From: Candidatus Eiseniibacteriota bacterium
Lineage (GTDB): Bacteria; Eisenbacteria; RBG-16-71-46; JABDJR01; JAWXBZ01
Assembly (NCBI GenBank): GCA_034440375.1
Contig: JAWXBZ010000030.1
Span: 1 to 49,817, forward strand
Direction of reading: 5' to 3'
DNA: 49,817 nucleotides
Part shown: one piece after another, positions 1 to 49,817 of the stretch
Layout of the letters: every line of letters starts with the position of its first letter
Position numbering within the stretch: position 1 is the stretch's first letter
The notes under the pieces: generated by a model
What the model was told of the DNA's origin: nothing
Seen by the model: the letters and a program-made list of their open reading frames with translations, nothing else
Databases searched by the model: none
Translations under genes and position numbers: made by a program

Positions 1-1824
1 CAGTTCATGCTCAATGAAATCCGTGTCGATCACACCGGCGCCGACGTCGACGAATACGTGGAGATCAAGGGGACGGCTGGCGCGGCGCTCACCAACCACT
101 GGCTGGTGGTCATTGGCGACGGCGCCCCAAGTGGCTGCGGCAACATAGAGAACGCCATCGATCTGAGCACTTACTCGATCCAGGCCGACGGCTACTTTGC
201 CCTTCGCGTCAGCGGCGGTGTGCCAACGCTCACCGGCTACGATGCCACCGTGGCCGGCTCCTTCGAAAACAGCGACAATCTGACGTTTCTGCTCGTGACC
301 GGAAATACGGGAATCGTCGGGAACGACGTTGACGCGGACAACAACGGCGCAATGGACTTTACCCCCTGGACAGCCATCGTGGACGAAATCGGCCTCTCCG
401 AGGGCACTGTCCCGAACTGTGTGACAGCTCTCGACGAGTACCTCTACACCGCGATCACCGTCGGCCCGGATGGGATCAACGTTCCAGGCCATGTTTACCG
501 TTGCTCGGACACGCTGGCCTGGCTGATTGGCCAGTTCAACACCGTGGGTGGCGTTGACACCCCCGGCGCCGTCAACCCGACCTGCCTCACCCCCTTCCCG
601 ACCATCCTCGTCGAGCGGCGCAACATTTGCGCGCCTCTGGGCGGCCAGGCTGTCACCGTGACGGATTCGATCACCGCGGCCACGTCGGCCACGCTCACCT
701 ACTCCGTCAATGCCGGCGCCCCGATCATGGTCGCCATGACGGCGGCCGGCAATCTCTGGTCGGCAGTCATCCCGGGACAGTCCAACGGCTCGGTTGTCAC
801 CTTCCAGGTCGTTGCCAACAACGGCTCGGGCATGGACACCGGACTCTCGCAGGGTTACTTCGTCGGCATTCGAACCATCGCCAGCCTTCGCAGCCCGCAT
901 CCGGTGACCGGCGTCGAGGCCTTCCGCTTCTACGGCGTTCGCATTGCCGGAAAGGTTACTGCGGCCCAGGGGACGTTCAGCGTGATCAACACGGACTTCT
1001 GGGTTCAGGACGCCACGGGCGGTATCCGCATCTTCAAATTCGGCCTTCCGGCCTCCAGCCCCGCCCTTGGTGACGAGGTGACGGTGGCCGGCGAGCTGGA
1101 TCAGTTCAATGGGCTCCTGGAACTCGAGAGCTCCGCCAACTGCGGCGACCTCGACATCACGATCGATTCTCCCGGTGCCCCCCCGACTCCAACGCTGATC
1201 GGTTCCTGTCAGCTCGGCGAGGCGACCGAAGGACGATTCGTCCGGATGGAGTACCCGTTCGTCGACACGACCGGCAACAACGGCCCGAACTGGGTGGGTA
1301 ACCGGACCTACAAGATTCATGATTGCGTCAGCGACACCGTATTGCTCTTCATCGATGTCGACACGAATATCGATGGAACTCCCATCACCACCCGGCAGAT
1401 CGGTATCACCGGTCTCTCCAGTCAGTTCGATACCGTGAGTCCGTTCAAGTCGGGATACCAGATCATCCCCCGCTCGCTGGCGGATCTGACCTACGTCTAT
1501 ACCGCCGGCACGCCCGGTACGCCGTCGGGTCTTCGGGCCCGCCTGTTGCCGAATGCGCCGAACCCGTTCAGCACGACCACGACGATTCGCTACGACGTGG
1601 CCGGCGCGGGTGAAGCCCGTGGCCCGCTGCCGGTGCGGATCAACCTGTACGACGTCACGGGCCGCCATGCGCGCACGCTGGTCAACGAGGCGAAGGCCCC
1701 CGGTTCCTATGAATTGACACTCGATGCCAGCCAGCTCGGCGACTCCCCGTCCGGCATCTACTTCTACGAGATGCTGATCAACGGTGTGTCGGTCGGGACG
1801 CGGAAGTTGCTGGTCAGTCGCTAG
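1..1824 (+). CDS. Secreted lamin-tail-like/Ig-like/OB-fold protein with T9SS type-A-like CTD (5'-truncated by window edge)
   Basis: Frame is open from base 1 (QFMLNEIRVD), matching the mature start of the paralogue at 37615 (QILLNEIRTD), so the signal peptide lies upstream. OB-fold-like segment (FWVQDATGGIRIF...GDEVTVAGEL). C-terminus NAPNPFSTTTTIRY...LYDVTGRHARTLV...SGIYFYEM...RKLLVSR. Confidence 0.75.
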   Translation, partial: QFMLNEIRVDHTGADVDEYVEIKGTAGAALTNHWLVVIGDGAPSGCGNIENAIDLSTYSIQADGYFALRVSGGVPTLTGYDATVAGSFENSDNLTFLLVTGNTGIVGNDVDADNNGAMDFTPWTAIVDEIGLSEGTVPNCVTALDEYLYTAITVGPDGINVPGHVYRCSDTLAWLIGQFNTVGGVDTPGAVNPTCLTPFPTILVERRNICAPLGGQAVTVTDSITAATSATLTYSVNAGAPIMVAMTAAGNLWSAVIPGQSNGSVVTFQVVANNGSGMDTGLSQGYFVGIRTIASLRSPHPVTGVEAFRFYGVRIAGKVTAAQGTFSVINTDFWVQDATGGIRIFKFGLPASSPALGDEVTVAGELDQFNGLLELESSANCGDLDITIDSPGAPPTPTLIGSCQLGEATEGRFVRMEYPFVDTTGNNGPNWVGNRTYKIHDCVSDTVLLFIDVDTNIDGTPITTRQIGITGLSSQFDTVSPFKSGYQIIPRSLADLTYVYTAGTPGTPSGLRARLLPNAPNPFSTTTTIRYDVAGAGEARGPLPVRINLYDVTGRHARTLVNEAKAPGSYELTLDASQLGDSPSGIYFYEMLINGVSVGTRKLLVSR

Positions 1825-1875
1825 TCAGCCACCTGGAAGCGTCGCGCGTTTGACGCTCCCGGTGAATCAAGCCCT

Positions 1876-1911
1876 GCAAAAGGGACCGGAGGCGACTCCG
1901 GTCCCTTTTGC
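1876..1911. terminator. Bidirectional intrinsic terminator
   Basis: Perfect 16-bp inverted repeat GCAAAAGGGACCGGAG-GCGA-CTCCGGTCCCTTTTGC between convergent genes, with an A4/T4 tract in each arm. Confidence 0.9.
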
Positions 1912-1967
1912 TGTCCGTGACGTGTCCTCTGACATCGACCATCGGGAGCCCGACGATCGCCTCTCCC

Positions 1968-2744
1968 CTATTTGCGCAGCTTGAACGTGATCGGCATCAC
2001 GACCCAGACCTCGACCGGCTTGTTCTGGGTCAGGGCGGGACGAAAGATGGCCGTCCGGGCACAGGCGATGGCCGCTTCATGCAGCATCTCCGGCCCGTCG
2101 AGGACGCGGGCCTTCAGGACTTTCCCTTCGCGGGTGATCAGGGCCTGGACGATGACCGTTCCTTCCACCCCGGCGTCAACCGCCACCTTCGGATAGACCG
2201 GCGGATCCATTCGCAGCCTTTCCGGATCGGACTCCACGGCGATGAAGTCTTCCGGTGAGGGATGCTCGTCGCCGGTCCCGGATCCGGATTCGCCCCCGAC
2301 CACGAGGGAATCCCCACCGCCCATGCCGAAATCGCCCGTCGACGTGCTCGGGATTTCCTCGGTCATTTCGGTTTGCGTGGCGATCGTCGGCGCTTCGGCC
2401 TCCATGACCGGCACCGGTTCCGGAACGCCGATGGACGGTGGTGCCACTGCCTGCGCGATGTTGAGCTGCGGCGGTGCCGGGCGGGCAATCGATGGCGGCA
2501 CACCCAGGTCCGTGTAACGGACGAGCCGAATCGGGCGCGCCGCCAATGGAGCTTGCTGCCGCGAATTCCAGAGTATCCAGAGGAGAAACAGGGCAAGCCC
2601 AAGAATGAGTGTGGTCGCGCTGGCCCAGCTCATCCACCGGACGAATTCGCGGTTCAGCGGGTGTTGCTCACCCGTCAAGGGCAGCGCGGTCGCATCCGCC
2701 AGGTTGAGGGCACCCGCCGGGCGGGTCAATACGTCGGGCTTCAT
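1968..2744 (-). CDS. tonB: Energy transducer TonB
   Basis: N-terminal TM helix, Pro-rich linker, TonB_C motifs PVYPKVAVDAGVEGTVIVQALITREGKV and FRPALTQNKPVEVWVVMPITF. Confidence 0.93.
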   Translation of the reverse strand: MKPDVLTRPAGALNLADATALPLTGEQHPLNREFVRWMSWASATTLILGLALFLLWILWNSRQQAPLAARPIRLVRYTDLGVPPSIARPAPPQLNIAQAVAPPSIGVPEPVPVMEAEAPTIATQTEMTEEIPSTSTGDFGMGGGDSLVVGGESGSGTGDEHPSPEDFIAVESDPERLRMDPPVYPKVAVDAGVEGTVIVQALITREGKVLKARVLDGPEMLHEAAIACARTAIFRPALTQNKPVEVWVVMPITFKLRK

Positions 2745-3244
2745 CGGCCGGCCGGCAGGAGGCGTTCTTCGTCGTCCGGGAGCGGCACCACGCTGAATCG
2801 TTCCATCCCGGCATCCTCGAGCGTGTCCATCATCTCGACCATCGATTCATAGCGCGCCTGGCGATGAATCTTGACCAGGATGATGAGCTCCGGATTCCGC
2901 CGCGACTCCTGATCGAAGATCCGGGCGAGATCCGTCCACGAAAGGAGGGCCACCGGCTGAACGCCGATGCGATAGGACAACCTGTCTTTTTGATCGACAA
3001 AAAGGGTCAGGACATTCTGTTCCGGAACCTTGACCTGCGCATCCGGTCCGGGCATGTTGATTTCCATGGCCAGTGGCTGGCGGAAGACGGTGGTCACCAT
3101 GAAAAAAATCAGCAACAGGAAGGCCACATCGACCATCGGCGTCATGTCGATGCGGACGGCGCCCTGCTTTTTCGACCGGCGGATTTGAATGACGTTTTCC
3201 CGCCGCGCCGGGGCGGCGCCCGTGTCGGAATCCATCTGGACCAT
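2741..3244 (-). CDS. exbD: Biopolymer transport protein ExbD/TolR
   Basis: IDMTPMVDVAFLLLIFFMV signature; 4-nt overlap with tonB. Confidence 0.93.
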   Translation of the reverse strand: MVQMDSDTGAAPARRENVIQIRRSKKQGAVRIDMTPMVDVAFLLLIFFMVTTVFRQPLAMEINMPGPDAQVKVPEQNVLTLFVDQKDRLSYRIGVQPVALLSWTDLARIFDQESRRNPELIILVKIHRQARYESMVEMMDTLEDAGMERFSVVPLPDDEERLLPAGR

Positions 3245-3676
3245 GGTCAGTTCCCCGGCTCGCCGCTGTTGCCGGCGCCATCACGAGGCCTCTTCTTCAA
3301 ATCGGTCATCAGGTTGAAGCGAAGCGCCTTGGCTTCGGCCAGCGCCTCCATCACATCCGACACGGTGCCGAAGTCAGCTCCCTTGTCCCCCTTCAGAATC
3401 ATCACGGCTCCGGGGTTCCGGCCGCGCCAGGTGACGATGGTGTCGACAAGATTCGACTTGTTCACCGGCTGCGATTCGGTGGCCTTCTCATTGGAGATGT
3501 AGATCTCACCCTCTTTGTTCACGGTCAGGATGATGGTGCCCGTCTCCGGGACTCGAATTTCGGAGCTGGACGCGGGTAGCTGTACCGATACGGCTTCCGG
3601 AGGCTTGAACTGGGTCGTTGACATGAAAAAAATCAGCAACAGGAAGGCCACATCGACCATGGGCGTCATGTCGATG
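3098..3676. repeat. 55-bp near-identical repeat shared by the two exbD genes (3098-3152 and 3622-3676)
   Basis: CATGAAAAAAATCAGCAACAGGAAGGCCACATCGACCAT[C/G]GGCGTCATGTCGATG, 54/55 identical. Confidence 0.9.
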
Positions 3677-3708
3677 TGCACGCGGGAGTGCTTCTTCCCG
3701 GCGGCCAA
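3247..3708 (-). CDS. exbD: Biopolymer transport protein ExbD/TolR (second copy)
   Basis: IDMTPMVDVAFLLLIFFMS and ILKGDKGADFGTVSDVM motifs; TTG start next to the exbB stop. Confidence 0.92.
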   Translation of the reverse strand: MAAGKKHSRVHIDMTPMVDVAFLLLIFFMSTTQFKPPEAVSVQLPASSSEIRVPETGTIILTVNKEGEIYISNEKATESQPVNKSNLVDTIVTWRGRNPGAVMILKGDKGADFGTVSDVMEALAEAKALRFNLMTDLKKRPRDGAGNSGEPGN

Positions 3709-3711
3709 GAA

Positions 3712-4437
3712 TCAGCTGTCCTTGCGTTCGCGCAGGATCGAGAGAACTTCGAAAGCGGCCTCTTCCATGTTGCTTCCGATATTCTCCACCCGCGTCGTGA
3801 AGTAGTTGTGCAGCACGATCCCGATGATGGCCGTGATCAATCCCAGGGCCGTGTTGACCAGTGCCTCGGAAATGCCGAGGGCAAGCTGGACCGCGTCCGG
3901 CGACCCCGCATGGGACATGGCACGGAAGGCGCGAATCATCCCGATGGTGGTACCCAGGAGGCCAAGCAGGGTGGCAATCGAAGCGATGGTCGAGAGGGCG
4001 TTCAGGTTTCGCTCAAGGATCGGCGTTTCCAGGGCGCTGGCCTCCTCGATGGCGCGCCGGGTTTCCGCCAGCATTTCCTTCCTGTCGACTCCCCCTCCAA
4101 CCAGGCTCTGCCAGGTGCTCAAGCCGGCGCCGATGACGTTTCCAATCGTCCCTCCCTGGATCTTGCTGGCCGCCAGCGCGCCGGCCACATCACCGGCTGC
4201 CAGCGACTTCTTGAGGGTGGCCACGAAGGCATGAGCCCCCGAACGCCCGCCGGCTCGCCAGAGCACCAGTGTCCGCTCGATGCCGTAGGTCACGACCAGG
4301 AAGAGACTGGTCAGGCCCAGGATCAAGAGCGGTCCGCCCTGCTTGATGTACTCCGGTGAATTTTTCCAGATGAGCCACGAGGCCAGCACGGAGAGAAGAA
4401 AGACCGGGACGAATATGTAGCTGCTGACGTTCTTCAT
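3712..4437 (-). CDS. exbB: MotA/TolQ/ExbB proton channel protein
   Basis: LSTIASIATLLGLLGTTIGMIRAF and GISEALVNTALGLITAI motifs. Confidence 0.95.
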   Translation of the reverse strand: MKNVSSYIFVPVFLLSVLASWLIWKNSPEYIKQGGPLLILGLTSLFLVVTYGIERTLVLWRAGGRSGAHAFVATLKKSLAAGDVAGALAASKIQGGTIGNVIGAGLSTWQSLVGGGVDRKEMLAETRRAIEEASALETPILERNLNALSTIASIATLLGLLGTTIGMIRAFRAMSHAGSPDAVQLALGISEALVNTALGLITAIIGIVLHNYFTTRVENIGSNMEEAAFEVLSILRERKDS

Positions 4438-4600
4438 GCCGAGGTACCCCCGTGGATCGAACGCGTCATTTGTGAGTCCCGGAATTCCGGGCCGGTCCGG
4501 CGACGCTCCGATAGTTCACCACGTTCGTGGGTTCGGAGCCAAGCCCCCGGTCGGTCGCGCTCGATGCGCCGCGCCGGTTGGTGCCAGGGCGGTATCCATC

Positions 4601-6421
4601 TCAGCCGCCACCCGATTGTGAGGCTCGTGCCTTTTCCAGCAATTCCATCCCCTTCTTCATCGTGACGTTTCGCGGATCGATGACCATCGCCTTGCGAAAG
4701 GCTTCCTCGCTGGCATCCAACCGGGAAAGGCCAAGATAGGCGTTTCCCAGGCCAGCCCATCCATCCGCGTTCCCGGGCTCCGCTCTCGTCGCGGCCTCGT
4801 AGGATTTCGCGGCTTCGGCGTAACGGCCGCCTCGAATCTGACAGTAGGCCACGCCGCGCAGCGCGCGCGGATTACCAGGTTCGGTGGTGAGCACCCGTCG
4901 ATATTCCGCCTCGGCGGCGGGGAGGGAATCGCTCACCGCCAGTGCCTGGGCCAGGAGAAGTCGGCCCATCGGGACGGTCGAATCGAGCGCAACCGCCCGC
5001 CGGAATGCCGGGATGGAGTCCCTCGTCCGTTTCGCCTGAAAAAAAGCGATGCCGAGGTTGAGCCAGGTCAGTGGCGCCTCCGGCTTGATTGAGAGAGACT
5101 TCTCGAAACGGACCCGTGCCGAATCCGGCCGGCCGGCATTCATGTCGAGCAATCCGTACTGAAACCACGATTCGGCCGATTCCGGTTCCAGTGCCAGGAG
5201 CTGACGGAGGCTGGTCTCGGCGGCCGCATCATTGCCGGCGTCCGTCTGCCCGGTTGCCAGCGCCGTCCAATCGGTGGCTGTCCATCCGACCGTGTCGGGG
5301 AGGGCGGCGAATTGTCGGACGGCCTCGATTCGCACCGCCTTGTCCGGACTCCGCAGGCCGGCTCGCACGCGAACGGACCGGGCCCGTGCCGAACTGCTGT
5401 CAGCTGCCAGGGCTCGCTCCACCGCTTCCAGAGCGCCCGTCGGCTGCCCCAGATCGAGTTCGGTTTCCGCCAGGGAAATCAGGGCCGCGACATCGTTCGG
5501 CACGATGTCCAGGTACCGTCGATACGCCCGCTGCGCCCGATCGTATTGCCGGGCCCGTCCAAACAGATTTCCCAGATCGAGAAATGCCGGGGCGTAGGTC
5601 GAATCGATTTGAACCGCCTTGAGGTAGCTGTCACGCGCCTCGTTGTATCGCTTCAGGCGCTGATACAACCCGCCCATGGAGTGCAGGAGGGGTGCCGTCG
5701 GGGTCTGACCCGGGGCGGCCAGCGCCTTTTCCAGCGCCCCGAGGGCCAGGGCCGGAATATTCTTCTGTTCGTAGATCGTTGCCACCAGGATGGCGTAGTC
5801 CGGATCCAGGGGAACGAGACCGGAGGCAACGAGGGCCTCGGATTCCGCGCCGGTCAGATCCTTCTGCTGTAAATAATAGAGAGCCATCCCGTGGTGATAC
5901 AGATCTTCCCCCTGCTTGACCCCGTTTCGGGACGCCCCCTTCTCGAAATGCGCCCGGGCCGATTCCAGATGCCCGGCCTCGAGGAGCATCCGCCCCCGGC
6001 CGTAATTGGCGGGCCAGAGATCATCGTCGGCGGCGAGCGCCAGATCGAACTCCATTCCGGCCTCCGCCCATCGACCGGTGCGGAGCAGAAGTCGCCCCAG
6101 CTCGGCACGAGCGCCGGGAAATTCCTCGGTCCGGCTCTTCCGAAGCTCAATGGCCTCTCGGAAGAACGCCTCGGCCTCGCCGTAGCGCCCCTCCCGCGCG
6201 GCAACCCGCCCGAGACCGTCAGCGGCCCGGTCGAGCTGGTAGCCGGCCGCTCTTGCCTCATCGAAGCGCGTCCGGGCTTCGTCCATTTGCCCCTCTTCAA
6301 GCGCCTTCGTCCCCAGCTTGATCGGGTCCGTATCCATGGGGTATGTCGGTTCGGCCTCTGCCGTTGGTGCGCCGAGCAGGATCAGGAGGAGGAAGACCGT
6401 TCCAAGGCGACCCGGGCTCAC
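4601..6421 (-). CDS. Exported tetratricopeptide-repeat protein
   Basis: Signal peptide, then many TPR units (e.g. AFLDLGNLFGRARQYDRAQRAYRRYLDIVP, GWAGLGNAYLGLSRLDASEEAFRKAMVIDP). Confidence 0.9.
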   Translation of the reverse strand: MSPGRLGTVFLLLILLGAPTAEAEPTYPMDTDPIKLGTKALEEGQMDEARTRFDEARAAGYQLDRAADGLGRVAAREGRYGEAEAFFREAIELRKSRTEEFPGARAELGRLLLRTGRWAEAGMEFDLALAADDDLWPANYGRGRMLLEAGHLESARAHFEKGASRNGVKQGEDLYHHGMALYYLQQKDLTGAESEALVASGLVPLDPDYAILVATIYEQKNIPALALGALEKALAAPGQTPTAPLLHSMGGLYQRLKRYNEARDSYLKAVQIDSTYAPAFLDLGNLFGRARQYDRAQRAYRRYLDIVPNDVAALISLAETELDLGQPTGALEAVERALAADSSSARARSVRVRAGLRSPDKAVRIEAVRQFAALPDTVGWTATDWTALATGQTDAGNDAAAETSLRQLLALEPESAESWFQYGLLDMNAGRPDSARVRFEKSLSIKPEAPLTWLNLGIAFFQAKRTRDSIPAFRRAVALDSTVPMGRLLLAQALAVSDSLPAAEAEYRRVLTTEPGNPRALRGVAYCQIRGGRYAEAAKSYEAATRAEPGNADGWAGLGNAYLGLSRLDASEEAFRKAMVIDPRNVTMKKGMELLEKARASQSGGG

Positions 6422-7380
6422 TTCGGATTTCCAATCGGATCGAAGGAGAGCGCGACGGCACGCAACGCCTGTCGCGCCGGCAGGTAACCGGCCCGTTCAA
6501 TCTGGCGCTGGACGCGAGAACTGGTCAGATGTGTGAGGAACATGTCGCCTTCGAGTCCCCCCCCCGGCCGGCTTACGGCATAGAGGTAGTGAAAGAGAGG
6601 ATAACGACCCGCTCCGATACTCTCATAATCGGGCCGCTCCGACGCGGCGCCTGGATCAATGCCTGACAGGGCCATGGCTCGGACACCGGATCCCGCCAGG
6701 TTCTCCGGAAGAGAAAGCGAGCTCGCCAGTCCGATGGACCGGGGATCCCGGCTCACGGCATCGAGGACCGCGGCTTGGTCGGAAAGAAAGATTACGTTCG
6801 GTCCCCGCGCGCTGTCCGGTTGATGCGGGGCCAGTCCGGCCAGGAATGAGGCCCACAGGCCGCTGTTGGGGTCGGGGGCATAGAGTCGATCAATCCCGTC
6901 GAGGGGTCCGCTCAGAGCCAGTCCACGCAGATCGGACAGGCCGAGTTCCTCTCCCGGATGGCCGGTGGCGGCTACCAAAACCAGTCCACCGAGGGCGATC
7001 CGCATCACCACCACGGTGTCGCCGGTGGCTTCGAGGAAGAGCCGCTGCTCCAGCGCCGTCGCGGGACGCAGGGTGAACGCCACGTCGCACCGGCGATTGA
7101 TCAGCAACTCCAGCGCCCGGTTCGTTCCACCCCCCTCCCGGAGCACCTGCACCCGCGGATAATCCCGGCGGTATCCATCGACAAGTCGCAGAAGGAGCTC
7201 GGAGGCGAGATCGACGCCGGCCAGTGTGAGCGTATTGGGCACCGCGCCCTCGGTCCGCGCGCGGGAGAAAAGGTGACGCCAATCCACGCTCCTGCGGGCC
7301 TGGAACAGAAGGATCAGCACGGCAAGGTAGGCCATCAGCCGAAACAGCAGCCAGATCTGCCGTCGTCGTGAAGAATCCAT
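6418..7380 (-). CDS. PstS-like/PBP2 substrate-binding-domain protein with N-terminal membrane anchor
   Basis: Start reassigned to ATG 7380 (MDSSRRRQ) behind AAAAGGGGA. Motifs YRRDYPRVQV...GGGTNRALELL, VLDAVSRDPRSIG, YESIGAGRYPLFHYLY. Confidence 0.75.
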   Translation of the reverse strand: MDSSRRRQIWLLFRLMAYLAVLILLFQARRSVDWRHLFSRARTEGAVPNTLTLAGVDLASELLLRLVDGYRRDYPRVQVLREGGGTNRALELLINRRCDVAFTLRPATALEQRLFLEATGDTVVVMRIALGGLVLVAATGHPGEELGLSDLRGLALSGPLDGIDRLYAPDPNSGLWASFLAGLAPHQPDSARGPNVIFLSDQAAVLDAVSRDPRSIGLASSLSLPENLAGSGVRAMALSGIDPGAASERPDYESIGAGRYPLFHYLYAVSRPGGGLEGDMFLTHLTSSRVQRQIERAGYLPARQALRAVALSFDPIGNPK

Positions 7381-7497
7381 TGTCCCCTTTTCCTCCGCCT
7401 GGCTGCCTGATCTGGATTGAGCATAGGTCTCCCCCGTGCACCGCATCAAACGAGGGGGCGCGGGAGCGGGCTTCCCCGCGCCGAAAAGGGTGACGGC

Positions 7498-7526
7498 TTG
7501 CAGTGGACGGGTCGCGCAGTGAGAAT
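7498..7526 (+). promoter_or_regulatory. Putative sigma70 promoter, possibly leaderless, for the GH144-ABC operon
   Basis: TTGCAG-17 nt-GAGAAT ending 6 nt before ATG 7533; no Shine-Dalgarno visible. Confidence 0.4.
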
Positions 7527-7532
7527 AGCGGC

Positions 7533-8987
7533 ATGAACCGCCCACCCCTGTTCCGTATCGCCCGCCTGACCCTCCTCTTTCTGATAACGCTCGCCGCACC
7601 GACTCTCACCGGCTGCCACGCTTCGAAGTCCCGGGTCGAGACGGCGCACCCCTCCGATGAAACCGCTTTCCTGGACGACCTGGAGGAGCGGAGCTTTCGC
7701 TGGTTCTGGGATGTCTCTGATTCTTCAACCGGCCTGACACCGGATCGTTGGCCGACTCGCTCCTTCCAGAGCATTGCGGCCACCGGCTTCGCGCTCACGG
7801 CCTACCCCATCGGCGTCGAGCGGGGCTGGATCACAAGGGGGCAGGCGCGCCGCCGCGTGCTCGACACGCTGCGATTTCTCTGGAGCGCTCCACAGGATTC
7901 CCTGTCGGCCGGTGTAATCGGATACAAGGGATTCTTCTACCACTTCCTCGAACCCGAGACCGGACATCGATTCCAGGAGGTCGAGCTCTCCACGATCGAC
8001 ACGGCCCTCCTTTTGGCCGGCGCCTTTACCTGCCAGTCCTGGTTCGACCAGGCCGTCCCGGAGGAGATGGAGATCCGGGCGCTGACGGATTCCATCTACG
8101 CGCGCGTCGACTGGCAATGGGCCTCGGTCCGCCCGCCACTGATCGGTCATGGATGGAAACCCGAAAGCGGTCACCTCGGCTACGACTGGCGCGGCTATAA
8201 CGAGGCGATGCTGGTCTATCTGTTCGCGCTGGGCTCACCCACCCATCCGGTGGTGAAGGAAGCCTGGGACGGGTGGATTTCCGGTTACCGGTGGGGTCGT
8301 TTTCAGGAGCAGGAGCATCTCGGTTTCGCCCCACTGTTCGGACATCAGTACTCCCATGTCTGGATCGATTTCCGCGGCATAAAGGACGACTACATCCGGG
8401 AACGAGGCATCGACTACTTCGAGAACTCCCGGCGGGCCACGCTGGCCCAGTACGCCTACGCCCTCGCCAATCCCGGGGGTTTCACCGGCTACGGTGCGGA
8501 TCTCTGGGGCCTGACGGCCTGCGACGGACCGGTCAGCGGCCTCTTCCCGGTCCAGGGCCAACCGGTCCAGTTCAACACCTACTGGGCCCGTGGTGCCACC
8601 TTTGATGAGATCCGGGACGATGGAACCATCTCACCCACCGCGGCCGGCGGATCCATCGCCTTCGCGCCGGAAATCGTCATTCCGGTGTTGATGTCCATGA
8701 AGCGAATATATGGTGAGAACCTGTATTCGACTTATGGCTTCCTGGATGCGCTGAATCCAACCTTTCGCTTCGAGACACCCGTGCAGCATGGCCGGGTCAT
8801 CCGCGGGGTTGGCTGGTTCGACACGGACTATCTCGGCATCGATCAGGGGCCGATCCTGACCATGGTGGAGAACTACCGCACGGAACTGGTCTGGAAAGCC
8901 ATGCGACGCAATTCACATGTCCGGCGGGGCCTCAAGGCGGCCGGATTCACGGGCGGCTGGCTCGACGATGCGCCGGCCGAGCGGTGA
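7533..8987 (+). CDS. Glycoamylase-domain (GH144-type) endo-beta-1,2-glucanase, predicted lipoprotein
   Basis: Lipobox LTGC. Motifs GLTPDR, SIAATGFAL, KGFFYHF, ELSTIDTALL, GYNEAM, PLFGHQYSHVWIDFRG, YFENSRRATLAQ, WGLTACDGP, LGIDQGPIL. Start reassigned to ATG 7533. Confidence 0.85.
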   Translation: MNRPPLFRIARLTLLFLITLAAPTLTGCHASKSRVETAHPSDETAFLDDLEERSFRWFWDVSDSSTGLTPDRWPTRSFQSIAATGFALTAYPIGVERGWITRGQARRRVLDTLRFLWSAPQDSLSAGVIGYKGFFYHFLEPETGHRFQEVELSTIDTALLLAGAFTCQSWFDQAVPEEMEIRALTDSIYARVDWQWASVRPPLIGHGWKPESGHLGYDWRGYNEAMLVYLFALGSPTHPVVKEAWDGWISGYRWGRFQEQEHLGFAPLFGHQYSHVWIDFRGIKDDYIRERGIDYFENSRRATLAQYAYALANPGGFTGYGADLWGLTACDGPVSGLFPVQGQPVQFNTYWARGATFDEIRDDGTISPTAAGGSIAFAPEIVIPVLMSMKRIYGENLYSTYGFLDALNPTFRFETPVQHGRVIRGVGWFDTDYLGIDQGPILTMVENYRTELVWKAMRRNSHVRRGLKAAGFTGGWLDDAPAER

Positions 8988-9021
8988 GCGCCCGTCGGAA
9001 CCACTCTGCCGGTTTCGATAC

Positions 9022-10320
9022 GTGACGCAGCCGATCCCGGCCGCGCTTCTCTTCGCCGTGGTCGCGACCCTCGTCTCCGGGTGCGCTCCGAAATCGGAAT
9101 CGCCGGTGGTCCTGCGATTCTGGGGCATGGGGCGGGAAGGCGAAGTCGTGGCCGAACTGGTGCCCGAGTTCGAACGCCGTCATCCGGGAATCCGGATCCA
9201 GGTCCAGCAGCTTCCCTGGTCGGCAGCGCATGAGAAACTCCTGACCGGATACGTCGGGAACTCCATGCCCGATCTCTTTCAGCTCGGCAATACCTGGGTG
9301 TCCGAATTCGCCACGCTGCGCGCGCTTGAACCCCTCGACCAACGGGTGCTGGACTCCCCCGCCGTTGATCCCGCCGCCTTCTTCGCCGGCATCTGGGATA
9401 CGAATGTCATTGACGGCATCTGCTACGGGTTGCCCTGGTATGTCGATACGAGGGTGTTGTTTTACCGGAAGGACCTGTTGACCGCCGCCGGTTACGACAG
9501 CCTGCCCCAGGATTGGGCCACCTGGCGCCGGGCAATGGAATCGATCAAGGCCAACGTCGGACCGGACAAGTTCGTCATTTTCCTGCCGCTCAACGAATGG
9601 AATCCGCTGGCCATCCTGGGCCTGCAGAGCGGATCGCCACTCCTCACCGAACAGGACACGCGCGGTGCCTTCCAGGCGCCGGCCTTCCGCGTCGCATTTG
9701 ATTTCTATCTCGGGCTCTTCCGCGACGGGCTGGCGCCGCCGGTGTCCAACACCGAGATCGCCAACGTCTACCAGGAATTCGCCCGCGGCTATTTCAGCAT
9801 GTACATCACGGGCCCCTGGAACCTGGGCGAATTTCGGCGCCGACTGCCGCCTGAACTTAAGGACTCGTGGGGCACTTCCCCCTTGCCCGGACCGGAAGGG
9901 GCTTCGTCCGGCGTGTCACTGGCGGGCGGATCCAGTCTGGCCATCTCCCGCGAGTGCCCCAACAAGGATGCGGCCTGGACATTCATGGAATACCTGGCCA
10001 GCCCGGACGTGCAGATCAAGTTCTATCACCTGACCGGTGATCTGCCGTCACGAATGGAAGCCTGGAACGACTCCGCGCTGGCGTCGGACGCCAACATGCG
10101 GGCCTTCGGGGAACAGCTTCGCCGCGTCGTTTCAACTCCCAAGGTGCCGGAATGGGAGCAGATCGCCTTCCGACTTCAGGAACGAACCGAACAGGCGGTG
10201 CGCGGGGCGGCCTCAACCGACTCGGTCCTGGCCGGACTGGATCGTGATGTGGCACGACTCCTCGAGAAGCGGCGATGGCTGCTGGAGACTGGCCGCGCCG
10301 GCCCCGGGGAATCCCCATGA
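9022..10320 (+). CDS. Carbohydrate ABC transporter solute-binding lipoprotein (CUT1)
   Basis: Lipobox LVSGC; EFERRHPGIRIQVQQLPW, YGLPWYVDTRVLFYRKDLL, SMYITGPW. Start is GTG 9022 or ATG 8968. Confidence 0.9.
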   Translation: MTQPIPAALLFAVVATLVSGCAPKSESPVVLRFWGMGREGEVVAELVPEFERRHPGIRIQVQQLPWSAAHEKLLTGYVGNSMPDLFQLGNTWVSEFATLRALEPLDQRVLDSPAVDPAAFFAGIWDTNVIDGICYGLPWYVDTRVLFYRKDLLTAAGYDSLPQDWATWRRAMESIKANVGPDKFVIFLPLNEWNPLAILGLQSGSPLLTEQDTRGAFQAPAFRVAFDFYLGLFRDGLAPPVSNTEIANVYQEFARGYFSMYITGPWNLGEFRRRLPPELKDSWGTSPLPGPEGASSGVSLAGGSSLAISRECPNKDAAWTFMEYLASPDVQIKFYHLTGDLPSRMEAWNDSALASDANMRAFGEQLRRVVSTPKVPEWEQIAFRLQERTEQAVRGAASTDSVLAGLDRDVARLLEKRRWLLETGRAGPGESP

Positions 10321-11207
10321 CCAACATTCTCGAGCGGCGGCAACAGCGGGCCGCCTGGCTCTTCCTGGCTCCGGCGCTCCTGATGATCGGCCTGTTCTTT
10401 TTCCTGCCGGTGCTTGCCGGCATGGGACTCAGCCTGACCGACTTCGACGTGTACGCCCTGGGCCGCCCCTCGACCGCCCGTTTTGTCGGGTTCAAGAACT
10501 ACCTGGACATGTTTCAGCACCCGGTGTTCCAGGTGGCGGTCCGCAACACCTTCTACTTCGCCTTCGTCGGCGCGCCCCTGTCGGTGATGGTGTCTCTGGG
10601 CGCCGCGATGCTGCTGCAGTCGAAGGGATTGCGCCTGAAGGGGCTCTTTCGCACGATCTACTTCGCACCGGTCGTCACCACGCTGGTGGCCGTCGCCATC
10701 GTCTGGCGCTACCTCTACCACCCGCGGCACGGGCTCCTCAACCACGGGCTCGGATCGCTTGGCATCGGGCCGATCGACTGGCTCGGAGATCCGGCCTGGT
10801 CCATGCCGGCCATCATCGTCATGGCCGTCTGGAAAAACTTCGGCTACAACATGTTGATCTTTACCGCCGGCCTGCAAACCATTCCCGACGAGCACTATGA
10901 CGCCGCCGCCATCGATGGGGCCGGATTCTGGCAGCGTTTTCGTCATATCACGCTGCCGGGCCTGGGGCCGGTCCTCCTCTTTGTTGCAGTAACAACCATG
11001 ATCGGTTTCTTCCAGCTCTTCTCCGAACCCTACGTCATGACACAGGGTGGGCCGCTTCGCAGCACGACCAGTCTCATCCTGTTCATGTACGAGGAAGGGT
11101 TCCGCTGGTGGCGGATGGGCACCGCGTCCGCGGTGGCGATGCTCCTCTTTCTCCTGACCCTGGGCTTCACGTTGATCCAGCTGCGGCTGTCGCGGGGGCG
11201 GGCATGA
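10317..11207 (+). CDS. Carbohydrate ABC transporter permease (MalF-like)
   Basis: EAA-like loop HYDAAAIDGAGFWQRFRHITLP; FVGFKNY; ATGA overlap with the SBP gene. Confidence 0.93.
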   Translation: MTNILERRQQRAAWLFLAPALLMIGLFFFLPVLAGMGLSLTDFDVYALGRPSTARFVGFKNYLDMFQHPVFQVAVRNTFYFAFVGAPLSVMVSLGAAMLLQSKGLRLKGLFRTIYFAPVVTTLVAVAIVWRYLYHPRHGLLNHGLGSLGIGPIDWLGDPAWSMPAIIVMAVWKNFGYNMLIFTAGLQTIPDEHYDAAAIDGAGFWQRFRHITLPGLGPVLLFVAVTTMIGFFQLFSEPYVMTQGGPLRSTTSLILFMYEEGFRWWRMGTASAVAMLLFLLTLGFTLIQLRLSRGRA

Positions 11208-12028
11208 ACGGCCGATTCATCGGGCGCGCCTTGCTGTACGTCGGGCTGGTCGTAGGCGCCATCCTGACGCTCTTGCCGCTCGTCTGGATGGTTTCGGCCT
11301 CGTTCATGCGCCCCGGGGAAGCCAACACCATTCCACCACCACTTTTCCCGGCGCACCCCACGCTCGAACATTACAAGGCGCTCTTTACACGCATCGACCT
11401 GGCTCGCCATTTCCTGAACAGTACCGTGGTCACCATGGGAGCCACCGTCATCTCGGTGCTGGTCAATTCCATGGCGGCCTACGCCTTCGCCAAGCTGATA
11501 TTTCCGGGTCGTGACAAACTGTTTCGAACCCTGACACTGGCCCTCGTCATTCCGGCGCAGGTGGGCATGCTGCCCCTCTTTTTGCTGCTCCGACAGATGG
11601 GCCTTGTGAACACCTTTCTCGGCGTGATGATCCCATACTTTGCCGGCGTCTTCGGCATTTTCATGGTCCGCCAATACATCATGAGCCTGCCGGACGAACT
11701 CCTGCACGCCGCCCGCATCGACGGCGCCGGCGAATTCCGAATCTTCTGGTCGATCGTCGTTCCGGTCATCACCCCCATCCTCGTAACCCTGGCCGCCTTC
11801 ACCTTCCTCTCCGCCTGGAACGACTTCATGTGGCCCCTGATCATCCTCTCCGACGACCGCCTGTATACGCTTCCCGTGGCCCTGGCGAATCTCTCCGGCG
11901 AACATGTCCAGGACACTGAATTGATGATGGCCGGCTCGGTCCTCACCGTCCTGCCGGCATTGATCGTCTTCCTGATTTTCCAGAGGGCCTATGTCCGCGG
12001 CATCATGGGCGGGAGTGTGAAAGGATGA
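11204..12028 (+). CDS. Carbohydrate ABC transporter permease (MalG-like)
   Basis: LPDELLHAARIDGAGEFRIFWSIVVP, AWNDFMWPLI; ATGA overlap. Confidence 0.93.
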   Translation: MNGRFIGRALLYVGLVVGAILTLLPLVWMVSASFMRPGEANTIPPPLFPAHPTLEHYKALFTRIDLARHFLNSTVVTMGATVISVLVNSMAAYAFAKLIFPGRDKLFRTLTLALVIPAQVGMLPLFLLLRQMGLVNTFLGVMIPYFAGVFGIFMVRQYIMSLPDELLHAARIDGAGEFRIFWSIVVPVITPILVTLAAFTFLSAWNDFMWPLIILSDDRLYTLPVALANLSGEHVQDTELMMAGSVLTVLPALIVFLIFQRAYVRGIMGGSVKG

Positions 12029-15000
12029 GGATTCGCTTCGCGATACGGCACCTCATGGCCTGCTGGATGTTGTGCGCCTTTCCGGCATTCGCCTTGGCCA
12101 TAGAACCACCCATCATGATCGACGACTTCGAGGGTCCGCTCGACTGGGCCGCCTTCCCCGCGGACGGCGTTGAACTCAAACTGAGCCCGGACGCCGGCCT
12201 TCACGGCCGTGCCCTGCGAATGGACTTCAGCTTCACGGGCGGCGGCTACGCCGTGGCACGAAAAAAGGTCGACCTGGATCTCCCCGAGAACTACGCCTTC
12301 ACCTTTCATCTCCGGGCCAATGCGACGGTGAATCACCTGGAGCTCAAGTTCCTGGACGAGAGCGGCGAGAATGTCTGGTGGTACGTTCGGCGGGACTTGA
12401 CGTTTCCCCGCGAATGGCAGCCGTTCCGCACGAAGAAGCGCCAGATCACGTTTGCCTGGGGCCCCACCCCCGGCGAGTTGAAACGGGTCGCCGCCATCGA
12501 AATCGTCGTCACCGCCGGCACCGGAGGCAAGGGCACCGTCTGGATCGATGACTTTCAGTTGCAACCGCTCCCCCCGCCGGGCGCCACGCCACCACCGCCG
12601 GTGGCCACGGCCACCTCCGCATCACGCAAACACCCCGCTGCCCTGGCCTTCGATGGTGATTCGGCAACCGCGTGGCAGCCCGAGCCGGGCGCCTCCCATG
12701 TCCAGATGGTCATCGACTTCGGCCAGCCACGGGAGTTCGGCGGCCTCACGATCGACTGGCTGCCGGGATATCATTCATCCGAATACAAACTATCGGGATC
12801 CGATGATCAGAAATCATGGCGGACACTGGCCGAAGTCCACGGCGGCAACGGTGGCCGTGACTACTTTCTTCTACCCGAATCGGAGTGCCGATACCTGCGC
12901 GTTCAGCTCTTCTCCCTGGGACAGGATCGCAGCGTGTCCACGATCAAGCTGGCAGAGCTGACGCTGAAGCCGATCGAGTTCGGCGCCACTCGGGAAGCCT
13001 TCTTCGGTATCATCGCCCGGGAAGCTCCCCGGGGCAGCTATCCCCGCGCCATGCTCGGCGAGCCGTCCTACTGGACCGTCGTCGGCCCGGACAGTTCGGC
13101 GGACGAGTTGCTGTTCAGCGCGGACGGCATGATCGAGATCGGGAAGCAACTCGGCTCGATCGAACCCTTCCTTGAATTGAACGGGCGCCGCGTCTCCTGG
13201 GCCGACGCCGAGATCACGCAGGATCGGATCGACAACCGCCCGATTCCGCGTGTGATCTGGAACGTGGACGGCGTCCGGCTGACCATCACGACGTTCGATC
13301 ATGGCGACAGTGACGTCTGCGTCCGGTACCGGATTGAGAACACCACGACGCAGCCGGTCGATACCGCCATTCACCTGGCCATCCGCCCCTTCCAGGTCAA
13401 TCCACCGGCGCAGTTTCTCAATTTCCCCGGTGGTACGGCGCATATGGAATCCATCACCCTGGCTCCCATGAAGGAGGGTTCCTCGAATGGGGGTCAGCGC
13501 GGCCCGGCCCTCCTGTTGGCAGACTATCGCCGAATCAATGTTGGCAATGCCACTCTCTCGGCGGCCACCTTTCAACAGGGAGACATCGTCGCGACCTGGC
13601 TGGAGACGGGCCGGCTGCCGGCCACAACGGCGGCCAAGGATCCCACAGGAGCCGCCTCGGGGCTCCTGTCGTATCGCCATAAGACCCTCAAGCCGGGAGA
13701 GCACACGGAGACCGACATCGTCCTGTCGCTCACGCCAGGTCTATCACTCCCTCGCGGTGTCGTCCCGTCCCCCGCTTTCCATTTGTCACCCGACTCCAGC
13801 GCCAGCGAGGCCTTCCAAGCCTGGCAGGACGAAAGCTCCGCCCGCTGGAAGACCCGTATTGGCAATCTCGGCATCACGCTTCCCGAGTCGGCGCAGCCTC
13901 TCCTCGAATCCCTTACCGCCCAACTCGGCTACATCCTGATCAATCGCGCCGGCCCCGCCATTCAGCCCGGCACGCGCGCCTATGCCCGTTCGTGGATTCG
14001 CGATGGATCGCTGACTTCGTCGGCCCTGCTCCGCCTTGGCCACAACGACGTCGTGAAGGAGTTCATCGAGTGGTATGCGCCGCATCAGTACGCCAACGGG
14101 AAGATTCCATGCGTGGTGGACTGGCGCGGAGCGGACCCGGTGCCGGAACATGATTCCAGCGGCGAGTTCATTTTCCTGGTGGCGGAGTACCTTCGCTACA
14201 GTCGGGATCAGGCGCTGGCGGAAAAAATGTGGCCGCGGGTGCTGGCCGCGGCCTCGTACCTTGATTCACTGAGACAGGAGCGGCGTACCGAGGCGTATCG
14301 GCAGCCGGACAGGATTGAATTCTTTGGCCTGATGCCCCCATCCATCAGCCACGAGGGCTACTCGGCAAAGCCGATGCATTCCTACTGGGATGACTCCTTC
14401 GCCTACAAGGGCTTTACGGATGCGGCCTGGTTGGCCAAGGTGTTGGGCCGTCCGGTCGAGGCTAAACGTTGGACGGCTGTCGCCCGGGAGTTTGGGGCGG
14501 ACCTCACCGCCTCGATTGCGGCAACGCAGAAGCGGCACGCGATCGACTTCATCGCGGGCTGTGCCGACCTGGGCGATTTCGATGCCACCTCCACGACGAC
14601 GTTTTTCTCTCCGACCGGAGCCGCGGGGCTCGTGCCGCGTCCGTCGCTGGATGCCACCTTCGAACGGTACTACAAGTTCTTTGCCGATCGCCGGGCCGGC
14701 GCGCCGTGGGAGGCCTTCACGCCTTACGAGGTGCGCAACATCGGAGCCTTCGTGCACCTCGGATGGCGCGATCGGGCCCAGGAGCTGGCCTCATGGTTCC
14801 TGGAGTACCAGAAGCCGGTCGGCTGGCGGCAGTGGCCGGAGGTCGTTTACAGCGACGACACGAAACAGAAATTTCTCGGCGACCTGCCGCACACATGGGT
14901 CGGTTCGGACTTCGTCCGATCGGTTCTCGACATGCTGCTCTACGTGCGGGAGGACGGCCAGGCGCTGGTGATCGGCGCCGGTGTTCCCGGGGCGTGGCTG

Positions 15001-15222
15001 GAGGAGAAACCCGGCGTGGCCGTCGACCGGATGCCGACACCCTGGGGTGCCTTGAGCTATCGGATGTCGCTGGACGCGGCCCGATCCGGGGTCCTGCGCG
15101 TCAACATCGATTACCTTGATGAGATGCCGCCGGCCGGGATCATCGTGCGTGCCCCGGGAACCGCGGACGTGATCGTAACGAAGCTCCCGGCCCGGCTGAC
15201 TATTCCGTTATTGAAGCCGTAG
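12025..15222 (+). CDS. Exported multidomain protein: galactose-binding-like domain + F5/8 type C (discoidin) + predicted (alpha/alpha)6 glycoside-hydrolase domain
   Basis: Signal peptide; IDDFEG...GTVWIDDFQL; ALAFDGDSATAW...IDFGQPREFGGLTIDW; catalytic-like YARSWIRDG, EHDSSGE, SISHEGY, YWDD. Confidence 0.7.
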   Translation: MRIRFAIRHLMACWMLCAFPAFALAIEPPIMIDDFEGPLDWAAFPADGVELKLSPDAGLHGRALRMDFSFTGGGYAVARKKVDLDLPENYAFTFHLRANATVNHLELKFLDESGENVWWYVRRDLTFPREWQPFRTKKRQITFAWGPTPGELKRVAAIEIVVTAGTGGKGTVWIDDFQLQPLPPPGATPPPPVATATSASRKHPAALAFDGDSATAWQPEPGASHVQMVIDFGQPREFGGLTIDWLPGYHSSEYKLSGSDDQKSWRTLAEVHGGNGGRDYFLLPESECRYLRVQLFSLGQDRSVSTIKLAELTLKPIEFGATREAFFGIIAREAPRGSYPRAMLGEPSYWTVVGPDSSADELLFSADGMIEIGKQLGSIEPFLELNGRRVSWADAEITQDRIDNRPIPRVIWNVDGVRLTITTFDHGDSDVCVRYRIENTTTQPVDTAIHLAIRPFQVNPPAQFLNFPGGTAHMESITLAPMKEGSSNGGQRGPALLLADYRRINVGNATLSAATFQQGDIVATWLETGRLPATTAAKDPTGAASGLLSYRHKTLKPGEHTETDIVLSLTPGLSLPRGVVPSPAFHLSPDSSASEAFQAWQDESSARWKTRIGNLGITLPESAQPLLESLTAQLGYILINRAGPAIQPGTRAYARSWIRDGSLTSSALLRLGHNDVVKEFIEWYAPHQYANGKIPCVVDWRGADPVPEHDSSGEFIFLVAEYLRYSRDQALAEKMWPRVLAAASYLDSLRQERRTEAYRQPDRIEFFGLMPPSISHEGYSAKPMHSYWDDSFAYKGFTDAAWLAKVLGRPVEAKRWTAVAREFGADLTASIAATQKRHAIDFIAGCADLGDFDATSTTTFFSPTGAAGLVPRPSLDATFERYYKFFADRRAGAPWEAFTPYEVRNIGAFVHLGWRDRAQELASWFLEYQKPVGWRQWPEVVYSDDTKQKFLGDLPHTWVGSDFVRSVLDMLLYVREDGQALVIGAGVPGAWLEEKPGVAVDRMPTPWGALSYRMSLDAARSGVLRVNIDYLDEMPPAGIIVRAPGTADVIVTKLPARLTIPLLKP

Positions 15223-15228
15223 CGCGGG

Positions 15229-15720
15229 TTAGAACGGAGGCTGCAGTCCGTTACGCTCCAGCAACTCCGGAATCGTTTCCAGCTTCACGTCCAAACGGTA
15301 GCGCGCCCGGATCTCGCCCATCGCCTCGGCGTCACGGGCGTTGAATGGCGTTGCCATCTCAAAAAAATAGTCTTCGAATCCACCCGGGCAGATCAGCTCG
15401 AGAAAGCGGACCGGTTCGGTCCCGGCGTTCCAGAATGTGTGTGGGATGCCGCGCCGCTTGATGACGAGGTCACCGGGTCCCGCTTCGATCACCTCGTCAC
15501 CGACCTGTGCGGTCAGCCGACCGCTCAAGACATACGAGTACTCGTCCTCACGTTCGTGGGTGTGCACCGGTGAGCCGAGCTGACCGGGTGGGAGATCATG
15601 CTCGACCAGCCCGAAGGCACCGCCCGTCGCGCTCGCCCGCATAATGAGTCGGGTTCCCAGCGCTTTTCCGAATCTCACGTGCTCACCGCCCGTCGCGCTC
15701 ACCATTTGCGGTATCGGCAT
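15229..15720 (-). CDS. Cupin-domain protein
   Basis: PVHTHEREDEYSYVLSG and AGPGDLVIKRRGIPHTFWN cupin motifs; ATG 15720 behind GGAGGAG. Confidence 0.88.
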   Translation of the reverse strand: MPIPQMVSATGGEHVRFGKALGTRLIMRASATGGAFGLVEHDLPPGQLGSPVHTHEREDEYSYVLSGRLTAQVGDEVIEAGPGDLVIKRRGIPHTFWNAGTEPVRFLELICPGGFEDYFFEMATPFNARDAEAMGEIRARYRLDVKLETIPELLERNGLQPPF

Positions 15721-15740
15721 GGCTCCTCCCTCAATTCTTA

Positions 15741-17144
15741 TCAGGCCGGTTTTCCCGAGAGACTTAGGGCCACGCCGTTCGTCCTGATGACCTCGCGGTA
15801 TCGATGGGCACTCGCCTTCGGCGTGCGCTTCTGCGTGGCGAAGTTGACGTGGAAGAGGCCGAAGCGCTTGTTGTAGCTGCCCCACTCGAAGTTGTCGAGC
15901 AGTGACCAGGCGAAGTAGCCCCGCAGGTCGACACCCGCGGCGATGGCCGACTGCGCCGCCTTCAAGTGAGCATTGAGATACGAAACCCGGCGCGGGTCGA
16001 TATGTGTCTTTCCGCGCACGGAAGGCGGATCCGGAAACGCCGATCCGTTCTCGGTGACGTACAGGGGGATGTCGCCATAACGTTCCCGGACCCACCCGAG
16101 CACCCTCGTCAAGCTCTCGGGATGTACTTCCCACCCCGTCACCGAGGTGAGTCGTTTTGCCGGCTTGACCGCCTGCCAGGAGAGGGGACGACCCTTCGGA
16201 TGGTCCCGGACCACGCCGCGGGTGTAGTAGTTGATCCCGAGGAAGTCGATCGGTTGTGACATGAGCTTGAAATCCGCTGGCGCGAACTCGGGCCAGGCCT
16301 CGCCGAAAATTTCCGACAGCTCCCCGGGATAGCCGCCCCTCAGAGCGCCGTCGAGGAACCAGCGATTCATGTAGGCATCGGCACGCCGCGTGGCCGCCTG
16401 GTCCCTGCTTCCCCGCGATGCGGCGTACTTTGGCTCGAGATTCACGGCCAGGCCGATCTGCCCCGGCCGGCCGGACGCCCGAAAAGCCTGGACGCCGGCA
16501 CCATGCGCCCGCATCAGATTATGCGCGGCACGCGCCGCCTCGAACGGACTCCGATGGCCCGGCGCGTGGACGCCGAATTGATACCCGGCGTCCATCACCA
16601 CCCAGGGCTCGTTCAACGTCATCCAATGATTGACACGGTCGCCAAGGGCACGATAGACCGTGTCGGCATAGTCGGAAAACCAGCCTTTGATGTCCGGATT
16701 GAGCCAGCCGCCCCGGTCGTCCAGGGCCGCCGGCAGATCCCAGTGGTACAGCGTGACCCAGGGAGCGATGCCGTTTTCGAGCAGGGTGTCGATGAGGCGG
16801 CTGTAGAAGTCCAGACCGGCCGGATTCACCGCGCCACGACCCTCCGGAAGAATTCGGCTCCAGGAGATGCTGAAACGGTAGGCCTTGAGGCCGAGCCATC
16901 GCATCAGCCCGACGTCTTCCGCGAAGCGGCGATAGTGATCGCAGGCCACATCACCCGTCGCGCCCTCTTCCGTCATGCCGGGCGTGTGACAAAAACGATG
17001 CCAGTTGCTGGCTCCAGCGCCATCCGCCAGCGGCGACCCTTCGATCTGGTACGCCGAGGTAGCCGCGCCCCAGAGGAAATCGGCAGGAAAGGTTACGGTC
17101 GCGGGGGATTCCCGGGTGCTTTTGGCCTTCCGCGGACCCGTCAC
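15741..17144 (-). CDS. GH1 beta-glucosidase (cytoplasmic)
   Basis: FLWGAATSAYQIEG, TLYHWDLP, TLNEPW (acid/base), YVTENG (nucleophile), WSLLDNFEW. Confidence 0.97.
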   Translation of the reverse strand: MTGPRKAKSTRESPATVTFPADFLWGAATSAYQIEGSPLADGAGASNWHRFCHTPGMTEEGATGDVACDHYRRFAEDVGLMRWLGLKAYRFSISWSRILPEGRGAVNPAGLDFYSRLIDTLLENGIAPWVTLYHWDLPAALDDRGGWLNPDIKGWFSDYADTVYRALGDRVNHWMTLNEPWVVMDAGYQFGVHAPGHRSPFEAARAAHNLMRAHGAGVQAFRASGRPGQIGLAVNLEPKYAASRGSRDQAATRRADAYMNRWFLDGALRGGYPGELSEIFGEAWPEFAPADFKLMSQPIDFLGINYYTRGVVRDHPKGRPLSWQAVKPAKRLTSVTGWEVHPESLTRVLGWVRERYGDIPLYVTENGSAFPDPPSVRGKTHIDPRRVSYLNAHLKAAQSAIAAGVDLRGYFAWSLLDNFEWGSYNKRFGLFHVNFATQKRTPKASAHRYREVIRTNGVALSLSGKPA

Positions 17145-20100
17145 AGAAGGGCGACGACCGCCACCGGGGCGCCGGTCCTGAGTTCGACTCGATGCGTCTG
17201 GCCGTCATCAACCAGTTGGATGTGGGCGGCACCGTTCACCACCAGGGATGCCACGCCGTCCATCAAGGCCGTCCGAACCCCAAGACCGTTGCCATCCTGG
17301 TTATCCACCTTGATCTCCCACACTGTCGTGCCGCCGGGGCGCCGCCAGCGCAGGGTGAAGCCCGGCCAGTCATCGGGAATGCACGGCTTCAGGTGGAGGG
17401 CCTTCCCGCCGACCAGCGTGAGGCCGAGAATCGATTCGAGGGCCACCCGGTACATCCACCCCGAGGAGCCGGTATACCAGGTCCATCCGCCGCGCCCGAC
17501 ATGGGGCGCCGTGCTGTAGACGTCGGCGGCGACGACATACGGTTCGACCTGGTAGCGGGCCACCTGTTCCGGCGTTACGGAGTGGAGCACCGGATTGAGG
17601 ATGTCCAGCAGTCGTGCCGCCCGGTTGTTCCGCCCCAGTTCCGCCATGGCGCGGACCACCCAGAGCGCCGCGTGGGTGTACTGCCCCCCATTTTCGCGGA
17701 CGCCGGCCACGTAGCCCTTGATGTAGCCGGGATCCTCCGTCGTTCGTTCGAACGGCGGCGTCAGGAGTCGGATTAGACGATCGGGCTCGGAAATCAAGTG
17801 CTCTTCCACCCGGTCCATGGCGTCATGGGCGCGGGCTTCGGGCGCGGCACCCGACAGGACGGCCCAGGCCTGTGCCAGGGCATCGATTCGACATTCGTCA
17901 CTGAGTGTTGAGCCAAGCGGGGCGCCGCTGTCGTAATAGCCCCGTCGATACCAGGCCCCATCCCAGCCCCCGTCGTTGAGCGCCAGACGAAGTTCGTTGC
18001 GGTGCGTCCGGTATCGGGTTGCCCGCGCCTCATCGCCACGCGCCTCGCACAACGGAAGATATTCGCCGAGGACCTGGTACAGAAAGAAACCCATCCATAC
18101 GCTCTCGCCACGTCCCAGGCGACCGACGCGATTCATGCCGTCGTTCCAGTCACCGGTACCGAACAGCGGAAGCCCATGCTCCCCCACCGTCAGCGACCGG
18201 TCGATGGACCGGATGCAGTGCTCGTAGACGCTGCCGCATTCGCCCGAAAGTTCCGGGTGAACAAAGGCTTCGTCTTCATCAATGTCCAGCAGGCGGGCCG
18301 CGAGGTAGCTCACCTCCTTGTCAAGAACGGCGTCATCGCCGGTCGCCGCCACGTACTGGGCCGTGAGTCCCGGCAGCCATAGGAGATCGTCCACGAAGCG
18401 GGTCCGGATGCCGGCACTGCGAGGCGGGTGCCACCAGTGAAGGACATCCCCCTCCAGGAACTGGTGAGCCGCATGTCGAAGAATCTGCTCGCGTGTCAGA
18501 TCGGGCCAAAGGAGCATCAAGGCGGCCGCGTCCTGCAGCTGGTCGCGAAATCCGAACGCGCCTCCCGACTGGTAGAACGCGGTGCGCCCCCAGATTCGGC
18601 AGGCGAGAGTCTGATACGGAAGCCATCCGTTTACCATCAGATCCAGTGCCGGCGACGGCGTTTCGATCTGCACGCCGGCCAGCTCCTCCGTCCAGAAGCG
18701 TCGGACCCTGTCCCAGGTCTCCGAGATTTTTTTGGCGGAATCGTAGCGGCCAATCAGCATCCGGGCTTCCTCACGGGAGGAGGCATCGCCCAGGAGGAAA
18801 GTGACCTCGATGTCGCCGTCCGCGGGAAGATCCACCTCGATGCGATGGGCAAAAGCCGGGTCGAGGCCACTCCCGGTGCGCCCGTCGAGGTCCCCTCCCA
18901 TCTGGACGGCAAGCGGTGCCGCGGTGGACCCGCGCAGCCCGAGGAAGGCCGCGCGATCCGCTGTTGCGGACCGGCCGGTTTCGTGCCGGTTCACCACGAC
19001 GTCCGCGAACGCGATTCGCCCGGCGAAATCACCGCCATTCAAGTTCTCCGCCATGAGGGCACCGGTCTTGCCATCAATGTCGGTTCGCAGGAAACGGCCG
19101 GTTTCCGCGGGTGTGGTGCCAAGGACGAGCCGATAGGCGGCGTACAGTGATAACCGTCGCGGGCGCCCGGATCGGTTGGTGATGTGGAGGCGCGTGAAGC
19201 GGACCGGGTCGTGCCGTGCCACGAAGATCTCGGTGACATGCTCCAGTCCCTCGCCGATCATCGACGCGCGGCTGTACCCGAAGCCATGGCGCATCTCCTG
19301 GTCTACCGGCAGTGGAGCGGGCCCGGGCAGCGGCGACCAGAATCGTCCGGTGTCCTCGTCCCGTACATAGAAGCACTCTCCGGGCGGATCGAGCAGCGGA
19401 TCATTGGACCAGGGAGTCAAGCGGTGCTCGCGGCTATTGCCGCTCCAGGTTGAACCGGCGCCGATCTCGCTGACCAGCAGGCCGAAGTTTTCATTTGCCA
19501 CGACGTTCGTCCAAGGCAGTGGTGGCCGGGTGAATCCCAGCCCCGGCCGCCAGTTGAGGCGCACGACGTACTCACGCCCATCGGCGGAAAATCCACCGAT
19601 GCCATTGTCGAAGCGCAGTTGCTCCAACGGTGGATCGAGGGCGATCGAGGGCGTGGCCGGCGGCACCGGAAGGTGTGCCGCCCCGGGCTTCGGCGCCGAC
19701 AGCGGCGACGGAGGCCGCCCGGACTGGAACAACGCCGGGGACACCGGGATGCTGTTTTCGACCAGCAGTCGGGCTTCCCGGCGAAGAGCCTCTCGCTGGC
19801 GAGGATCCGGATTCAAATGGCGGGGCGCAGAATCGAAAGCGCTGATACCGTCGGCCCGCCCGATAATCACGGCGTCGATCGGCAGGTCGAGTTCCGCCCA
19901 GTAGCGGGCCATCCGGATGAAAGATGTTTCAAGCTCGTCAGCGGTGGCGGGCTCGAATTCTCCGGTTTCATCCAGCAGTGCCAGTGCGCGGCCCGACTCG
20001 ACCCCCAGTTCCACCAGGTCCTCCTGATGAGTGGCGGGAGTGGAAGCGGCATTGCCAATGTCCAGCGCCAGGGACGGCTCACCGTAGAGGACGCCCCCCG

Positions 20101-21046
20101 CAAGTGCTTCCAGGCTGTCTGCCGCCTCCCGAGTCAGGCCGAGATCCTCACGCCGCCGACGGTCAAAGGCTTCGGCTCCGGCCATCCACGAGTCGACCTG
20201 CGAGCGGTCGGCCAATCGGCGGGCCAACTGCCGCGCCTCGTTACTATCGCCCGCCACACCGAGGGCAAAGTCCGCTGAGGCAAATCCTCCGGCCTCGACA
20301 ATCAGTGTGACCGAGAGGCTCAGAACAGGATCGAGGACATTTCCCACCCGGCCCGTATCCGACGGGGCGATGACGAGTGCCTGCGGCCACTCGCCCGGCA
20401 GCCGACGGCCGACGACCAGGCCGCGATCCGTTTCGAACCGCCAGTCCAGACCGCCGACGACCGTATGGAACAGGTCTGGAAATCGCTCCTCGGGTGATCG
20501 GGGCCGACGGTGAGCCAGCAGGAGGCGCTCTTCCGGGTGCACCTCGGTCTGCAGAAAGAGCCGGGAGAAGACCGGATGCGCGGCGTGGGCGGCCGCCGTG
20601 TTGAGTACAACATTGATCAACGATCGTATCTCGATGGTCCGACGTCGATTGGAAAGGTTTCGTATCGACAGTCGGCGGACTTCCATGTTGATGTCCGGCG
20701 GGATGAAGACCCGCGACAGGCATTCGATCCCGGAATGAGCATTAAATAGATCAATTCGACCGTCGAGGCGGGCGGCGCCGGAAGATCCGGACCAGCCTGG
20801 TTTCTGTTCCACCCCTCCGCCGAGACGCCAGACTTCGGAAGAGTCATGATCGCGCAGGTAGAGAAAAAATCCCTCCTTGTCTTCGGTCCGATCGCCGCGC
20901 CAGTCGCCCAGCCGAATTCCGTCCCATTCCGAGTAGCCGGACCCGGACGGGGTGAGTAGCAGGTGGTAACGGCCGTTCGATAGAAAGCGGGAGGTCGCAC
21001 CGGGTCCAAGGCGTGCGTCGAAAGGTGGTGATTCGGGGAATTTCAT
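17141..21046 (-). CDS. GH94 glycoside phosphorylase resembling the C-terminal region of cyclic beta-1,2-glucan synthase (Cgs/NdvB)
   Basis: Two supersandwich-like units (FLSNGRYHLLLT...; PWTNVVANENFG...), FYQSGGAFGFRDQLQD, GTGDWNDGMN, RENGGQYTHAA, WTWYTGSSGW. Start reassigned to ATG 21046. Confidence 0.88.
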   Translation of the reverse strand: MKFPESPPFDARLGPGATSRFLSNGRYHLLLTPSGSGYSEWDGIRLGDWRGDRTEDKEGFFLYLRDHDSSEVWRLGGGVEQKPGWSGSSGAARLDGRIDLFNAHSGIECLSRVFIPPDINMEVRRLSIRNLSNRRRTIEIRSLINVVLNTAAAHAAHPVFSRLFLQTEVHPEERLLLAHRRPRSPEERFPDLFHTVVGGLDWRFETDRGLVVGRRLPGEWPQALVIAPSDTGRVGNVLDPVLSLSVTLIVEAGGFASADFALGVAGDSNEARQLARRLADRSQVDSWMAGAEAFDRRRREDLGLTREAADSLEALAGGVLYGEPSLALDIGNAASTPATHQEDLVELGVESGRALALLDETGEFEPATADELETSFIRMARYWAELDLPIDAVIIGRADGISAFDSAPRHLNPDPRQREALRREARLLVENSIPVSPALFQSGRPPSPLSAPKPGAAHLPVPPATPSIALDPPLEQLRFDNGIGGFSADGREYVVRLNWRPGLGFTRPPLPWTNVVANENFGLLVSEIGAGSTWSGNSREHRLTPWSNDPLLDPPGECFYVRDEDTGRFWSPLPGPAPLPVDQEMRHGFGYSRASMIGEGLEHVTEIFVARHDPVRFTRLHITNRSGRPRRLSLYAAYRLVLGTTPAETGRFLRTDIDGKTGALMAENLNGGDFAGRIAFADVVVNRHETGRSATADRAAFLGLRGSTAAPLAVQMGGDLDGRTGSGLDPAFAHRIEVDLPADGDIEVTFLLGDASSREEARMLIGRYDSAKKISETWDRVRRFWTEELAGVQIETPSPALDLMVNGWLPYQTLACRIWGRTAFYQSGGAFGFRDQLQDAAALMLLWPDLTREQILRHAAHQFLEGDVLHWWHPPRSAGIRTRFVDDLLWLPGLTAQYVAATGDDAVLDKEVSYLAARLLDIDEDEAFVHPELSGECGSVYEHCIRSIDRSLTVGEHGLPLFGTGDWNDGMNRVGRLGRGESVWMGFFLYQVLGEYLPLCEARGDEARATRYRTHRNELRLALNDGGWDGAWYRRGYYDSGAPLGSTLSDECRIDALAQAWAVLSGAAPEARAHDAMDRVEEHLISEPDRLIRLLTPPFERTTEDPGYIKGYVAGVRENGGQYTHAALWVVRAMAELGRNNRAARLLDILNPVLHSVTPEQVARYQVEPYVVAADVYSTAPHVGRGGWTWYTGSSGWMYRVALESILGLTLVGGKALHLKPCIPDDWPGFTLRWRRPGGTTVWEIKVDNQDGNGLGVRTALMDGVASLVVNGAAHIQLVDDGQTHRVELRTGAPVAVVALL

Positions 21047-21057
21047 CGCATTCAATC

Positions 21058-21091
21058 TTGACAGGTTGATGACCATGTGTAAACGTTTACA
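21058..21091. promoter_or_regulatory. LacI-family operator TGTAAACGTTTACA (21078-21091) downstream of a -35 TTGACA (21058-21063)
   Basis: Perfect 14-bp palindrome with central CG, typical of LacI/GalR operators. It lies between the divergent GH94 and lacI genes and covers the expected -10 position. Confidence 0.85.
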
Positions 21092-21158
21092 TGCTCGTCT
21101 GCAGCCGGTCACCTCCGAAAGTCCTTCCCTGGCGACCGGCTCCTGTCAGGAGTCGATC

Positions 21159-22205
21159 GTGACCACCATCCGTGATGTCGCCCGCGCTTCCGGTGTTTCC
21201 ATCGCGACCGTTTCGCGCGTCATCAATGACAGCGCCCGCGTCAACGATGACACGCGTCGTCGTGTTTGGGATGCGGCATCCGAGCTCGATTTCTGGCCAA
21301 ATGGTGCGGCCCGAACCCTGACCACCTCGCGGACCCATGCCATTGGCGTCCTCCTGCCCGAACTGCACGGTGAATTCTTCTCCGAAGTCATCCGCGGGAT
21401 TGATCGCGCCGCCCGCCTGGAAAAGCTGCAAATCCTCATATCCAGTTCGCACGCGGACACGGACGGCATGCTGGCGGCCGCCCGATCGATGCGGGGCCGG
21501 GTGGATGGCCTGATCATCATGGCTCCGGAACGCGGCTCGAGCAGTACCCTCGAGCAGATTCAAAGCCGGTTTCCGACGGTCCTCCTGAGTTCGCGACCGC
21601 CGGCCCACGGGAGTCACTCCATTTCAGTGGCCAATCTGGACGGGGCCTACCAGGTGGCCCGCCACGTTCTGGCTCTCGGGCACCGCCGGGTGGCCATCCT
21701 GAAGGGCCCTCCGGGTAACTACGATGCCGAGGAACGACTCCGGGGCTACCGGAAGGCCTTGCGTGAAATCCGGTCTCAAGAACCCACCGTCGAATACCTG
21801 AATGGTAATTTCAGCGAAGAGTCCGGCGAGGCCGCCGCTGCCGACTTCCTCGGCCGGAAGGACCGTCCGACCGCGATCTTCGCAGCCAATGACTACATGG
21901 CCATCGGTTTGCTCGGCGCCCTGCGCGAGGCCGGAGTCCGGGTCCCCGAGGAGATGACCGTGACCGGTTTCGACGACATCGTCATTTCGCAGTATGTCAG
22001 CCCCTCGTTGACCACGGTCCGGGTGGATGCCTGCGACATGGGGGATCGAGCCGTCCGGCTGCTGGCGGGCCTCACCGGTCCGGTGGCCCGATCAATGAAT
22101 TCGATTACGTTACCGGTCAGCCTGGTGATCCGCGACTCCTGTGGCAGCCCGGCATCAACAGGCCGACCAACACCGACACGCAAAACCGAAAGGCGCAGCA
22201 CATGA
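21159..22205 (+). CDS. LacI-family transcriptional regulator
   Basis: TIRDVARASGVSIATVSRVIN HTH, PTAIFAANDYMAIG, VTGFDD, PSLTTV; GTG 21159 behind CAGGAG. Confidence 0.97.
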   Translation: MTTIRDVARASGVSIATVSRVINDSARVNDDTRRRVWDAASELDFWPNGAARTLTTSRTHAIGVLLPELHGEFFSEVIRGIDRAARLEKLQILISSSHADTDGMLAAARSMRGRVDGLIIMAPERGSSSTLEQIQSRFPTVLLSSRPPAHGSHSISVANLDGAYQVARHVLALGHRRVAILKGPPGNYDAEERLRGYRKALREIRSQEPTVEYLNGNFSEESGEAAAADFLGRKDRPTAIFAANDYMAIGLLGALREAGVRVPEEMTVTGFDDIVISQYVSPSLTTVRVDACDMGDRAVRLLAGLTGPVARSMNSITLPVSLVIRDSCGSPASTGRPTPTRKTERRST

Positions 22206-24133
22206 AACGAGCACTTACTTTCCTCTTGCCACTCGGTGGCTTCCTACTGTTCGCCGCCCCGTCGGCCAGCGCCTATGCGCCACGCCAGGACGCCATCTGG
22301 GCCCGTACCGCAACGGCTCCGATCGTCCTGGATGGAGTTCTCAACGAGGCCGGCTGGGCAGCGGCCGAATCCGTCATCGTCCAGTATGGAATCAGCACCG
22401 GGATCCCCGGCAGCGGCTGGAAAATCGAGTCCGGTTTCAATCCCACCAATCCGACAAATGCCACGCTCAAGTTCCTGGTGCGCAACAACCAGCTCTACCT
22501 GGGTGCCACCATCCGCGACAAGAGCATCGGCGGCCACTCCACATTTAATCGCTGGGATGGGCTGCTGATGGCGCTCAAGGACAGGCTGAATGGGAGCACG
22601 CCGAAACCACCATCGGAATATTTTTATTCCTGGTGGTACCCGCTGAGCCCCAATCCGCAGCCGATCGGCCAGTTGCCGATCTTTCGTGGCCGCTTCGGCG
22701 TGACCGCCCCGCTCGACAGCCTGGCCCCCGATGACACCACGCGCACGCCGGCCAACATCGCCGCCTGGGATGCCCGGATCACCATTCAGGGACAGACAAA
22801 TACCGATGCCGCGCAGGATCAGGGTTACACCGTCGAGATGCGATTCGACCTGGGTGTCATGGGCTATGACGTCACGCGCCCCGAGGGGGATATCGTCGAA
22901 TGGAACCTGTCCATTTATGACTGTGACTGCTTCTGGCCCCTGGCTCCCGCCTGCGCCGGCGGTGCCAATTTTTCGGTCAACCGGACCTGGTACCAGAGCC
23001 CGTGGGGCAACGCCTACTGGTATGACGAAGTCCATATCTTCGCCAAGCCGTCGGTGACCACGGCGAGCGGGGTCGTGCCGCCCATTCCGCCCGAAATAAA
23101 CATTCCCGAGATTCCCGGTCCGGCTCCGGTCATCGACGGAGTCTTGAGCGAGCCGATCTGGAACGATGTGCTGAGCCAGTTCGATATCCGATACGGTGAC
23201 AACGAACTGAGAGCAACCTACCCGGGCGTGGGACCGTGGCGCTCCGGCCAGTTCCAGCCCACCATCAATGGCGGAACCGCGGATGTGCTCGATCCGGGCG
23301 ATGCCACGGTCAGTGTCCTCGTCAAGGGCAACTGGCTCTACCTCGGCTTCGACGTGCGCGATGAGGCGGTCCAGTTCCACCCGGACTTCGATCGCTGGGA
23401 TGGCGCACTGATCACACTGAACGATCGTGCAACACTCGGCCCCGACAACGAACTCCTGGCCCGAAGGATCTCCTTCCAGGTCGGCGCCGGAGGCCAGGCC
23501 GTGGCGCAGGACTATCTCCTGACTCTCCTGCAGAATGGTGGCGCGCAGCTGGCGCTGTCACTCAACAACGGCACGACGGTGGATACCCTGGCCGACCAGT
23601 TTCCAGACAACGGATATACCGCCGAGCTGGCCATCAACCTGACGCATCTGGGTTACCCGACGGGCCTCGGGGATCGGATCCTGTTCCTGGGAGTCAATCT
23701 TCTGGATGGCGATTCGTTCTCGAACTTTACCGACAGCTACAGCACCCGCACCTGGTGGTTTCGTGAATACCCGGGTCAATGCTGTCCGGTCTGGGCGCAT
23801 ATCATCCCCTTCTCGACAACCGGCGTTGGGGACGAATCGCCGCGCCCGCCGGCCGGCTATCAGCTGTTCGGGGCGTTTCCGAATCCCTCGGCGCAGCCCC
23901 GAATTCGATACTCGCTGCCGGTCGCGGGCACGGTGTCCGTGTCGTTGTACGACGTCTCGGGCCGCCTGATCGAAACGCGCGCCATCGGCCGCGTGGAAGC
24001 GGGCGAGCAGGTTCTCAATCTTGACCTGTCGACCATGAGCAACGGTCTTTACCTGTATCAACTGAATATCGCCGACCCCGAAACCGGGGCGCTTCGGGCC
24101 AGTCTGCCGGGGCGGCTGGTGTTGACGAAGTAA
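22202..24133 (+). CDS. Secreted protein with two tandem CBM9-like domains and a T9SS type-A-like CTD
   Basis: APIVLDGVLNEAGW / APVIDGVLSEPIW; LYLGATIRD / LYLGFDVRD; GYTVEMRFDL / GYTAELAINL; CTD FPNPS...LYDVSGRLI...SNGLYLYQL...RLVLTK. Confidence 0.72.
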   Translation: MKRALTFLLPLGGFLLFAAPSASAYAPRQDAIWARTATAPIVLDGVLNEAGWAAAESVIVQYGISTGIPGSGWKIESGFNPTNPTNATLKFLVRNNQLYLGATIRDKSIGGHSTFNRWDGLLMALKDRLNGSTPKPPSEYFYSWWYPLSPNPQPIGQLPIFRGRFGVTAPLDSLAPDDTTRTPANIAAWDARITIQGQTNTDAAQDQGYTVEMRFDLGVMGYDVTRPEGDIVEWNLSIYDCDCFWPLAPACAGGANFSVNRTWYQSPWGNAYWYDEVHIFAKPSVTTASGVVPPIPPEINIPEIPGPAPVIDGVLSEPIWNDVLSQFDIRYGDNELRATYPGVGPWRSGQFQPTINGGTADVLDPGDATVSVLVKGNWLYLGFDVRDEAVQFHPDFDRWDGALITLNDRATLGPDNELLARRISFQVGAGGQAVAQDYLLTLLQNGGAQLALSLNNGTTVDTLADQFPDNGYTAELAINLTHLGYPTGLGDRILFLGVNLLDGDSFSNFTDSYSTRTWWFREYPGQCCPVWAHIIPFSTTGVGDESPRPPAGYQLFGAFPNPSAQPRIRYSLPVAGTVSVSLYDVSGRLIETRAIGRVEAGEQVLNLDLSTMSNGLYLYQLNIADPETGALRASLPGRLVLTK

Positions 24134-24139
24134 GTATCG

Positions 24140-26854
24140 ATGACAGCGCGATTCCATGGGGGGGATTGGATGCGGGGATTGACAACCACCGGCCGCGCGG
24201 GCCGGTTGACGGCCGCTGTCGCCTGGCTCGTCCTGTCGGGATCCGTCCCGGCGGCGGCCGGCACCACCGGCAAACTTTCAGGGCAGGTGGTGGACCAGGA
24301 AAAGAAGCCCGTCGTCGCCGCCACGGTGCTTCTGGTCGGACAGAAGCTTGGCGCCGTGACGGATGCGGCTGGCAAGTACAACATCCTCAACATTCCGCCC
24401 GGTACCTACGAAATCTCGGTCGGTCGGCTCGGATTTGAAAAGAAACTGGTCACCGGCCTTGTCGTTTCGGCGGACAACACCACCTGGCTCGATGTGACGC
24501 TGGGCGAGGCCGCCGTGGAAATGGCCGAAGTGGTGGTGACCGCCGCGCGCCCCACCGTCGACGTCAACCTGACCAGTTCCAAGCAGGTCCTGACCACCGA
24601 AGAAATCGAGGAGTTGCCCGTCCAGGAACTCCAGGATGTGGTCAACCTGCAGGCCGGCGTCGTCGAGGGGCATTTCCGGGGTGGCCGGAGCGGCGAAGTG
24701 CAGTATCAGGTGGATGGCGTCAGCATCAACAACGCCTTCAACAATGAACCGAGCCTCAAGATCGACCGCTCGCTCCTGCAGGAAGTGCAGGTCATCAGCG
24801 GTACCTTCGACGCCGAGTATGGACAGGCAATGAGCGGCGTCGTCAATGCCATCCTGAAGGACGGCACGCCCGACTTCCGCTGGGAAACCGAGGTCTTTGC
24901 CGGCGGCTGGGCCTTCTCCAACGGCAACGACCGCCGGTTGACCGGCGATAATATCGAGCCTTTGTCGATCCAGAACTACCAGTTGAATCTGAGCGGCCCC
25001 CTGCCCGTCAAGGACACCGTGTACCTCCTCAGCGGCCGCCGCTACCACTTCGACGACTACATCCAGGGAGAGCGGCGGTTTGTCCCCACTGATTCCTCGG
25101 ACTTCGCCAACAACGTCTTCCGGTCGTCCGGCGACGGCGGGTCGGAGCCGCTGGGTTACACCAGGGAGTGGTCCGGGGTGGCCAAGATCACCACCACGGC
25201 CGTTCACAACGCGCGAATCAATTACCAGGCGCTGTTCAATGTCGTCGACGGACGCCGGAACAATTTCGCCTTCCGCTACAATCCCGATGGAGCCACCACC
25301 CAGAAGACACGGTCGATCAACCACGGCCTGGACTGGACCCATACCCTGTCCAAGAGCACATTCCTCGATGCCACGGTGCGGCACAGTTACCTGCACTACA
25401 CCGACTTTGCGTACGAGAATCTGTATGACTCGCGCTACGACAACGCCGGTCCCCCGCTCGCCGATGACGCCTACGAGCTTGGCGCCAACATCCAGGGCGT
25501 CGATTTTGGCCGGTTCGAGCAGACGACGAACGCCATCCTCCTCAAGACTTCCGTCGTGAGCCAGGTCAGTTCGGCGCATCAGCTGAAGGCCGGCGGCGAA
25601 ATCCAGTTTCCCAAGGTGAGCTTCGGATCGCCCGGGTACCTTTCATTTGGAACGGTGGCAGGGGACCAGGCCCTGGTGCGCCATGATCGCGAGCCACCCG
25701 ACTTCCCGGGTGTCATCACCTACAACCCGTTCATCGCCGCGGCCCATGTCCAGGAATCGGCCGAATTGCGCGACCTGACGCTTCGGGCCGGCATCCGGTT
25801 CGACTATTTCGACGCCCGCTCGAAGATCCCGGGCGACCTGGCCAACCCGGCCAACGCCATCGAGGGGGTGCCGACGGCGCCCGCGAAGGCCACGACACCC
25901 AAGTTTTCGGCGGCGCCCCGGCTGGGCGTGGCGTACCCGATCGGTCAGTCGGCCGCGCTGCACTTTGCCTACGGGCACTTCTATCAATTTCCCGCCATCG
26001 GTACCGTCTTCAGCAACGCCGACTACTCGGTCCTGGCCAACCTGCAGGCCGGCGACATCACCTACGGGGTGCTCGGCAACCCGGATGTGAAGCCGGAGAA
26101 AACCATCCAGTACGAATTCGGCTACAAGCATGCGCTGAGCCAGGACATCGGCCTGGACTTCAACATCTTCTACAAGGACATCCGGCAGCTCCTGGGCACG
26201 GAGTTCGTCTCCACGTACAACGGGGCTGAGTACGCCCGCCTGACCAACGTCGACTTCGGTGATGTCCTCGGCTTCACGCTGGCCCTTGACCACCGACGGC
26301 TGGGGCCGCTGAACGTCGGCTTCGATTATACGTGGCAACAGGCCATCGGCAATTCGAGCGATCCGCGCGAGACGGCCACCCGCGCCTCAGCCAACGAAGA
26401 TCCCAGGCCAAGGCTGGTCTCGTTCAACTGGGACCAGCGCCACACGGTCAACCTCACCTTGTCGTACCGCAACGCCGGCGGCTTCTCAACGGCGATGGTT
26501 CTCCGGGCCGGGTCTGGCCAGCCGTATACGCCCATTATCGAGTCGGGCTTCGGCAATGGTCTCGATACGAATTCCGGCCGCAAGCCCGGCGCCGCCACCA
26601 TGGATATCCGGGCCGAAAAATCCGCCACGTTTTCGGGACTGAACGTCGGCCTGTTCGGCCGCGTGTTCAACCTGATGGATACCCGCTATTTCAACGGTGC
26701 CGTCTTCAACAGCACCGGGAGTGCGTTCTATTCCCGCTTCCCCGCAGCCGACGAAGTGGCCCTGAACGATCCGAGCCGGTACTACGCGCCGCGCCGGATC
26801 GAAATCGGCCTCAAGTTCAGTCCGGGCGAATCGTCCGACAAGGGGGACAAGTGA
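24140..26854 (+). CDS. TonB-dependent receptor with N-terminal carboxypeptidase-regulatory-like domain
   Basis: GTTGKLSGQVVD...GAVTDAAGKYNILNIPPGTY; plug HFRGGRSGEVQYQVDG, SGTFDAEYGQAMSGVVN; GNPDVKPEKTIQYEFG; PRRIEIGLKF. Start may be ATG 24170. Confidence 0.93.
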   Translation: MTARFHGGDWMRGLTTTGRAGRLTAAVAWLVLSGSVPAAAGTTGKLSGQVVDQEKKPVVAATVLLVGQKLGAVTDAAGKYNILNIPPGTYEISVGRLGFEKKLVTGLVVSADNTTWLDVTLGEAAVEMAEVVVTAARPTVDVNLTSSKQVLTTEEIEELPVQELQDVVNLQAGVVEGHFRGGRSGEVQYQVDGVSINNAFNNEPSLKIDRSLLQEVQVISGTFDAEYGQAMSGVVNAILKDGTPDFRWETEVFAGGWAFSNGNDRRLTGDNIEPLSIQNYQLNLSGPLPVKDTVYLLSGRRYHFDDYIQGERRFVPTDSSDFANNVFRSSGDGGSEPLGYTREWSGVAKITTTAVHNARINYQALFNVVDGRRNNFAFRYNPDGATTQKTRSINHGLDWTHTLSKSTFLDATVRHSYLHYTDFAYENLYDSRYDNAGPPLADDAYELGANIQGVDFGRFEQTTNAILLKTSVVSQVSSAHQLKAGGEIQFPKVSFGSPGYLSFGTVAGDQALVRHDREPPDFPGVITYNPFIAAAHVQESAELRDLTLRAGIRFDYFDARSKIPGDLANPANAIEGVPTAPAKATTPKFSAAPRLGVAYPIGQSAALHFAYGHFYQFPAIGTVFSNADYSVLANLQAGDITYGVLGNPDVKPEKTIQYEFGYKHALSQDIGLDFNIFYKDIRQLLGTEFVSTYNGAEYARLTNVDFGDVLGFTLALDHRRLGPLNVGFDYTWQQAIGNSSDPRETATRASANEDPRPRLVSFNWDQRHTVNLTLSYRNAGGFSTAMVLRAGSGQPYTPIIESGFGNGLDTNSGRKPGAATMDIRAEKSATFSGLNVGLFGRVFNLMDTRYFNGAVFNSTGSAFYSRFPAADEVALNDPSRYYAPRRIEIGLKFSPGESSDKGDK

Positions 26855-29800
26855 CCCGACTTATGGGCTCTTTCGGGTCGGCCGCGCGGGCGGCGGTCCT
26901 CGGGGCGATAGCGGCGCTGACCGTATCCCCCGCCTTCGCCCAGGTGACCACGCCCGTGCCGCAATCGCAGCGCGGAACGAGCGATGCCGAGCGCTCGGGG
27001 TTCCACGACGCCGGCAACATCCGTACCGTCTTCTGGAATTACGGCATGGTCGGCGACTACCCCGCCGATCCCGGCGGCGTCGACCTATCGGTCTTCCACT
27101 CGGTGGAAGTACCGAAGGGAGGCGGCATGAACTATTCGGACGGCATCACTCCGTTCGTCCTGGCCCGCATCATCCAGCGGGATGGCAGCCCCAGCTACAT
27201 CATGGAAACCGGCTTTCGCGAGCGCCAGGGATCGAGTCCCTTCTTCAATCGGATCATGCGGTTCGAGCCGCGCCCCGGCTACTTCGAGCCGAGCCCGTCC
27301 CGGAACCCGGGCCGCTCCCCCGCCGTCAGCAGCGACCCCAGAACCTGGCCGGCCCAGTGGCCGGACAAGCTCGGCGATCCGGACGATCCGGGCTGGGCCG
27401 GAAGCTGGAACGGCTACTTCGGCAAGCGCATCGTGGCCGACCAGGAAAGCTACACCGTCATGGACGACGACTATTACGACGCCTGGGACTTCCGGCCGGA
27501 CAGCCGCGACAGCACCCGCCACGGACTGGGTCTGCGCATCGAGGTCCGCGGCTTCCAGTGGGCCAATCCCCAGGCCAGCAATGTCATCTTCTGGCACTAC
27601 GACATCACGAATGAGGGGACCACCGACTACGACGACAACATCGTCTTCGGCCTGTACATGGATTCCGGTGTCGGCGGCTCGGCCCTCTCGTGCGACGGCA
27701 TCTTCGAATCCGACGACGACAACGCCTTCTTCGACCGGACCCTGAATAAGGACGTCCTGAACCTCGTCTACACCTGGGATCGATTCGGCCACGGCCGCGA
27801 TCTCTCGGGCAACTGCGGACGAACCGGCTATCTCGGCTACGCCTACATGGAAACTCCCGGCAACGCGCTGGACACCGTGGATAACGACCTGGACGGCATC
27901 ACCAACGAAGTGCGTGACGGCGGGCCGGGCGAGCGGATTGCCGGGGCAGAGGCTATTCGGCAGTACGTGACCACCCATTACAACCTGACCAACTTCGAGG
28001 CGGAGTTTGGGAAGCTGGACGATCGTCCGGCATTCCGGGCCGGTGTCTGGTACACCGGCGACGAGGACATGGACTGGACCGAAGCCGTGCAGGACCTGGG
28101 CGGTGACGGACTGCCCGATACGGATGACACCGGCGAAGGAGACGGCATCCCGACCGCCGGTGAACCCAACTTCGACCGAACGGACCTCCACGAATCGGAC
28201 CAGATCGGATTGACCGGCTTCAAGATCAACCGCATTTCGGCCGGCCAGGGAAATCCCGATCGGACCACCGACGGCGTCCTCTTTTTCACCGAGAGCAACA
28301 ACTGGCCCCAGCGCCTCTACGAGCAATTCACCCATCCCGACCCGGCCATGCGGTTCGACCGCCCGCTGGCGTCGAACTACAACATCGGATTCCTTTTTGC
28401 TTCCGGGCCGTTCAAACTGAAGGCCGGCAAGACCGAGCGGTTCAGCCTTGCCCTGGCGTACGGGGGCGATCTGAACGGGCTGCGCCGCACCGTCAAGACG
28501 GTGCAGCAGATCTATGACGCCAACTACCGGTTCGCGGTGCCCCCCCCCCTCCCCACGGCCACGGCCGAGGCGGGCGACGGCTACGTGCGCCTCTCGTGGG
28601 ACACGGTGGCCGAGCAGGGTGCCGACCCCGTGACCGGCGAGTTCGATTTCGAGGGGTACCGCATCTATCGCTCGACGGACCCGGAATTCCAGGACCCAAA
28701 GGTCATCTCGACCGGCACCGGCGCCGAGGGACTGGGGAACGGCCGGCCCATCGCCCAATTCGACCTGAACGACGAACGGAACGGCTTTTCGACCCAGACG
28801 GTGGAAGGCGTGGCCTACTACCTGGGCGACGACACCGGCCTCACCCACACCTGGACCGACACGACGGTGACCAACGGCCAAGCCTACTACTACGCGGTAA
28901 CGGCGTACGACTACGGCTCGGAGGCCCTCGACTTCTACCCATCCGAGAATGCCATCACCGCCTCGCGCACGCCGCGGGGTGGCCTCGTCCTGCCGAAGAA
29001 CGTGGTGGCCGTGCGTCCCAACCCGCGGGCCCTGGGCTACGTGGCCGCCCGCGCCGACACGGCTATCCAGATCGAGGGGCGGGGCGTCGGCACCGTTCGG
29101 GTTGAAGTGGTCAATTCGGACATCGTGCCGGCCGACCACCTGTTCAAGATCGATTTCAACACGGTCACGCCGTTCGAGGTACGCGCCACATCCTATGCGC
29201 TCATCGACAGCACGACGCACGAGGTGCTCTTCACCGACGGTACCGACTTCGAGGCCCGAGGCATCGGCGCCGTGGGCGCCGGATTGCTGCCCTTGATCAC
29301 GACCCTGCCCGGTGTCCAGATTGATCCAGCCTCCGGATTTCGACCCGGGAGCCCCACCAACACCCGCCTGCGGATATCCTACCAGCCGACGTTGAACTCC
29401 AATCTAAAGCGCCCCGGTTATCCGGACGACCTCACGATCGAATTCAGCGACACCGTCCTGGATACGTCGGTGGCGGGATTTCGGCTCCCCCCGAAGCCGG
29501 CCCGTTTTCGCGTGATCGCCCACTCGCCCGGCGGCGATCGGCAGCTCAATTTCCGATTCCAGGATGAGGACAACAGCGGCACGCTCAACCGTACCGACGA
29601 GCGGATTACCATCGTGACGTACGCGGATGCCACCCCGGCGCTCGTAGCCGACACCTGGCGCGCTGAACTCGACACGCTGGGCCAGGCCGCCCGGGGCCCG
29701 ATCGATCCGCCCGGGGCCGGCGATACCTACGATCTGCGCCTCTTGCTGCCGCTCGGTGCGGACGACGTCTTCGTCTTTACGACACGGAGCGCCACCATCA

Positions 29801-30138
29801 ACGAATCCCTGGCGCGGGAACAGTTCCGCGAAGACCCCTACGTCGTGCCGAACCCGTACGTCAGCTCCGCTTCCTTCGAACCGGGGCGGTTTGCCGTGTC
29901 GGGCCGCGGCGATCGGCGGCTCGAGTTCCGGGGATTGCCGGCCACCTGCAGCATCCGCATCTTCACGGTGCATGGCGACCTGGTGCAGACGCTTCGCCAC
30001 GAAGGAAGCGATGACGGCTACATTCCGTGGGACCTCCGGACCAAGGACAACCTCGACGTAGCACCGGGGCTCTTTCTGTTTCATGTTGACGCCGGCCCCC
30101 TGGGCACGACCGTCGGCAAGTTTGCGATCATCAAATGA
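26851..30138 (+). CDS. Large secreted TBDR-associated protein with FN3-like domain, Dx[DN]xDG motifs and T9SS-like CTD
   Basis: GTG 26851 overlaps the TBDR stop (GTGA) behind AAGGGGGA. Signal peptide ends PAFA-Q. FN3 (YVRLSWD...FEGYRIYRS...YYYAVTAYD). C-terminus YVVPNPY...IRIFTVHGDLV...PWDL...APGLFLFHV...GKFAIIK. Confidence 0.8.
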   Translation: MTRLMGSFGSAARAAVLGAIAALTVSPAFAQVTTPVPQSQRGTSDAERSGFHDAGNIRTVFWNYGMVGDYPADPGGVDLSVFHSVEVPKGGGMNYSDGITPFVLARIIQRDGSPSYIMETGFRERQGSSPFFNRIMRFEPRPGYFEPSPSRNPGRSPAVSSDPRTWPAQWPDKLGDPDDPGWAGSWNGYFGKRIVADQESYTVMDDDYYDAWDFRPDSRDSTRHGLGLRIEVRGFQWANPQASNVIFWHYDITNEGTTDYDDNIVFGLYMDSGVGGSALSCDGIFESDDDNAFFDRTLNKDVLNLVYTWDRFGHGRDLSGNCGRTGYLGYAYMETPGNALDTVDNDLDGITNEVRDGGPGERIAGAEAIRQYVTTHYNLTNFEAEFGKLDDRPAFRAGVWYTGDEDMDWTEAVQDLGGDGLPDTDDTGEGDGIPTAGEPNFDRTDLHESDQIGLTGFKINRISAGQGNPDRTTDGVLFFTESNNWPQRLYEQFTHPDPAMRFDRPLASNYNIGFLFASGPFKLKAGKTERFSLALAYGGDLNGLRRTVKTVQQIYDANYRFAVPPPLPTATAEAGDGYVRLSWDTVAEQGADPVTGEFDFEGYRIYRSTDPEFQDPKVISTGTGAEGLGNGRPIAQFDLNDERNGFSTQTVEGVAYYLGDDTGLTHTWTDTTVTNGQAYYYAVTAYDYGSEALDFYPSENAITASRTPRGGLVLPKNVVAVRPNPRALGYVAARADTAIQIEGRGVGTVRVEVVNSDIVPADHLFKIDFNTVTPFEVRATSYALIDSTTHEVLFTDGTDFEARGIGAVGAGLLPLITTLPGVQIDPASGFRPGSPTNTRLRISYQPTLNSNLKRPGYPDDLTIEFSDTVLDTSVAGFRLPPKPARFRVIAHSPGGDRQLNFRFQDEDNSGTLNRTDERITIVTYADATPALVADTWRAELDTLGQAARGPIDPPGAGDTYDLRLLLPLGADDVFVFTTRSATINESLAREQFREDPYVVPNPYVSSASFEPGRFAVSGRGDRRLEFRGLPATCSIRIFTVHGDLVQTLRHEGSDDGYIPWDLRTKDNLDVAPGLFLFHVDAGPLGTTVGKFAIIK

Positions 30139-31154
30139 GGCGGCTGACGATGTCCCGAATGGCCCTCTCCCTGCTTTTTTTGATTCTGGCCGCCCCGGCC
30201 GGGGCTCAGAGCAAGACCGGAACGACGATAGTACAGTTCCTGAACATTGAGCCGAGCGCGAGGGTGGCCGGCATGGGGAATACCGGCGTGGCCCTGGGCA
30301 ACGATCTCCAGTCGGTGTTCTACAACCCGGCCGCACTGGGCGCGCTGGAACGAAAGAGCGCGCAGCTGAGCCACAGCGAATGGTACGGGGGGGTCAACTA
30401 CGACTATGCCGCCGCGGCGTTTCCGTTCAAGGGGCTCGGCACCTTCCTCTTAAGCGTTACGGCGTTGACGTCGGGCGATATCCTCGTCCGGACCGTCAAC
30501 GCGCCGCTCGGCACCGGCGAGCAGTACTCGGTGAACGACCTCGCGCTGGGACTCGGCTTCGGCCGCCAGATCACCAGCCGGTTCGCGGCGGGCGCCCAGT
30601 TCAACTACGCCTCGGAGACGATCTGGAATTCGTCGCTCCACATCCTGACCTTTAATGTCGGGACGGTGTACAAGTTGACTGCGGACGGGCTCAAGCTCGG
30701 CGCGTGCGTCAACAACATCGGCACCCGGACATCGCTGGATGGCCGCGACCTGGCCATCCTGTTCGATCAGGATCCGGACGCGAACGGCGACAACGGGACG
30801 CTGCCGGCCACCCAGTTCACCGACGACTTTCCGGTGCCGATCCTGTTCCGGGTCGGCGTCAGCTATCCGCGACAGCTCGGGCCGCGCAGCAAGATCGTGC
30901 TGGCCATGGATGCCTTTCACCCCAGCGACAACAGCGAGAGCGTGAGTGCGGGAGCCGAGTGGCTGTTCCGGGACACGTTTGCCCTGCGAGCCGGGTACCA
31001 GCAACTCTTTCAGACGGATTCAAACGTCGGCGTCACGCTGGGCGTGGGGCTGCGCGGTGGAATCGGATACAGCCGCTTCCACCTGGATTACGCCTGGGCC
31101 GATCATGAATTTCTAGAGGAAACGCACCGACTGACACTAGCCCTGGACTTCTGA
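30135..31154 (+). CDS. PorV/PorQ-family outer-membrane beta-barrel protein
   Basis: QFLNIEPSARVAGMG...VFYNPAAL N-terminal motif, SAGAEW...FALRAGY, LDYAW...HRLTLALDF with terminal Phe. Confidence 0.85.
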   Translation: MRRLTMSRMALSLLFLILAAPAGAQSKTGTTIVQFLNIEPSARVAGMGNTGVALGNDLQSVFYNPAALGALERKSAQLSHSEWYGGVNYDYAAAAFPFKGLGTFLLSVTALTSGDILVRTVNAPLGTGEQYSVNDLALGLGFGRQITSRFAAGAQFNYASETIWNSSLHILTFNVGTVYKLTADGLKLGACVNNIGTRTSLDGRDLAILFDQDPDANGDNGTLPATQFTDDFPVPILFRVGVSYPRQLGPRSKIVLAMDAFHPSDNSESVSAGAEWLFRDTFALRAGYQQLFQTDSNVGVTLGVGLRGGIGYSRFHLDYAWADHEFLEETHRLTLALDF

Positions 31155-31195
31155 CCTGAAGTTTTCCGGCGCGAACGCGCCACGGGAAGGACCTG

Positions 31196-32833
31196 ATGAC
31201 ACGCACCACGATTCGCTCCACGGTCTTCGGCCGTCGCCGCACCATCTGCGGCCCGCTCCTGCTCGCCCTCCTCGTAAGCGTGCTTCGCCCGGCACCGGCC
31301 TCGGCCCTGACGACCCCTGCGCTCCTGGACACGATCCAGCACACCGCATTCAACTACTTCTGGATCGAAGCCAATCCAGCCAACGGCCTGATCAAGGATC
31401 GCAGCACCACGGGTTCGCCGGCCAGCATTGCCGCCGTCGGATTCGGTCTTTCTGCCATCTGCATTGGCATTGACCATGGTTGGGTGAGCCGGGTTGACGG
31501 GCGCCAGCGCGTCCTCACGACGCTCAATACCTTCTGGACCGGACCCCAGGGAAGCGGTGTGAACGGCTTCATGGGCTACAAGGGGCTCTTCTATCACTTT
31601 CTTGACATGTCGGTCGGGGTCCGCACCTGGGACAGCGAACTGTCAAGCATTGACACCGCGTTGCTGCTCGCCGGTGCCATCGATGCCAAGCAGTATTTCA
31701 ACACCGCGGATGCCCTGGATATCCAGGTCCGGGCGCTGGTCGACTCCATCTACCGGCGGGTGGATTGGGAATTCATGCGCGCCTCCGGAGTCGGCATCCG
31801 GATGGGCTGGAAGCCGGTCACCGGCTTCAACGGCTTCGGCACCTGGACCGGCTACAACGAGGCCATGATCATGTACCTGCTCGGGCTTGGATCCCCCACC
31901 AAGCCGCCGAATCCGAACAATCCGGGATTCATGTGGAGTAGCTGGACCGCCGGCTACGACTGGCTGACCTACTACGGCTATACCTACATCCACTTTCCCC
32001 CGCTGTTCGGCCATCAGTATTCGCACTGCTGGATCGATTATCGATACATCCAGGATAATTACACGCGAAACAAGGGGATCACCTACTTCGAGAACTCGCG
32101 CCGCGCCACGTTGGCCCAATGGCAATATTGCATCGCCAATCCGGGGGGCTTTACCGGTTACGGGCCGACCCTCTGGGGGTTGACCGCCGGTGACGGCCCC
32201 AATGGCTACGCCGCGCGTGGTGCGCCACCGGCAGAGAACGACAACGGGACCATCGCGCCGACCGCCGCCATCAGCTCTCTCCCGTTCACGCCGGACGAAG
32301 TCATTCCGACGATGCACAACTTCTTCGACAACTACCCGCTGCTCTGGGGGCCGTATGGTTTCAAGGATGGCTTCAACCTGACTTCGAATCCGGATTGGTA
32401 TGGTCCTGACGTCATTGGCATTGACCAGGGTCCGATCATCATCATGATCGAGAATTACCTGAATCAGAAGGTCTGGCTCCGGTTCATGCAGAATGTGGAT
32501 GTGCAGCGCGGCCTGACCCGGGCCGGCTTCACGGCCGTGGCTGCCGTGGACGAGCTGGTCCCCCCGATTTCTCCCTTCCAGCTGTCGCAGAACAGTCCGA
32601 ATCCGTTCCGACACTCCAGCCGAATCAGCTATCGCCTGGACGAAGCCGGACTCGTGTCCCTGACGCTTTTTGACGTGATGGGACGGACCGTGAGAACGCT
32701 GGTGAATGGCCTGCAAACTTCAGGGATCCATGATGTTACGCTGGATGGGCAGGGACTACCCTCCGGAATCTACTGGTACCGGCTGAACGCCGCCGGCCGG
32801 ACGGAAACCCGGCAGGCCCTGTTGGTTCGTTGA
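31196..32833 (+). CDS. Second GH144-type beta-1,2-glucanase, with T9SS type-A-like CTD
   Basis: Same motifs as the 7533 gene (GYNEAM, PLFGHQYSH, YFENSRRATLAQ, GIDQGPI) plus LSQNSPNPF...FDVMGRTVRTLV...LPSGIYWYRL. Confidence 0.88.
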   Translation: MTRTTIRSTVFGRRRTICGPLLLALLVSVLRPAPASALTTPALLDTIQHTAFNYFWIEANPANGLIKDRSTTGSPASIAAVGFGLSAICIGIDHGWVSRVDGRQRVLTTLNTFWTGPQGSGVNGFMGYKGLFYHFLDMSVGVRTWDSELSSIDTALLLAGAIDAKQYFNTADALDIQVRALVDSIYRRVDWEFMRASGVGIRMGWKPVTGFNGFGTWTGYNEAMIMYLLGLGSPTKPPNPNNPGFMWSSWTAGYDWLTYYGYTYIHFPPLFGHQYSHCWIDYRYIQDNYTRNKGITYFENSRRATLAQWQYCIANPGGFTGYGPTLWGLTAGDGPNGYAARGAPPAENDNGTIAPTAAISSLPFTPDEVIPTMHNFFDNYPLLWGPYGFKDGFNLTSNPDWYGPDVIGIDQGPIIIMIENYLNQKVWLRFMQNVDVQRGLTRAGFTAVAAVDELVPPISPFQLSQNSPNPFRHSSRISYRLDEAGLVSLTLFDVMGRTVRTLVNGLQTSGIHDVTLDGQGLPSGIYWYRLNAAGRTETRQALLVR

Positions 32834-32928
32834 GAGTTACTTTTCTGGTCTACCTTTAGGAAGGGAGGTGCTAAGCTTCAACAGTTCTTTATGATCCGGG
32901 CAAGGGGGACTCCCTTTGCCACGCAGCC

Positions 32929-32946
32929 CATGTAAACAGTTACATG
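32929..32946. promoter_or_regulatory. Second LacI-operator-like site CATGTAAACAGTTACATG
   Basis: Core TGTAAACAGTTACA matches the 21078 operator at 12/14, with 7-bp inverted arms, directly before the AAGGAG RBS. A possible extended -10 TGCTAAGCT lies at 32869-32877. Confidence 0.65.
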
Positions 32947-32961
32947 CGAAAGGAGCACCCA

Positions 32962-33777
32962 GTGAGACATCTTGATTTCGGGCGACTTGGAGGGGTGGCG
33001 GTTCTTTTGACGGCAGCGGCTGTGATGGCGGCCCCGGTGGCACAAGCCACCCCGACGCCAACGACCGCTTCGTTGCATACCCGGATTTTCAACGACGATC
33101 CGTTTTCGACGTTGACCACTGTCAACGCCTACCCGGCATCGATCATCATCGATGACCTCAAGTTTCTCGGCGCCAGTGGCTTTGCGAATCGCCACGCATG
33201 GAGATTTTCCAACGACGGCACCAACCCGCTCGAGTTCGCCAATGGCGATCATTTCCGTTTCTGCGCCGACCTGTTGATCACGGGCGGCGGCGAGTGTGAG
33301 TCCGGTCTGCAGATTTCGCCCTGGTGGTCGCCGCTGGTGGACGGTGTCTTCAACGTCCGGACCACGGACGGAGAAATCGCCTGCTTCAACGGTCGCCTGC
33401 CCTTTTACAGCTTCACCGGAAGCCATGGCATCACCTACGCCAAGGGAAATACAATCCGCATGGAAATCATCTATGACCCCAACAGCAACACGATGGCGGA
33501 CCCGGCGACGATTGAGTACAAGGTCGTCTACCTCGCCAACTCCTATTCGAGCGGCCGCCTTCCATTCGACGAAGGAAATCCGTCCGAGGACCCGCCGCAC
33601 GGACTGTGGGGCATGTTGACCCCCGCCACCGCCGGTGGTCACCTGCAGTACTTTGTCGGCGGCTCGCCGAACGGCGGCAACGCCCGTGCCGAGTGGTCGA
33701 ACATCTGTTTCGAAGCGCTGGACACCGTGCCAGTCCAGGGTACGACCTGGAGCGCGATCAAGTCGCTGATCAACTAG
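32962..33777 (+). CDS. Secreted hypothetical protein with C-terminal TWSxIK tail
   Basis: GTG 32962 behind AAGGAG; signal peptide (…APVAQA); beta-rich body; ends VPVQGTTWSAIKSLIN. Confidence 0.8.
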   Translation: MRHLDFGRLGGVAVLLTAAAVMAAPVAQATPTPTTASLHTRIFNDDPFSTLTTVNAYPASIIIDDLKFLGASGFANRHAWRFSNDGTNPLEFANGDHFRFCADLLITGGGECESGLQISPWWSPLVDGVFNVRTTDGEIACFNGRLPFYSFTGSHGITYAKGNTIRMEIIYDPNSNTMADPATIEYKVVYLANSYSSGRLPFDEGNPSEDPPHGLWGMLTPATAGGHLQYFVGGSPNGGNARAEWSNICFEALDTVPVQGTTWSAIKSLIN

Positions 33778-33826
33778 GGTTATGACCAACCGCCGGCCTT
33801 CACGGGCCTGGCGTACAGGTAAGCGA

Positions 33827-33858
33827 GGGGGGGGGCTTCGGCCCCCCTCTTTCTCTTT
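33827..33858 (+). terminator. Intrinsic terminator
   Basis: GGGGGGC-TTCG-GCCCCCC stem with C(UUCG)G loop followed by TCTTTCTCTTT, between convergent genes. Confidence 0.8.
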
Positions 33859-33885
33859 GCTCCCGCGTAGATCGGTTGGGCGGGA

Positions 33886-34710
33886 TCAAGCCTTGACCGG
33901 CTCGAGACCTGCGATCAGCGCCGACAGGAAGGCCAGCAGCCGGGTCTCCATTCCCTTCGCCGTCTCCAGCACCTCGTCGTGGTTCAGCGGCGTCAGTGAG
34001 ATCCCGGCGGCTGGATTGACGATGGCCGAGATGCCGAGCACCTGCATGCCGGCCGCCCGGGCCGCGACCGATTCCAGAACGATTGACATGGAGACGGCAT
34101 CCGCGCCCAGCGCGCGAAGCATGCGGACTTCGCTCGGCGTTTCGTAATTCGGCCCCACCACGCCACCGAAGACGCCGCGATGAATCCGGTGCTCTCCCAT
34201 CGCGTGGGCGATTTCAAGGGCGAGCTTCAGGAGCCGCGGCGAGTAGATCGATCCCGACCCTCGCCAGGTGTCCGTCGGCAGCGCCCCGTTGCCGAGGCCA
34301 GGCAGCCGGCGCATCTGAAGGTTGATCTGGTCCTCGATCAGCATGATGTCGCCGGCCTTGAAGTGGCGGTGGATGCCGCCCGACGCCGTGGTCAGGATGA
34401 GCGTTGACACCCCGACAGCGGCCAGGACGCGAACGCCGAAAGTCACGGCTCCGGCATCAATCCCCTCGTACAGGTGCAGTCGGCCCTGCATGGCCACCAC
34501 ACGGCGTGTGCCCATTGTGCCGAGCACCAACCGCCCCTTGTGACCGATGACCGTAGGTAGGGGAAAGTCGGGGATGTCGGCGTAATCGACGGCCTGCGCC
34601 CCCACGAGCGTGTCAGCAAAAGCGCCGAGTCCGGAGCCCAGGACAACCGCCACCTCCGGTACGAATGGAACGCGGCGCTGCAGTTCGGCGACGGCGCGCT
34701 CAATCGTCAT
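33886..34710 (-). CDS. punA: Purine-nucleoside phosphorylase (trimeric NP-I type)
   Basis: VVLGSGLG, GHKGRLVLG, MQGRLHLYEG, GPNYETPSE, GADAVSMS, LNHDEV. Confidence 0.92.
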   Translation of the reverse strand: MTIERAVAELQRRVPFVPEVAVVLGSGLGAFADTLVGAQAVDYADIPDFPLPTVIGHKGRLVLGTMGTRRVVAMQGRLHLYEGIDAGAVTFGVRVLAAVGVSTLILTTASGGIHRHFKAGDIMLIEDQINLQMRRLPGLGNGALPTDTWRGSGSIYSPRLLKLALEIAHAMGEHRIHRGVFGGVVGPNYETPSEVRMLRALGADAVSMSIVLESVAARAAGMQVLGISAIVNPAAGISLTPLNHDEVLETAKGMETRLLAFLSALIAGLEPVKA

Positions 34711-35378
34711 CGGCCGGTCGGGAACAGATCAGCCGGCCTCTGGCCCCGGGCCGATGACGAGGCCAGCGCGTGCACCTTGGTTCGCAGGATGTCGACGCCG
34801 ACATGGTTCTCCACACCCTCGGGAATGATGATATCGGCGTAACGTTTCGAGGGCTCGACAAACTGCTGGTGCATCGGCCGGACGGACGCCTCGTACTGGG
34901 TCAGGACCGATTCCACCGATCGTCCCCGCTCGGTCACGTCACGGCGGAGCCGGCGAATCAGGCGCACGTCGGGATCGGTGTCGATGAAGACCTTGATGCT
35001 CATGAGCGCCCGGAGGCGCGGGTCATCCAGAACGAGAATCCCTTCCAGGACCAGGACCGAATGGCCGCCGACCCGTTCGGTCCGCGCCGAACGGGTGTGG
35101 GCCGTGTAGTCGTAGACCGGCTTCTCGACCCATCCCCCCTGCCGGAGTATGGTGAGATGATCGAACAGGAGTGCGCCGTCGAAGGAGGAGGGGTGGTCGA
35201 AGTTCTGCTTCTTGCGCTCGTCCAGTGGTAGATCGCTGAGATCGCAATAGTATGAGTCCTGGTCGATGACCTGAACCTCCTCCTGACCCAGCTCCTCGAC
35301 GATGGCATGCGCGACGCGGGTCTTGCCGGAGGCCGAGCCTCCGGCGATGCCAATGATCCAGCAGTCTGGCGGGTTCAT
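34707..35378 (-). CDS. udk: Uridine kinase
   Basis: IGIAGGSASGKT P-loop, QDSYY, NFDHP, RLIRRLRRDVTERGRS, FVEPSKRYADIIIP. Confidence 0.96.
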   Translation of the reverse strand: MNPPDCWIIGIAGGSASGKTRVAHAIVEELGQEEVQVIDQDSYYCDLSDLPLDERKKQNFDHPSSFDGALLFDHLTILRQGGWVEKPVYDYTAHTRSARTERVGGHSVLVLEGILVLDDPRLRALMSIKVFIDTDPDVRLIRRLRRDVTERGRSVESVLTQYEASVRPMHQQFVEPSKRYADIIIPEGVENHVGVDILRTKVHALASSSARGQRPADLFPTGR

Positions 35379-36775
35379 GGCGTCATCTTAGCAGGCCGTG
35401 TCGTTGATTCGAACCGGCCGGCCCGTGCCAGGACGGCATGCAGTGCCTCGCGTCCGCGTGCCATGATTTCCTTGTCTTCAAAGCCGGGAATTTGGCCCCG
35501 ATCGACGACGGCCCGCCCTTCGATGTACACCGACTCGATGTTCGTTCGATCGGCCCCGAAGACGATGCGCGTGTATGGATCGACGGCGTCGGCACACAGC
35601 GAGTGGACCCGCTCCAGGTCGAAGACGACGAAGTCGGCCCGCTTCCCCACCTCGAGGCTGCCGATCCGGTCCTCGGCATCGATGGCCAGCGCGCCCTCAC
35701 GGGTGGCCAGGGACAGTGCGTCCCGGGCGGTGAATCGATCCGGACCGTGACGCCACTTCTGAAGCAACGCCGCCAGTCGCATTTCGCCGAGCGGGTCGAG
35801 AAAGTTGTTGCAGGGCGAACCGTCGCAGCCGATGCCGACCCGGACCCCATGGCGCTTCAGTCGCTCGAGGTCGGCCACGCCGGAACCGAGTTTCAGGTTG
35901 CTGGCCGGGCAGTGGATGACGGCGGCCCCGGCTCCGCCCAGCCGCTCAGCCGTCGGATCATCGACCCAGACGCCGTGAGCCACCTTGAGCGGCACCGTCA
36001 GCGCGCCGACGTCGCGAAGCGTGTCGAGTTCGCTTCGATGCTCAACGGCCCGCACGGCCTCCTGCTCTTCACGCGTTTCGAACGCATGGGTATGGAGCGG
36101 CCAGTTCCCCCCCCTGGCCTGCGCCACTGCCCCCTCCCAGAGCGCCGGCGTACAGGAGAAGACGAATCGGGGACAGACCGCATAGCCGATGCGCCCGTTG
36201 TCCACGCCATCCCAGTGTCGGGCCAGTTCATGGCTTTCGGCCAGGATGCGATCCGGTTCGCCCAGCAGCGCCGGTGGCACGCCGTCCCCCCGGTCCATGA
36301 GCAGCTTGCCGGTCCTGGCTCGCACGCCCAGGTCGATCAGGCCCCGGAAGAGGCCGTTCATGCCATGGACGAGGCCGATGTCGAGCATGGATGTTGTGCC
36401 GGCCCGCATCGCCTCCGCTCCACCGACGACGGCCGACCAGTAGGCGGATTCGTCATCGTGGGCCGCCTCCAGCGGCCAGATAACGCCGGAGAGCCAGTCC
36501 AGCAACCGCCGGTCTTCACCGAGGCCACGAAAGAGCGTCTGGCCCAGGTGAACGTGCCCCTGGATGAAACCGGGGGTCATCCATCGGCCGGTCAGATCGA
36601 CGATGGGCGTCCCTTCGGGGGCCGAGACCTTCGGGCCAAACTGCTCGATCCGACCGTCGACGACAAACATCTCGCCTTCCACGATTCGATCGGATGGATC
36701 CATGGTGATCCAGCGGCCGCCCTTGAATACCGTGCCCCCTGGATGACTTCGGGGCCAGTGAATGCCCTCGGTCAT
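35375..36775 (-). CDS. Amidohydrolase-family nucleoside deaminase (5'-deoxyadenosine/MTA/SAH deaminase-like)
   Basis: PGFIQGHVHLGQTLFRG, LHTHAFET, AHGVW, HCPASNLKLGSG, GCDG, GSLEVGKRAD; salvage-operon context. Confidence 0.8.
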   Translation of the reverse strand: MTEGIHWPRSHPGGTVFKGGRWITMDPSDRIVEGEMFVVDGRIEQFGPKVSAPEGTPIVDLTGRWMTPGFIQGHVHLGQTLFRGLGEDRRLLDWLSGVIWPLEAAHDDESAYWSAVVGGAEAMRAGTTSMLDIGLVHGMNGLFRGLIDLGVRARTGKLLMDRGDGVPPALLGEPDRILAESHELARHWDGVDNGRIGYAVCPRFVFSCTPALWEGAVAQARGGNWPLHTHAFETREEQEAVRAVEHRSELDTLRDVGALTVPLKVAHGVWVDDPTAERLGGAGAAVIHCPASNLKLGSGVADLERLKRHGVRVGIGCDGSPCNNFLDPLGEMRLAALLQKWRHGPDRFTARDALSLATREGALAIDAEDRIGSLEVGKRADFVVFDLERVHSLCADAVDPYTRIVFGADRTNIESVYIEGRAVVDRGQIPGFEDKEIMARGREALHAVLARAGRFESTTRPAKMTP

Positions 36776-37320
36776 GCCTGGGGCAACTTGAAGACTTCCG
36801 GCTTCAGGATGCCGACATACGGCAAATTGCGGTAACGCTGCTGGTAGTCGAGTCCGTAGCCGACCAGGAATTCATTGGGCACTTCAAACCCGGTAAAGCG
36901 GATCGGCACCGGCGCCGTCCGGGCGGCCACCTTGTCGAGGAGCGCGCAGACCGCAAGGGAACGCGGGTGGCGCGTCGTCAGGTTTTCAAGCAGGTAGTTG
37001 ATGGTGAGCCCGGTGTCGATGATGTCCTCAACCAGCAGGACATCCCGCCCCTCAATGCTGACTGACACGTCCTTCAACATGCGAACGACACCCGTCGATT
37101 GTGTTCCTCCCTCGTAGGAGGAGACGGCGATGAAATCGAGGATGACATGCCGGTCGAGGGCCCGGGCCAGATCGGCAAGAAATAGCAGGCTGCCGGAGAG
37201 CACACCCAGAAGTACCAGATCCCCCTCGGGATAGGCTTCGTTGATCTCCCGGGCCATGGCCTGAATGCGATTTTGAATGTCCTTGCTGGAGTAGAGAATT
37301 CGGGCCATGTCGCCGTGCAT
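36772..37320 (-). CDS. hpt: Hypoxanthine phosphoribosyltransferase
   Basis: VLLVEDIIDTGLT PRPP loop, FLVGYGLDYQQRYRNLPY; AAGGAG RBS. Confidence 0.97.
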   Translation of the reverse strand: MHGDMARILYSSKDIQNRIQAMAREINEAYPEGDLVLLGVLSGSLLFLADLARALDRHVILDFIAVSSYEGGTQSTGVVRMLKDVSVSIEGRDVLLVEDIIDTGLTINYLLENLTTRHPRSLAVCALLDKVAARTAPVPIRFTGFEVPNEFLVGYGLDYQQRYRNLPYVGILKPEVFKLPQA

Positions 37321-37355
37321 CGAGTCTCCTTCGGTCGGCAGTGGAACGGGGGCAG

Positions 37356-37385
37356 ATCATGCCCCAGATCCCAGAGGGTTGGCAA
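37356..37385 (-). promoter_or_regulatory. Possible sigma70 promoter of the hpt operon
   Basis: TTGCCA-18 nt-CATGAT on the minus strand, within the relatively AT-rich divergent intergenic region. Confidence 0.35.
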
Positions 37386-37614
37386 TCGGGCAGGAGATGG
37401 AATCCACATGAGGACAGGCGACATAACGTGATTATATACAATGTCTTACGACACGATAATTCGGGACTCGCTGAAAATCGAATAGTCATCTCTTTGCTTG
37501 GAGCGACCTCACTAACCATGGTAGCATCATACAGTTATCGAATCAGAATCTCCTCGCCCCCAGATTGGGCTGGATCTGACAACACGCTCCACCAACTCGA
37601 AGGAGGATTCTCAG

Positions 37615-38319
37615 ATGAAGTTTTTGGCTAAGGCTCTTTCCGTTGCCGCGCTTGCCGTGCTCGTCAGTACCAGCGCGTCGGCCCAGATTCTGTTGAATGA
37701 GATTCGGACCGACCAGACCGGGTCGGACACCGACGAGTACGTTGAACTTGCCGGTCCGGCCGGGGCGTCTCTTGCAGGCTACTCGATCGTCGTGATCGGC
37801 GACGGGACCGGCGGTTGCGGTGTTGTTGAGGCCGCCATCAGTCTTGCCGCCTTCAGCATCCAGGCTGATGGCTATTTCGCGCTTCGCTACAGCGCGGGCG
37901 TAGCGCTCTTGACTGGTTACGACGCTACCTTGACCGGCTCTTTCGAAAACAGTGACAATCTCACATTCCTCCTGGTGACCGGCAACACCGCGGCCGTCGC
38001 AAATGACCTTGACACCAACAATGACGGCATCCTTGATACAACGCCTTGGGCGACGATCGTCGATCAGGTTGGTCTGTCAGAAGGTACGGTCGTCAATTGC
38101 ACAACTGACGAATACCTGTACACCACCACGGTCGTGGGGCCGGATGGAACCTTTGCTCCGGGACATGTCTACCGTTGCGGTGCCACCTGGCTCATCGGAC
38201 CGTTCGGGGGTGTGCTTCCCACCGGCGGTGTTGACACGGTGGGTGCGGCGAACACCAGCTGCCCGGTGCCGGTTGCCCCGTCGACCTGGAGCAATATCAA
38301 GGCACGGATCAGCAACTAG
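37615..38319 (+). CDS. Secreted lamin-tail-like domain protein with TWSxIK tail; paralogue of the N-terminal domain of 1..1824
   Basis: AAGGAGG RBS, signal peptide, LLNEIRTDQTGSDTDEYVEL, SIQADGYFALR, GSFENSDNLTFLLVTGNT; ends CPVPVAPSTWSNIKARISN. Confidence 0.88.
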   Translation: MKFLAKALSVAALAVLVSTSASAQILLNEIRTDQTGSDTDEYVELAGPAGASLAGYSIVVIGDGTGGCGVVEAAISLAAFSIQADGYFALRYSAGVALLTGYDATLTGSFENSDNLTFLLVTGNTAAVANDLDTNNDGILDTTPWATIVDQVGLSEGTVVNCTTDEYLYTTTVVGPDGTFAPGHVYRCGATWLIGPFGGVLPTGGVDTVGAANTSCPVPVAPSTWSNIKARISN

Positions 38320-38356
38320 AGGTTCGGCTGCCTGGAGTTCTGACAGCAGGAAAATC

Positions 38357-38388
38357 AGACCGGGAGCCCACGCGGCTCCCGGTCTTTT
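38357..38388 (+). terminator. Intrinsic terminator
   Basis: AGACCGGGAGCC-CACGC-GGCTCCCGGTCT followed by TTT. Confidence 0.85.
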
Positions 38389-38420
38389 CGTATGGCCGAG
38401 GGGCGGAGGTCTTACCTCCG

Positions 38421-39233
38421 ATGGTGAAAATGCATCGCAGGCATCTGACACATAACCGATACTTCCACTTCCCGATTTGCCTTGCGGCCATGGCAGCCCT
38501 GATGGGCCCGGTCACCGCCGCAGCCAGCGCCGTCTACCAACCCCTCCCCTTCAACCAGAACTGGAACAACACGACCCTCCTGACCGCCAATGACAACTGG
38601 AGCGGCGTTCCGGGGATTGTTGGCTACCTGGGTGAGGATCCGATTACGAGCGAGGCGGGACGGCTGCCGCGAACGATCACCGCCGATTCGTCGAGCGCGG
38701 TCGACCTGATCGCCAATCAGACCAATCCGAATACGCTCGTGGCGGGCGGCGTGGCGGAATTTCACCTGGTGGATCCCGTGGTGGCGCTTCAAGGCTCTGC
38801 CACGGCCGACTACCCGCACCTGGTGATCCATCTCAATACGATCGGGGTGTTCGGGCCCCTGATCTTTCAAGCCCGGCTGCGGGACATTGACGGATCGCTG
38901 GACAATGCGACCCAGCCGATCCAGGTGCAGTACCGCACCCAGCCGTCAGGCGAATGGACAAACGCCGCCGGCGGCGATTTTCTCGACGCGACGACCGGTC
39001 CGGGGATGTCCACGCTTGAAACGGCGGTTTACGTTGTCCTTCCTGGCGATGTCGGGAATCGGCCACAACTGCAAATCCGGATACTGACGGCCAACGCGGC
39101 GGGGGGCCCCTTGGGCAATGACGAGTGGGTGGGGATCGACGATATTTCCGTGTCGCCCGCCACTTCCGGCGTGCCGGCCCCGGGTTCACTCCAGCCGACC
39201 ACCTGGAGCCGGATCAAGTCGCTCGGACGCTAG
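38421..39233 (+). CDS. Secreted hypothetical protein with TWSxIK tail
   Basis: Signal-peptide-like N-terminus; beta-sandwich-like body (LPFNQNW...NDEWVGIDDISV); ends SLQPTTWSRIKSLGR. Confidence 0.8.
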   Translation: MVKMHRRHLTHNRYFHFPICLAAMAALMGPVTAAASAVYQPLPFNQNWNNTTLLTANDNWSGVPGIVGYLGEDPITSEAGRLPRTITADSSSAVDLIANQTNPNTLVAGGVAEFHLVDPVVALQGSATADYPHLVIHLNTIGVFGPLIFQARLRDIDGSLDNATQPIQVQYRTQPSGEWTNAAGGDFLDATTGPGMSTLETAVYVVLPGDVGNRPQLQIRILTANAAGGPLGNDEWVGIDDISVSPATSGVPAPGSLQPTTWSRIKSLGR

Positions 39234-39493
39234 CCGCCTGAATCGACGATGCCGACGATCAGGGTGCGGATCGGCGCGTCGGGTGCTTCCAGGATCTGCC
39301 GGGCGCTGCTCCCCTCGTCCAGGATGAGAACGGTCTGACCGGGCGCCGCCTGCACGGTATCGACGGCGATGACCGTGCCGCCCAACGGCGCGCCGTCCAG
39401 GCCAATCCGCTGGGCCAGCAGGAGCCTTCGACCGTCGAGTGCGGGATGCTGGATGGTCGAGACGACGGTTCCAATGATCCGGGCCAGCATCAT
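39230..39493 (-). CDS. BMC vertex protein (BMC-P, EutN/CcmL family)
   Basis: MLARIIGTVVST, IAVDTVQAAPGQTVL, EGSSARQ, IVGIVD. Confidence 0.93.
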   Translation of the reverse strand: MMLARIIGTVVSTIQHPALDGRRLLLAQRIGLDGAPLGGTVIAVDTVQAAPGQTVLILDEGSSARQILEAPDAPIRTLIVGIVDSGG

Positions 39494-39786
39494 GACGGGG
39501 CGACTCCCGGCACCGGCGGCTCCACTGCAAGCTGATCAATGAGGCCGACGATGGCATGGTCCACCGGCACAAAGCTCGGATCGAGCGCCATGGCCGCCTC
39601 ACGCCCGCCTTCGTAGTGGACCAGGTCGCCGGGTCCGGCGGTTCGGGTGGCATCGGCCGCCACGATGGGCGTCCCGAGAGGGACACACCGTTCATCCAGC
39701 GGCTGCACCAAGAGGAAGCGAACGCCGGCAAGCCCTGGCGCCCGAATCGTGGCCACAACACGCCCGATGACCTGACCGATCAGCAT
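39490..39786 (-). CDS. BMC vertex protein (BMC-P, EutN/CcmL family)
   Basis: MLIGQVIGRVVAT, AGPGDLV, GGREAA, PVDHAIVGLID. Confidence 0.93.
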   Translation of the reverse strand: MLIGQVIGRVVATIRAPGLAGVRFLLVQPLDERCVPLGTPIVAADATRTAGPGDLVHYEGGREAAMALDPSFVPVDHAIVGLIDQLAVEPPVPGVAPS

Positions 39787-41273
39787 CAGACGATGCGGAA
39801 GTAGTCGACCAGCGTGCAGCGACGGAGCCGGCTGAAGGCGATCGGGCCTGTCATCCCCTCCCCCGTCGGGCTGGCGATGGTGAAGGAGGTGTACCCCTCG
39901 CCTCCGAAACCGAGACCGGCGAGGTTGGGCGCGTTCTTGATGAATATCGAGGTGTTGATTTCGCGGGCCATGCGCGAGAGGCGGTCGATGGACAGCGAAT
40001 GCATCGACGCCGTGTGACCGAAGCGATGCTCGGCTTTGACGGCCATATCGATGGCGTGGTCGGCGTCGGGCACGCGGACAACCGGCAGGACCGGCATCAT
40101 CTGTTCGGTCCAGACCAGCGGATGGTCGGCCTCGACTTCGAGGAACAGGAGGCGCGGATCATCCGAGGCTGTAACGCCCATGGCGTTCAGGATGAACCCG
40201 GCATTCTTGCCGATGAATTCCGGGTTGATTACCCCCGGCTTTCCCGGACCACGGGTCTCCTTGAAGATGGCCTTCATCAACCGCTCCTGCTGCCAGGATT
40301 TGAGTTCGTAACCGCCGGCGGCCGTCATCGCTTTCTTCAGGCGATCCGCCACCGAGGCTACGACGAAGACTTCCTTTTCATCGGTGCAGATGACGTTATT
40401 GTCGAACGAGGCGCCGCGCACGATGTCCGCGCCCGCTTTCTCGATTCGGGCCGTTTCATCCACCACTACCGGCGGGTTGCCCGGGCCGGCACAGATGGCC
40501 CGTTTGCCGCTCTGCATGGCGGCCGAAACGACCCCCGCGCCGCCGGTGACGACAAGAATGCGGATTCCCTTGTGCTTCATCAGTTCCTGGGCGCTTCCTT
40601 GCGTCGGGTTGGCCACGGCAGTGACGACATTTTTGGGTCCCCCCGCCGCCAGGATGGCCTCGTTGATCAGGTGAATATTCGTGAGTGAGACATTCCTGGC
40701 GTTGGGATGCACGTTGAATACGACCGAATTTCCCGCCGCCAGCATGCCGATGGAATTGCAGATGATGGTCGATGTTGGATTGGTGGTCGGGGTGATGGCT
40801 CCAATGGTGCCGAAGGGGGCCCTTTCTTCCAGGAGCAGGCCGTGATCGCCCGATTCAGCCCGGGGCACCAGGACTTCGGTTCCGGGGGTCTTGTTGGTGA
40901 CGAGCAGGTTCTTCTGAATCTTGTCTTCGAAACGGCCGAGACCAGTCTCCTGGTGGGCCATCCACGCCAGCATCTCCGCGTTGTCGCGCATCGACTTTCG
41001 GATATGGGAGAGAATGGCATTGCGCTTGTCCATGCTGAGAGCCACGAACTCGAGCTGAGCCTGATTGGCCGCCGTCACGGCTTCGTCCACGGAGTCAAAG
41101 GCGCCGAGCCTGGCCCCGGGGGCGACGGCCCCCATCGGCTCCGATGGTCCCGTCGAGTAACCGCCACTTTCGCCGGAGGAGGCGCCGGACACCATGCCAC
41201 CGGATTCCGCGAGCTGTTTCAGCACGCGGCGCGCCAGTTCCTGTACGTCCTGGTCAGTTATCGGATGCATCAT
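39786..41273 (-). CDS. CoA-acylating aldehyde dehydrogenase (EutE/PduP-like) with N-terminal encapsulation peptide
   Basis: ITDQDVQELARRVLKQL helix and low-complexity linker; GAITPTTNP, TGGAGVV, AGPGNPPVVVDETA, SFDNNVICTDEKE. Confidence 0.92.
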   Translation of the reverse strand: MMHPITDQDVQELARRVLKQLAESGGMVSGASSGESGGYSTGPSEPMGAVAPGARLGAFDSVDEAVTAANQAQLEFVALSMDKRNAILSHIRKSMRDNAEMLAWMAHQETGLGRFEDKIQKNLLVTNKTPGTEVLVPRAESGDHGLLLEERAPFGTIGAITPTTNPTSTIICNSIGMLAAGNSVVFNVHPNARNVSLTNIHLINEAILAAGGPKNVVTAVANPTQGSAQELMKHKGIRILVVTGGAGVVSAAMQSGKRAICAGPGNPPVVVDETARIEKAGADIVRGASFDNNVICTDEKEVFVVASVADRLKKAMTAAGGYELKSWQQERLMKAIFKETRGPGKPGVINPEFIGKNAGFILNAMGVTASDDPRLLFLEVEADHPLVWTEQMMPVLPVVRVPDADHAIDMAVKAEHRFGHTASMHSLSIDRLSRMAREINTSIFIKNAPNLAGLGFGGEGYTSFTIASPTGEGMTGPIAFSRLRRCTLVDYFRIV

Positions 41274-41584
41274 GTACCGTCACCCATTCCATCGCGTCCC
41301 TTTCGCCAGCGAACCTCGTCCATCACGTCCCACGAATCGACGATTGCCATCACCACGGCATCGCACGGCCGTTGATCGGTGTCCGGAGTCTGGCGCGCGG
41401 AACTGCCGGACGCCACGAGAACCATCTCCGACTCGCCGGCGCCGACAACGTCCGTGGCCACGAACGGGGTGCCGACGAGCCCGCCGGCGGCGTCGACCGG
41501 TCGGACAAGGAGAAGCGTCCAGCCACAGGCCAACGGCTCCTTGCGAGTCGATACGACCGTACCGATCACCCGCGCCAGGACCAT
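41270..41584 (-). CDS. BMC vertex protein (BMC-P, EutN/CcmL family)
   Basis: MVLARVIGTVVSTRK, VATDVVGAGESEMVLVASGSSAR, CDAVVMAIVD. Confidence 0.94.
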   Translation of the reverse strand: MVLARVIGTVVSTRKEPLACGWTLLLVRPVDAAGGLVGTPFVATDVVGAGESEMVLVASGSSARQTPDTDQRPCDAVVMAIVDSWDVMDEVRWRKGRDGMGDGT

Positions 41585-41593
41585 GCTGCTTCC

Positions 41594-41902
41594 CTAGTCC
41601 CGTGCGCCGGCGGCCTTGGCTTCCTTGACCCGCCCGAGCGGCAGGCCGATATCGACGTTGCCATGCGGGCGGGCAATGACATGCGTTGCCACCACCTCAC
41701 CGACACGTTCGGCGGCACGGGCACCCGCTTCGACGGCCGCCTTGACCGCCGCGACATCACCCCGAACGATGGCCGTGACATAGCCGCCGCCGATCTTCTC
41801 GTGGCCGACCAGTTCCACCTTGGCCGCCTTGACCATGGCATCGGCCGCCTCGACCATCGCGGCGAACCCGCGGGTTTCGATCATTCCCAGTGCATCGGTC
41901 AT
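41594..41902 (-). CDS. BMC hexamer shell protein (BMC-H, EutM/PduA-like)
   Basis: [27 protein letters not shown]...[13 protein letters not shown]...[17 protein letters not shown]. Confidence 0.97.
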
Positions 41903-41995
41903 CGTGTTTCTCCTCCAATTCCCGGCGGATCGCGAGCGATCCGTCGGCGCTTTGCCGGCGTCCTCCGCCCTCGCCCGTTCAAACTCGAACCTCGA

Positions 41996-42622
41996 TTAGG
42001 TCCCCTTCGTCAGTTCCCGTCCACTGATCGATTCCAACGCCGCCACCGCCGCGCGGTAGCCGACGTCGATGTCCGCTTCCTCGCCGCCCAGGTAGATGCG
42101 CCCGAACGAGCCAACCGCGCGGACCTCGAGAATGTTGATGTTGGCTGCCTTTTCCGCCTCGTTGGCCGCCAGGGCGGCATACGCCGCCGGCTCCGTCTCG
42201 AGCACGTAGAGAGTCTGACCTGGAATGATCATCTGGCCATGACGCATCCGATTGATCAATTGTGCCTGGTGGTCGTCGATTTTCCGGATGACCTGGCTGG
42301 AGAGTATCCGCGGCTTGATCCGATCAGCTTCCTTCAAGCCGATGGCATCGAGGATGGCCTGACCGGCCTGGCGCACCTCCCCCTGTTCCTCGTGGTGTAC
42401 CTCGAGGAGGCCATACTGCCGCTCCACGACCTGCATGCCCGGCTTCACCCGCGTCGACTTGACGGCGATGTCGGTGACCCGGTTGATTTCAATGCCCGGT
42501 GAGATCTCCACCCAGAGCGAGGCCATCTTGGCCAGCGGCAGGAAGCCCTGGGCGATCGTGCCCATGAAGGCCGCATGCTGCGGCTGAAGACTGTCGAGGA
42601 AGACATACGAGCGCAGTTCCAT
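41996..42622 (-). CDS. BMC tandem-domain shell protein (BMC-T, CcmP-like double-layer type)
   Basis: [54 protein letters not shown]. Confidence 0.9.
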
Positions 42623-42636
42623 GGACGGTGGGCCTC

Positions 42637-43536
42637 CTATGCGTGCCGGGCGCGGCCGAGCACTTCGGCCGCCTCCTTCAGGATCTTGACACTGGCCGAT
42701 GCCCCGATGCGGGTGGCGCCGGCCGCCAGCATGCGGGTCACATCGCCAAACGTTCGGACGCCACCGGAGGCCTTGACGCCGATGCCCTGGCCGACCGTCC
42801 GGCGCATCAAGTCGACATCGTGCACGGTGGCGCCGCCGGGGCCAAATCCGGTGGACGTCTTGACGAAATCGGCGCCGGCCGATCTGGCCAGTCGGCAGGC
42901 GCGGATTTTCTCCTCATCGTTCAAGAGCGCCGCCTCGATGATGACCTTGAGCTTCGCGCCCGATTCATGACAGGCCTCGGCCAGCGCGCGAATGTCCGCT
43001 TCCACTTCACGGTCACAGCCGGCCTTCAGGAGCCCAACGTTGATGACCATGTCGATCTCGCGCGCTCCATCGCGGATGGCACCGCGCGTTTCGGATGCCT
43101 TGGCCCGGGTCGGTTGCGCACCCAGGGGAAAGCCCACAACGGAACAGGTGATGACTTTTGAGTCCCGAAGTTTTCTGGCCACGAGGCGAACCCACATCGG
43201 GTTGACACAGACCGCCGCGAAGGAGTGCCGAAGCGCCTCATCGCAAACGGTCTCCACCTCCTGCGGGGTGGCATCCGGTTTCAGGATCGTGTGATCGATG
43301 AACCCGGCGATGGCGGCTTCCACGTCGATCGTGCCGGGCGAGGCGGCAATGCGGTCCGCCCCCGCGTCGAGGACACTCTTCACGTTGTCCGCACATTTCC
43401 GGGCGCACTGTCCACATCCGGTGCAGGGCTGATCGCGCGGTGTGCGCGCCACCCGCACCTGATATTCGGCTGCCAGCCGCCGGGTCACCTCGTCGGCAAC
43501 GGCGTCGACCAATCGATCCAGATCGGAGGCACTCAT
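42637..43536 (-). CDS. deoC: Deoxyribose-phosphate aldolase with N-terminal encapsulation peptide and Cys4 motif
   Basis: [48 protein letters not shown]. Start reassigned to ATG 43536 (ATGA overlap with the rpiB-like stop). Confidence 0.93.
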
Positions 43537-44135
43537 CGGGGAACCGGGGCGCCGCAGTAGTGCTGCTCGATCGCCTCGATCATGGCCACCCGCTTCCGGT
43601 GCCGTTCCTCTCGGCACTCGCTGCCGAGCCACGCCCGAACGGTCTCCTGGGCCTGGACGAGACCGATGAGCCGTCCACCGAGAGTCAGCACGTTGGCATC
43701 GTTGTGCTCTCGGCTGTTTCGTGCGGTGATGGTGTCGTGGCACAGGGCCGCTCGAATTCCCGGCACCTTGTTGGCGGCGATGGCCGATCCGATCCCGGCA
43801 CCGTCAATGATGATTCCCAGGCGCGCGCTGCCATCGACTATCTTCCGGGCCACCTTGAGCGCGATGTCGGGGTAGTCAACCGGTTGCTCATTCCAGGCGC
43901 CGCAATCGTCGACCAGCCAACCGAGATCGGCCAGGAATGGCTTCAGGCGCTCCTTCATCTCAAAGCCGCCATGATCCGCGCCGATAGCCAGCCGTTTGGC
44001 GCCGGCCGTGGGAGCGGGCCCGGCGGGCACGCTCTCGACCGTCGACACCGGTGTCGTCGTTCCAGAGACAACTGTCGCCAGATTCGCTTCCACCACGCGA
44101 CGAACCACCTCGCGCAATTCACGCTCGGAAATCAT
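43533..44135 (-). CDS. rpiB: RpiB/LacA/LacB-family sugar-phosphate isomerase with N-terminal encapsulation peptide
   Basis: [46 protein letters not shown] 44135 behind GGAGGAG. Confidence 0.88.
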
Positions 44136-44180
44136 GCAAACTCCTCCAGAGAGGCAAGTTATCACACCCCCGGAATGGCG

Positions 44181-45128
44181 TCATCCCCTGTGCGTGCGGG
44201 CGGGCTCCAGGTGGATGAGGACTTCCCGGATTTCGGCGCATTCGGCCATGAGATGATCCTTGACGGCATGGCTGACCCGATGTCCCGACTCGACCGTCAT
44301 GGCCGGGTCGACCTCCAGGTGCAGATCAACAAGGTACTCGAGGCCGGACTTCCGCACGAAGAGTTTCTCCACACCATCCGCGCCGGGCACCGTGAGCACC
44401 ATCCGTCGAATACGCCCGACAAAATCAGGTTCCGCCTGCGCATCCATGAGTTCGTGAGCACTGCCGAGCAGCAGTCGAACCCCACCGGTCAGGATGAGGA
44501 CGACGACCACCAGCGCGGCGATTTCATCGGCACTTCGCCATGAATCACCACCGAATCGGACCAGTGCCAGTCCCACCATGACGGCCAGAGCCGAGAGCGC
44601 ATCGGCGCGATGGTCCCAGGCATTTGCCCGGATGGCCTGCGAGCCCGTTTCCTTGCCGAGCCTCCAATTGTAGCGGTACAACACTTCCTTGGTGACCACG
44701 GTGGTTCCTGCCACCCAGAGGGTCCAGCTCGGAGGCACGTCGTGGAAGCGACCGATTCGCTGAATGGCCTCCCATGCGATGATCCCGGCGGATACAAGGA
44801 TCAACATCGACACCATGGCACCGGCAACGGCTTCGATGCGCGTATGCCCGTAGGGATGGCCGGCATCGGGCGGACGCTGCGCGAAACGAAGCGAACCCAG
44901 GACAACCGTCGATGCCAGGACATCGCCCAGTGAATTGACGGCATCGGCAATGAGCACGAAGGATCCGGCCAGAATTCCGGCGGTGAGCTTGCCGGCGGCC
45001 AGCAGAATATTGACGACAAAGCCCAGCAAGGCCCCCCGCTCGGCGCTGGCGTAAACGCGGCGCATGGCCAGGGGATTTCGCCCGGTGATCGGCGGCATGG
45101 CCGGGGTGTTTCGAATGAGCGTCGTCAC
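44181..45128 (-). CDS. Cation diffusion facilitator (FieF-like) transporter
   Basis: LIADAVNSLGD, PPDAGHPYGHTRIE, AWDHRAD, VDLHLEVD, VLIHLEP. Start uncertain (45128, 45098 or 45065). Confidence 0.92.
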   Translation of the reverse strand: MTTLIRNTPAMPPITGRNPLAMRRVYASAERGALLGFVVNILLAAGKLTAGILAGSFVLIADAVNSLGDVLASTVVLGSLRFAQRPPDAGHPYGHTRIEAVAGAMVSMLILVSAGIIAWEAIQRIGRFHDVPPSWTLWVAGTTVVTKEVLYRYNWRLGKETGSQAIRANAWDHRADALSALAVMVGLALVRFGGDSWRSADEIAALVVVVLILTGGVRLLLGSAHELMDAQAEPDFVGRIRRMVLTVPGADGVEKLFVRKSGLEYLVDLHLEVDPAMTVESGHRVSHAVKDHLMAECAEIREVLIHLEPARTHRG

Positions 45129-45141
45129 CGGGCAGGGTCCG

Positions 45142-45594
45142 TCAGAAGCCGCGGCAGTAGCGGAAAAATGGTCCTTCCTTCTCCGTCCCGCGCCAGTACT
45201 CGAGCATGAGCCGACACTCCCCTTCTTCCTTCACATCGAATTTCTCGCCACTGGTCTGACGAAAACTCGTCAACTTGATCCGCTTGCTCGTTCTCGGCTT
45301 CAGGTTGCGGCCCAGTTGCACGTACGAGCCGGAGAGGCGCTGGATCGACACCTGGTAGATGTCGATGACCCCGCGGGTCGGGTTGAAAACCACCACTTCA
45401 TTTCCGCGTACGACCGCATCGACCTGGTCGGTGGGAAACTCGATTTCCTTTGGCGCCAGGCTGCCAAACTGCCAGACGGCGAGACCGATGATCAGGAGCA
45501 TGGTGGCCAACAGGCCGGTTGGAAACGATCCGCCATCGAATCGAGTGACCGGCGATTCGTTGGCGCCGTCGCCGGAATCGGGGTGGCGGCTCAT
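45142..45594 (-). CDS. Hypothetical membrane-anchored protein
   Basis: One TM helix (LLATMLLIIGLAVWQF), then a soluble domain; co-oriented and fills the gap between FTR1 and CDF. Confidence 0.65.
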   Translation of the reverse strand: MSRHPDSGDGANESPVTRFDGGSFPTGLLATMLLIIGLAVWQFGSLAPKEIEFPTDQVDAVVRGNEVVVFNPTRGVIDIYQVSIQRLSGSYVQLGRNLKPRTSKRIKLTSFRQTSGEKFDVKEEGECRLMLEYWRGTEKEGPFFRYCRGF

Positions 45595-45655
45595 GCCGGT
45601 ATCTTAGCAGGCCGGGGCGTTTGACGCCCGAACACGGCGCCGGATCCGGCGGCGA

Positions 45656-46438
45656 TTACTTCGAGGCCGTGGGGGACGGCAGCGTGGTGCCCCGCAGCGT
45701 CATGTAAAGAAGCCATCCGCCGGGAATCAGGACCATGACAAGCGTGATCCACTTCGCAACGACGCCCTGCTCGACCCAGGGCTCGGTGGCCACATGGATC
45801 TGCTCGGCGAAGGGAATGACACCCGCCTCGGACAATTCGTGGACACCGGACAGAGTGAGCTGCGCCACGAATACCAGCAGGAAAACGCCGGTGACCTGGA
45901 AAAAAGTCTTCAGGTTCATCTGCCGGCTGTTCCGAATCCACAAAACGCCGATTCCGGCCGACAGGGCCAGCCCGAGCAGCGCTCCGATCAACGCCGCCTG
46001 CTGGTTGGTGGTGCGCACGAGGCTGGCGATCAGGAGTCCGGCCTCGGCACCCTCGCGGGCAATCAGGAGGAACGCCGCAGTGAACACGCCGGCGGCGGCC
46101 AAGAGGCTGGGCCTCTGGTCATGGGGCTGGCTGGCTTCCTCGAGCTGGTTCTCGATATCACGGCGAAGGTTCTTTCCGGTCTTCCACATCCAGACGACCA
46201 TCGTGCCGGTGAGTGCGGCCGCGATCAGGCAGACGACCCCTTCCTGCAACGAACTCTCGCCGAATCGCGACAGGAGCCAGGTGCCGAACACGGAGGCCAG
46301 CAGGGCGGCGGCGATGCCGCTCCAGGCCGCCGGGAGGAGCCCCTTTCGGCCTGTCTTCATCAGGTAAGTGACGATGATGGCCACGACGATGAACGATTCG
46401 ACGCCTTCGCGGAGCAGGATGGTGAACGCTTGAAACAC
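45656..46438 (-). CDS. FTR1/EfeU-family iron permease
   Basis: Two REGxE motifs (LREGVE, AREGAE), multiple TM helices, GVHELSEAG. Confidence 0.93.
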   Translation of the reverse strand: MFQAFTILLREGVESFIVVAIIVTYLMKTGRKGLLPAAWSGIAAALLASVFGTWLLSRFGESSLQEGVVCLIAAALTGTMVVWMWKTGKNLRRDIENQLEEASQPHDQRPSLLAAAGVFTAAFLLIAREGAEAGLLIASLVRTTNQQAALIGALLGLALSAGIGVLWIRNSRQMNLKTFFQVTGVFLLVFVAQLTLSGVHELSEAGVIPFAEQIHVATEPWVEQGVVAKWITLVMVLIPGGWLLYMTLRGTTLPSPTASK

Positions 46439-46480
46439 TCAGTTCCTCACAGTCATGGGAGTCGCTCGATGGGTCACGGT

Positions 46481-47011
46481 CTAGTGCGCCGCGTGCCCCA
46501 GGATACATTCGTGGAATTCGGAACAGACATCGCAGCGCGACAGGCCCGGACAGGTGTCGTTCAGGTTGGCCACGACCGTCCGAACGCGTTCGGTGCGATC
46601 CGGATCGGACAGCAGGTAACGGAGCAGGCGAAACAGGCGCGTCCCCGATTCGGAACTCAACAGGTGCTCGGTCTTGCAGGCCTCATCCTCCGCCACCTGC
46701 GGGTCGATCATCAGGACATCCCGCAGGAATCGGATCAGGAGCCGTCGATTGATGAGAATCGTCTGCACCAGCTCCTGTCCGTGATCGGTCAACTTGAGAA
46801 AGTGTCTTTCATCCTCCTCGACCAGCCCCTTTGTCCGCAGCCCGCTGATGGCCACGGAGGCCGAGGCCCTTGTTATGTCGAGGTATTCGGCCACGTCGGT
46901 GGCTCGGGCATAGCCGCGGCTGGAAAGGAGATCGCGGATGGCCATGAGGTAGTGAGCCATACTGTGCGTCACTTCGTTCTTTTCGAACGATTTCCAGCTG
47001 TCAATTCCCAT
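46481..47011 (-). CDS. DtxR/MntR-family metal-dependent transcriptional regulator with Cys-rich tail
   Basis: HSMAHYLMAI, ARATDVAEYLDITRASAS HTH, AEDEACKTEHLLS. Confidence 0.92.
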   Translation of the reverse strand: MGIDSWKSFEKNEVTHSMAHYLMAIRDLLSSRGYARATDVAEYLDITRASASVAISGLRTKGLVEEDERHFLKLTDHGQELVQTILINRRLLIRFLRDVLMIDPQVAEDEACKTEHLLSSESGTRLFRLLRYLLSDPDRTERVRTVVANLNDTCPGLSRCDVCSEFHECILGHAAH

Positions 47012-47040
47012 GCGCCCCTCAGTCTGGGCCGAGTCGGCCC

Positions 47041-47074
47041 GCAGGTAACCTTAACGGCTGTTAAAGATGCCTAA
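47041..47074. promoter_or_regulatory. Putative DtxR/MntR-type operator array
   Basis: Overlapping 14-mers at 10-bp spacing: GCAGGTAACCTTAA, TTAACGGCTGTTAA, TTAAAGATGCCTAA, resembling TTAGG-N4-CCTAA. Minus-strand TTGACG at 47093-47088. Confidence 0.5.
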
Positions 47075-47121
47075 CGGATGTTGGGTTCGTCAAGCAGAAA
47101 TCGTTTCATTTTTATAACCTG

Positions 47122-49715
47122 TTACAAACGAATAAGATACTGGGTCAACACCGCGCTCTCCCGTTGCTTCAACGCACGAAGGATCGCCTGGTCCGCCCTC
47201 GCCCGGGCAAGTTCGGTGGTCGTTCCGGGGGCCTGATGGGCCGGGTCGCCGAAGAAAGCGTCGAGGGCGGCCTGCCGTTCAAGGGAAGGTCCGGCCAGGG
47301 ATCGGGCCAGGAACGGGAAGCGGATCGGATCCATCTTGGCCACCACCCGGGCGTAGTCCGCAACCAGCCAGTCAAAAACGAGGTCCCGGCCCGGCTCATG
47401 ATTGGCCACCTCGCCGATGAGGGGAAGAAATTCAGTTGGACGGATGGCCGGATCGAAGAGAAAGTCGAGACTCTTCCGGGCGAGTTCCGGATCACGGAAG
47501 GCACCGAGCGTTGTGAGCAGGAGTCGACGATCAGCCGGGCGACTCGTTTCGGCGAAGCGCCGACGAACACGTTCCCAGAGGGCCGCATCACCCGTCATCG
47601 CCGCAACCCGGAAAGCCTCGGGGCGAAGCGTGGGATCGACCGTCGTATCGTCAGCCAGCCATGACTTGAGCAGGCGGCGTGATTCGGAAAACACCTCCTC
47701 ATCGCGACCGGAACGCCCGAGAAGATGCACGAGTTTCGGTCGAAGAAACGAGACTCCCGGTGATTCGTCGGGCCGGGGCACGAGCCCGATGCGATCGAGA
47801 ACCGGACGAAAGGTCCGCCCAATCCAGCCGGCAAGCGCGGCGGTGCCGGCCGGCTCGATCAGCAGTTCCAGGTTGCCGGTCATGTTGTCGATGACCGTGG
47901 CGACCACCATGGGCTCCGGGTCGTGGGCCAATCGCTCTTGAAGGCTAAGCCAGACCGCGCTGTTGATCAGGCCCCCTTCCATGAGGCCGGTCACGTTACC
48001 CGAGATCTCGGCCCGCTCGATCGGCAAGAGCCAGACCGCCGCACTGTCGGCCAGCGTCACCATCGCTTCGGCCGGGATGAACCAGCGGTAGTAACCGACG
48101 GCGCCGCGGTTGGGATAGATCCAGGCCGGGGCGCGCCCGGGAGTCATCTGGTGGAGCAGCTCGCGGCCATTGAACAACAAGGTGGAGCGGACCGTCGTGT
48201 CGCCCCAACCCGCCGCAAGGCCCAGTGGCACCGACCAGCCATCGCTGGAAGTCCCGTCGCCGCCCGGCTGGTAGCGCTTCTGGTTCAGCTCAAGACGTCC
48301 GCCTGGCAGGGCCCGGACGCGCACGATCGGATAACCCGGATTGTCGAGAAACGACGGGAGGGCAGCGGCCACATCCAGTCCAGACGCAAGAGACAAGGCA
48401 TTCCAGAGGTCGGCGGCTTCGGCGTTTCCCCAGGCATGGTCGGCCAGGTACTGATTCACTCCATTCCGAAAGGCTTCCGGTCCAATCCATCCCTCGAACA
48501 TGCTGAGGATCCGCTTTCCCTTGGCGTAGACCAGCCCGACATTGCCCAGGAGATCATGTGTATTGGAAACCGGCTGACGGATTGCCGGCGAGCCCGGACG
48601 CGCATCCGTGCTCAAGAAGGATTGCGTGGCGGCGAGTTCCGTGATTAGCGATTGGAACTCGGGGTAGAGCTGATGGGTGATCCGATCCCCCATCCAGACG
48701 GCAAAGGATTCATTCAGCCAGAGGTCGTCCCACCAGGTCATCGTGACGTAGTCGCCGAACCAGAGGTGGGCCACCTCGTGAGCGATCAGCGAGGTCAGAT
48801 TCCGCCGCTGCGCCCGCCCCGCCGTGGCCGCATCCTGAATCAGGTGCCGATCGGCAAAGAGAATGGCGCCCGGATTTTCCATCGCTCCGGGCCAGAATTC
48901 CGGCGCCGCGACCAGGTCCAGCTTCTCGTAAGGCACCTTCGTTCCGAACCACTCCTCGAGGGCCGCAACAATCGGCGGCACCAGCTCGACCGCCAGGCTC
49001 ACATGTCCCGACTGCCCCCGTGCCGTCACAATTCGAACCGGAAGCGACACCCCGGGCACATCGACAAACTCGAACGGCCCCACCGCGATGGCCACGAGAT
49101 ACGACGACATCGGCGGTGTCTTTTTGAACACGAGGCGCTGCCACCCATCACGCAGAGTCCGACTCTCCCTGGGGCATTGGTCACCGCCGACAGACTGTCC
49201 GGAATCTCCAGCGTGAACCGCCAGGGAATCTTGAACCCCGGCTCATCGAAACAGGGAAACGCCAACCGACAATCATCCGGCTCCATCTGCGTCAACGCAT
49301 ACCAATCCCCCACCGCCTTCGCGTGATAGAGGCCTATTGCATGCGTGTCAAAGACGTTGGTGAACTCAAGGCCGAGGACGGCAGGGCCCGGGACGAGCGG
49401 CCGCGAACACGTGATAGTGACCTGCTCATCAGCATCCGCCGAATCAACCGTGGCCGGCACCAGCCCCATCGAGTCACGCAAGATCACCGTGCCGATCCGA
49501 GCCGTCGTGGCATGCAGCCGGAACGACGTGACCGGCTCCCGGATGGCAAGGTCCATGCGAACCGAACCCGAGAATTCCGGCCGCGCCGGATCCAGCCTGA
49601 GGAAAACTTCCTGGTAAGTAGGCGCTACCGTGTCACCCAGGCGCCGGATCTCAGCCCCAGCCTTGCCACAACAAGTCAAAAGGGCCGCGACAGCGGCCCA
49701 CCAGACCACTCGCAC
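47122..49715 (-). pseudogene. M1-family aminopeptidase (ERAP1-like C-terminus) split by one frameshift near 49171; pseudogene or sequencing error
   Basis: N-part: signal peptide, TQMEPDDCRLAFPCFDEPGFK, AVTNAP. C-part in another frame: FKKTPPMSSYLVA, GAMEN, HEVAHLWFG...WLNE, VYAKG. GTG 49715 behind GGGGGA. Confidence 0.85.
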
Positions 49716-49736
49716 CAGAAGTCCCCCAGAAATAAT

Positions 49737-49814
49737 TGGTGCCCCCGAGAGGGATCGAACCTCCGACAAACGGTTTAGGAAACCGCTGCTCTATCCATAC
49801 TGAGCTACGGGGGC
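49737..49814 (-). tRNA. tRNA-Arg(CCT)
   Basis: GCCCCCG TA GCTC AGTATGGATA GAGC A GCGGT TTCCTAA ACCGT TTGTC GGAGG TTCGATC CCTCT CGGGGGC A CCA: full cloverleaf with encoded CCA. Confidence 0.97.
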
Positions 49815-49817
49815 ACA

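Follow-up and report, generated by a model that had tools for sequence, protein, structure and literature searches.

The name 'choice-of-anchor' denotes passenger domains that occur with alternative anchors. Some periplasmic enzymes, such as E. coli PBP5, have a C-terminal amphipathic membrane anchor. The type A CTD of the T9SS is described as a beta-sandwich of ~70–100 aa, or as a three-stranded sheet of 40–55 aa, with motifs B, D and E (excerpts of PMC11285876; PMC11969387). The shortest known CTDs are these 40–55 aa three-stranded sheets from Prevotella intermedia (PMC11969387); for Hbp35, the final 22 residues are reported to be sufficient (PMC11285876). In excerpts of a 2024 T9SS review, the signal types given are type A and type B only (PMC11205867). 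The PEP-CTERM signal has a different design, consisting of a motif, a transmembrane helix and an Arg cluster, and the hallmarks set out by Haft are a short C-terminal region common to many otherwise unrelated signal-peptide proteins (excerpts of 10.1101/2023.06.07.544157).

Here, we analysed a 49,817-nt stretch of DNA (hereafter the window) from Candidatus Eiseniibacteriota (assembly GCA_034440375.1, contig JAWXBZ010000030.1, forward strand), in which two related proteins carry different C-terminal ends (Table 1). P0001 (607 aa) and P0002 (234 aa) shared 130/201 identities (65%; BLASTP, E = 2e-83), with aa 1–198 of the former aligned to aa 24–219 of the latter and all four Cys matched, confirming the paralogy proposed in the first-pass annotation. 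Across the lamin-tail-like family, the border of the shared domain coincided with the invariant D207, G210 and N213 of P0002. The contrast between their ends was likewise borne out: in P0001 the shared domain is followed by additional domains and then by a T9SS type-A-like CTD, whereas P0002 passes into the tail STWSNIKARISN. The P0001 ORF (1–1824) is open at the 5' end of the window and its signal peptide therefore lies outside it.

The domain assignments drew on several lines of evidence. P0002 matched Pfam LTD (PF00932) under the cut-off (E = 1.2e-3, 19.6 bits; cut-off 34.3), a cut-off that was passed by five other tail proteins. The AF2 model gave the lamin-tail-like domain a mean pLDDT of 89 and the signal peptide a helix at residues 2–17, and the top PDB fold matches, although weak (E = 3e-3; TM 0.33 on the query, 0.58 on the target), were lamin Ig-fold domains. 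In P0001, the CBM_56 match (27.6 bits) lay above its cut-off of 27 and the DUF5689 match (E = 0.012) lay under its own. The C-terminus of P0001 matched Por_Secre_tail under the cut-off (E = 4e-4, 21 bits; cut-off 27) and was not listed against TIGR04183 at E up to 0.1. Its aa 514–605 did match a custom CTD HMM built from 20 other sequences, with those of the window excluded (E = 1.7e-9), and its end, GIYFYEMLINGVSVGTRKLLVSR, carries the GxY and R-K-hydrophobic-R pattern of the neighbouring CTDs. The terminator-like hairpin that follows P0002 leaves no space for a hidden downstream CTD.

Table 1 Features of the window discussed in the text.
Feature	Position	Strand	Evidence
P0001 lamin-tail-like passenger domain, aa 1–198	1..594	+	BLASTP to P0002, alignment
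P0001 extra domains: CBM56-like, aa 218–280; weak DUF5689-like, aa 315–495	652..1485	+	Pfam
P0001 T9SS type-A-like CTD, aa 514–605, plus stop codon	1540..1824	+	Pfam, custom HMM
Protein with T9SS type A CTD	22202..24133	+	TIGR04183, 30 bits (cut-off 23)
PorV/PorQ-family outer-membrane barrel, T9SS-associated	30135..31154	+	NF033709, PDB
Glycoamylase-family (PF10091) enzyme with T9SS type A CTD	31196..32833	+	Pfam Glycoamylase, E = 1.5e-78; TIGR04183, 32.3 bits (cut-off 23)
P0003: signal peptide, ConA-like beta-sandwich (aa 40–258), linker, tail core TWSAIKSLIN (33745–33774)	32944..33777	+	Sequence, AF2, fold
Terminator-like hairpin 3' of P0003	33825–33852		Sequence
P0002 signal peptide, aa 1–23 (...SASA/QILL), with AGGAGG ribosome-binding site ahead	37615..37683	+	Sequence read directly
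P0002 lamin-tail-like domain, aa 24–213	37684..38253	+	Pfam, AF2, fold search
P0002 linker and tail, aa 214–234; tail core TWSNIKARISN (38284–38316), then stop	38254..38319	+	Sequence, DNA pattern
Terminator-like hairpin 3' of P0002: 12-bp stem, then T-rich run	38357..38385	+	Sequence
P0004: predicted secreted protein, tail core TWSRIKSLGR (39201–39230)	38421..39233	+	Sequence, DNA pattern

The tail of P0002 was shared by two proteins unrelated to it, P0003 (ending TTWSAIKSLIN) and P0004 (ending TTWSRIKSLGR), and the corresponding T-W-S-x-I-K DNA pattern had three matches in the window compared to 0.00 expected (100 shuffles). P0003 is the final gene of a glucan-utilisation operon, and the glycoamylase-family gene lies directly upstream of it. 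The P0004 domain occurs elsewhere as the N-terminal head of large multidomain proteins. The PorV/PorQ-family gene scored 183.5 bits against NCBIfam NF033709 (cut-off 90) and matched the PDB entry for PorV (6h3i_F, E = 1e-7); its start overlaps the end of an upstream 1268-aa ORF by 4 nt.

The 'TWSxIK' signature by which the tail was first noted is genuine on these three proteins, but more generally it is one local version of a wider motif, (C-x-P-[VT]-P-[VT]-[ER]-x-[ST])-[ST]-W-[GS]-x-[IVL]-K-x-[LIM]-[YF]-R-stop, in which ~10 core residues follow a conserved lead-in (~20 residues in all). The lead-in Cys was present in 83/129 tails and the distance from W to the end was 9 residues in 63/76. The closest homologues in the P0002, P0003 and P0004 families match the window tails in having W-S and no final Y-R, and their distant relatives have the W-G...Y-R form. 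This concerted drift across three families fits a shared receptor co-evolving with the signal. No Pfam or NCBIfam model covering the tail was found, and literature searches by motif string and by topic retrieved no description of it.

An alternative considered at the outset was that the tail is an integral part of the domain fold. AF2 instead predicted a short helix beyond an unstructured linker. In P0002, the helix (residues 225–233, pLDDT ~80) follows ~25 residues without secondary structure and, in the model, may pack against its domain. In P0003, the linker and tail had a pLDDT of about 56–61, compared to >94 for the adjoining domain.

We further investigated the occurrence of the tail beyond the window. 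A genome scan returned at least 131 unique matches, and every listed match lay at a true stop codon with a pattern that was codon-usage neutral and also permitted TGG at the stop position; in 127 of the 131 matches listed, the frame stayed open for 60 codons or more upstream. Because T-W-G, K and Y-R were set by the pattern, their conservation in these matches is by construction, which left just the stop and the positions upstream free to vary. Sixty-seven of the 126 loci among the matches listed had named taxa, which by record title (MAG labels may be wrong) were Eisenbacteria (39), Krumholzibacteri- (9), Latescibacter- (8), Zixiibacteriota (1), Fibrobacteraceae (5) and Gemmatimonadota (5); no other named phylum, Bacteroidota included, appeared among them.

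Tail proteins from these loci in other genomes were diverse. With the tail removed beforehand, 153 tail ORFs fell into 85 BLAST groups, and a signal-peptide-like start, called by a crude home-made rule, was present in 92/100 complete tail ORFs compared to 267/1190 other ORFs. This is a likeness to the tripartite signals (PEP-CTERM, GlyGly-CTERM, MYXO-CTERM), for which the hallmarks given by Haft describe the same distribution (excerpts of 10.1101/2023.06.07.544157). Across 76 flanked loci (610 kb) there were 107 tail ORFs and 34 CTD ORFs, the latter in 25/76 loci, and the choice-of-anchor D and X domains were found on CTD proteins adjoining tail genes. Median length was 239 aa for tail proteins and 643 aa for CTD proteins. 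A Pfam match was obtained for 22/102 tail ORFs, with Beta_helix (6), LTD (5) and CHRD (2) recurring and single cases including TED+Big_1, Cleaved_Adhesin, MAM, Laminin_G_3 and DUF11; one cargo was a cupredoxin, and members of that family usually reside in the periplasm. Tandem arrays of paralogous tail proteins were also present, with five members in one locus (L023) and four in another (L026).

Comparison of homologues revealed that the tail interchanges with other C-terminal signals. In the P0002 family, 71 of the 120 listed homologues ended in the tail and 26 in PEP-CTERM, and another member of the lamin-tail-like family, P0071, shows the same junction followed by a linker and a FlgD-type CTD. 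The P0003 family retained the tail in 114/120 listed homologues, with a T9SS CTD in one; by eye, two of its members (P0327, P0378) end in a PEP-CTERM-like membrane anchor, of which a stricter pattern counts one. In the P0004 family the tail was found in 3/150 listed homologues. Across the three families, listed homologues that had no tail ended in PEP-CTERM, a T9SS CTD or other ends. All three domains therefore resemble the NCBIfam 'choice-of-anchor' domains (NF012200, NF041940), in being one passenger with alternative C-terminal anchors, although those family names refer to the passenger and not to the tail. The direct substitution of PEP-CTERM by the tail on the lamin-tail-like domain, together with the frequent Cys in the lead-in, is a further likeness to the tripartite signals. 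However, the tail differs in having no transmembrane segment, hydrophobic run or Arg cluster, and no cognate intramembrane protease was found for it.

The same interchange was apparent in the tree, where P0001, with its CTD, was nested in a set of 18 rows, 17 of them with tails (ultrafast bootstrap 98, SH-aLRT 93), and the two CTD forms of the lamin-tail-like family had separate origins in 200/200 bootstrap trees. No protein among the listed homologues carried both tail and CTD, no CTD-bearing ORF had a terminal tail, and no internal tail core was present in any retrieved protein. The mutual exclusion anticipated in the first-pass annotation thus held, but it is nearly forced, because both signals must be terminal. 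Taken at the level of sequence, these comparisons support a modular tail in the position that other sorting signals occupy. The original description of a 'modular alternative to the T9SS CTD' stands in these two respects, whilst the first of its two options, a 'minimal T9SS signal' or a parallel route, was weakened, as follows.

According to that suggestion, the tail would be a drastically shortened type A CTD, read by PorV and the SprA translocon like any CTD cargo, which we regard as unlikely. Among the matches listed with named taxa, the tail was confined to FCB-group lineages, where T9SS is reported (excerpts of PMC11285876; PMC11205867), and shortening of CTDs has precedent in P. intermedia (PMC11969387) and Hbp35 (PMC11285876). 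Like the type A CTD, the tail is C-terminal on Sec-exported FCB-group proteins with many unrelated passengers, and it shares genomes, loci and kinds of cargo with CTD proteins, as well as co-occurring with the PorV/PorQ-family gene. Both signals have a hydrophobic and basic end, with a conserved Lys or Arg 5–6 residues before it and a basic last residue. However, 0/126 loci among the matches listed came from Bacteroidota or another classic T9SS phylum, despite the codon-neutral pattern. The tail matched neither TIGR04183 nor PF18962, and searches of P0002, P0003, P0004 and canonical-tail homologues with Por_Secre_tail and TIGR04183 gave no match with E relaxed to 10. The tail has neither motif B nor motif D (GxY), which leaves only a motif-E-like Lys, and this is out of the CTD register (−5 versus −6). 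Whereas CTDs are beta-sandwiches or sheets of 40–100 residues, the tail has ~10–20 and is predicted by AF2 to form an 8–9-residue helix, with no beta-hairpin. The gap in cargo size also argues against a common route.

A short amphipathic helix serving as an in-plane anchor on the periplasmic face of a membrane, with no dedicated receptor, is improbable. Such anchors, as in E. coli PBP5, share with the tail a short C-terminal helix (predicted for the tail), Sec-exported proteins and no transmembrane segment. The W, Y and basic residues of the tail are typical of membrane interfaces, PEP-CTERM, which the tail replaces, is itself membrane-embedded before cleavage, and the cupredoxin among the cargo is also in keeping with this location. 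However, the hydrophobic moment of the tail at 100 degrees was matched or exceeded by 7–43% of shuffles, so that its amphipathicity is not significant by this measure. The strict sequence, the fixed spacing to the very C-terminus and the Cys lead-in, common to dozens of families, exceed what a generic amphipathic anchor needs; in addition, the motif has drifted by lineage and in concert on cargo of unrelated families, which speaks for a protein receptor, and homologues with other signals are surface-directed.

The small size and single-domain make-up of tail proteins, and their frequent tandem arrays, would also suit a docking tag, binding a scaffold or partner much as dockerin binds cohesin, or driving assembly, and so gathering small modules onto surface complexes rather than transporting them. 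The place of the P0004 domain at the head of large multidomain proteins is consistent with this, and eight contigs of equal size in the search tables of the P0003 and PorV/PorQ families (four of ≤12.5 kb) suggest, from their sizes, conserved linkage. This explanation is nonetheless very improbable, as homologues hold true sorting signals at the same position, no partner was found, and tail-gene neighbourhoods contained no recurrent neighbour fit for a scaffold role. Finally, derivation from a PEP-CTERM-like signal that lost its membrane helix and is still cleaved in exosortase fashion is barely credible: the lead-in, P-[VT]-E-(P)-[ST]-T-W, is similar to the PEP-CTERM consensus V-P-E-P-[ST], the two signals swap at one junction, and P0327 and P0378 run from ...PAPGVSTWG straight into a membrane helix and then RRQ, but the three-part design is missing from the tail, merely 9–10 residues lie beyond W, E-P follows P-[VT] in a minority of tails only, and the neighbourhoods of tail genes showed no exosortase.

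We therefore favour, with a probability of roughly 0.55, a tail that constitutes its own class of modular C-terminal localisation signal, which Eisenbacteria and neighbouring FCB candidate phyla would use beside the folded T9SS CTD. Judging from their sequence features, tail proteins would be exported through Sec by the N-terminal signal peptide, after which the passenger would fold and the tail would, as in the AF2 models, be kept exposed on its flexible linker. A dedicated, lineage-specific receptor would then read the tail, probably through contacts with the conserved W and K and with the aromatic-basic pair, whose spacing to the free carboxyl terminus is constant, and would carry its small cargo proteins, each of a single domain, or hold them in place, at the outer membrane or the cell surface. 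A surface destination is suggested because the same passengers elsewhere have PEP-CTERM or a T9SS CTD, and because the recognisable cargo consists of adhesin- and glycan-binding-type domains. Gene neighbourhoods of the tail loci offered no candidate receptor or processing enzyme; as a first candidate receptor, we would propose a PorV/PorQ-type barrel. The tail resembles an address label that has so far gone undescribed, borne in Eisenbacteria and allied phyla by many small secreted proteins with no relation to one another.

P0001 and P0002 share one passenger domain and end differently. Residues 1-198 of P0001 aligned with residues 24-219 of P0002 (BLASTP, 130/201 identities, E = 2e-83) with four cysteines in register, and the first residue of P0001 occupies the position equivalent to the mature N-terminus of P0002. 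The common domain is lamin-tail-like, with a Pfam LTD score below the cut-off; an AF2 model of P0002 (mean pLDDT 89) had lamin Ig-fold domains as its top PDB matches, with weak scores. Beyond this domain, P0001 continues into a CBM56-like module, a weak DUF5689-like stretch and a C-terminus that matched our own profile of the T9SS C-terminal domain (CTD), built without window sequences (E = 1.7e-9; the Pfam model scored below its cut-off there). P0002 ends in a short tail, STWSNIKARISN. The first-pass annotation, which had proposed a shared passenger with a T9SS-like CTD on one copy and a tail on the other, was borne out on both counts. Two further window proteins, P0003 (...TTWSAIKSLIN) and P0004 (...TTWSRIKSLGR), end like P0002, and the DNA pattern for T-W-S-x-I-K occurred three times in the window (63.5% G+C) versus 0.00 expected. 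The passengers of P0002, P0003 and P0004 are mutually unrelated. P0003 is a ConA-like beta-sandwich (AF2 pLDDT 90) whose fold matches were polysaccharide lyases, GH131 and legume lectins (E = 1e-5 to 3e-4, TM ~0.4-0.5), and the P0004 domain stands at the head of large multidomain proteins in other genomes. The idea of a CTD hidden by frameshift or read-through was dropped because terminator-like hairpins lie 3' of P0002 and P0003 and a convergent EutN gene adjoins P0004.

Positions of the tail proteins and neighbouring features in the window
Feature	Position	Strand	Remark
P0001	1-1824	+	First ORF of window, 5' end open
TonB, ExbD, ExbD, ExbB cluster	1968-4437	-	Directly downstream of P0001
TPR protein	4601-6421		Next to TonB cluster
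Glucan-utilisation region	7503-33777		Polysaccharide-utilisation-locus-like
LacI regulator	21066-22205	+	P0003 gene run
CTD protein	22202-24133	+	P0003 gene run
TonB-dependent receptor	24140-26854	+	P0003 gene run
1268-aa protein	26332-30138	+	P0003 gene run
PorV/PorQ-family barrel	30135-31154	+	NF033709, 183.5 bits (cut-off 90)
Glycoamylase + CTD	31196-32833	+	P0003 gene run
P0003	32944-33777	+	Last gene of run
P0002	37615-38319	+	AGGAGG site, signal peptide
Terminator-like hairpin	38357-38385		12 bp, 3' of P0002
P0004	38421-39233		Tail protein
Microcompartment locus	39230-43743	-	Two EutN/CcmL and two BMC-domain genes, aldehyde dehydrogenase, DeoC-family aldolase

Homologues of all three passengers carried the tail alongside other C-termini. 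In the P0002 family, 71 of the 120 listed members (228 significant) had the tail, 26 had PEP-CTERM, their sources naming Planctomycetes, and 23 ended otherwise, including P0071 from Krumholzibacteria with a FlgD-type CTD. The tail was found in 114 of the 120 P0003 homologues listed (1090 significant); the remainder comprised one T9SS CTD (P0302), two PEP-CTERM-like membrane anchors assigned by eye (P0327, P0378) and three truncated or duplicated sequences. Only three of the best 150 representatives of the P0004 family (1238 in total) had it, others ending in T9SS CTDs, PEP-CTERM, dockerin-like repeats, etc. Together, these 389 homologues included 187 tails, at least 20 CTDs (a floor, comprising the sequences chosen as HMM seeds) and 32 PEP-CTERM-like ends (a stricter pattern that takes in just one of P0327 and P0378). 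None of the 389 carried both tail and CTD. In the alignment, the domain common to all forms extended through an invariant D..G..N, followed by the tail, PEP-CTERM, or a linker and CTD.

The tail consensus was [ST]-W-[GS]-x-[IVL]-K-x-[LIM]-[YF]-R-stop, with nine residues from W to the end in 63/76 tails. The closest homologues in all three families had the W-S, non-Y-R form seen in the window, which amounts to concerted drift over unrelated cargo. Other short ends were also observed. P0327 and P0378 run from ...PAPGVSTWG straight into a membrane helix and RRQ in place of the tail, and the S-T-W-G they have in common with it may connect the tail to a PEP-CTERM-like signal. Twelve of the 150 P0004-family representatives (P0147, P0150, P0173, P0176, P0190, P0196, P0199, P0218, P0247, P0251, P0260 and P0266) had a different short end, ~[YF]-[LFM]-P-[LIMV]-[IVL]-x-[RK]-stop, without a transmembrane segment, a candidate for a further short sorting signal used by some other lineage. 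Three lamin-tail-like proteins (P0096, P0110, P0113) had distinct short C-termini (...DWPEY, ...EWSLY, ...EDHLY) and formed a single tree clade (98/85).

Maximum-likelihood inference on the lamin-tail-like domain, stripped of C-terminal signals, used 81 rows, namely P0001 and 80 of the 120 homologues listed. P0001 was nested in an 18-row set in which 17 members had tails (ultrafast bootstrap 98, SH-aLRT 93), and the quick and careful trees concurred on this nesting. The two CTD forms required two changes in 200/200 bootstrap trees, and the entire signal labelling required at least four changes on the careful tree, whose bootstrap was incompletely settled (correlation 0.946), and five on the quick tree. 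On these trees, the C-terminal signal was therefore repeatedly swapped, with P0001/P0002 the outcome of one swap inside the Eisenbacteria lineage.

We further scanned genome contigs for T-W-G-x-[IVM]-K-x-x-Y-R followed by TRR, which gave at least 127 stretches, corresponding to at least 126 loci and at least 131 unique matches. All 131 matches listed ended in TAA, TAG or TGA, and the pattern-permitted TGG did not occur; an open frame of at least 60 codons preceded 127/131, and of the other four, three ran off the locus and one had 58. By hand count, taxon labels covered 67 of the 126 loci (59 say only 'bacterium'). Among those listed, these were Eisenbacteria/Eiseniibacteriota (39), Krumholzibacteri- (9), Latescibacter- (8), uncultured Fibrobacteraceae (5), Gemmatimonadota (5) and Zixiibacteriota (1), with no further phyla among the labelled loci. 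Eiseniibacteriota was also the commonest taxon in the P0003 clusters of the protein Atlas. In the loci listed, the lead-in 5' of the fixed positions was conserved ([P/A]-[VT]-[P/A]-[VT]-[E/R]-x-[ST]), and a Cys lay 6-16 residues before W in 83/129 ORFs, mostly at 9-12 residues.

With a looser pattern, the listed loci contained 153 distinct tail ORFs, which formed 85 BLAST groups after tail removal (47 loci are only ~0.6 kb, inflating the singleton count). By a simple rule, a signal-peptide-like start was present in 92/100 complete tail ORFs versus 267/1190 other ORFs. Complete tail ORFs had a median length of 239 aa (146-450); a signal-peptide-like start was present in 25/30 complete CTD ORFs from the same loci, and these 25 had a median of 643 aa (230-1359). 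Pfam matched 22/102 tail ORFs and none of the other 80. This included Beta_helix (6), LTD (5), CHRD (2) and single cases of TED+Big_1, DUF11, DUF7901, DUF7450, Copper-bind, Laminin_G_3, Cleaved_Adhesin, InhA-like MAM and a weak CBM96. In three of the scanned loci, L023 (JAPEKQ010000030.1), L021 and L026, small paralogous tail proteins stood in tandem, four or five to a row. The 76 non-overlapping flanked loci (610 kb) held 107 tail ORFs, of which 33 were additional to the seeding ORF, and 25 of these loci contained CTD ORFs, 34 in all; six large neighbours of tail genes (>=800 aa) passed the TIGR04183 cut-off in NCBIfam. Tail and CTD thus occur side by side in one genome and one neighbourhood, each on its own set of proteins.

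Recurrent neighbours with neither signal were Ser/Thr kinase-STAND proteins (8 loci), ABC ATPases (6), a PPIase (4) and amidohydrolases; all belong to large general families and were rejected as sorting machinery. NCBIfam identified no SprA, PorU, exosortase or rhombosortase among the 35 neighbour ORFs of >=800 aa checked (49 such ORFs), and window proteins searched against the scanned loci (E < 1e-5) gave nothing beyond the CTD similarity of two CTD-bearing queries.

Within the window, P0003 lies in a glucan-utilisation region with two PF10091 'glycoamylase' genes, a GH1, a 1323-aa GH94 phosphorylase-type protein, ABC sugar uptake, an F5/8-type-C protein, LacI, a TonB-dependent receptor, CTD cargo and the PorV/PorQ-family barrel; we take PF10091 with GH94 to suggest beta-1,2-glucan as substrate. 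The 1268-aa protein matched no Pfam family, its gene overlaps the barrel start by 4 nt and its end is weakly like the PorZ C-terminus (E = 1e-3), an arrangement reminiscent of a PorZ-PorQ-type pair that would hold the large protein at the surface. The tables of P0003 and barrel homologues had eight 'longest contig' lengths in common (four <=12.5 kb), and solely from these equal lengths we infer that the P0003-barrel linkage is conserved.

The possibility that the tail belongs to the passenger fold was rejected on the models and because 85 different passenger groups carry it. In P0003, pLDDT exceeded 94 over aa 40-258 and fell to ~56-61 over aa 259-277, with a helix modelled at 269-276; in P0002, ~25 residues without secondary structure preceded a helix at 225-233 (pLDDT ~80). 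As modelled, the tail is thus not integral to either fold. Searched against PDB sequences, the C-terminal 31 residues of P0002 gave no match at E up to 10.

These comparisons showed the tail, at the level of sequence, to be a terminal, modular and lineage-restricted element on proteins with putative signal peptides, interchangeable with known sorting signals and outside the passenger fold. It belongs to neither known class, as it is not a folded domain like the T9SS CTD and does not have the architecture of the other class, outlined as a motif followed by a transmembrane helix and an Arg cluster (10.1101/2023.06.07.544157). No Pfam or NCBIfam model covers it, and the literature searched contained no paper describing such a tail and none joining Eisenbacteria to type IX secretion.

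We favour, with a probability of roughly 0.55, a route of its own for the tail, parallel to the T9SS CTD. The tail would be a localisation signal that sends small proteins to the outer membrane or to the cell surface, its free C-terminus being recognised by a dedicated, co-evolving receptor. Two runs of complex prediction, without controls, paired the PorV/PorQ-family barrel (aa 24-339, 68 alignment rows) with the C-terminal 50 residues of P0003 (79 alignment rows) and scored 0.00, which is evidence neither way. The earlier suggestion of a modular alternative to the CTD stood in that tail, CTD and PEP-CTERM swap at one junction; its two options, a minimal T9SS signal or a parallel route, were not equally favoured. 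That the tail is a true minimal T9SS signal is unlikely. It would fit the FCB-only range of the taxon-labelled loci listed, the co-occurrence with CTD cargo and the precedent of shortened CTDs, with CTDs shortened to 40-55 aa (PMC11969387) and sufficiency of the last 22 residues of Hbp35 (PMC11285876) both reported. However, no Bacteroidota were among the loci listed, the tail matches no CTD model, is without motifs B and D and is predicted to adopt a conformation unlike a CTD, and tail and CTD cargo differ in size. A receptor-free membrane-anchoring helix is less likely again; the hydrophobic moment of the tail was not above shuffles. That it serves as a docking tag we consider improbable. 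A PEP-CTERM derivative minus its membrane helix, S-T-W-G notwithstanding, is very improbable.

The parallel route may extend to an undescribed third C-terminal sorting system, a tentative reading whose odds we put just short of even. Here, a ~10-residue tag without a transmembrane segment, (P-V-E-x-x)-[ST]-W-G-x-[IV]-K-x-L-Y-R-COOH, would direct ~100 or more small proteins per genome (an upward-biased extrapolation from the density in the window and locus flanks, ~1 tail every 17-18 kb) to the cell surface through a dedicated receptor, beside the T9SS CTD. Its hosts would be Eisenbacteria, Krumholzibacteriota, Latescibacterota, Zixibacteria and some Fibrobacterota- or Gemmatimonadota-labelled genomes.

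C-terminal sorting signals define the bacterial surface proteome and its secretion machinery. To our knowledge, recognition of LPXTG, PEP-CTERM, GlyGly-CTERM and the T9SS CTD each brought a new sorting enzyme or translocon. In several phyla of uncultured bacteria from soil and sediment, the tail marks a large share of the small secreted proteins; it is also present in polysaccharide-utilisation loci, and P0001/P0002 offer a natural experiment with two signals on one domain within one genome. Recognition of the tail would improve localisation prediction in phyla whose tail proteins are now 'hypothetical', provide a handle for receptor search by phylogenetic profiling and test the smallest signal readable by an outer-membrane sorting route.

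What the first reader, a model, noticed from the sequence alone, without database searches (positions are those of the whole stretch)
33721..39233. Shared C-terminal 'TWSxIK' tail on three unrelated secreted proteins: candidate uncharacterised sorting/export signal
Seen: three signal-peptide proteins with no visible similarity in their bodies end in VPVQGT-TWSAIK-SLIN*, VPVAPS-TWSNIK-ARISN* and VPAPGSLQPT-TWSRIK-SLGR*. Each has a Val/Pro linker, the TWSxIK core, then 4-5 residues. DNA is ACCTGGAGCnnnATCAAG at 33745, 38284 and 39201. The tail has no TM helix, so it is unlike LPXTG or PEP-CTERM, and it is far shorter than a T9SS CTD. Inference: a short amphipathic C-terminal targeting signal with its own receptor or processing machinery. 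I recall similar TWxxIK-type tails in proteins of some candidate phyla but cannot verify that, or whether the motif has been characterised.
Basis: partly seen in the sequence, partly recalled or inferred. Interest (0 to 1): 0.85.

Follow-up and report, generated by a model that had tools for sequence, protein, structure and literature searches.

The report
Short C-terminal address tag, Eisenbacteria dialect
About seventy unrelated exported proteins of this uncultured soil bacterium end in the same short peptide, which sits where related proteins carry known surface-sorting signals, so it is probably an undescribed address label whose reader is still unknown.

Summary
The three window proteins end in T-W-S-x-I-K plus 4-5 residues, and their bodies are unrelated. 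The tail is genome-wide: 73 six-frame hits to a tail profile, 71 of them within 8 residues of a stop codon. The 55 tail proteins in a crude gene set fall into 38 body clusters. Signal peptides are enriched: 42 of 55 against 616 of 2743 other genes. No curated sorting model matches the tail, and it has no membrane helix.

In orthologues of window ORF2, the tail, PEP-CTERM or a T9SS-type domain follows the same junction. AlphaFold gives a flexible linker and a short helix starting at the Trp in two families.

The profile hits 186 of 201 Eisenbacteria genomes. The TWS form is a dialect of this genome's family. Other genomes use TWGxIK, usually ending Y/F-R. This parallel shift across unrelated genes argues for one shared reader.

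PorU and other C25 peptidases are neither supported nor excluded.

This scan had already found the sister TWGxIKxLYR tail on other DNA. Four paper searches found no description.

The parts
32944..33777 (+). ORF1, 277-aa exported protein of unknown family carrying the tail
   Evidence: only a sub-threshold DUF4377 hit; nearest Atlas clusters are Eiseniibacteriota hypotheticals, score 0.99. Signal peptide about 32944-33048, judged by eye and heuristic.
33727..33774 (+). ORF1 tail: linker VPVQG, then TTWSAIKSLIN
   Evidence: Tail-profile hit of 26.6 bits ending at the stop.
37615..38319 (+). ORF2, 234-aa exported lamin-tail-domain-like protein carrying the tail
   Evidence: Pfam LTD 19.6 bits, below cut-off. 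The AF2 model has mean pLDDT 87.5. The top 11 Foldseek PDB hits are all lamin Ig-fold, E 3.9e-3 and weaker. A homologue is named 'Lamin tail domain-containing protein' by a source. Signal peptide about 37615-37686.
38260..38316 (+). ORF2 tail: CPVPVAPS linker, then TWSNIKARISN
   Evidence: Profile hit of 33.4 bits. AF2 predicts a helix at 225-233 that starts at W225, pLDDT about 75.
38421..39233 (+). ORF3, 270-aa exported protein with no Pfam family, carrying the tail
   Evidence: In the Atlas structure search its body recurs inside larger proteins with FlgD_ig / Por_Secre_tail domains, and in the feature search a cluster carries PEP-CTERM on 15% of members; leads only. Signal peptide about 38421-38531.
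39171..39230 (+). ORF3 tail: VPAPGSLQP linker, then TTWSRIKSLGR
   Evidence: Profile hit of 23.4 bits.
30135..31154 (+). Context: PorV/PorQ-family outer-membrane gene, two genes upstream of ORF1
   Evidence: NF033709 183.5 bits, cut-off 90. It is one of six PorV-like loci in the genome. No link to the tail is shown.
31196..32833 (+). Context: glycoamylase with a T9SS type A C-terminal domain, directly upstream of ORF1
   Evidence: PF10091 263.7 bits. TIGR04183 32.3 bits, cut-off 23. It shows that the organism also uses the classical T9SS tag.

Best explanation
The TWSxIK tail is a portable C-terminal address tag. It has a Pro/Val-rich flexible linker (often just after a Cys), a Thr/Ser cap, and a roughly 9-residue element, W-[S/G]-x-[I/V]-K-[S/A]-[L/R]-x, followed by 2-5 variable residues. 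It is added to Sec-exported, mostly small single-domain binding-type proteins. After export the tag is most likely read by one shared, still unidentified envelope factor. That factor would keep or attach the proteins at the cell envelope or surface, the same end result as the PEP-CTERM and T9SS tags that replace it in orthologues. The TWS form is the dialect of this genome's family within Eisenbacteria; the widespread form is TWGx[IV]Kx[L]-[YF]-R. Shown: tag status, C-terminal restriction, enrichment on exported proteins, family diversity, tag swapping and the dialect shift. Inferred: a trans-acting reader, the destination, and the helical shape.
For: (1) Of 73 profile hits at 15 bits or more, 71 end within 8 residues of a stop. 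(2) A strict signal-peptide test passes 42 of 55 tail genes against 616 of 2743 other genes, odds ratio 11, p=8e-17. (3) The 55 tail proteins fall into 38 body clusters. Only 14 of 63 have any Pfam hit: LTD, Beta_helix, ASH/Ig, Golvesin_C, DUF4394, NHL, PPC, Kre9_KNH, CHRD, PrcB_C. (4) Tags swap at one junction. Among the 120 listed ORF2 homologues, the conserved DTPGxxN is followed by the TW tail in 62. It is followed by a PEP-CTERM-like end in at least 15; 7 carry PF07589 and one is named PEP-CTERM, Planctomycetes. One Krumholzibacteria homologue (312 aa) ends in a FlgD_ig/T9SS-type domain. Among the 120 listed DUF4394 homologues, 26 carry the tail, all of them short forms of 286-313 aa. (5) No G000 protein has both a tail and a T9SS CTD. 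Fifteen of 55 tail bodies have a CTD-bearing paralogue. Median length is 245 aa for tail proteins against 751 aa for CTD proteins. (6) AF2 in two unrelated families puts a coil linker before a helix that starts exactly at the Trp: 293-301 at pLDDT 46-61, and 225-233 at pLDDT about 75. (7) Dialects: the T-W-S(AGY)-x-[IVM]-K DNA pattern occurs 31 and 34 times in G000 and its family mate G001. It occurs 0-6 times in each of the 199 other Eisenbacteria searched; controls give 0-2. The T-W-G pattern occurs 14 and 34 times in those two genomes and 1-88 times elsewhere. Ser at +1 is AGC or AGT in 31 of 41 cases, one transition from Gly GGY, while AGC is only 23% of Ser codons genome-wide. G goes with Y/F at +7 in 160 of 184 tails, S in 39 of 83. 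In the ORF2, DUF4394 and CNPC families, tails with Ser at +1 predominate among the closest relatives of G000, though some occur further out. Parallel change across unrelated genes is what a shared reader predicts. (8) W and K are invariant in 63 tails and across 27 DUF4394 orthologues of 57-95% identity.
Against: No reader was found. No gene family that looks like a reader recurs next to tail genes. Family f9 keeps PorU, C25 paralogues and often an exosortase, yet has only 0-4 tails, so no clean presence/absence contrast exists. The dialect shift could also follow a change in a lipid or glycan target instead of a protein reader. It rests on related genomes that are not independent. The AF2 helix has low to moderate confidence, and strand periodicity fits the sequence better than helical periodicity. 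Two homologous lipoproteins in the global library carry 4-5 tandem copies, so a free C-terminus at a fixed distance is not strictly required. Localisation and processing are untested, and the organism is uncultured.
Confidence: 0.6

Rival explanations
1. Cleavable sorting signal handled by a PorU-like C25 (gingipain-family) transpeptidase. The enzyme would cut after the invariant Lys, release the 3-6 variable end residues, and link the protein to a surface glycan, as PorU does with T9SS cargo.
For: Conservation is strongest up to the Lys and falls off over the next residues, with a short variable remainder; 57 of 63 tails have 3-7 residues after K. Every one of 201 Eisenbacteria has C25 peptidases, and G000 has PorU plus 4 paralogues. 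One paralogue lies next to a tail gene on contig C11. Across 31 relatives, tail counts track C25/PorU-like match counts after genome size is removed: partial r=0.58, against 0.18 for T9SS-CTD candidates. Lys-specific gingipains are known; this is recalled, not from a call.
Against: f9 genomes have 2-5 C25 genes, like f10 genomes with 1-25 tails, yet have only 0-4 tails. The correlation is across kin and is driven by lineages with large secretomes. In G000 only one tail gene (contig C11) was seen to lie next to a C25 gene, and C25 genes were not among the families recurring near tail genes. A surface enzyme would need the cargo to cross the outer membrane first. Tandem internal copies are odd for a cut site.
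Confidence: 0.12
2. Minimal type IX secretion signal. The tail would stand in for the 70-100-residue CTD and take small proteins through SprA/PorV.
For: G000 has PorU (520 bits), an adjacent PorV-like gene, SprA (535 bits summed) and 131 CTD-type C-termini. PorU is found in 31 of 31 relatives. In one ORF2 homologue a FlgD_ig/T9SS-type CTD takes the tail's place. ORF1 lies downstream of a PorV/PorQ-family gene and a T9SS cargo gene.
Against: The tail matches none of the CTD models type A, B or C (NF033708) at E up to 10. CTD classes are taken from passages of PMC12398890. Known CTDs are folded Ig-like domains. f9 has T9SS parts but almost no tails. Co-occurrence with T9SS is confounded by phylogeny, because every genome searched has it.
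Confidence: 0.12
3. Anchor without a reader. The short cationic element would itself bind an anionic membrane surface, LPS or a surface polymer and hold the protein there non-covalently.
For: Net charge from the Thr to the end averages +1.9. AF2 predicts a short terminal helix not packed on the body. Tandem copies in two lipoproteins would add avidity, as in repeat-type wall-binding modules. No enzyme partner was found. C-terminal amphipathic anchors are known for PBP5/6 and MinD; this is recalled, not from a call.
Against: Amphipathicity is weak: helical moment 0.37 against 0.33 shuffled. Invariant W and K, the near-invariant Thr and small residues at +1 and +5 are tighter than lipid-binding helices usually need. 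Nine residues is short for a stable anchor. Near-exclusive C-terminal placement is not required for a binding module.
Confidence: 0.15
4. Not an address at all: a C-terminal degradation or quality-control tag for periplasmic proteases, or an inert remnant of PEP-CTERM signals that lost their membrane helix.
For: The motif PV[EA]P[ST]TW resembles the start of PEP-CTERM (VPEP[ST][ST]L) at the same junction in orthologues.
Against: An inert remnant would not keep W and K invariant across about 70 genes and hundreds of genomes. It would not shift in parallel by lineage either. A degron on 2% of the proteome, swapping with surface-sorting tags, has no precedent that I know of.
Confidence: 0.05

Closest known systems
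TWGx[IV]KxLYR tail noted earlier by this scan (e1-1150619, e1-5109266, e1-5228770, e1-3105087, e1-5222476); unpublished AI notes
   Same: Same architecture and core: linker, [ST]-T-W, small residue, x, [IVL], K, short end. It is also found on unrelated exported proteins and also swaps with known tags. Here 96 of the 150 best global hits of the TWS-trained profile are TWG tails.
   Different: In this genome and G001, Ser replaces Gly at +1 and the Y/F-R end is mostly lost. New in this report: the dialect shift, the tests of exosortase, sortase and C25, the tail-poor family f9, the tandem copies and the AF2 shape.
PEP-CTERM / exosortase (TIGR02595, PF07589; EpsH PF09721)
   Same: It occupies the same junction in ORF2 orthologues and begins with a similar Pro-Glu-Pro-Ser/Thr stretch. 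Both sit on exported proteins of many families.
   Different: The tail has no membrane helix (0 of 63) and no Arg cluster. There is no model match. Exosortase presence does not track the tails: G001 (69 tails) and G014 (96 tails) have none, and families f16 (0 of 9) and f13 (0 of 3) have none, while near-tailless f9 genomes have it.
T9SS C-terminal domains, types A, B, C (TIGR04183/PF18962, TIGR04131, NF033708), with PorU/PorV
   Same: A C-terminal tag on Sec-exported proteins in the same organisms. It is interchangeable with the tail in homologous bodies.
   Different: CTDs are folded domains of 70-100 residues; the tail's conserved part is about 20 residues. No model matches. The two tags mark different size classes, median 751 against 245 aa.
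IPTL-CTERM / exosortase H
   Same: A Pro-Thr...Trp-Gly signature. This genome holds one canonical pair on contig C112.
   Different: IPTL-CTERM has a membrane helix and an Arg cluster and sits beside its XrtH-like enzyme. The TW tails have neither, and G001 has no exosortase match.
C-terminal amphipathic-helix membrane anchors (E. coli PBP5/PBP6, MinD membrane-targeting sequence); recalled, not from a call
   Same: A short terminal helix after a flexible linker, with positive charge.
   Different: Those anchors are longer or clearly amphipathic, and are not a shared, sequence-specific tag on dozens of unrelated proteins. Here amphipathicity is marginal.

Membership tests
PEP-CTERM / exosortase | Match to the PEP-CTERM model (TIGR02595 / PF07589) | tested here: not met
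   Zero of 63 tails match any sorting model in NCBIfam at E up to 10. There is no TIGR02595 match in the genome, but that search rang in no control genome, so on its own it is weak.
PEP-CTERM / exosortase | Hydrophobic transmembrane helix followed by a basic cluster | tested here: not met
   Zero of 63 tails have a 15-residue hydropathy window of 1.6 or more (maximum 1.40). Only 3-13 residues follow the Lys.
PEP-CTERM / exosortase | Co-occurrence with an exosortase (PF09721) | tested here: not met
   PF09721 is found in 132 of 201 genomes. It is absent from tail-rich G001 and G014, f16 (0 of 9) and f13 (0 of 3), and present in near-tailless f9 genomes. G000's only copy is XrtH-like and sits beside an IPTL-CTERM protein.
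PEP-CTERM / exosortase | Pro-Glu-Pro motif at the start of the signal | tested here: inconclusive
   The tail has PV[EA]P[ST]T: P in 31 of 55 at -6, E in 19 of 55 at -4, P in 29 of 55 at -3. This is similar to, but not the same as, VPEP.
LPXTG / sortase | LPXTG motif, membrane helix and a sortase gene | tested here: not met
   No such motif, no helix, and no PF04203 match in G000, while the control rang in 3 Gram-positive genomes.
T9SS CTD (types A, B, C) | Folded domain of 70-100 residues matching TIGR04183, TIGR04131 or NF033708 | tested here: not met
   No NCBIfam match for the three whole proteins at E up to 1 or for the 63 tails at E up to 10. AF2 shows coil plus one short helix.
T9SS CTD (types A, B, C) | Occurs only with T9SS machinery | tested here: inconclusive
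   T9SS parts are present in G000, and PorU in 31 of 31 relatives. No T9SS-free genome was available to break the link.
Outer-membrane protein beta-signal | Aromatic last residue | tested here: not met
   The last residue is aromatic in 5 of 63 tails. The commonest are R, P, N and Q.
C-terminal amphipathic-helix anchor | Clearly amphipathic helix | tested here: inconclusive
   Mean helical moment 0.37 against 0.33 (sd 0.02) for shuffled tails. Strand moment 0.41 against 0.32. AF2 predicts a helix at low to moderate confidence.
TWGxIKxLYR tail (earlier scan notes) | Core [ST]-W-[small]-x-[IVL]-K near the C-terminus of unrelated exported proteins | tested here: met
   S and G forms occur in the same orthologous families and in the same genomes G000 and G001.

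The most novel reading that the evidence does not exclude
A new protein-sorting or surface-docking system. Its tag has no membrane helix and is about 20 residues long, marking roughly 2% of the proteome. It would be read by its own, still unknown envelope machine, which co-evolves with the tags in lineage-specific dialects (TWS in this family, TWG..YR elsewhere, an FG variant in some ORF2 homologues). It would operate alongside T9SS and exosortase systems across Eisenbacteria and at least Krumholzibacteriota.
Probability: 0.5. Interest if true: 0.85.

Novelty: new variant of a known kind. Interest (0 to 1): 0.72.

Why it matters
C-terminal sorting tags (LPXTG, PEP-CTERM, T9SS CTDs) each led to a dedicated machine and explained how whole sets of surface proteins are placed. 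This tag marks about 70 proteins per genome in a widespread soil phylum. It is absent from Pfam and NCBIfam, so these proteins are annotated as unrelated hypotheticals. A model for it would immediately improve annotation of thousands of proteins. It would also define the exported 'tail-ome' of these uncultured bacteria.

Tried and rejected
Its distribution does not track the tails, and G000's single copy is XrtH-like and sits beside its own IPTL-CTERM protein.

Sortase: none in G000.

PorU: present in all 31 relatives, including tail-poor ones, so it does not discriminate. The correlation is only a lead.

Gene neighbourhoods of the 55 tail genes (4 genes each side): the recurrent families are Ser/Thr kinases (11 of 42 in the genome, uncorrected P=0.001), sigma-54 activators, ABC-type proteins and histidine kinases. 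None looks like a reader. The contig C11 stretch between a tail cluster and a C25 gene holds phosphodiesterases, TPR proteins, a PPIase and a UbiA-family gene; nothing there is conclusive.

One complex job, canonical PorV with the tail alignment: the verdict was 'no answer', so it counts neither way.

HPRT as a bait for taxonomy and synteny gave only distant phyla at 57% identity or less. The taxon comes instead from source names of homologues (Eisenbacteria / Eiseniibacteriota) and from earlier notes.

Hydrophobic-moment analysis did not settle helix against strand. A translation of L153 was made in the wrong frame and was not pursued. Searches (one sequence only; too many words) were slips; they were corrected.

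Supplements of papers were not consulted.

Full report
**Observation.** They end in VPVQGTTWSAIKSLIN, CPVPVAPSTWSNIKARISN and VPAPGSLQPTTWSRIKSLGR. The 18-base pattern occurs three times, and none of 100 shuffles gave a match. Only the conserved codons are shared; the flanking DNA differs. Each protein has a signal-peptide-like N-terminus. With the tails cut off, pairwise BLASTP finds nothing: best E 0.05 to 2.2, and the E 0.05 and E 2.2 alignments cover only the signal peptides.

ORF2 is a lamin-tail-domain-like protein. Pfam LTD scores 19.6 bits, below its cut-off. The AF2 model has mean pLDDT 87.5. The top 11 Foldseek hits are lamin Ig-folds, at E 3.9e-3 and weaker. ORF1 and ORF3 have no family; Atlas neighbours are leads only.

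**The tail is genome-wide.** The window is contig C30 of a 3.96-Mb, 264-contig genome that is 93.7% complete. In a six-frame scan, W[SGAT]x[IVLM]K lies 4 or 5 residues before a stop in 24+24 frames. Every bin from 11 to 59 residues holds 3 or fewer. A 20-column profile built from the 55 tails in my crude gene set finds 73 frames at 15 bits or more. Seventy-one of them end within 8 residues of the stop. The two exceptions (C129:11053-12159 and C89:2146-2478) look like a read-through or a frameshift.

The consensus is C-x-[PA]-[VT]-[PA]-V-[EA]-P-[TS]-T-W-S-[RG]-[IV]-K-[SA]-[LR]-x-x. W and K are invariant in the 63-tail alignment A1. That is partly by construction, because the seed set was chosen with a W...K pattern. 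No tail has a membrane helix, and 5 of 63 end in an aromatic residue.

**It marks exported proteins of many families.** My gene caller is crude: 3080 genes covering 90% of the genome. It missed ORF2. A strict signal-peptide heuristic passes:
- 42 of 55 tail genes;
- 77 of 131 genes with a T9SS-type C-terminus;
- 616 of 2743 other genes (odds ratio 11, p=8e-17).

A laxer test gave 48 of 55 against 1183 of 2874. The 55 bodies fall into 38 BLASTP clusters. The largest has 13 members and is an unnamed family with a conserved N-P-C motif near the end ('CNPC'); the next has 4 NHL propellers. Of 63 tail proteins, 14 have a Pfam hit at E of 0.001 or better: LTD, two Beta_helix, ASH/Ig, Golvesin_C, DUF4394, four NHL, PPC, Kre9_KNH, CHRD and PrcB_C. 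The other 49 have none.

**It is not a catalogued signal.** NCBIfam gives nothing for the three proteins at E up to 1. It gives nothing relevant for the 63 tails at E up to 10. That library holds PEP-CTERM, IPTL-CTERM and the T9SS type A, B and C models. It did recognise the IPTL-CTERM protein elsewhere in this genome.

Four full-text searches found no description of the tail. In one search I saw only the listing and the start of the abstracts of the two myxosortase preprints. I read passages of one T9SS review, PMC12398890, for the CTD classes. No supplements were consulted.

**It sits where known tags sit.** Among the 120 listed homologues of ORF2 (228 in all at E of 0.001 or better), the body ends in a conserved DTPGxxN. 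What follows is:
- the TW tail in 62;
- a Pro-Glu-Pro motif, hydrophobic helix and Arg cluster in at least 15 by my pattern. Several more are visible among the 41 rows classed 'other'. Seven carry PF07589, and one is named a PEP-CTERM protein of Planctomycetes;
- in one 312-residue Krumholzibacteria homologue, an ending in a FlgD_ig/T9SS-type domain.

About eight homologues have Phe in place of Trp (SFGxLKxxYR). Among the 120 listed DUF4394 homologues, 26 carry the tail, all of them short forms of 286-313 residues. The roughly 500-residue forms stop at the end of the domain. Fifty-seven of 59 CNPC homologues carry it.

Within G000, a jackhmmer search seeded with the window's glycoamylase CTD finds 131 T9SS-type C-termini. 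None also has a TW tail. Fifteen of 55 tail bodies have a CTD-bearing paralogue. Median lengths are 245 and 751 residues.

**Shape.** AF2 with family alignments models the bodies well. In both families tested it gives a coil linker and then a helix that begins exactly at the Trp. In the DUF4394 protein the helix is 293-301, at pLDDT 46-61. In ORF2 it is 225-233, at pLDDT about 75. The Thr before the Trp would then cap the helix; that is my inference. The small residues at +1 and +5 would lie on one face; that is also inference. The hydrophobic moment is only marginally above shuffled for a helix (0.37 against 0.33). It is further above shuffled for a strand (0.41 against 0.32). Mean net charge is +1.9, and a Cys lies 5-14 residues upstream of the Trp in 39 of 63 tails. 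The shape is therefore not settled.

**Distribution.** Source names of homologues (Candidatus Eisenbacteria / Eiseniibacteriota) and earlier notes on this genome place it in Eisenbacteria. The A1 profile hits 30 of 31 relatives, with 0-96 matches each. It hits 186 of 201 genomes of the phylum at E of 0.001 or better, although only 41 candidates per genome were scored there.

Family f9 is tail-poor: 28 of 41 genomes have a match, mostly 1-4, and five checked in depth have only marginal hits. Five genomes from other phyla gave no hit at E of 0.001 or better. In a library of 1.84 billion representatives, 256 proteins reach E of 0.001. Of the best 150, 144 have the motif within 12 residues of the end, with Gly at +1 in 96 and Ser in 47. 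The DNA pattern for T-W-G-x-[IVM]-K occurs 1-37 times per genome in 61 Krumholzibacteriota genomes, against 0-3 for the reversed control. That count does not show position in the protein.

**Dialects.** The DNA pattern for T-W-S(AGY)-x-[IVM]-K occurs 31 times in G000 and 34 times in G001, the only other genome of its family. It occurs 0-6 times in each of the other 199 genomes; controls give 0-2. The Gly pattern occurs 14 and 34 times in those two genomes and 1-88 times in the other relatives.

Ser at +1 is encoded by AGC or AGT in 31 of 41 cases, one transition from Gly GGC/GGT. AGC is 23% of Ser codons genome-wide. Gly goes with Tyr/Phe at +7 in 160 of 184 distinct tails, Ser in 39 of 83. 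Those sequences are related, so the p-value overstates the case. In the ORF2, DUF4394 and CNPC families, tails with Ser at +1 predominate among the closest relatives of G000, though some also occur among more distant homologues.

So dozens of unrelated genes changed the same tag positions in one lineage. This is my main argument that all the tails answer to one shared reader or one shared target.

- *Sortase:* none.
- *Exosortase:* one short XrtH-like copy on C112, beside a protein with a canonical IPTL-CTERM domain (TIGR04174, 37 bits). Across the phylum exosortase is found in 132 of 201 genomes. It is missing from tail-rich G001, G014, f16 (0 of 9) and f13 (0 of 3), and present in near-tailless f9 genomes. 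It is rejected.
- *T9SS:* G000 has PorU (520 bits), an adjacent PorV-like gene, five more PorV-like loci including window 30135-31154, and SprA. PorU is found in all 31 relatives, so it cannot discriminate.
- *C25 peptidases:* found in 201 of 201 genomes. f9 has 2-5, as do most f10 genomes that have more tails. Tail counts track C25/PorU-like match counts after genome size is removed (partial r=0.58, n=31 related genomes). This is a lead only.
- *Neighbourhoods:* no reader-like family emerged. Ser/Thr kinase genes are modestly enriched near tail genes: 11 of 42, uncorrected P=0.001.
- *Complex job:* PorV with the tail returned 'no answer' and counts neither way.
- *Tandem copies:* two homologous lipoproteins from the global library carry 4-5 tandem copies of the motif. 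This fits a docking module better than a single cut site.

**Verdict.** That it is an address or retention tag is well supported by position, cargo type and tag swapping. That it has one shared reader is inferred from the parallel dialect shift.

This report adds the dialect evidence, the exclusions and the comparative handles.

Noticed in passing
G000 contig C112, about 33.9-35.2 kb (L149:1468-2644, minus strand): A 197-aa exported protein with a canonical IPTL-CTERM domain (TIGR04174, 37 bits, cut-off 20.5). It lies directly upstream of, and overlaps, a short exosortase H-like gene (TIGR04177, 73.6 bits, below its cut-off of 86; PF09721, 48 bits). This is the genome's only exosortase-family gene.
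   Followed up: partly
window 26332-32833 (+): A 1268-aa protein with a weak match to the C-terminal end of the PorZ model (NF052228, E 0.0011, residues 1161-1268; it looks CTD-like by eye), a PorV/PorQ-family gene (30135-31154, start overlapping the previous stop) and a glycoamylase with a T9SS type A CTD form a co-directional run ending just before tail gene ORF1.
   Followed up: partly
window 39230-41273 (-): Two CcmL/EutN-type microcompartment vertex genes and an acylating aldehyde dehydrogenase (PRK15398, 635.8 bits) start right after ORF3. This looks like a bacterial microcompartment locus unrelated to the tails.
   Followed up: no
window 33886-37320 (-): Four co-directional minus-strand genes lie between ORF1 and ORF2. 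By eye they look like nucleoside and purine salvage genes: a phosphorylase, a uridine-kinase-like gene, an amidohydrolase and HPRT. Only the HPRT was used, as a search bait.
   Followed up: no
G000, genome-wide: Ser/Thr protein kinase genes (42 in the crude gene set) lie within 4 genes of tail genes in 11 cases; about 4 would be expected (uncorrected P=0.001). Examples are contig C112 (kinase, tail gene, kinase) and contig C49 (two tail genes, then a kinase).
   Followed up: partly
proteins P0121 and P0129 (global library): Two homologous lipoproteins carry 4-5 tandem copies of the tail motif, separated by 6-9-residue linkers. The G000 homologue (C24:19644-20936) has one copy.
   Followed up: partly
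ORF2 homologues P0328, P0340, P0351, P0355, P0357, P0367, P0369, P0370: A variant of the tag with Phe in place of the otherwise invariant Trp (S/T-F-G-x-[LI]-K-x-x-[YF]-R). P0317 has W-Q in place of W-G/S.
   Followed up: no
Eisenbacteria family f9 (for example G016, G023, G029, G040, G048, G085, G086): This is a clade of small genomes (2-3.5 Mb, most 90% or more complete) with 0-4 tails each. It keeps PorU, 2-5 C25 peptidases and often a canonical exosortase.
   Followed up: partly
G000 C129:11053-12159, C89:2146-2478, C209:9476-9628: Three aberrant tails. One is followed by 41 more residues, one is broken after W-S-R-I, and one has Arg in place of Trp in a 50-aa frame. They may be pseudogenes, assembly errors or decaying tags.
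   Followed up: no
G024 (family f10): The tail profile finds 21 matches, but the T-W-G and T-W-S DNA patterns find one each. This lineage therefore probably uses yet another dialect, for example Ser at -1 or Leu at +3.
   Followed up: no
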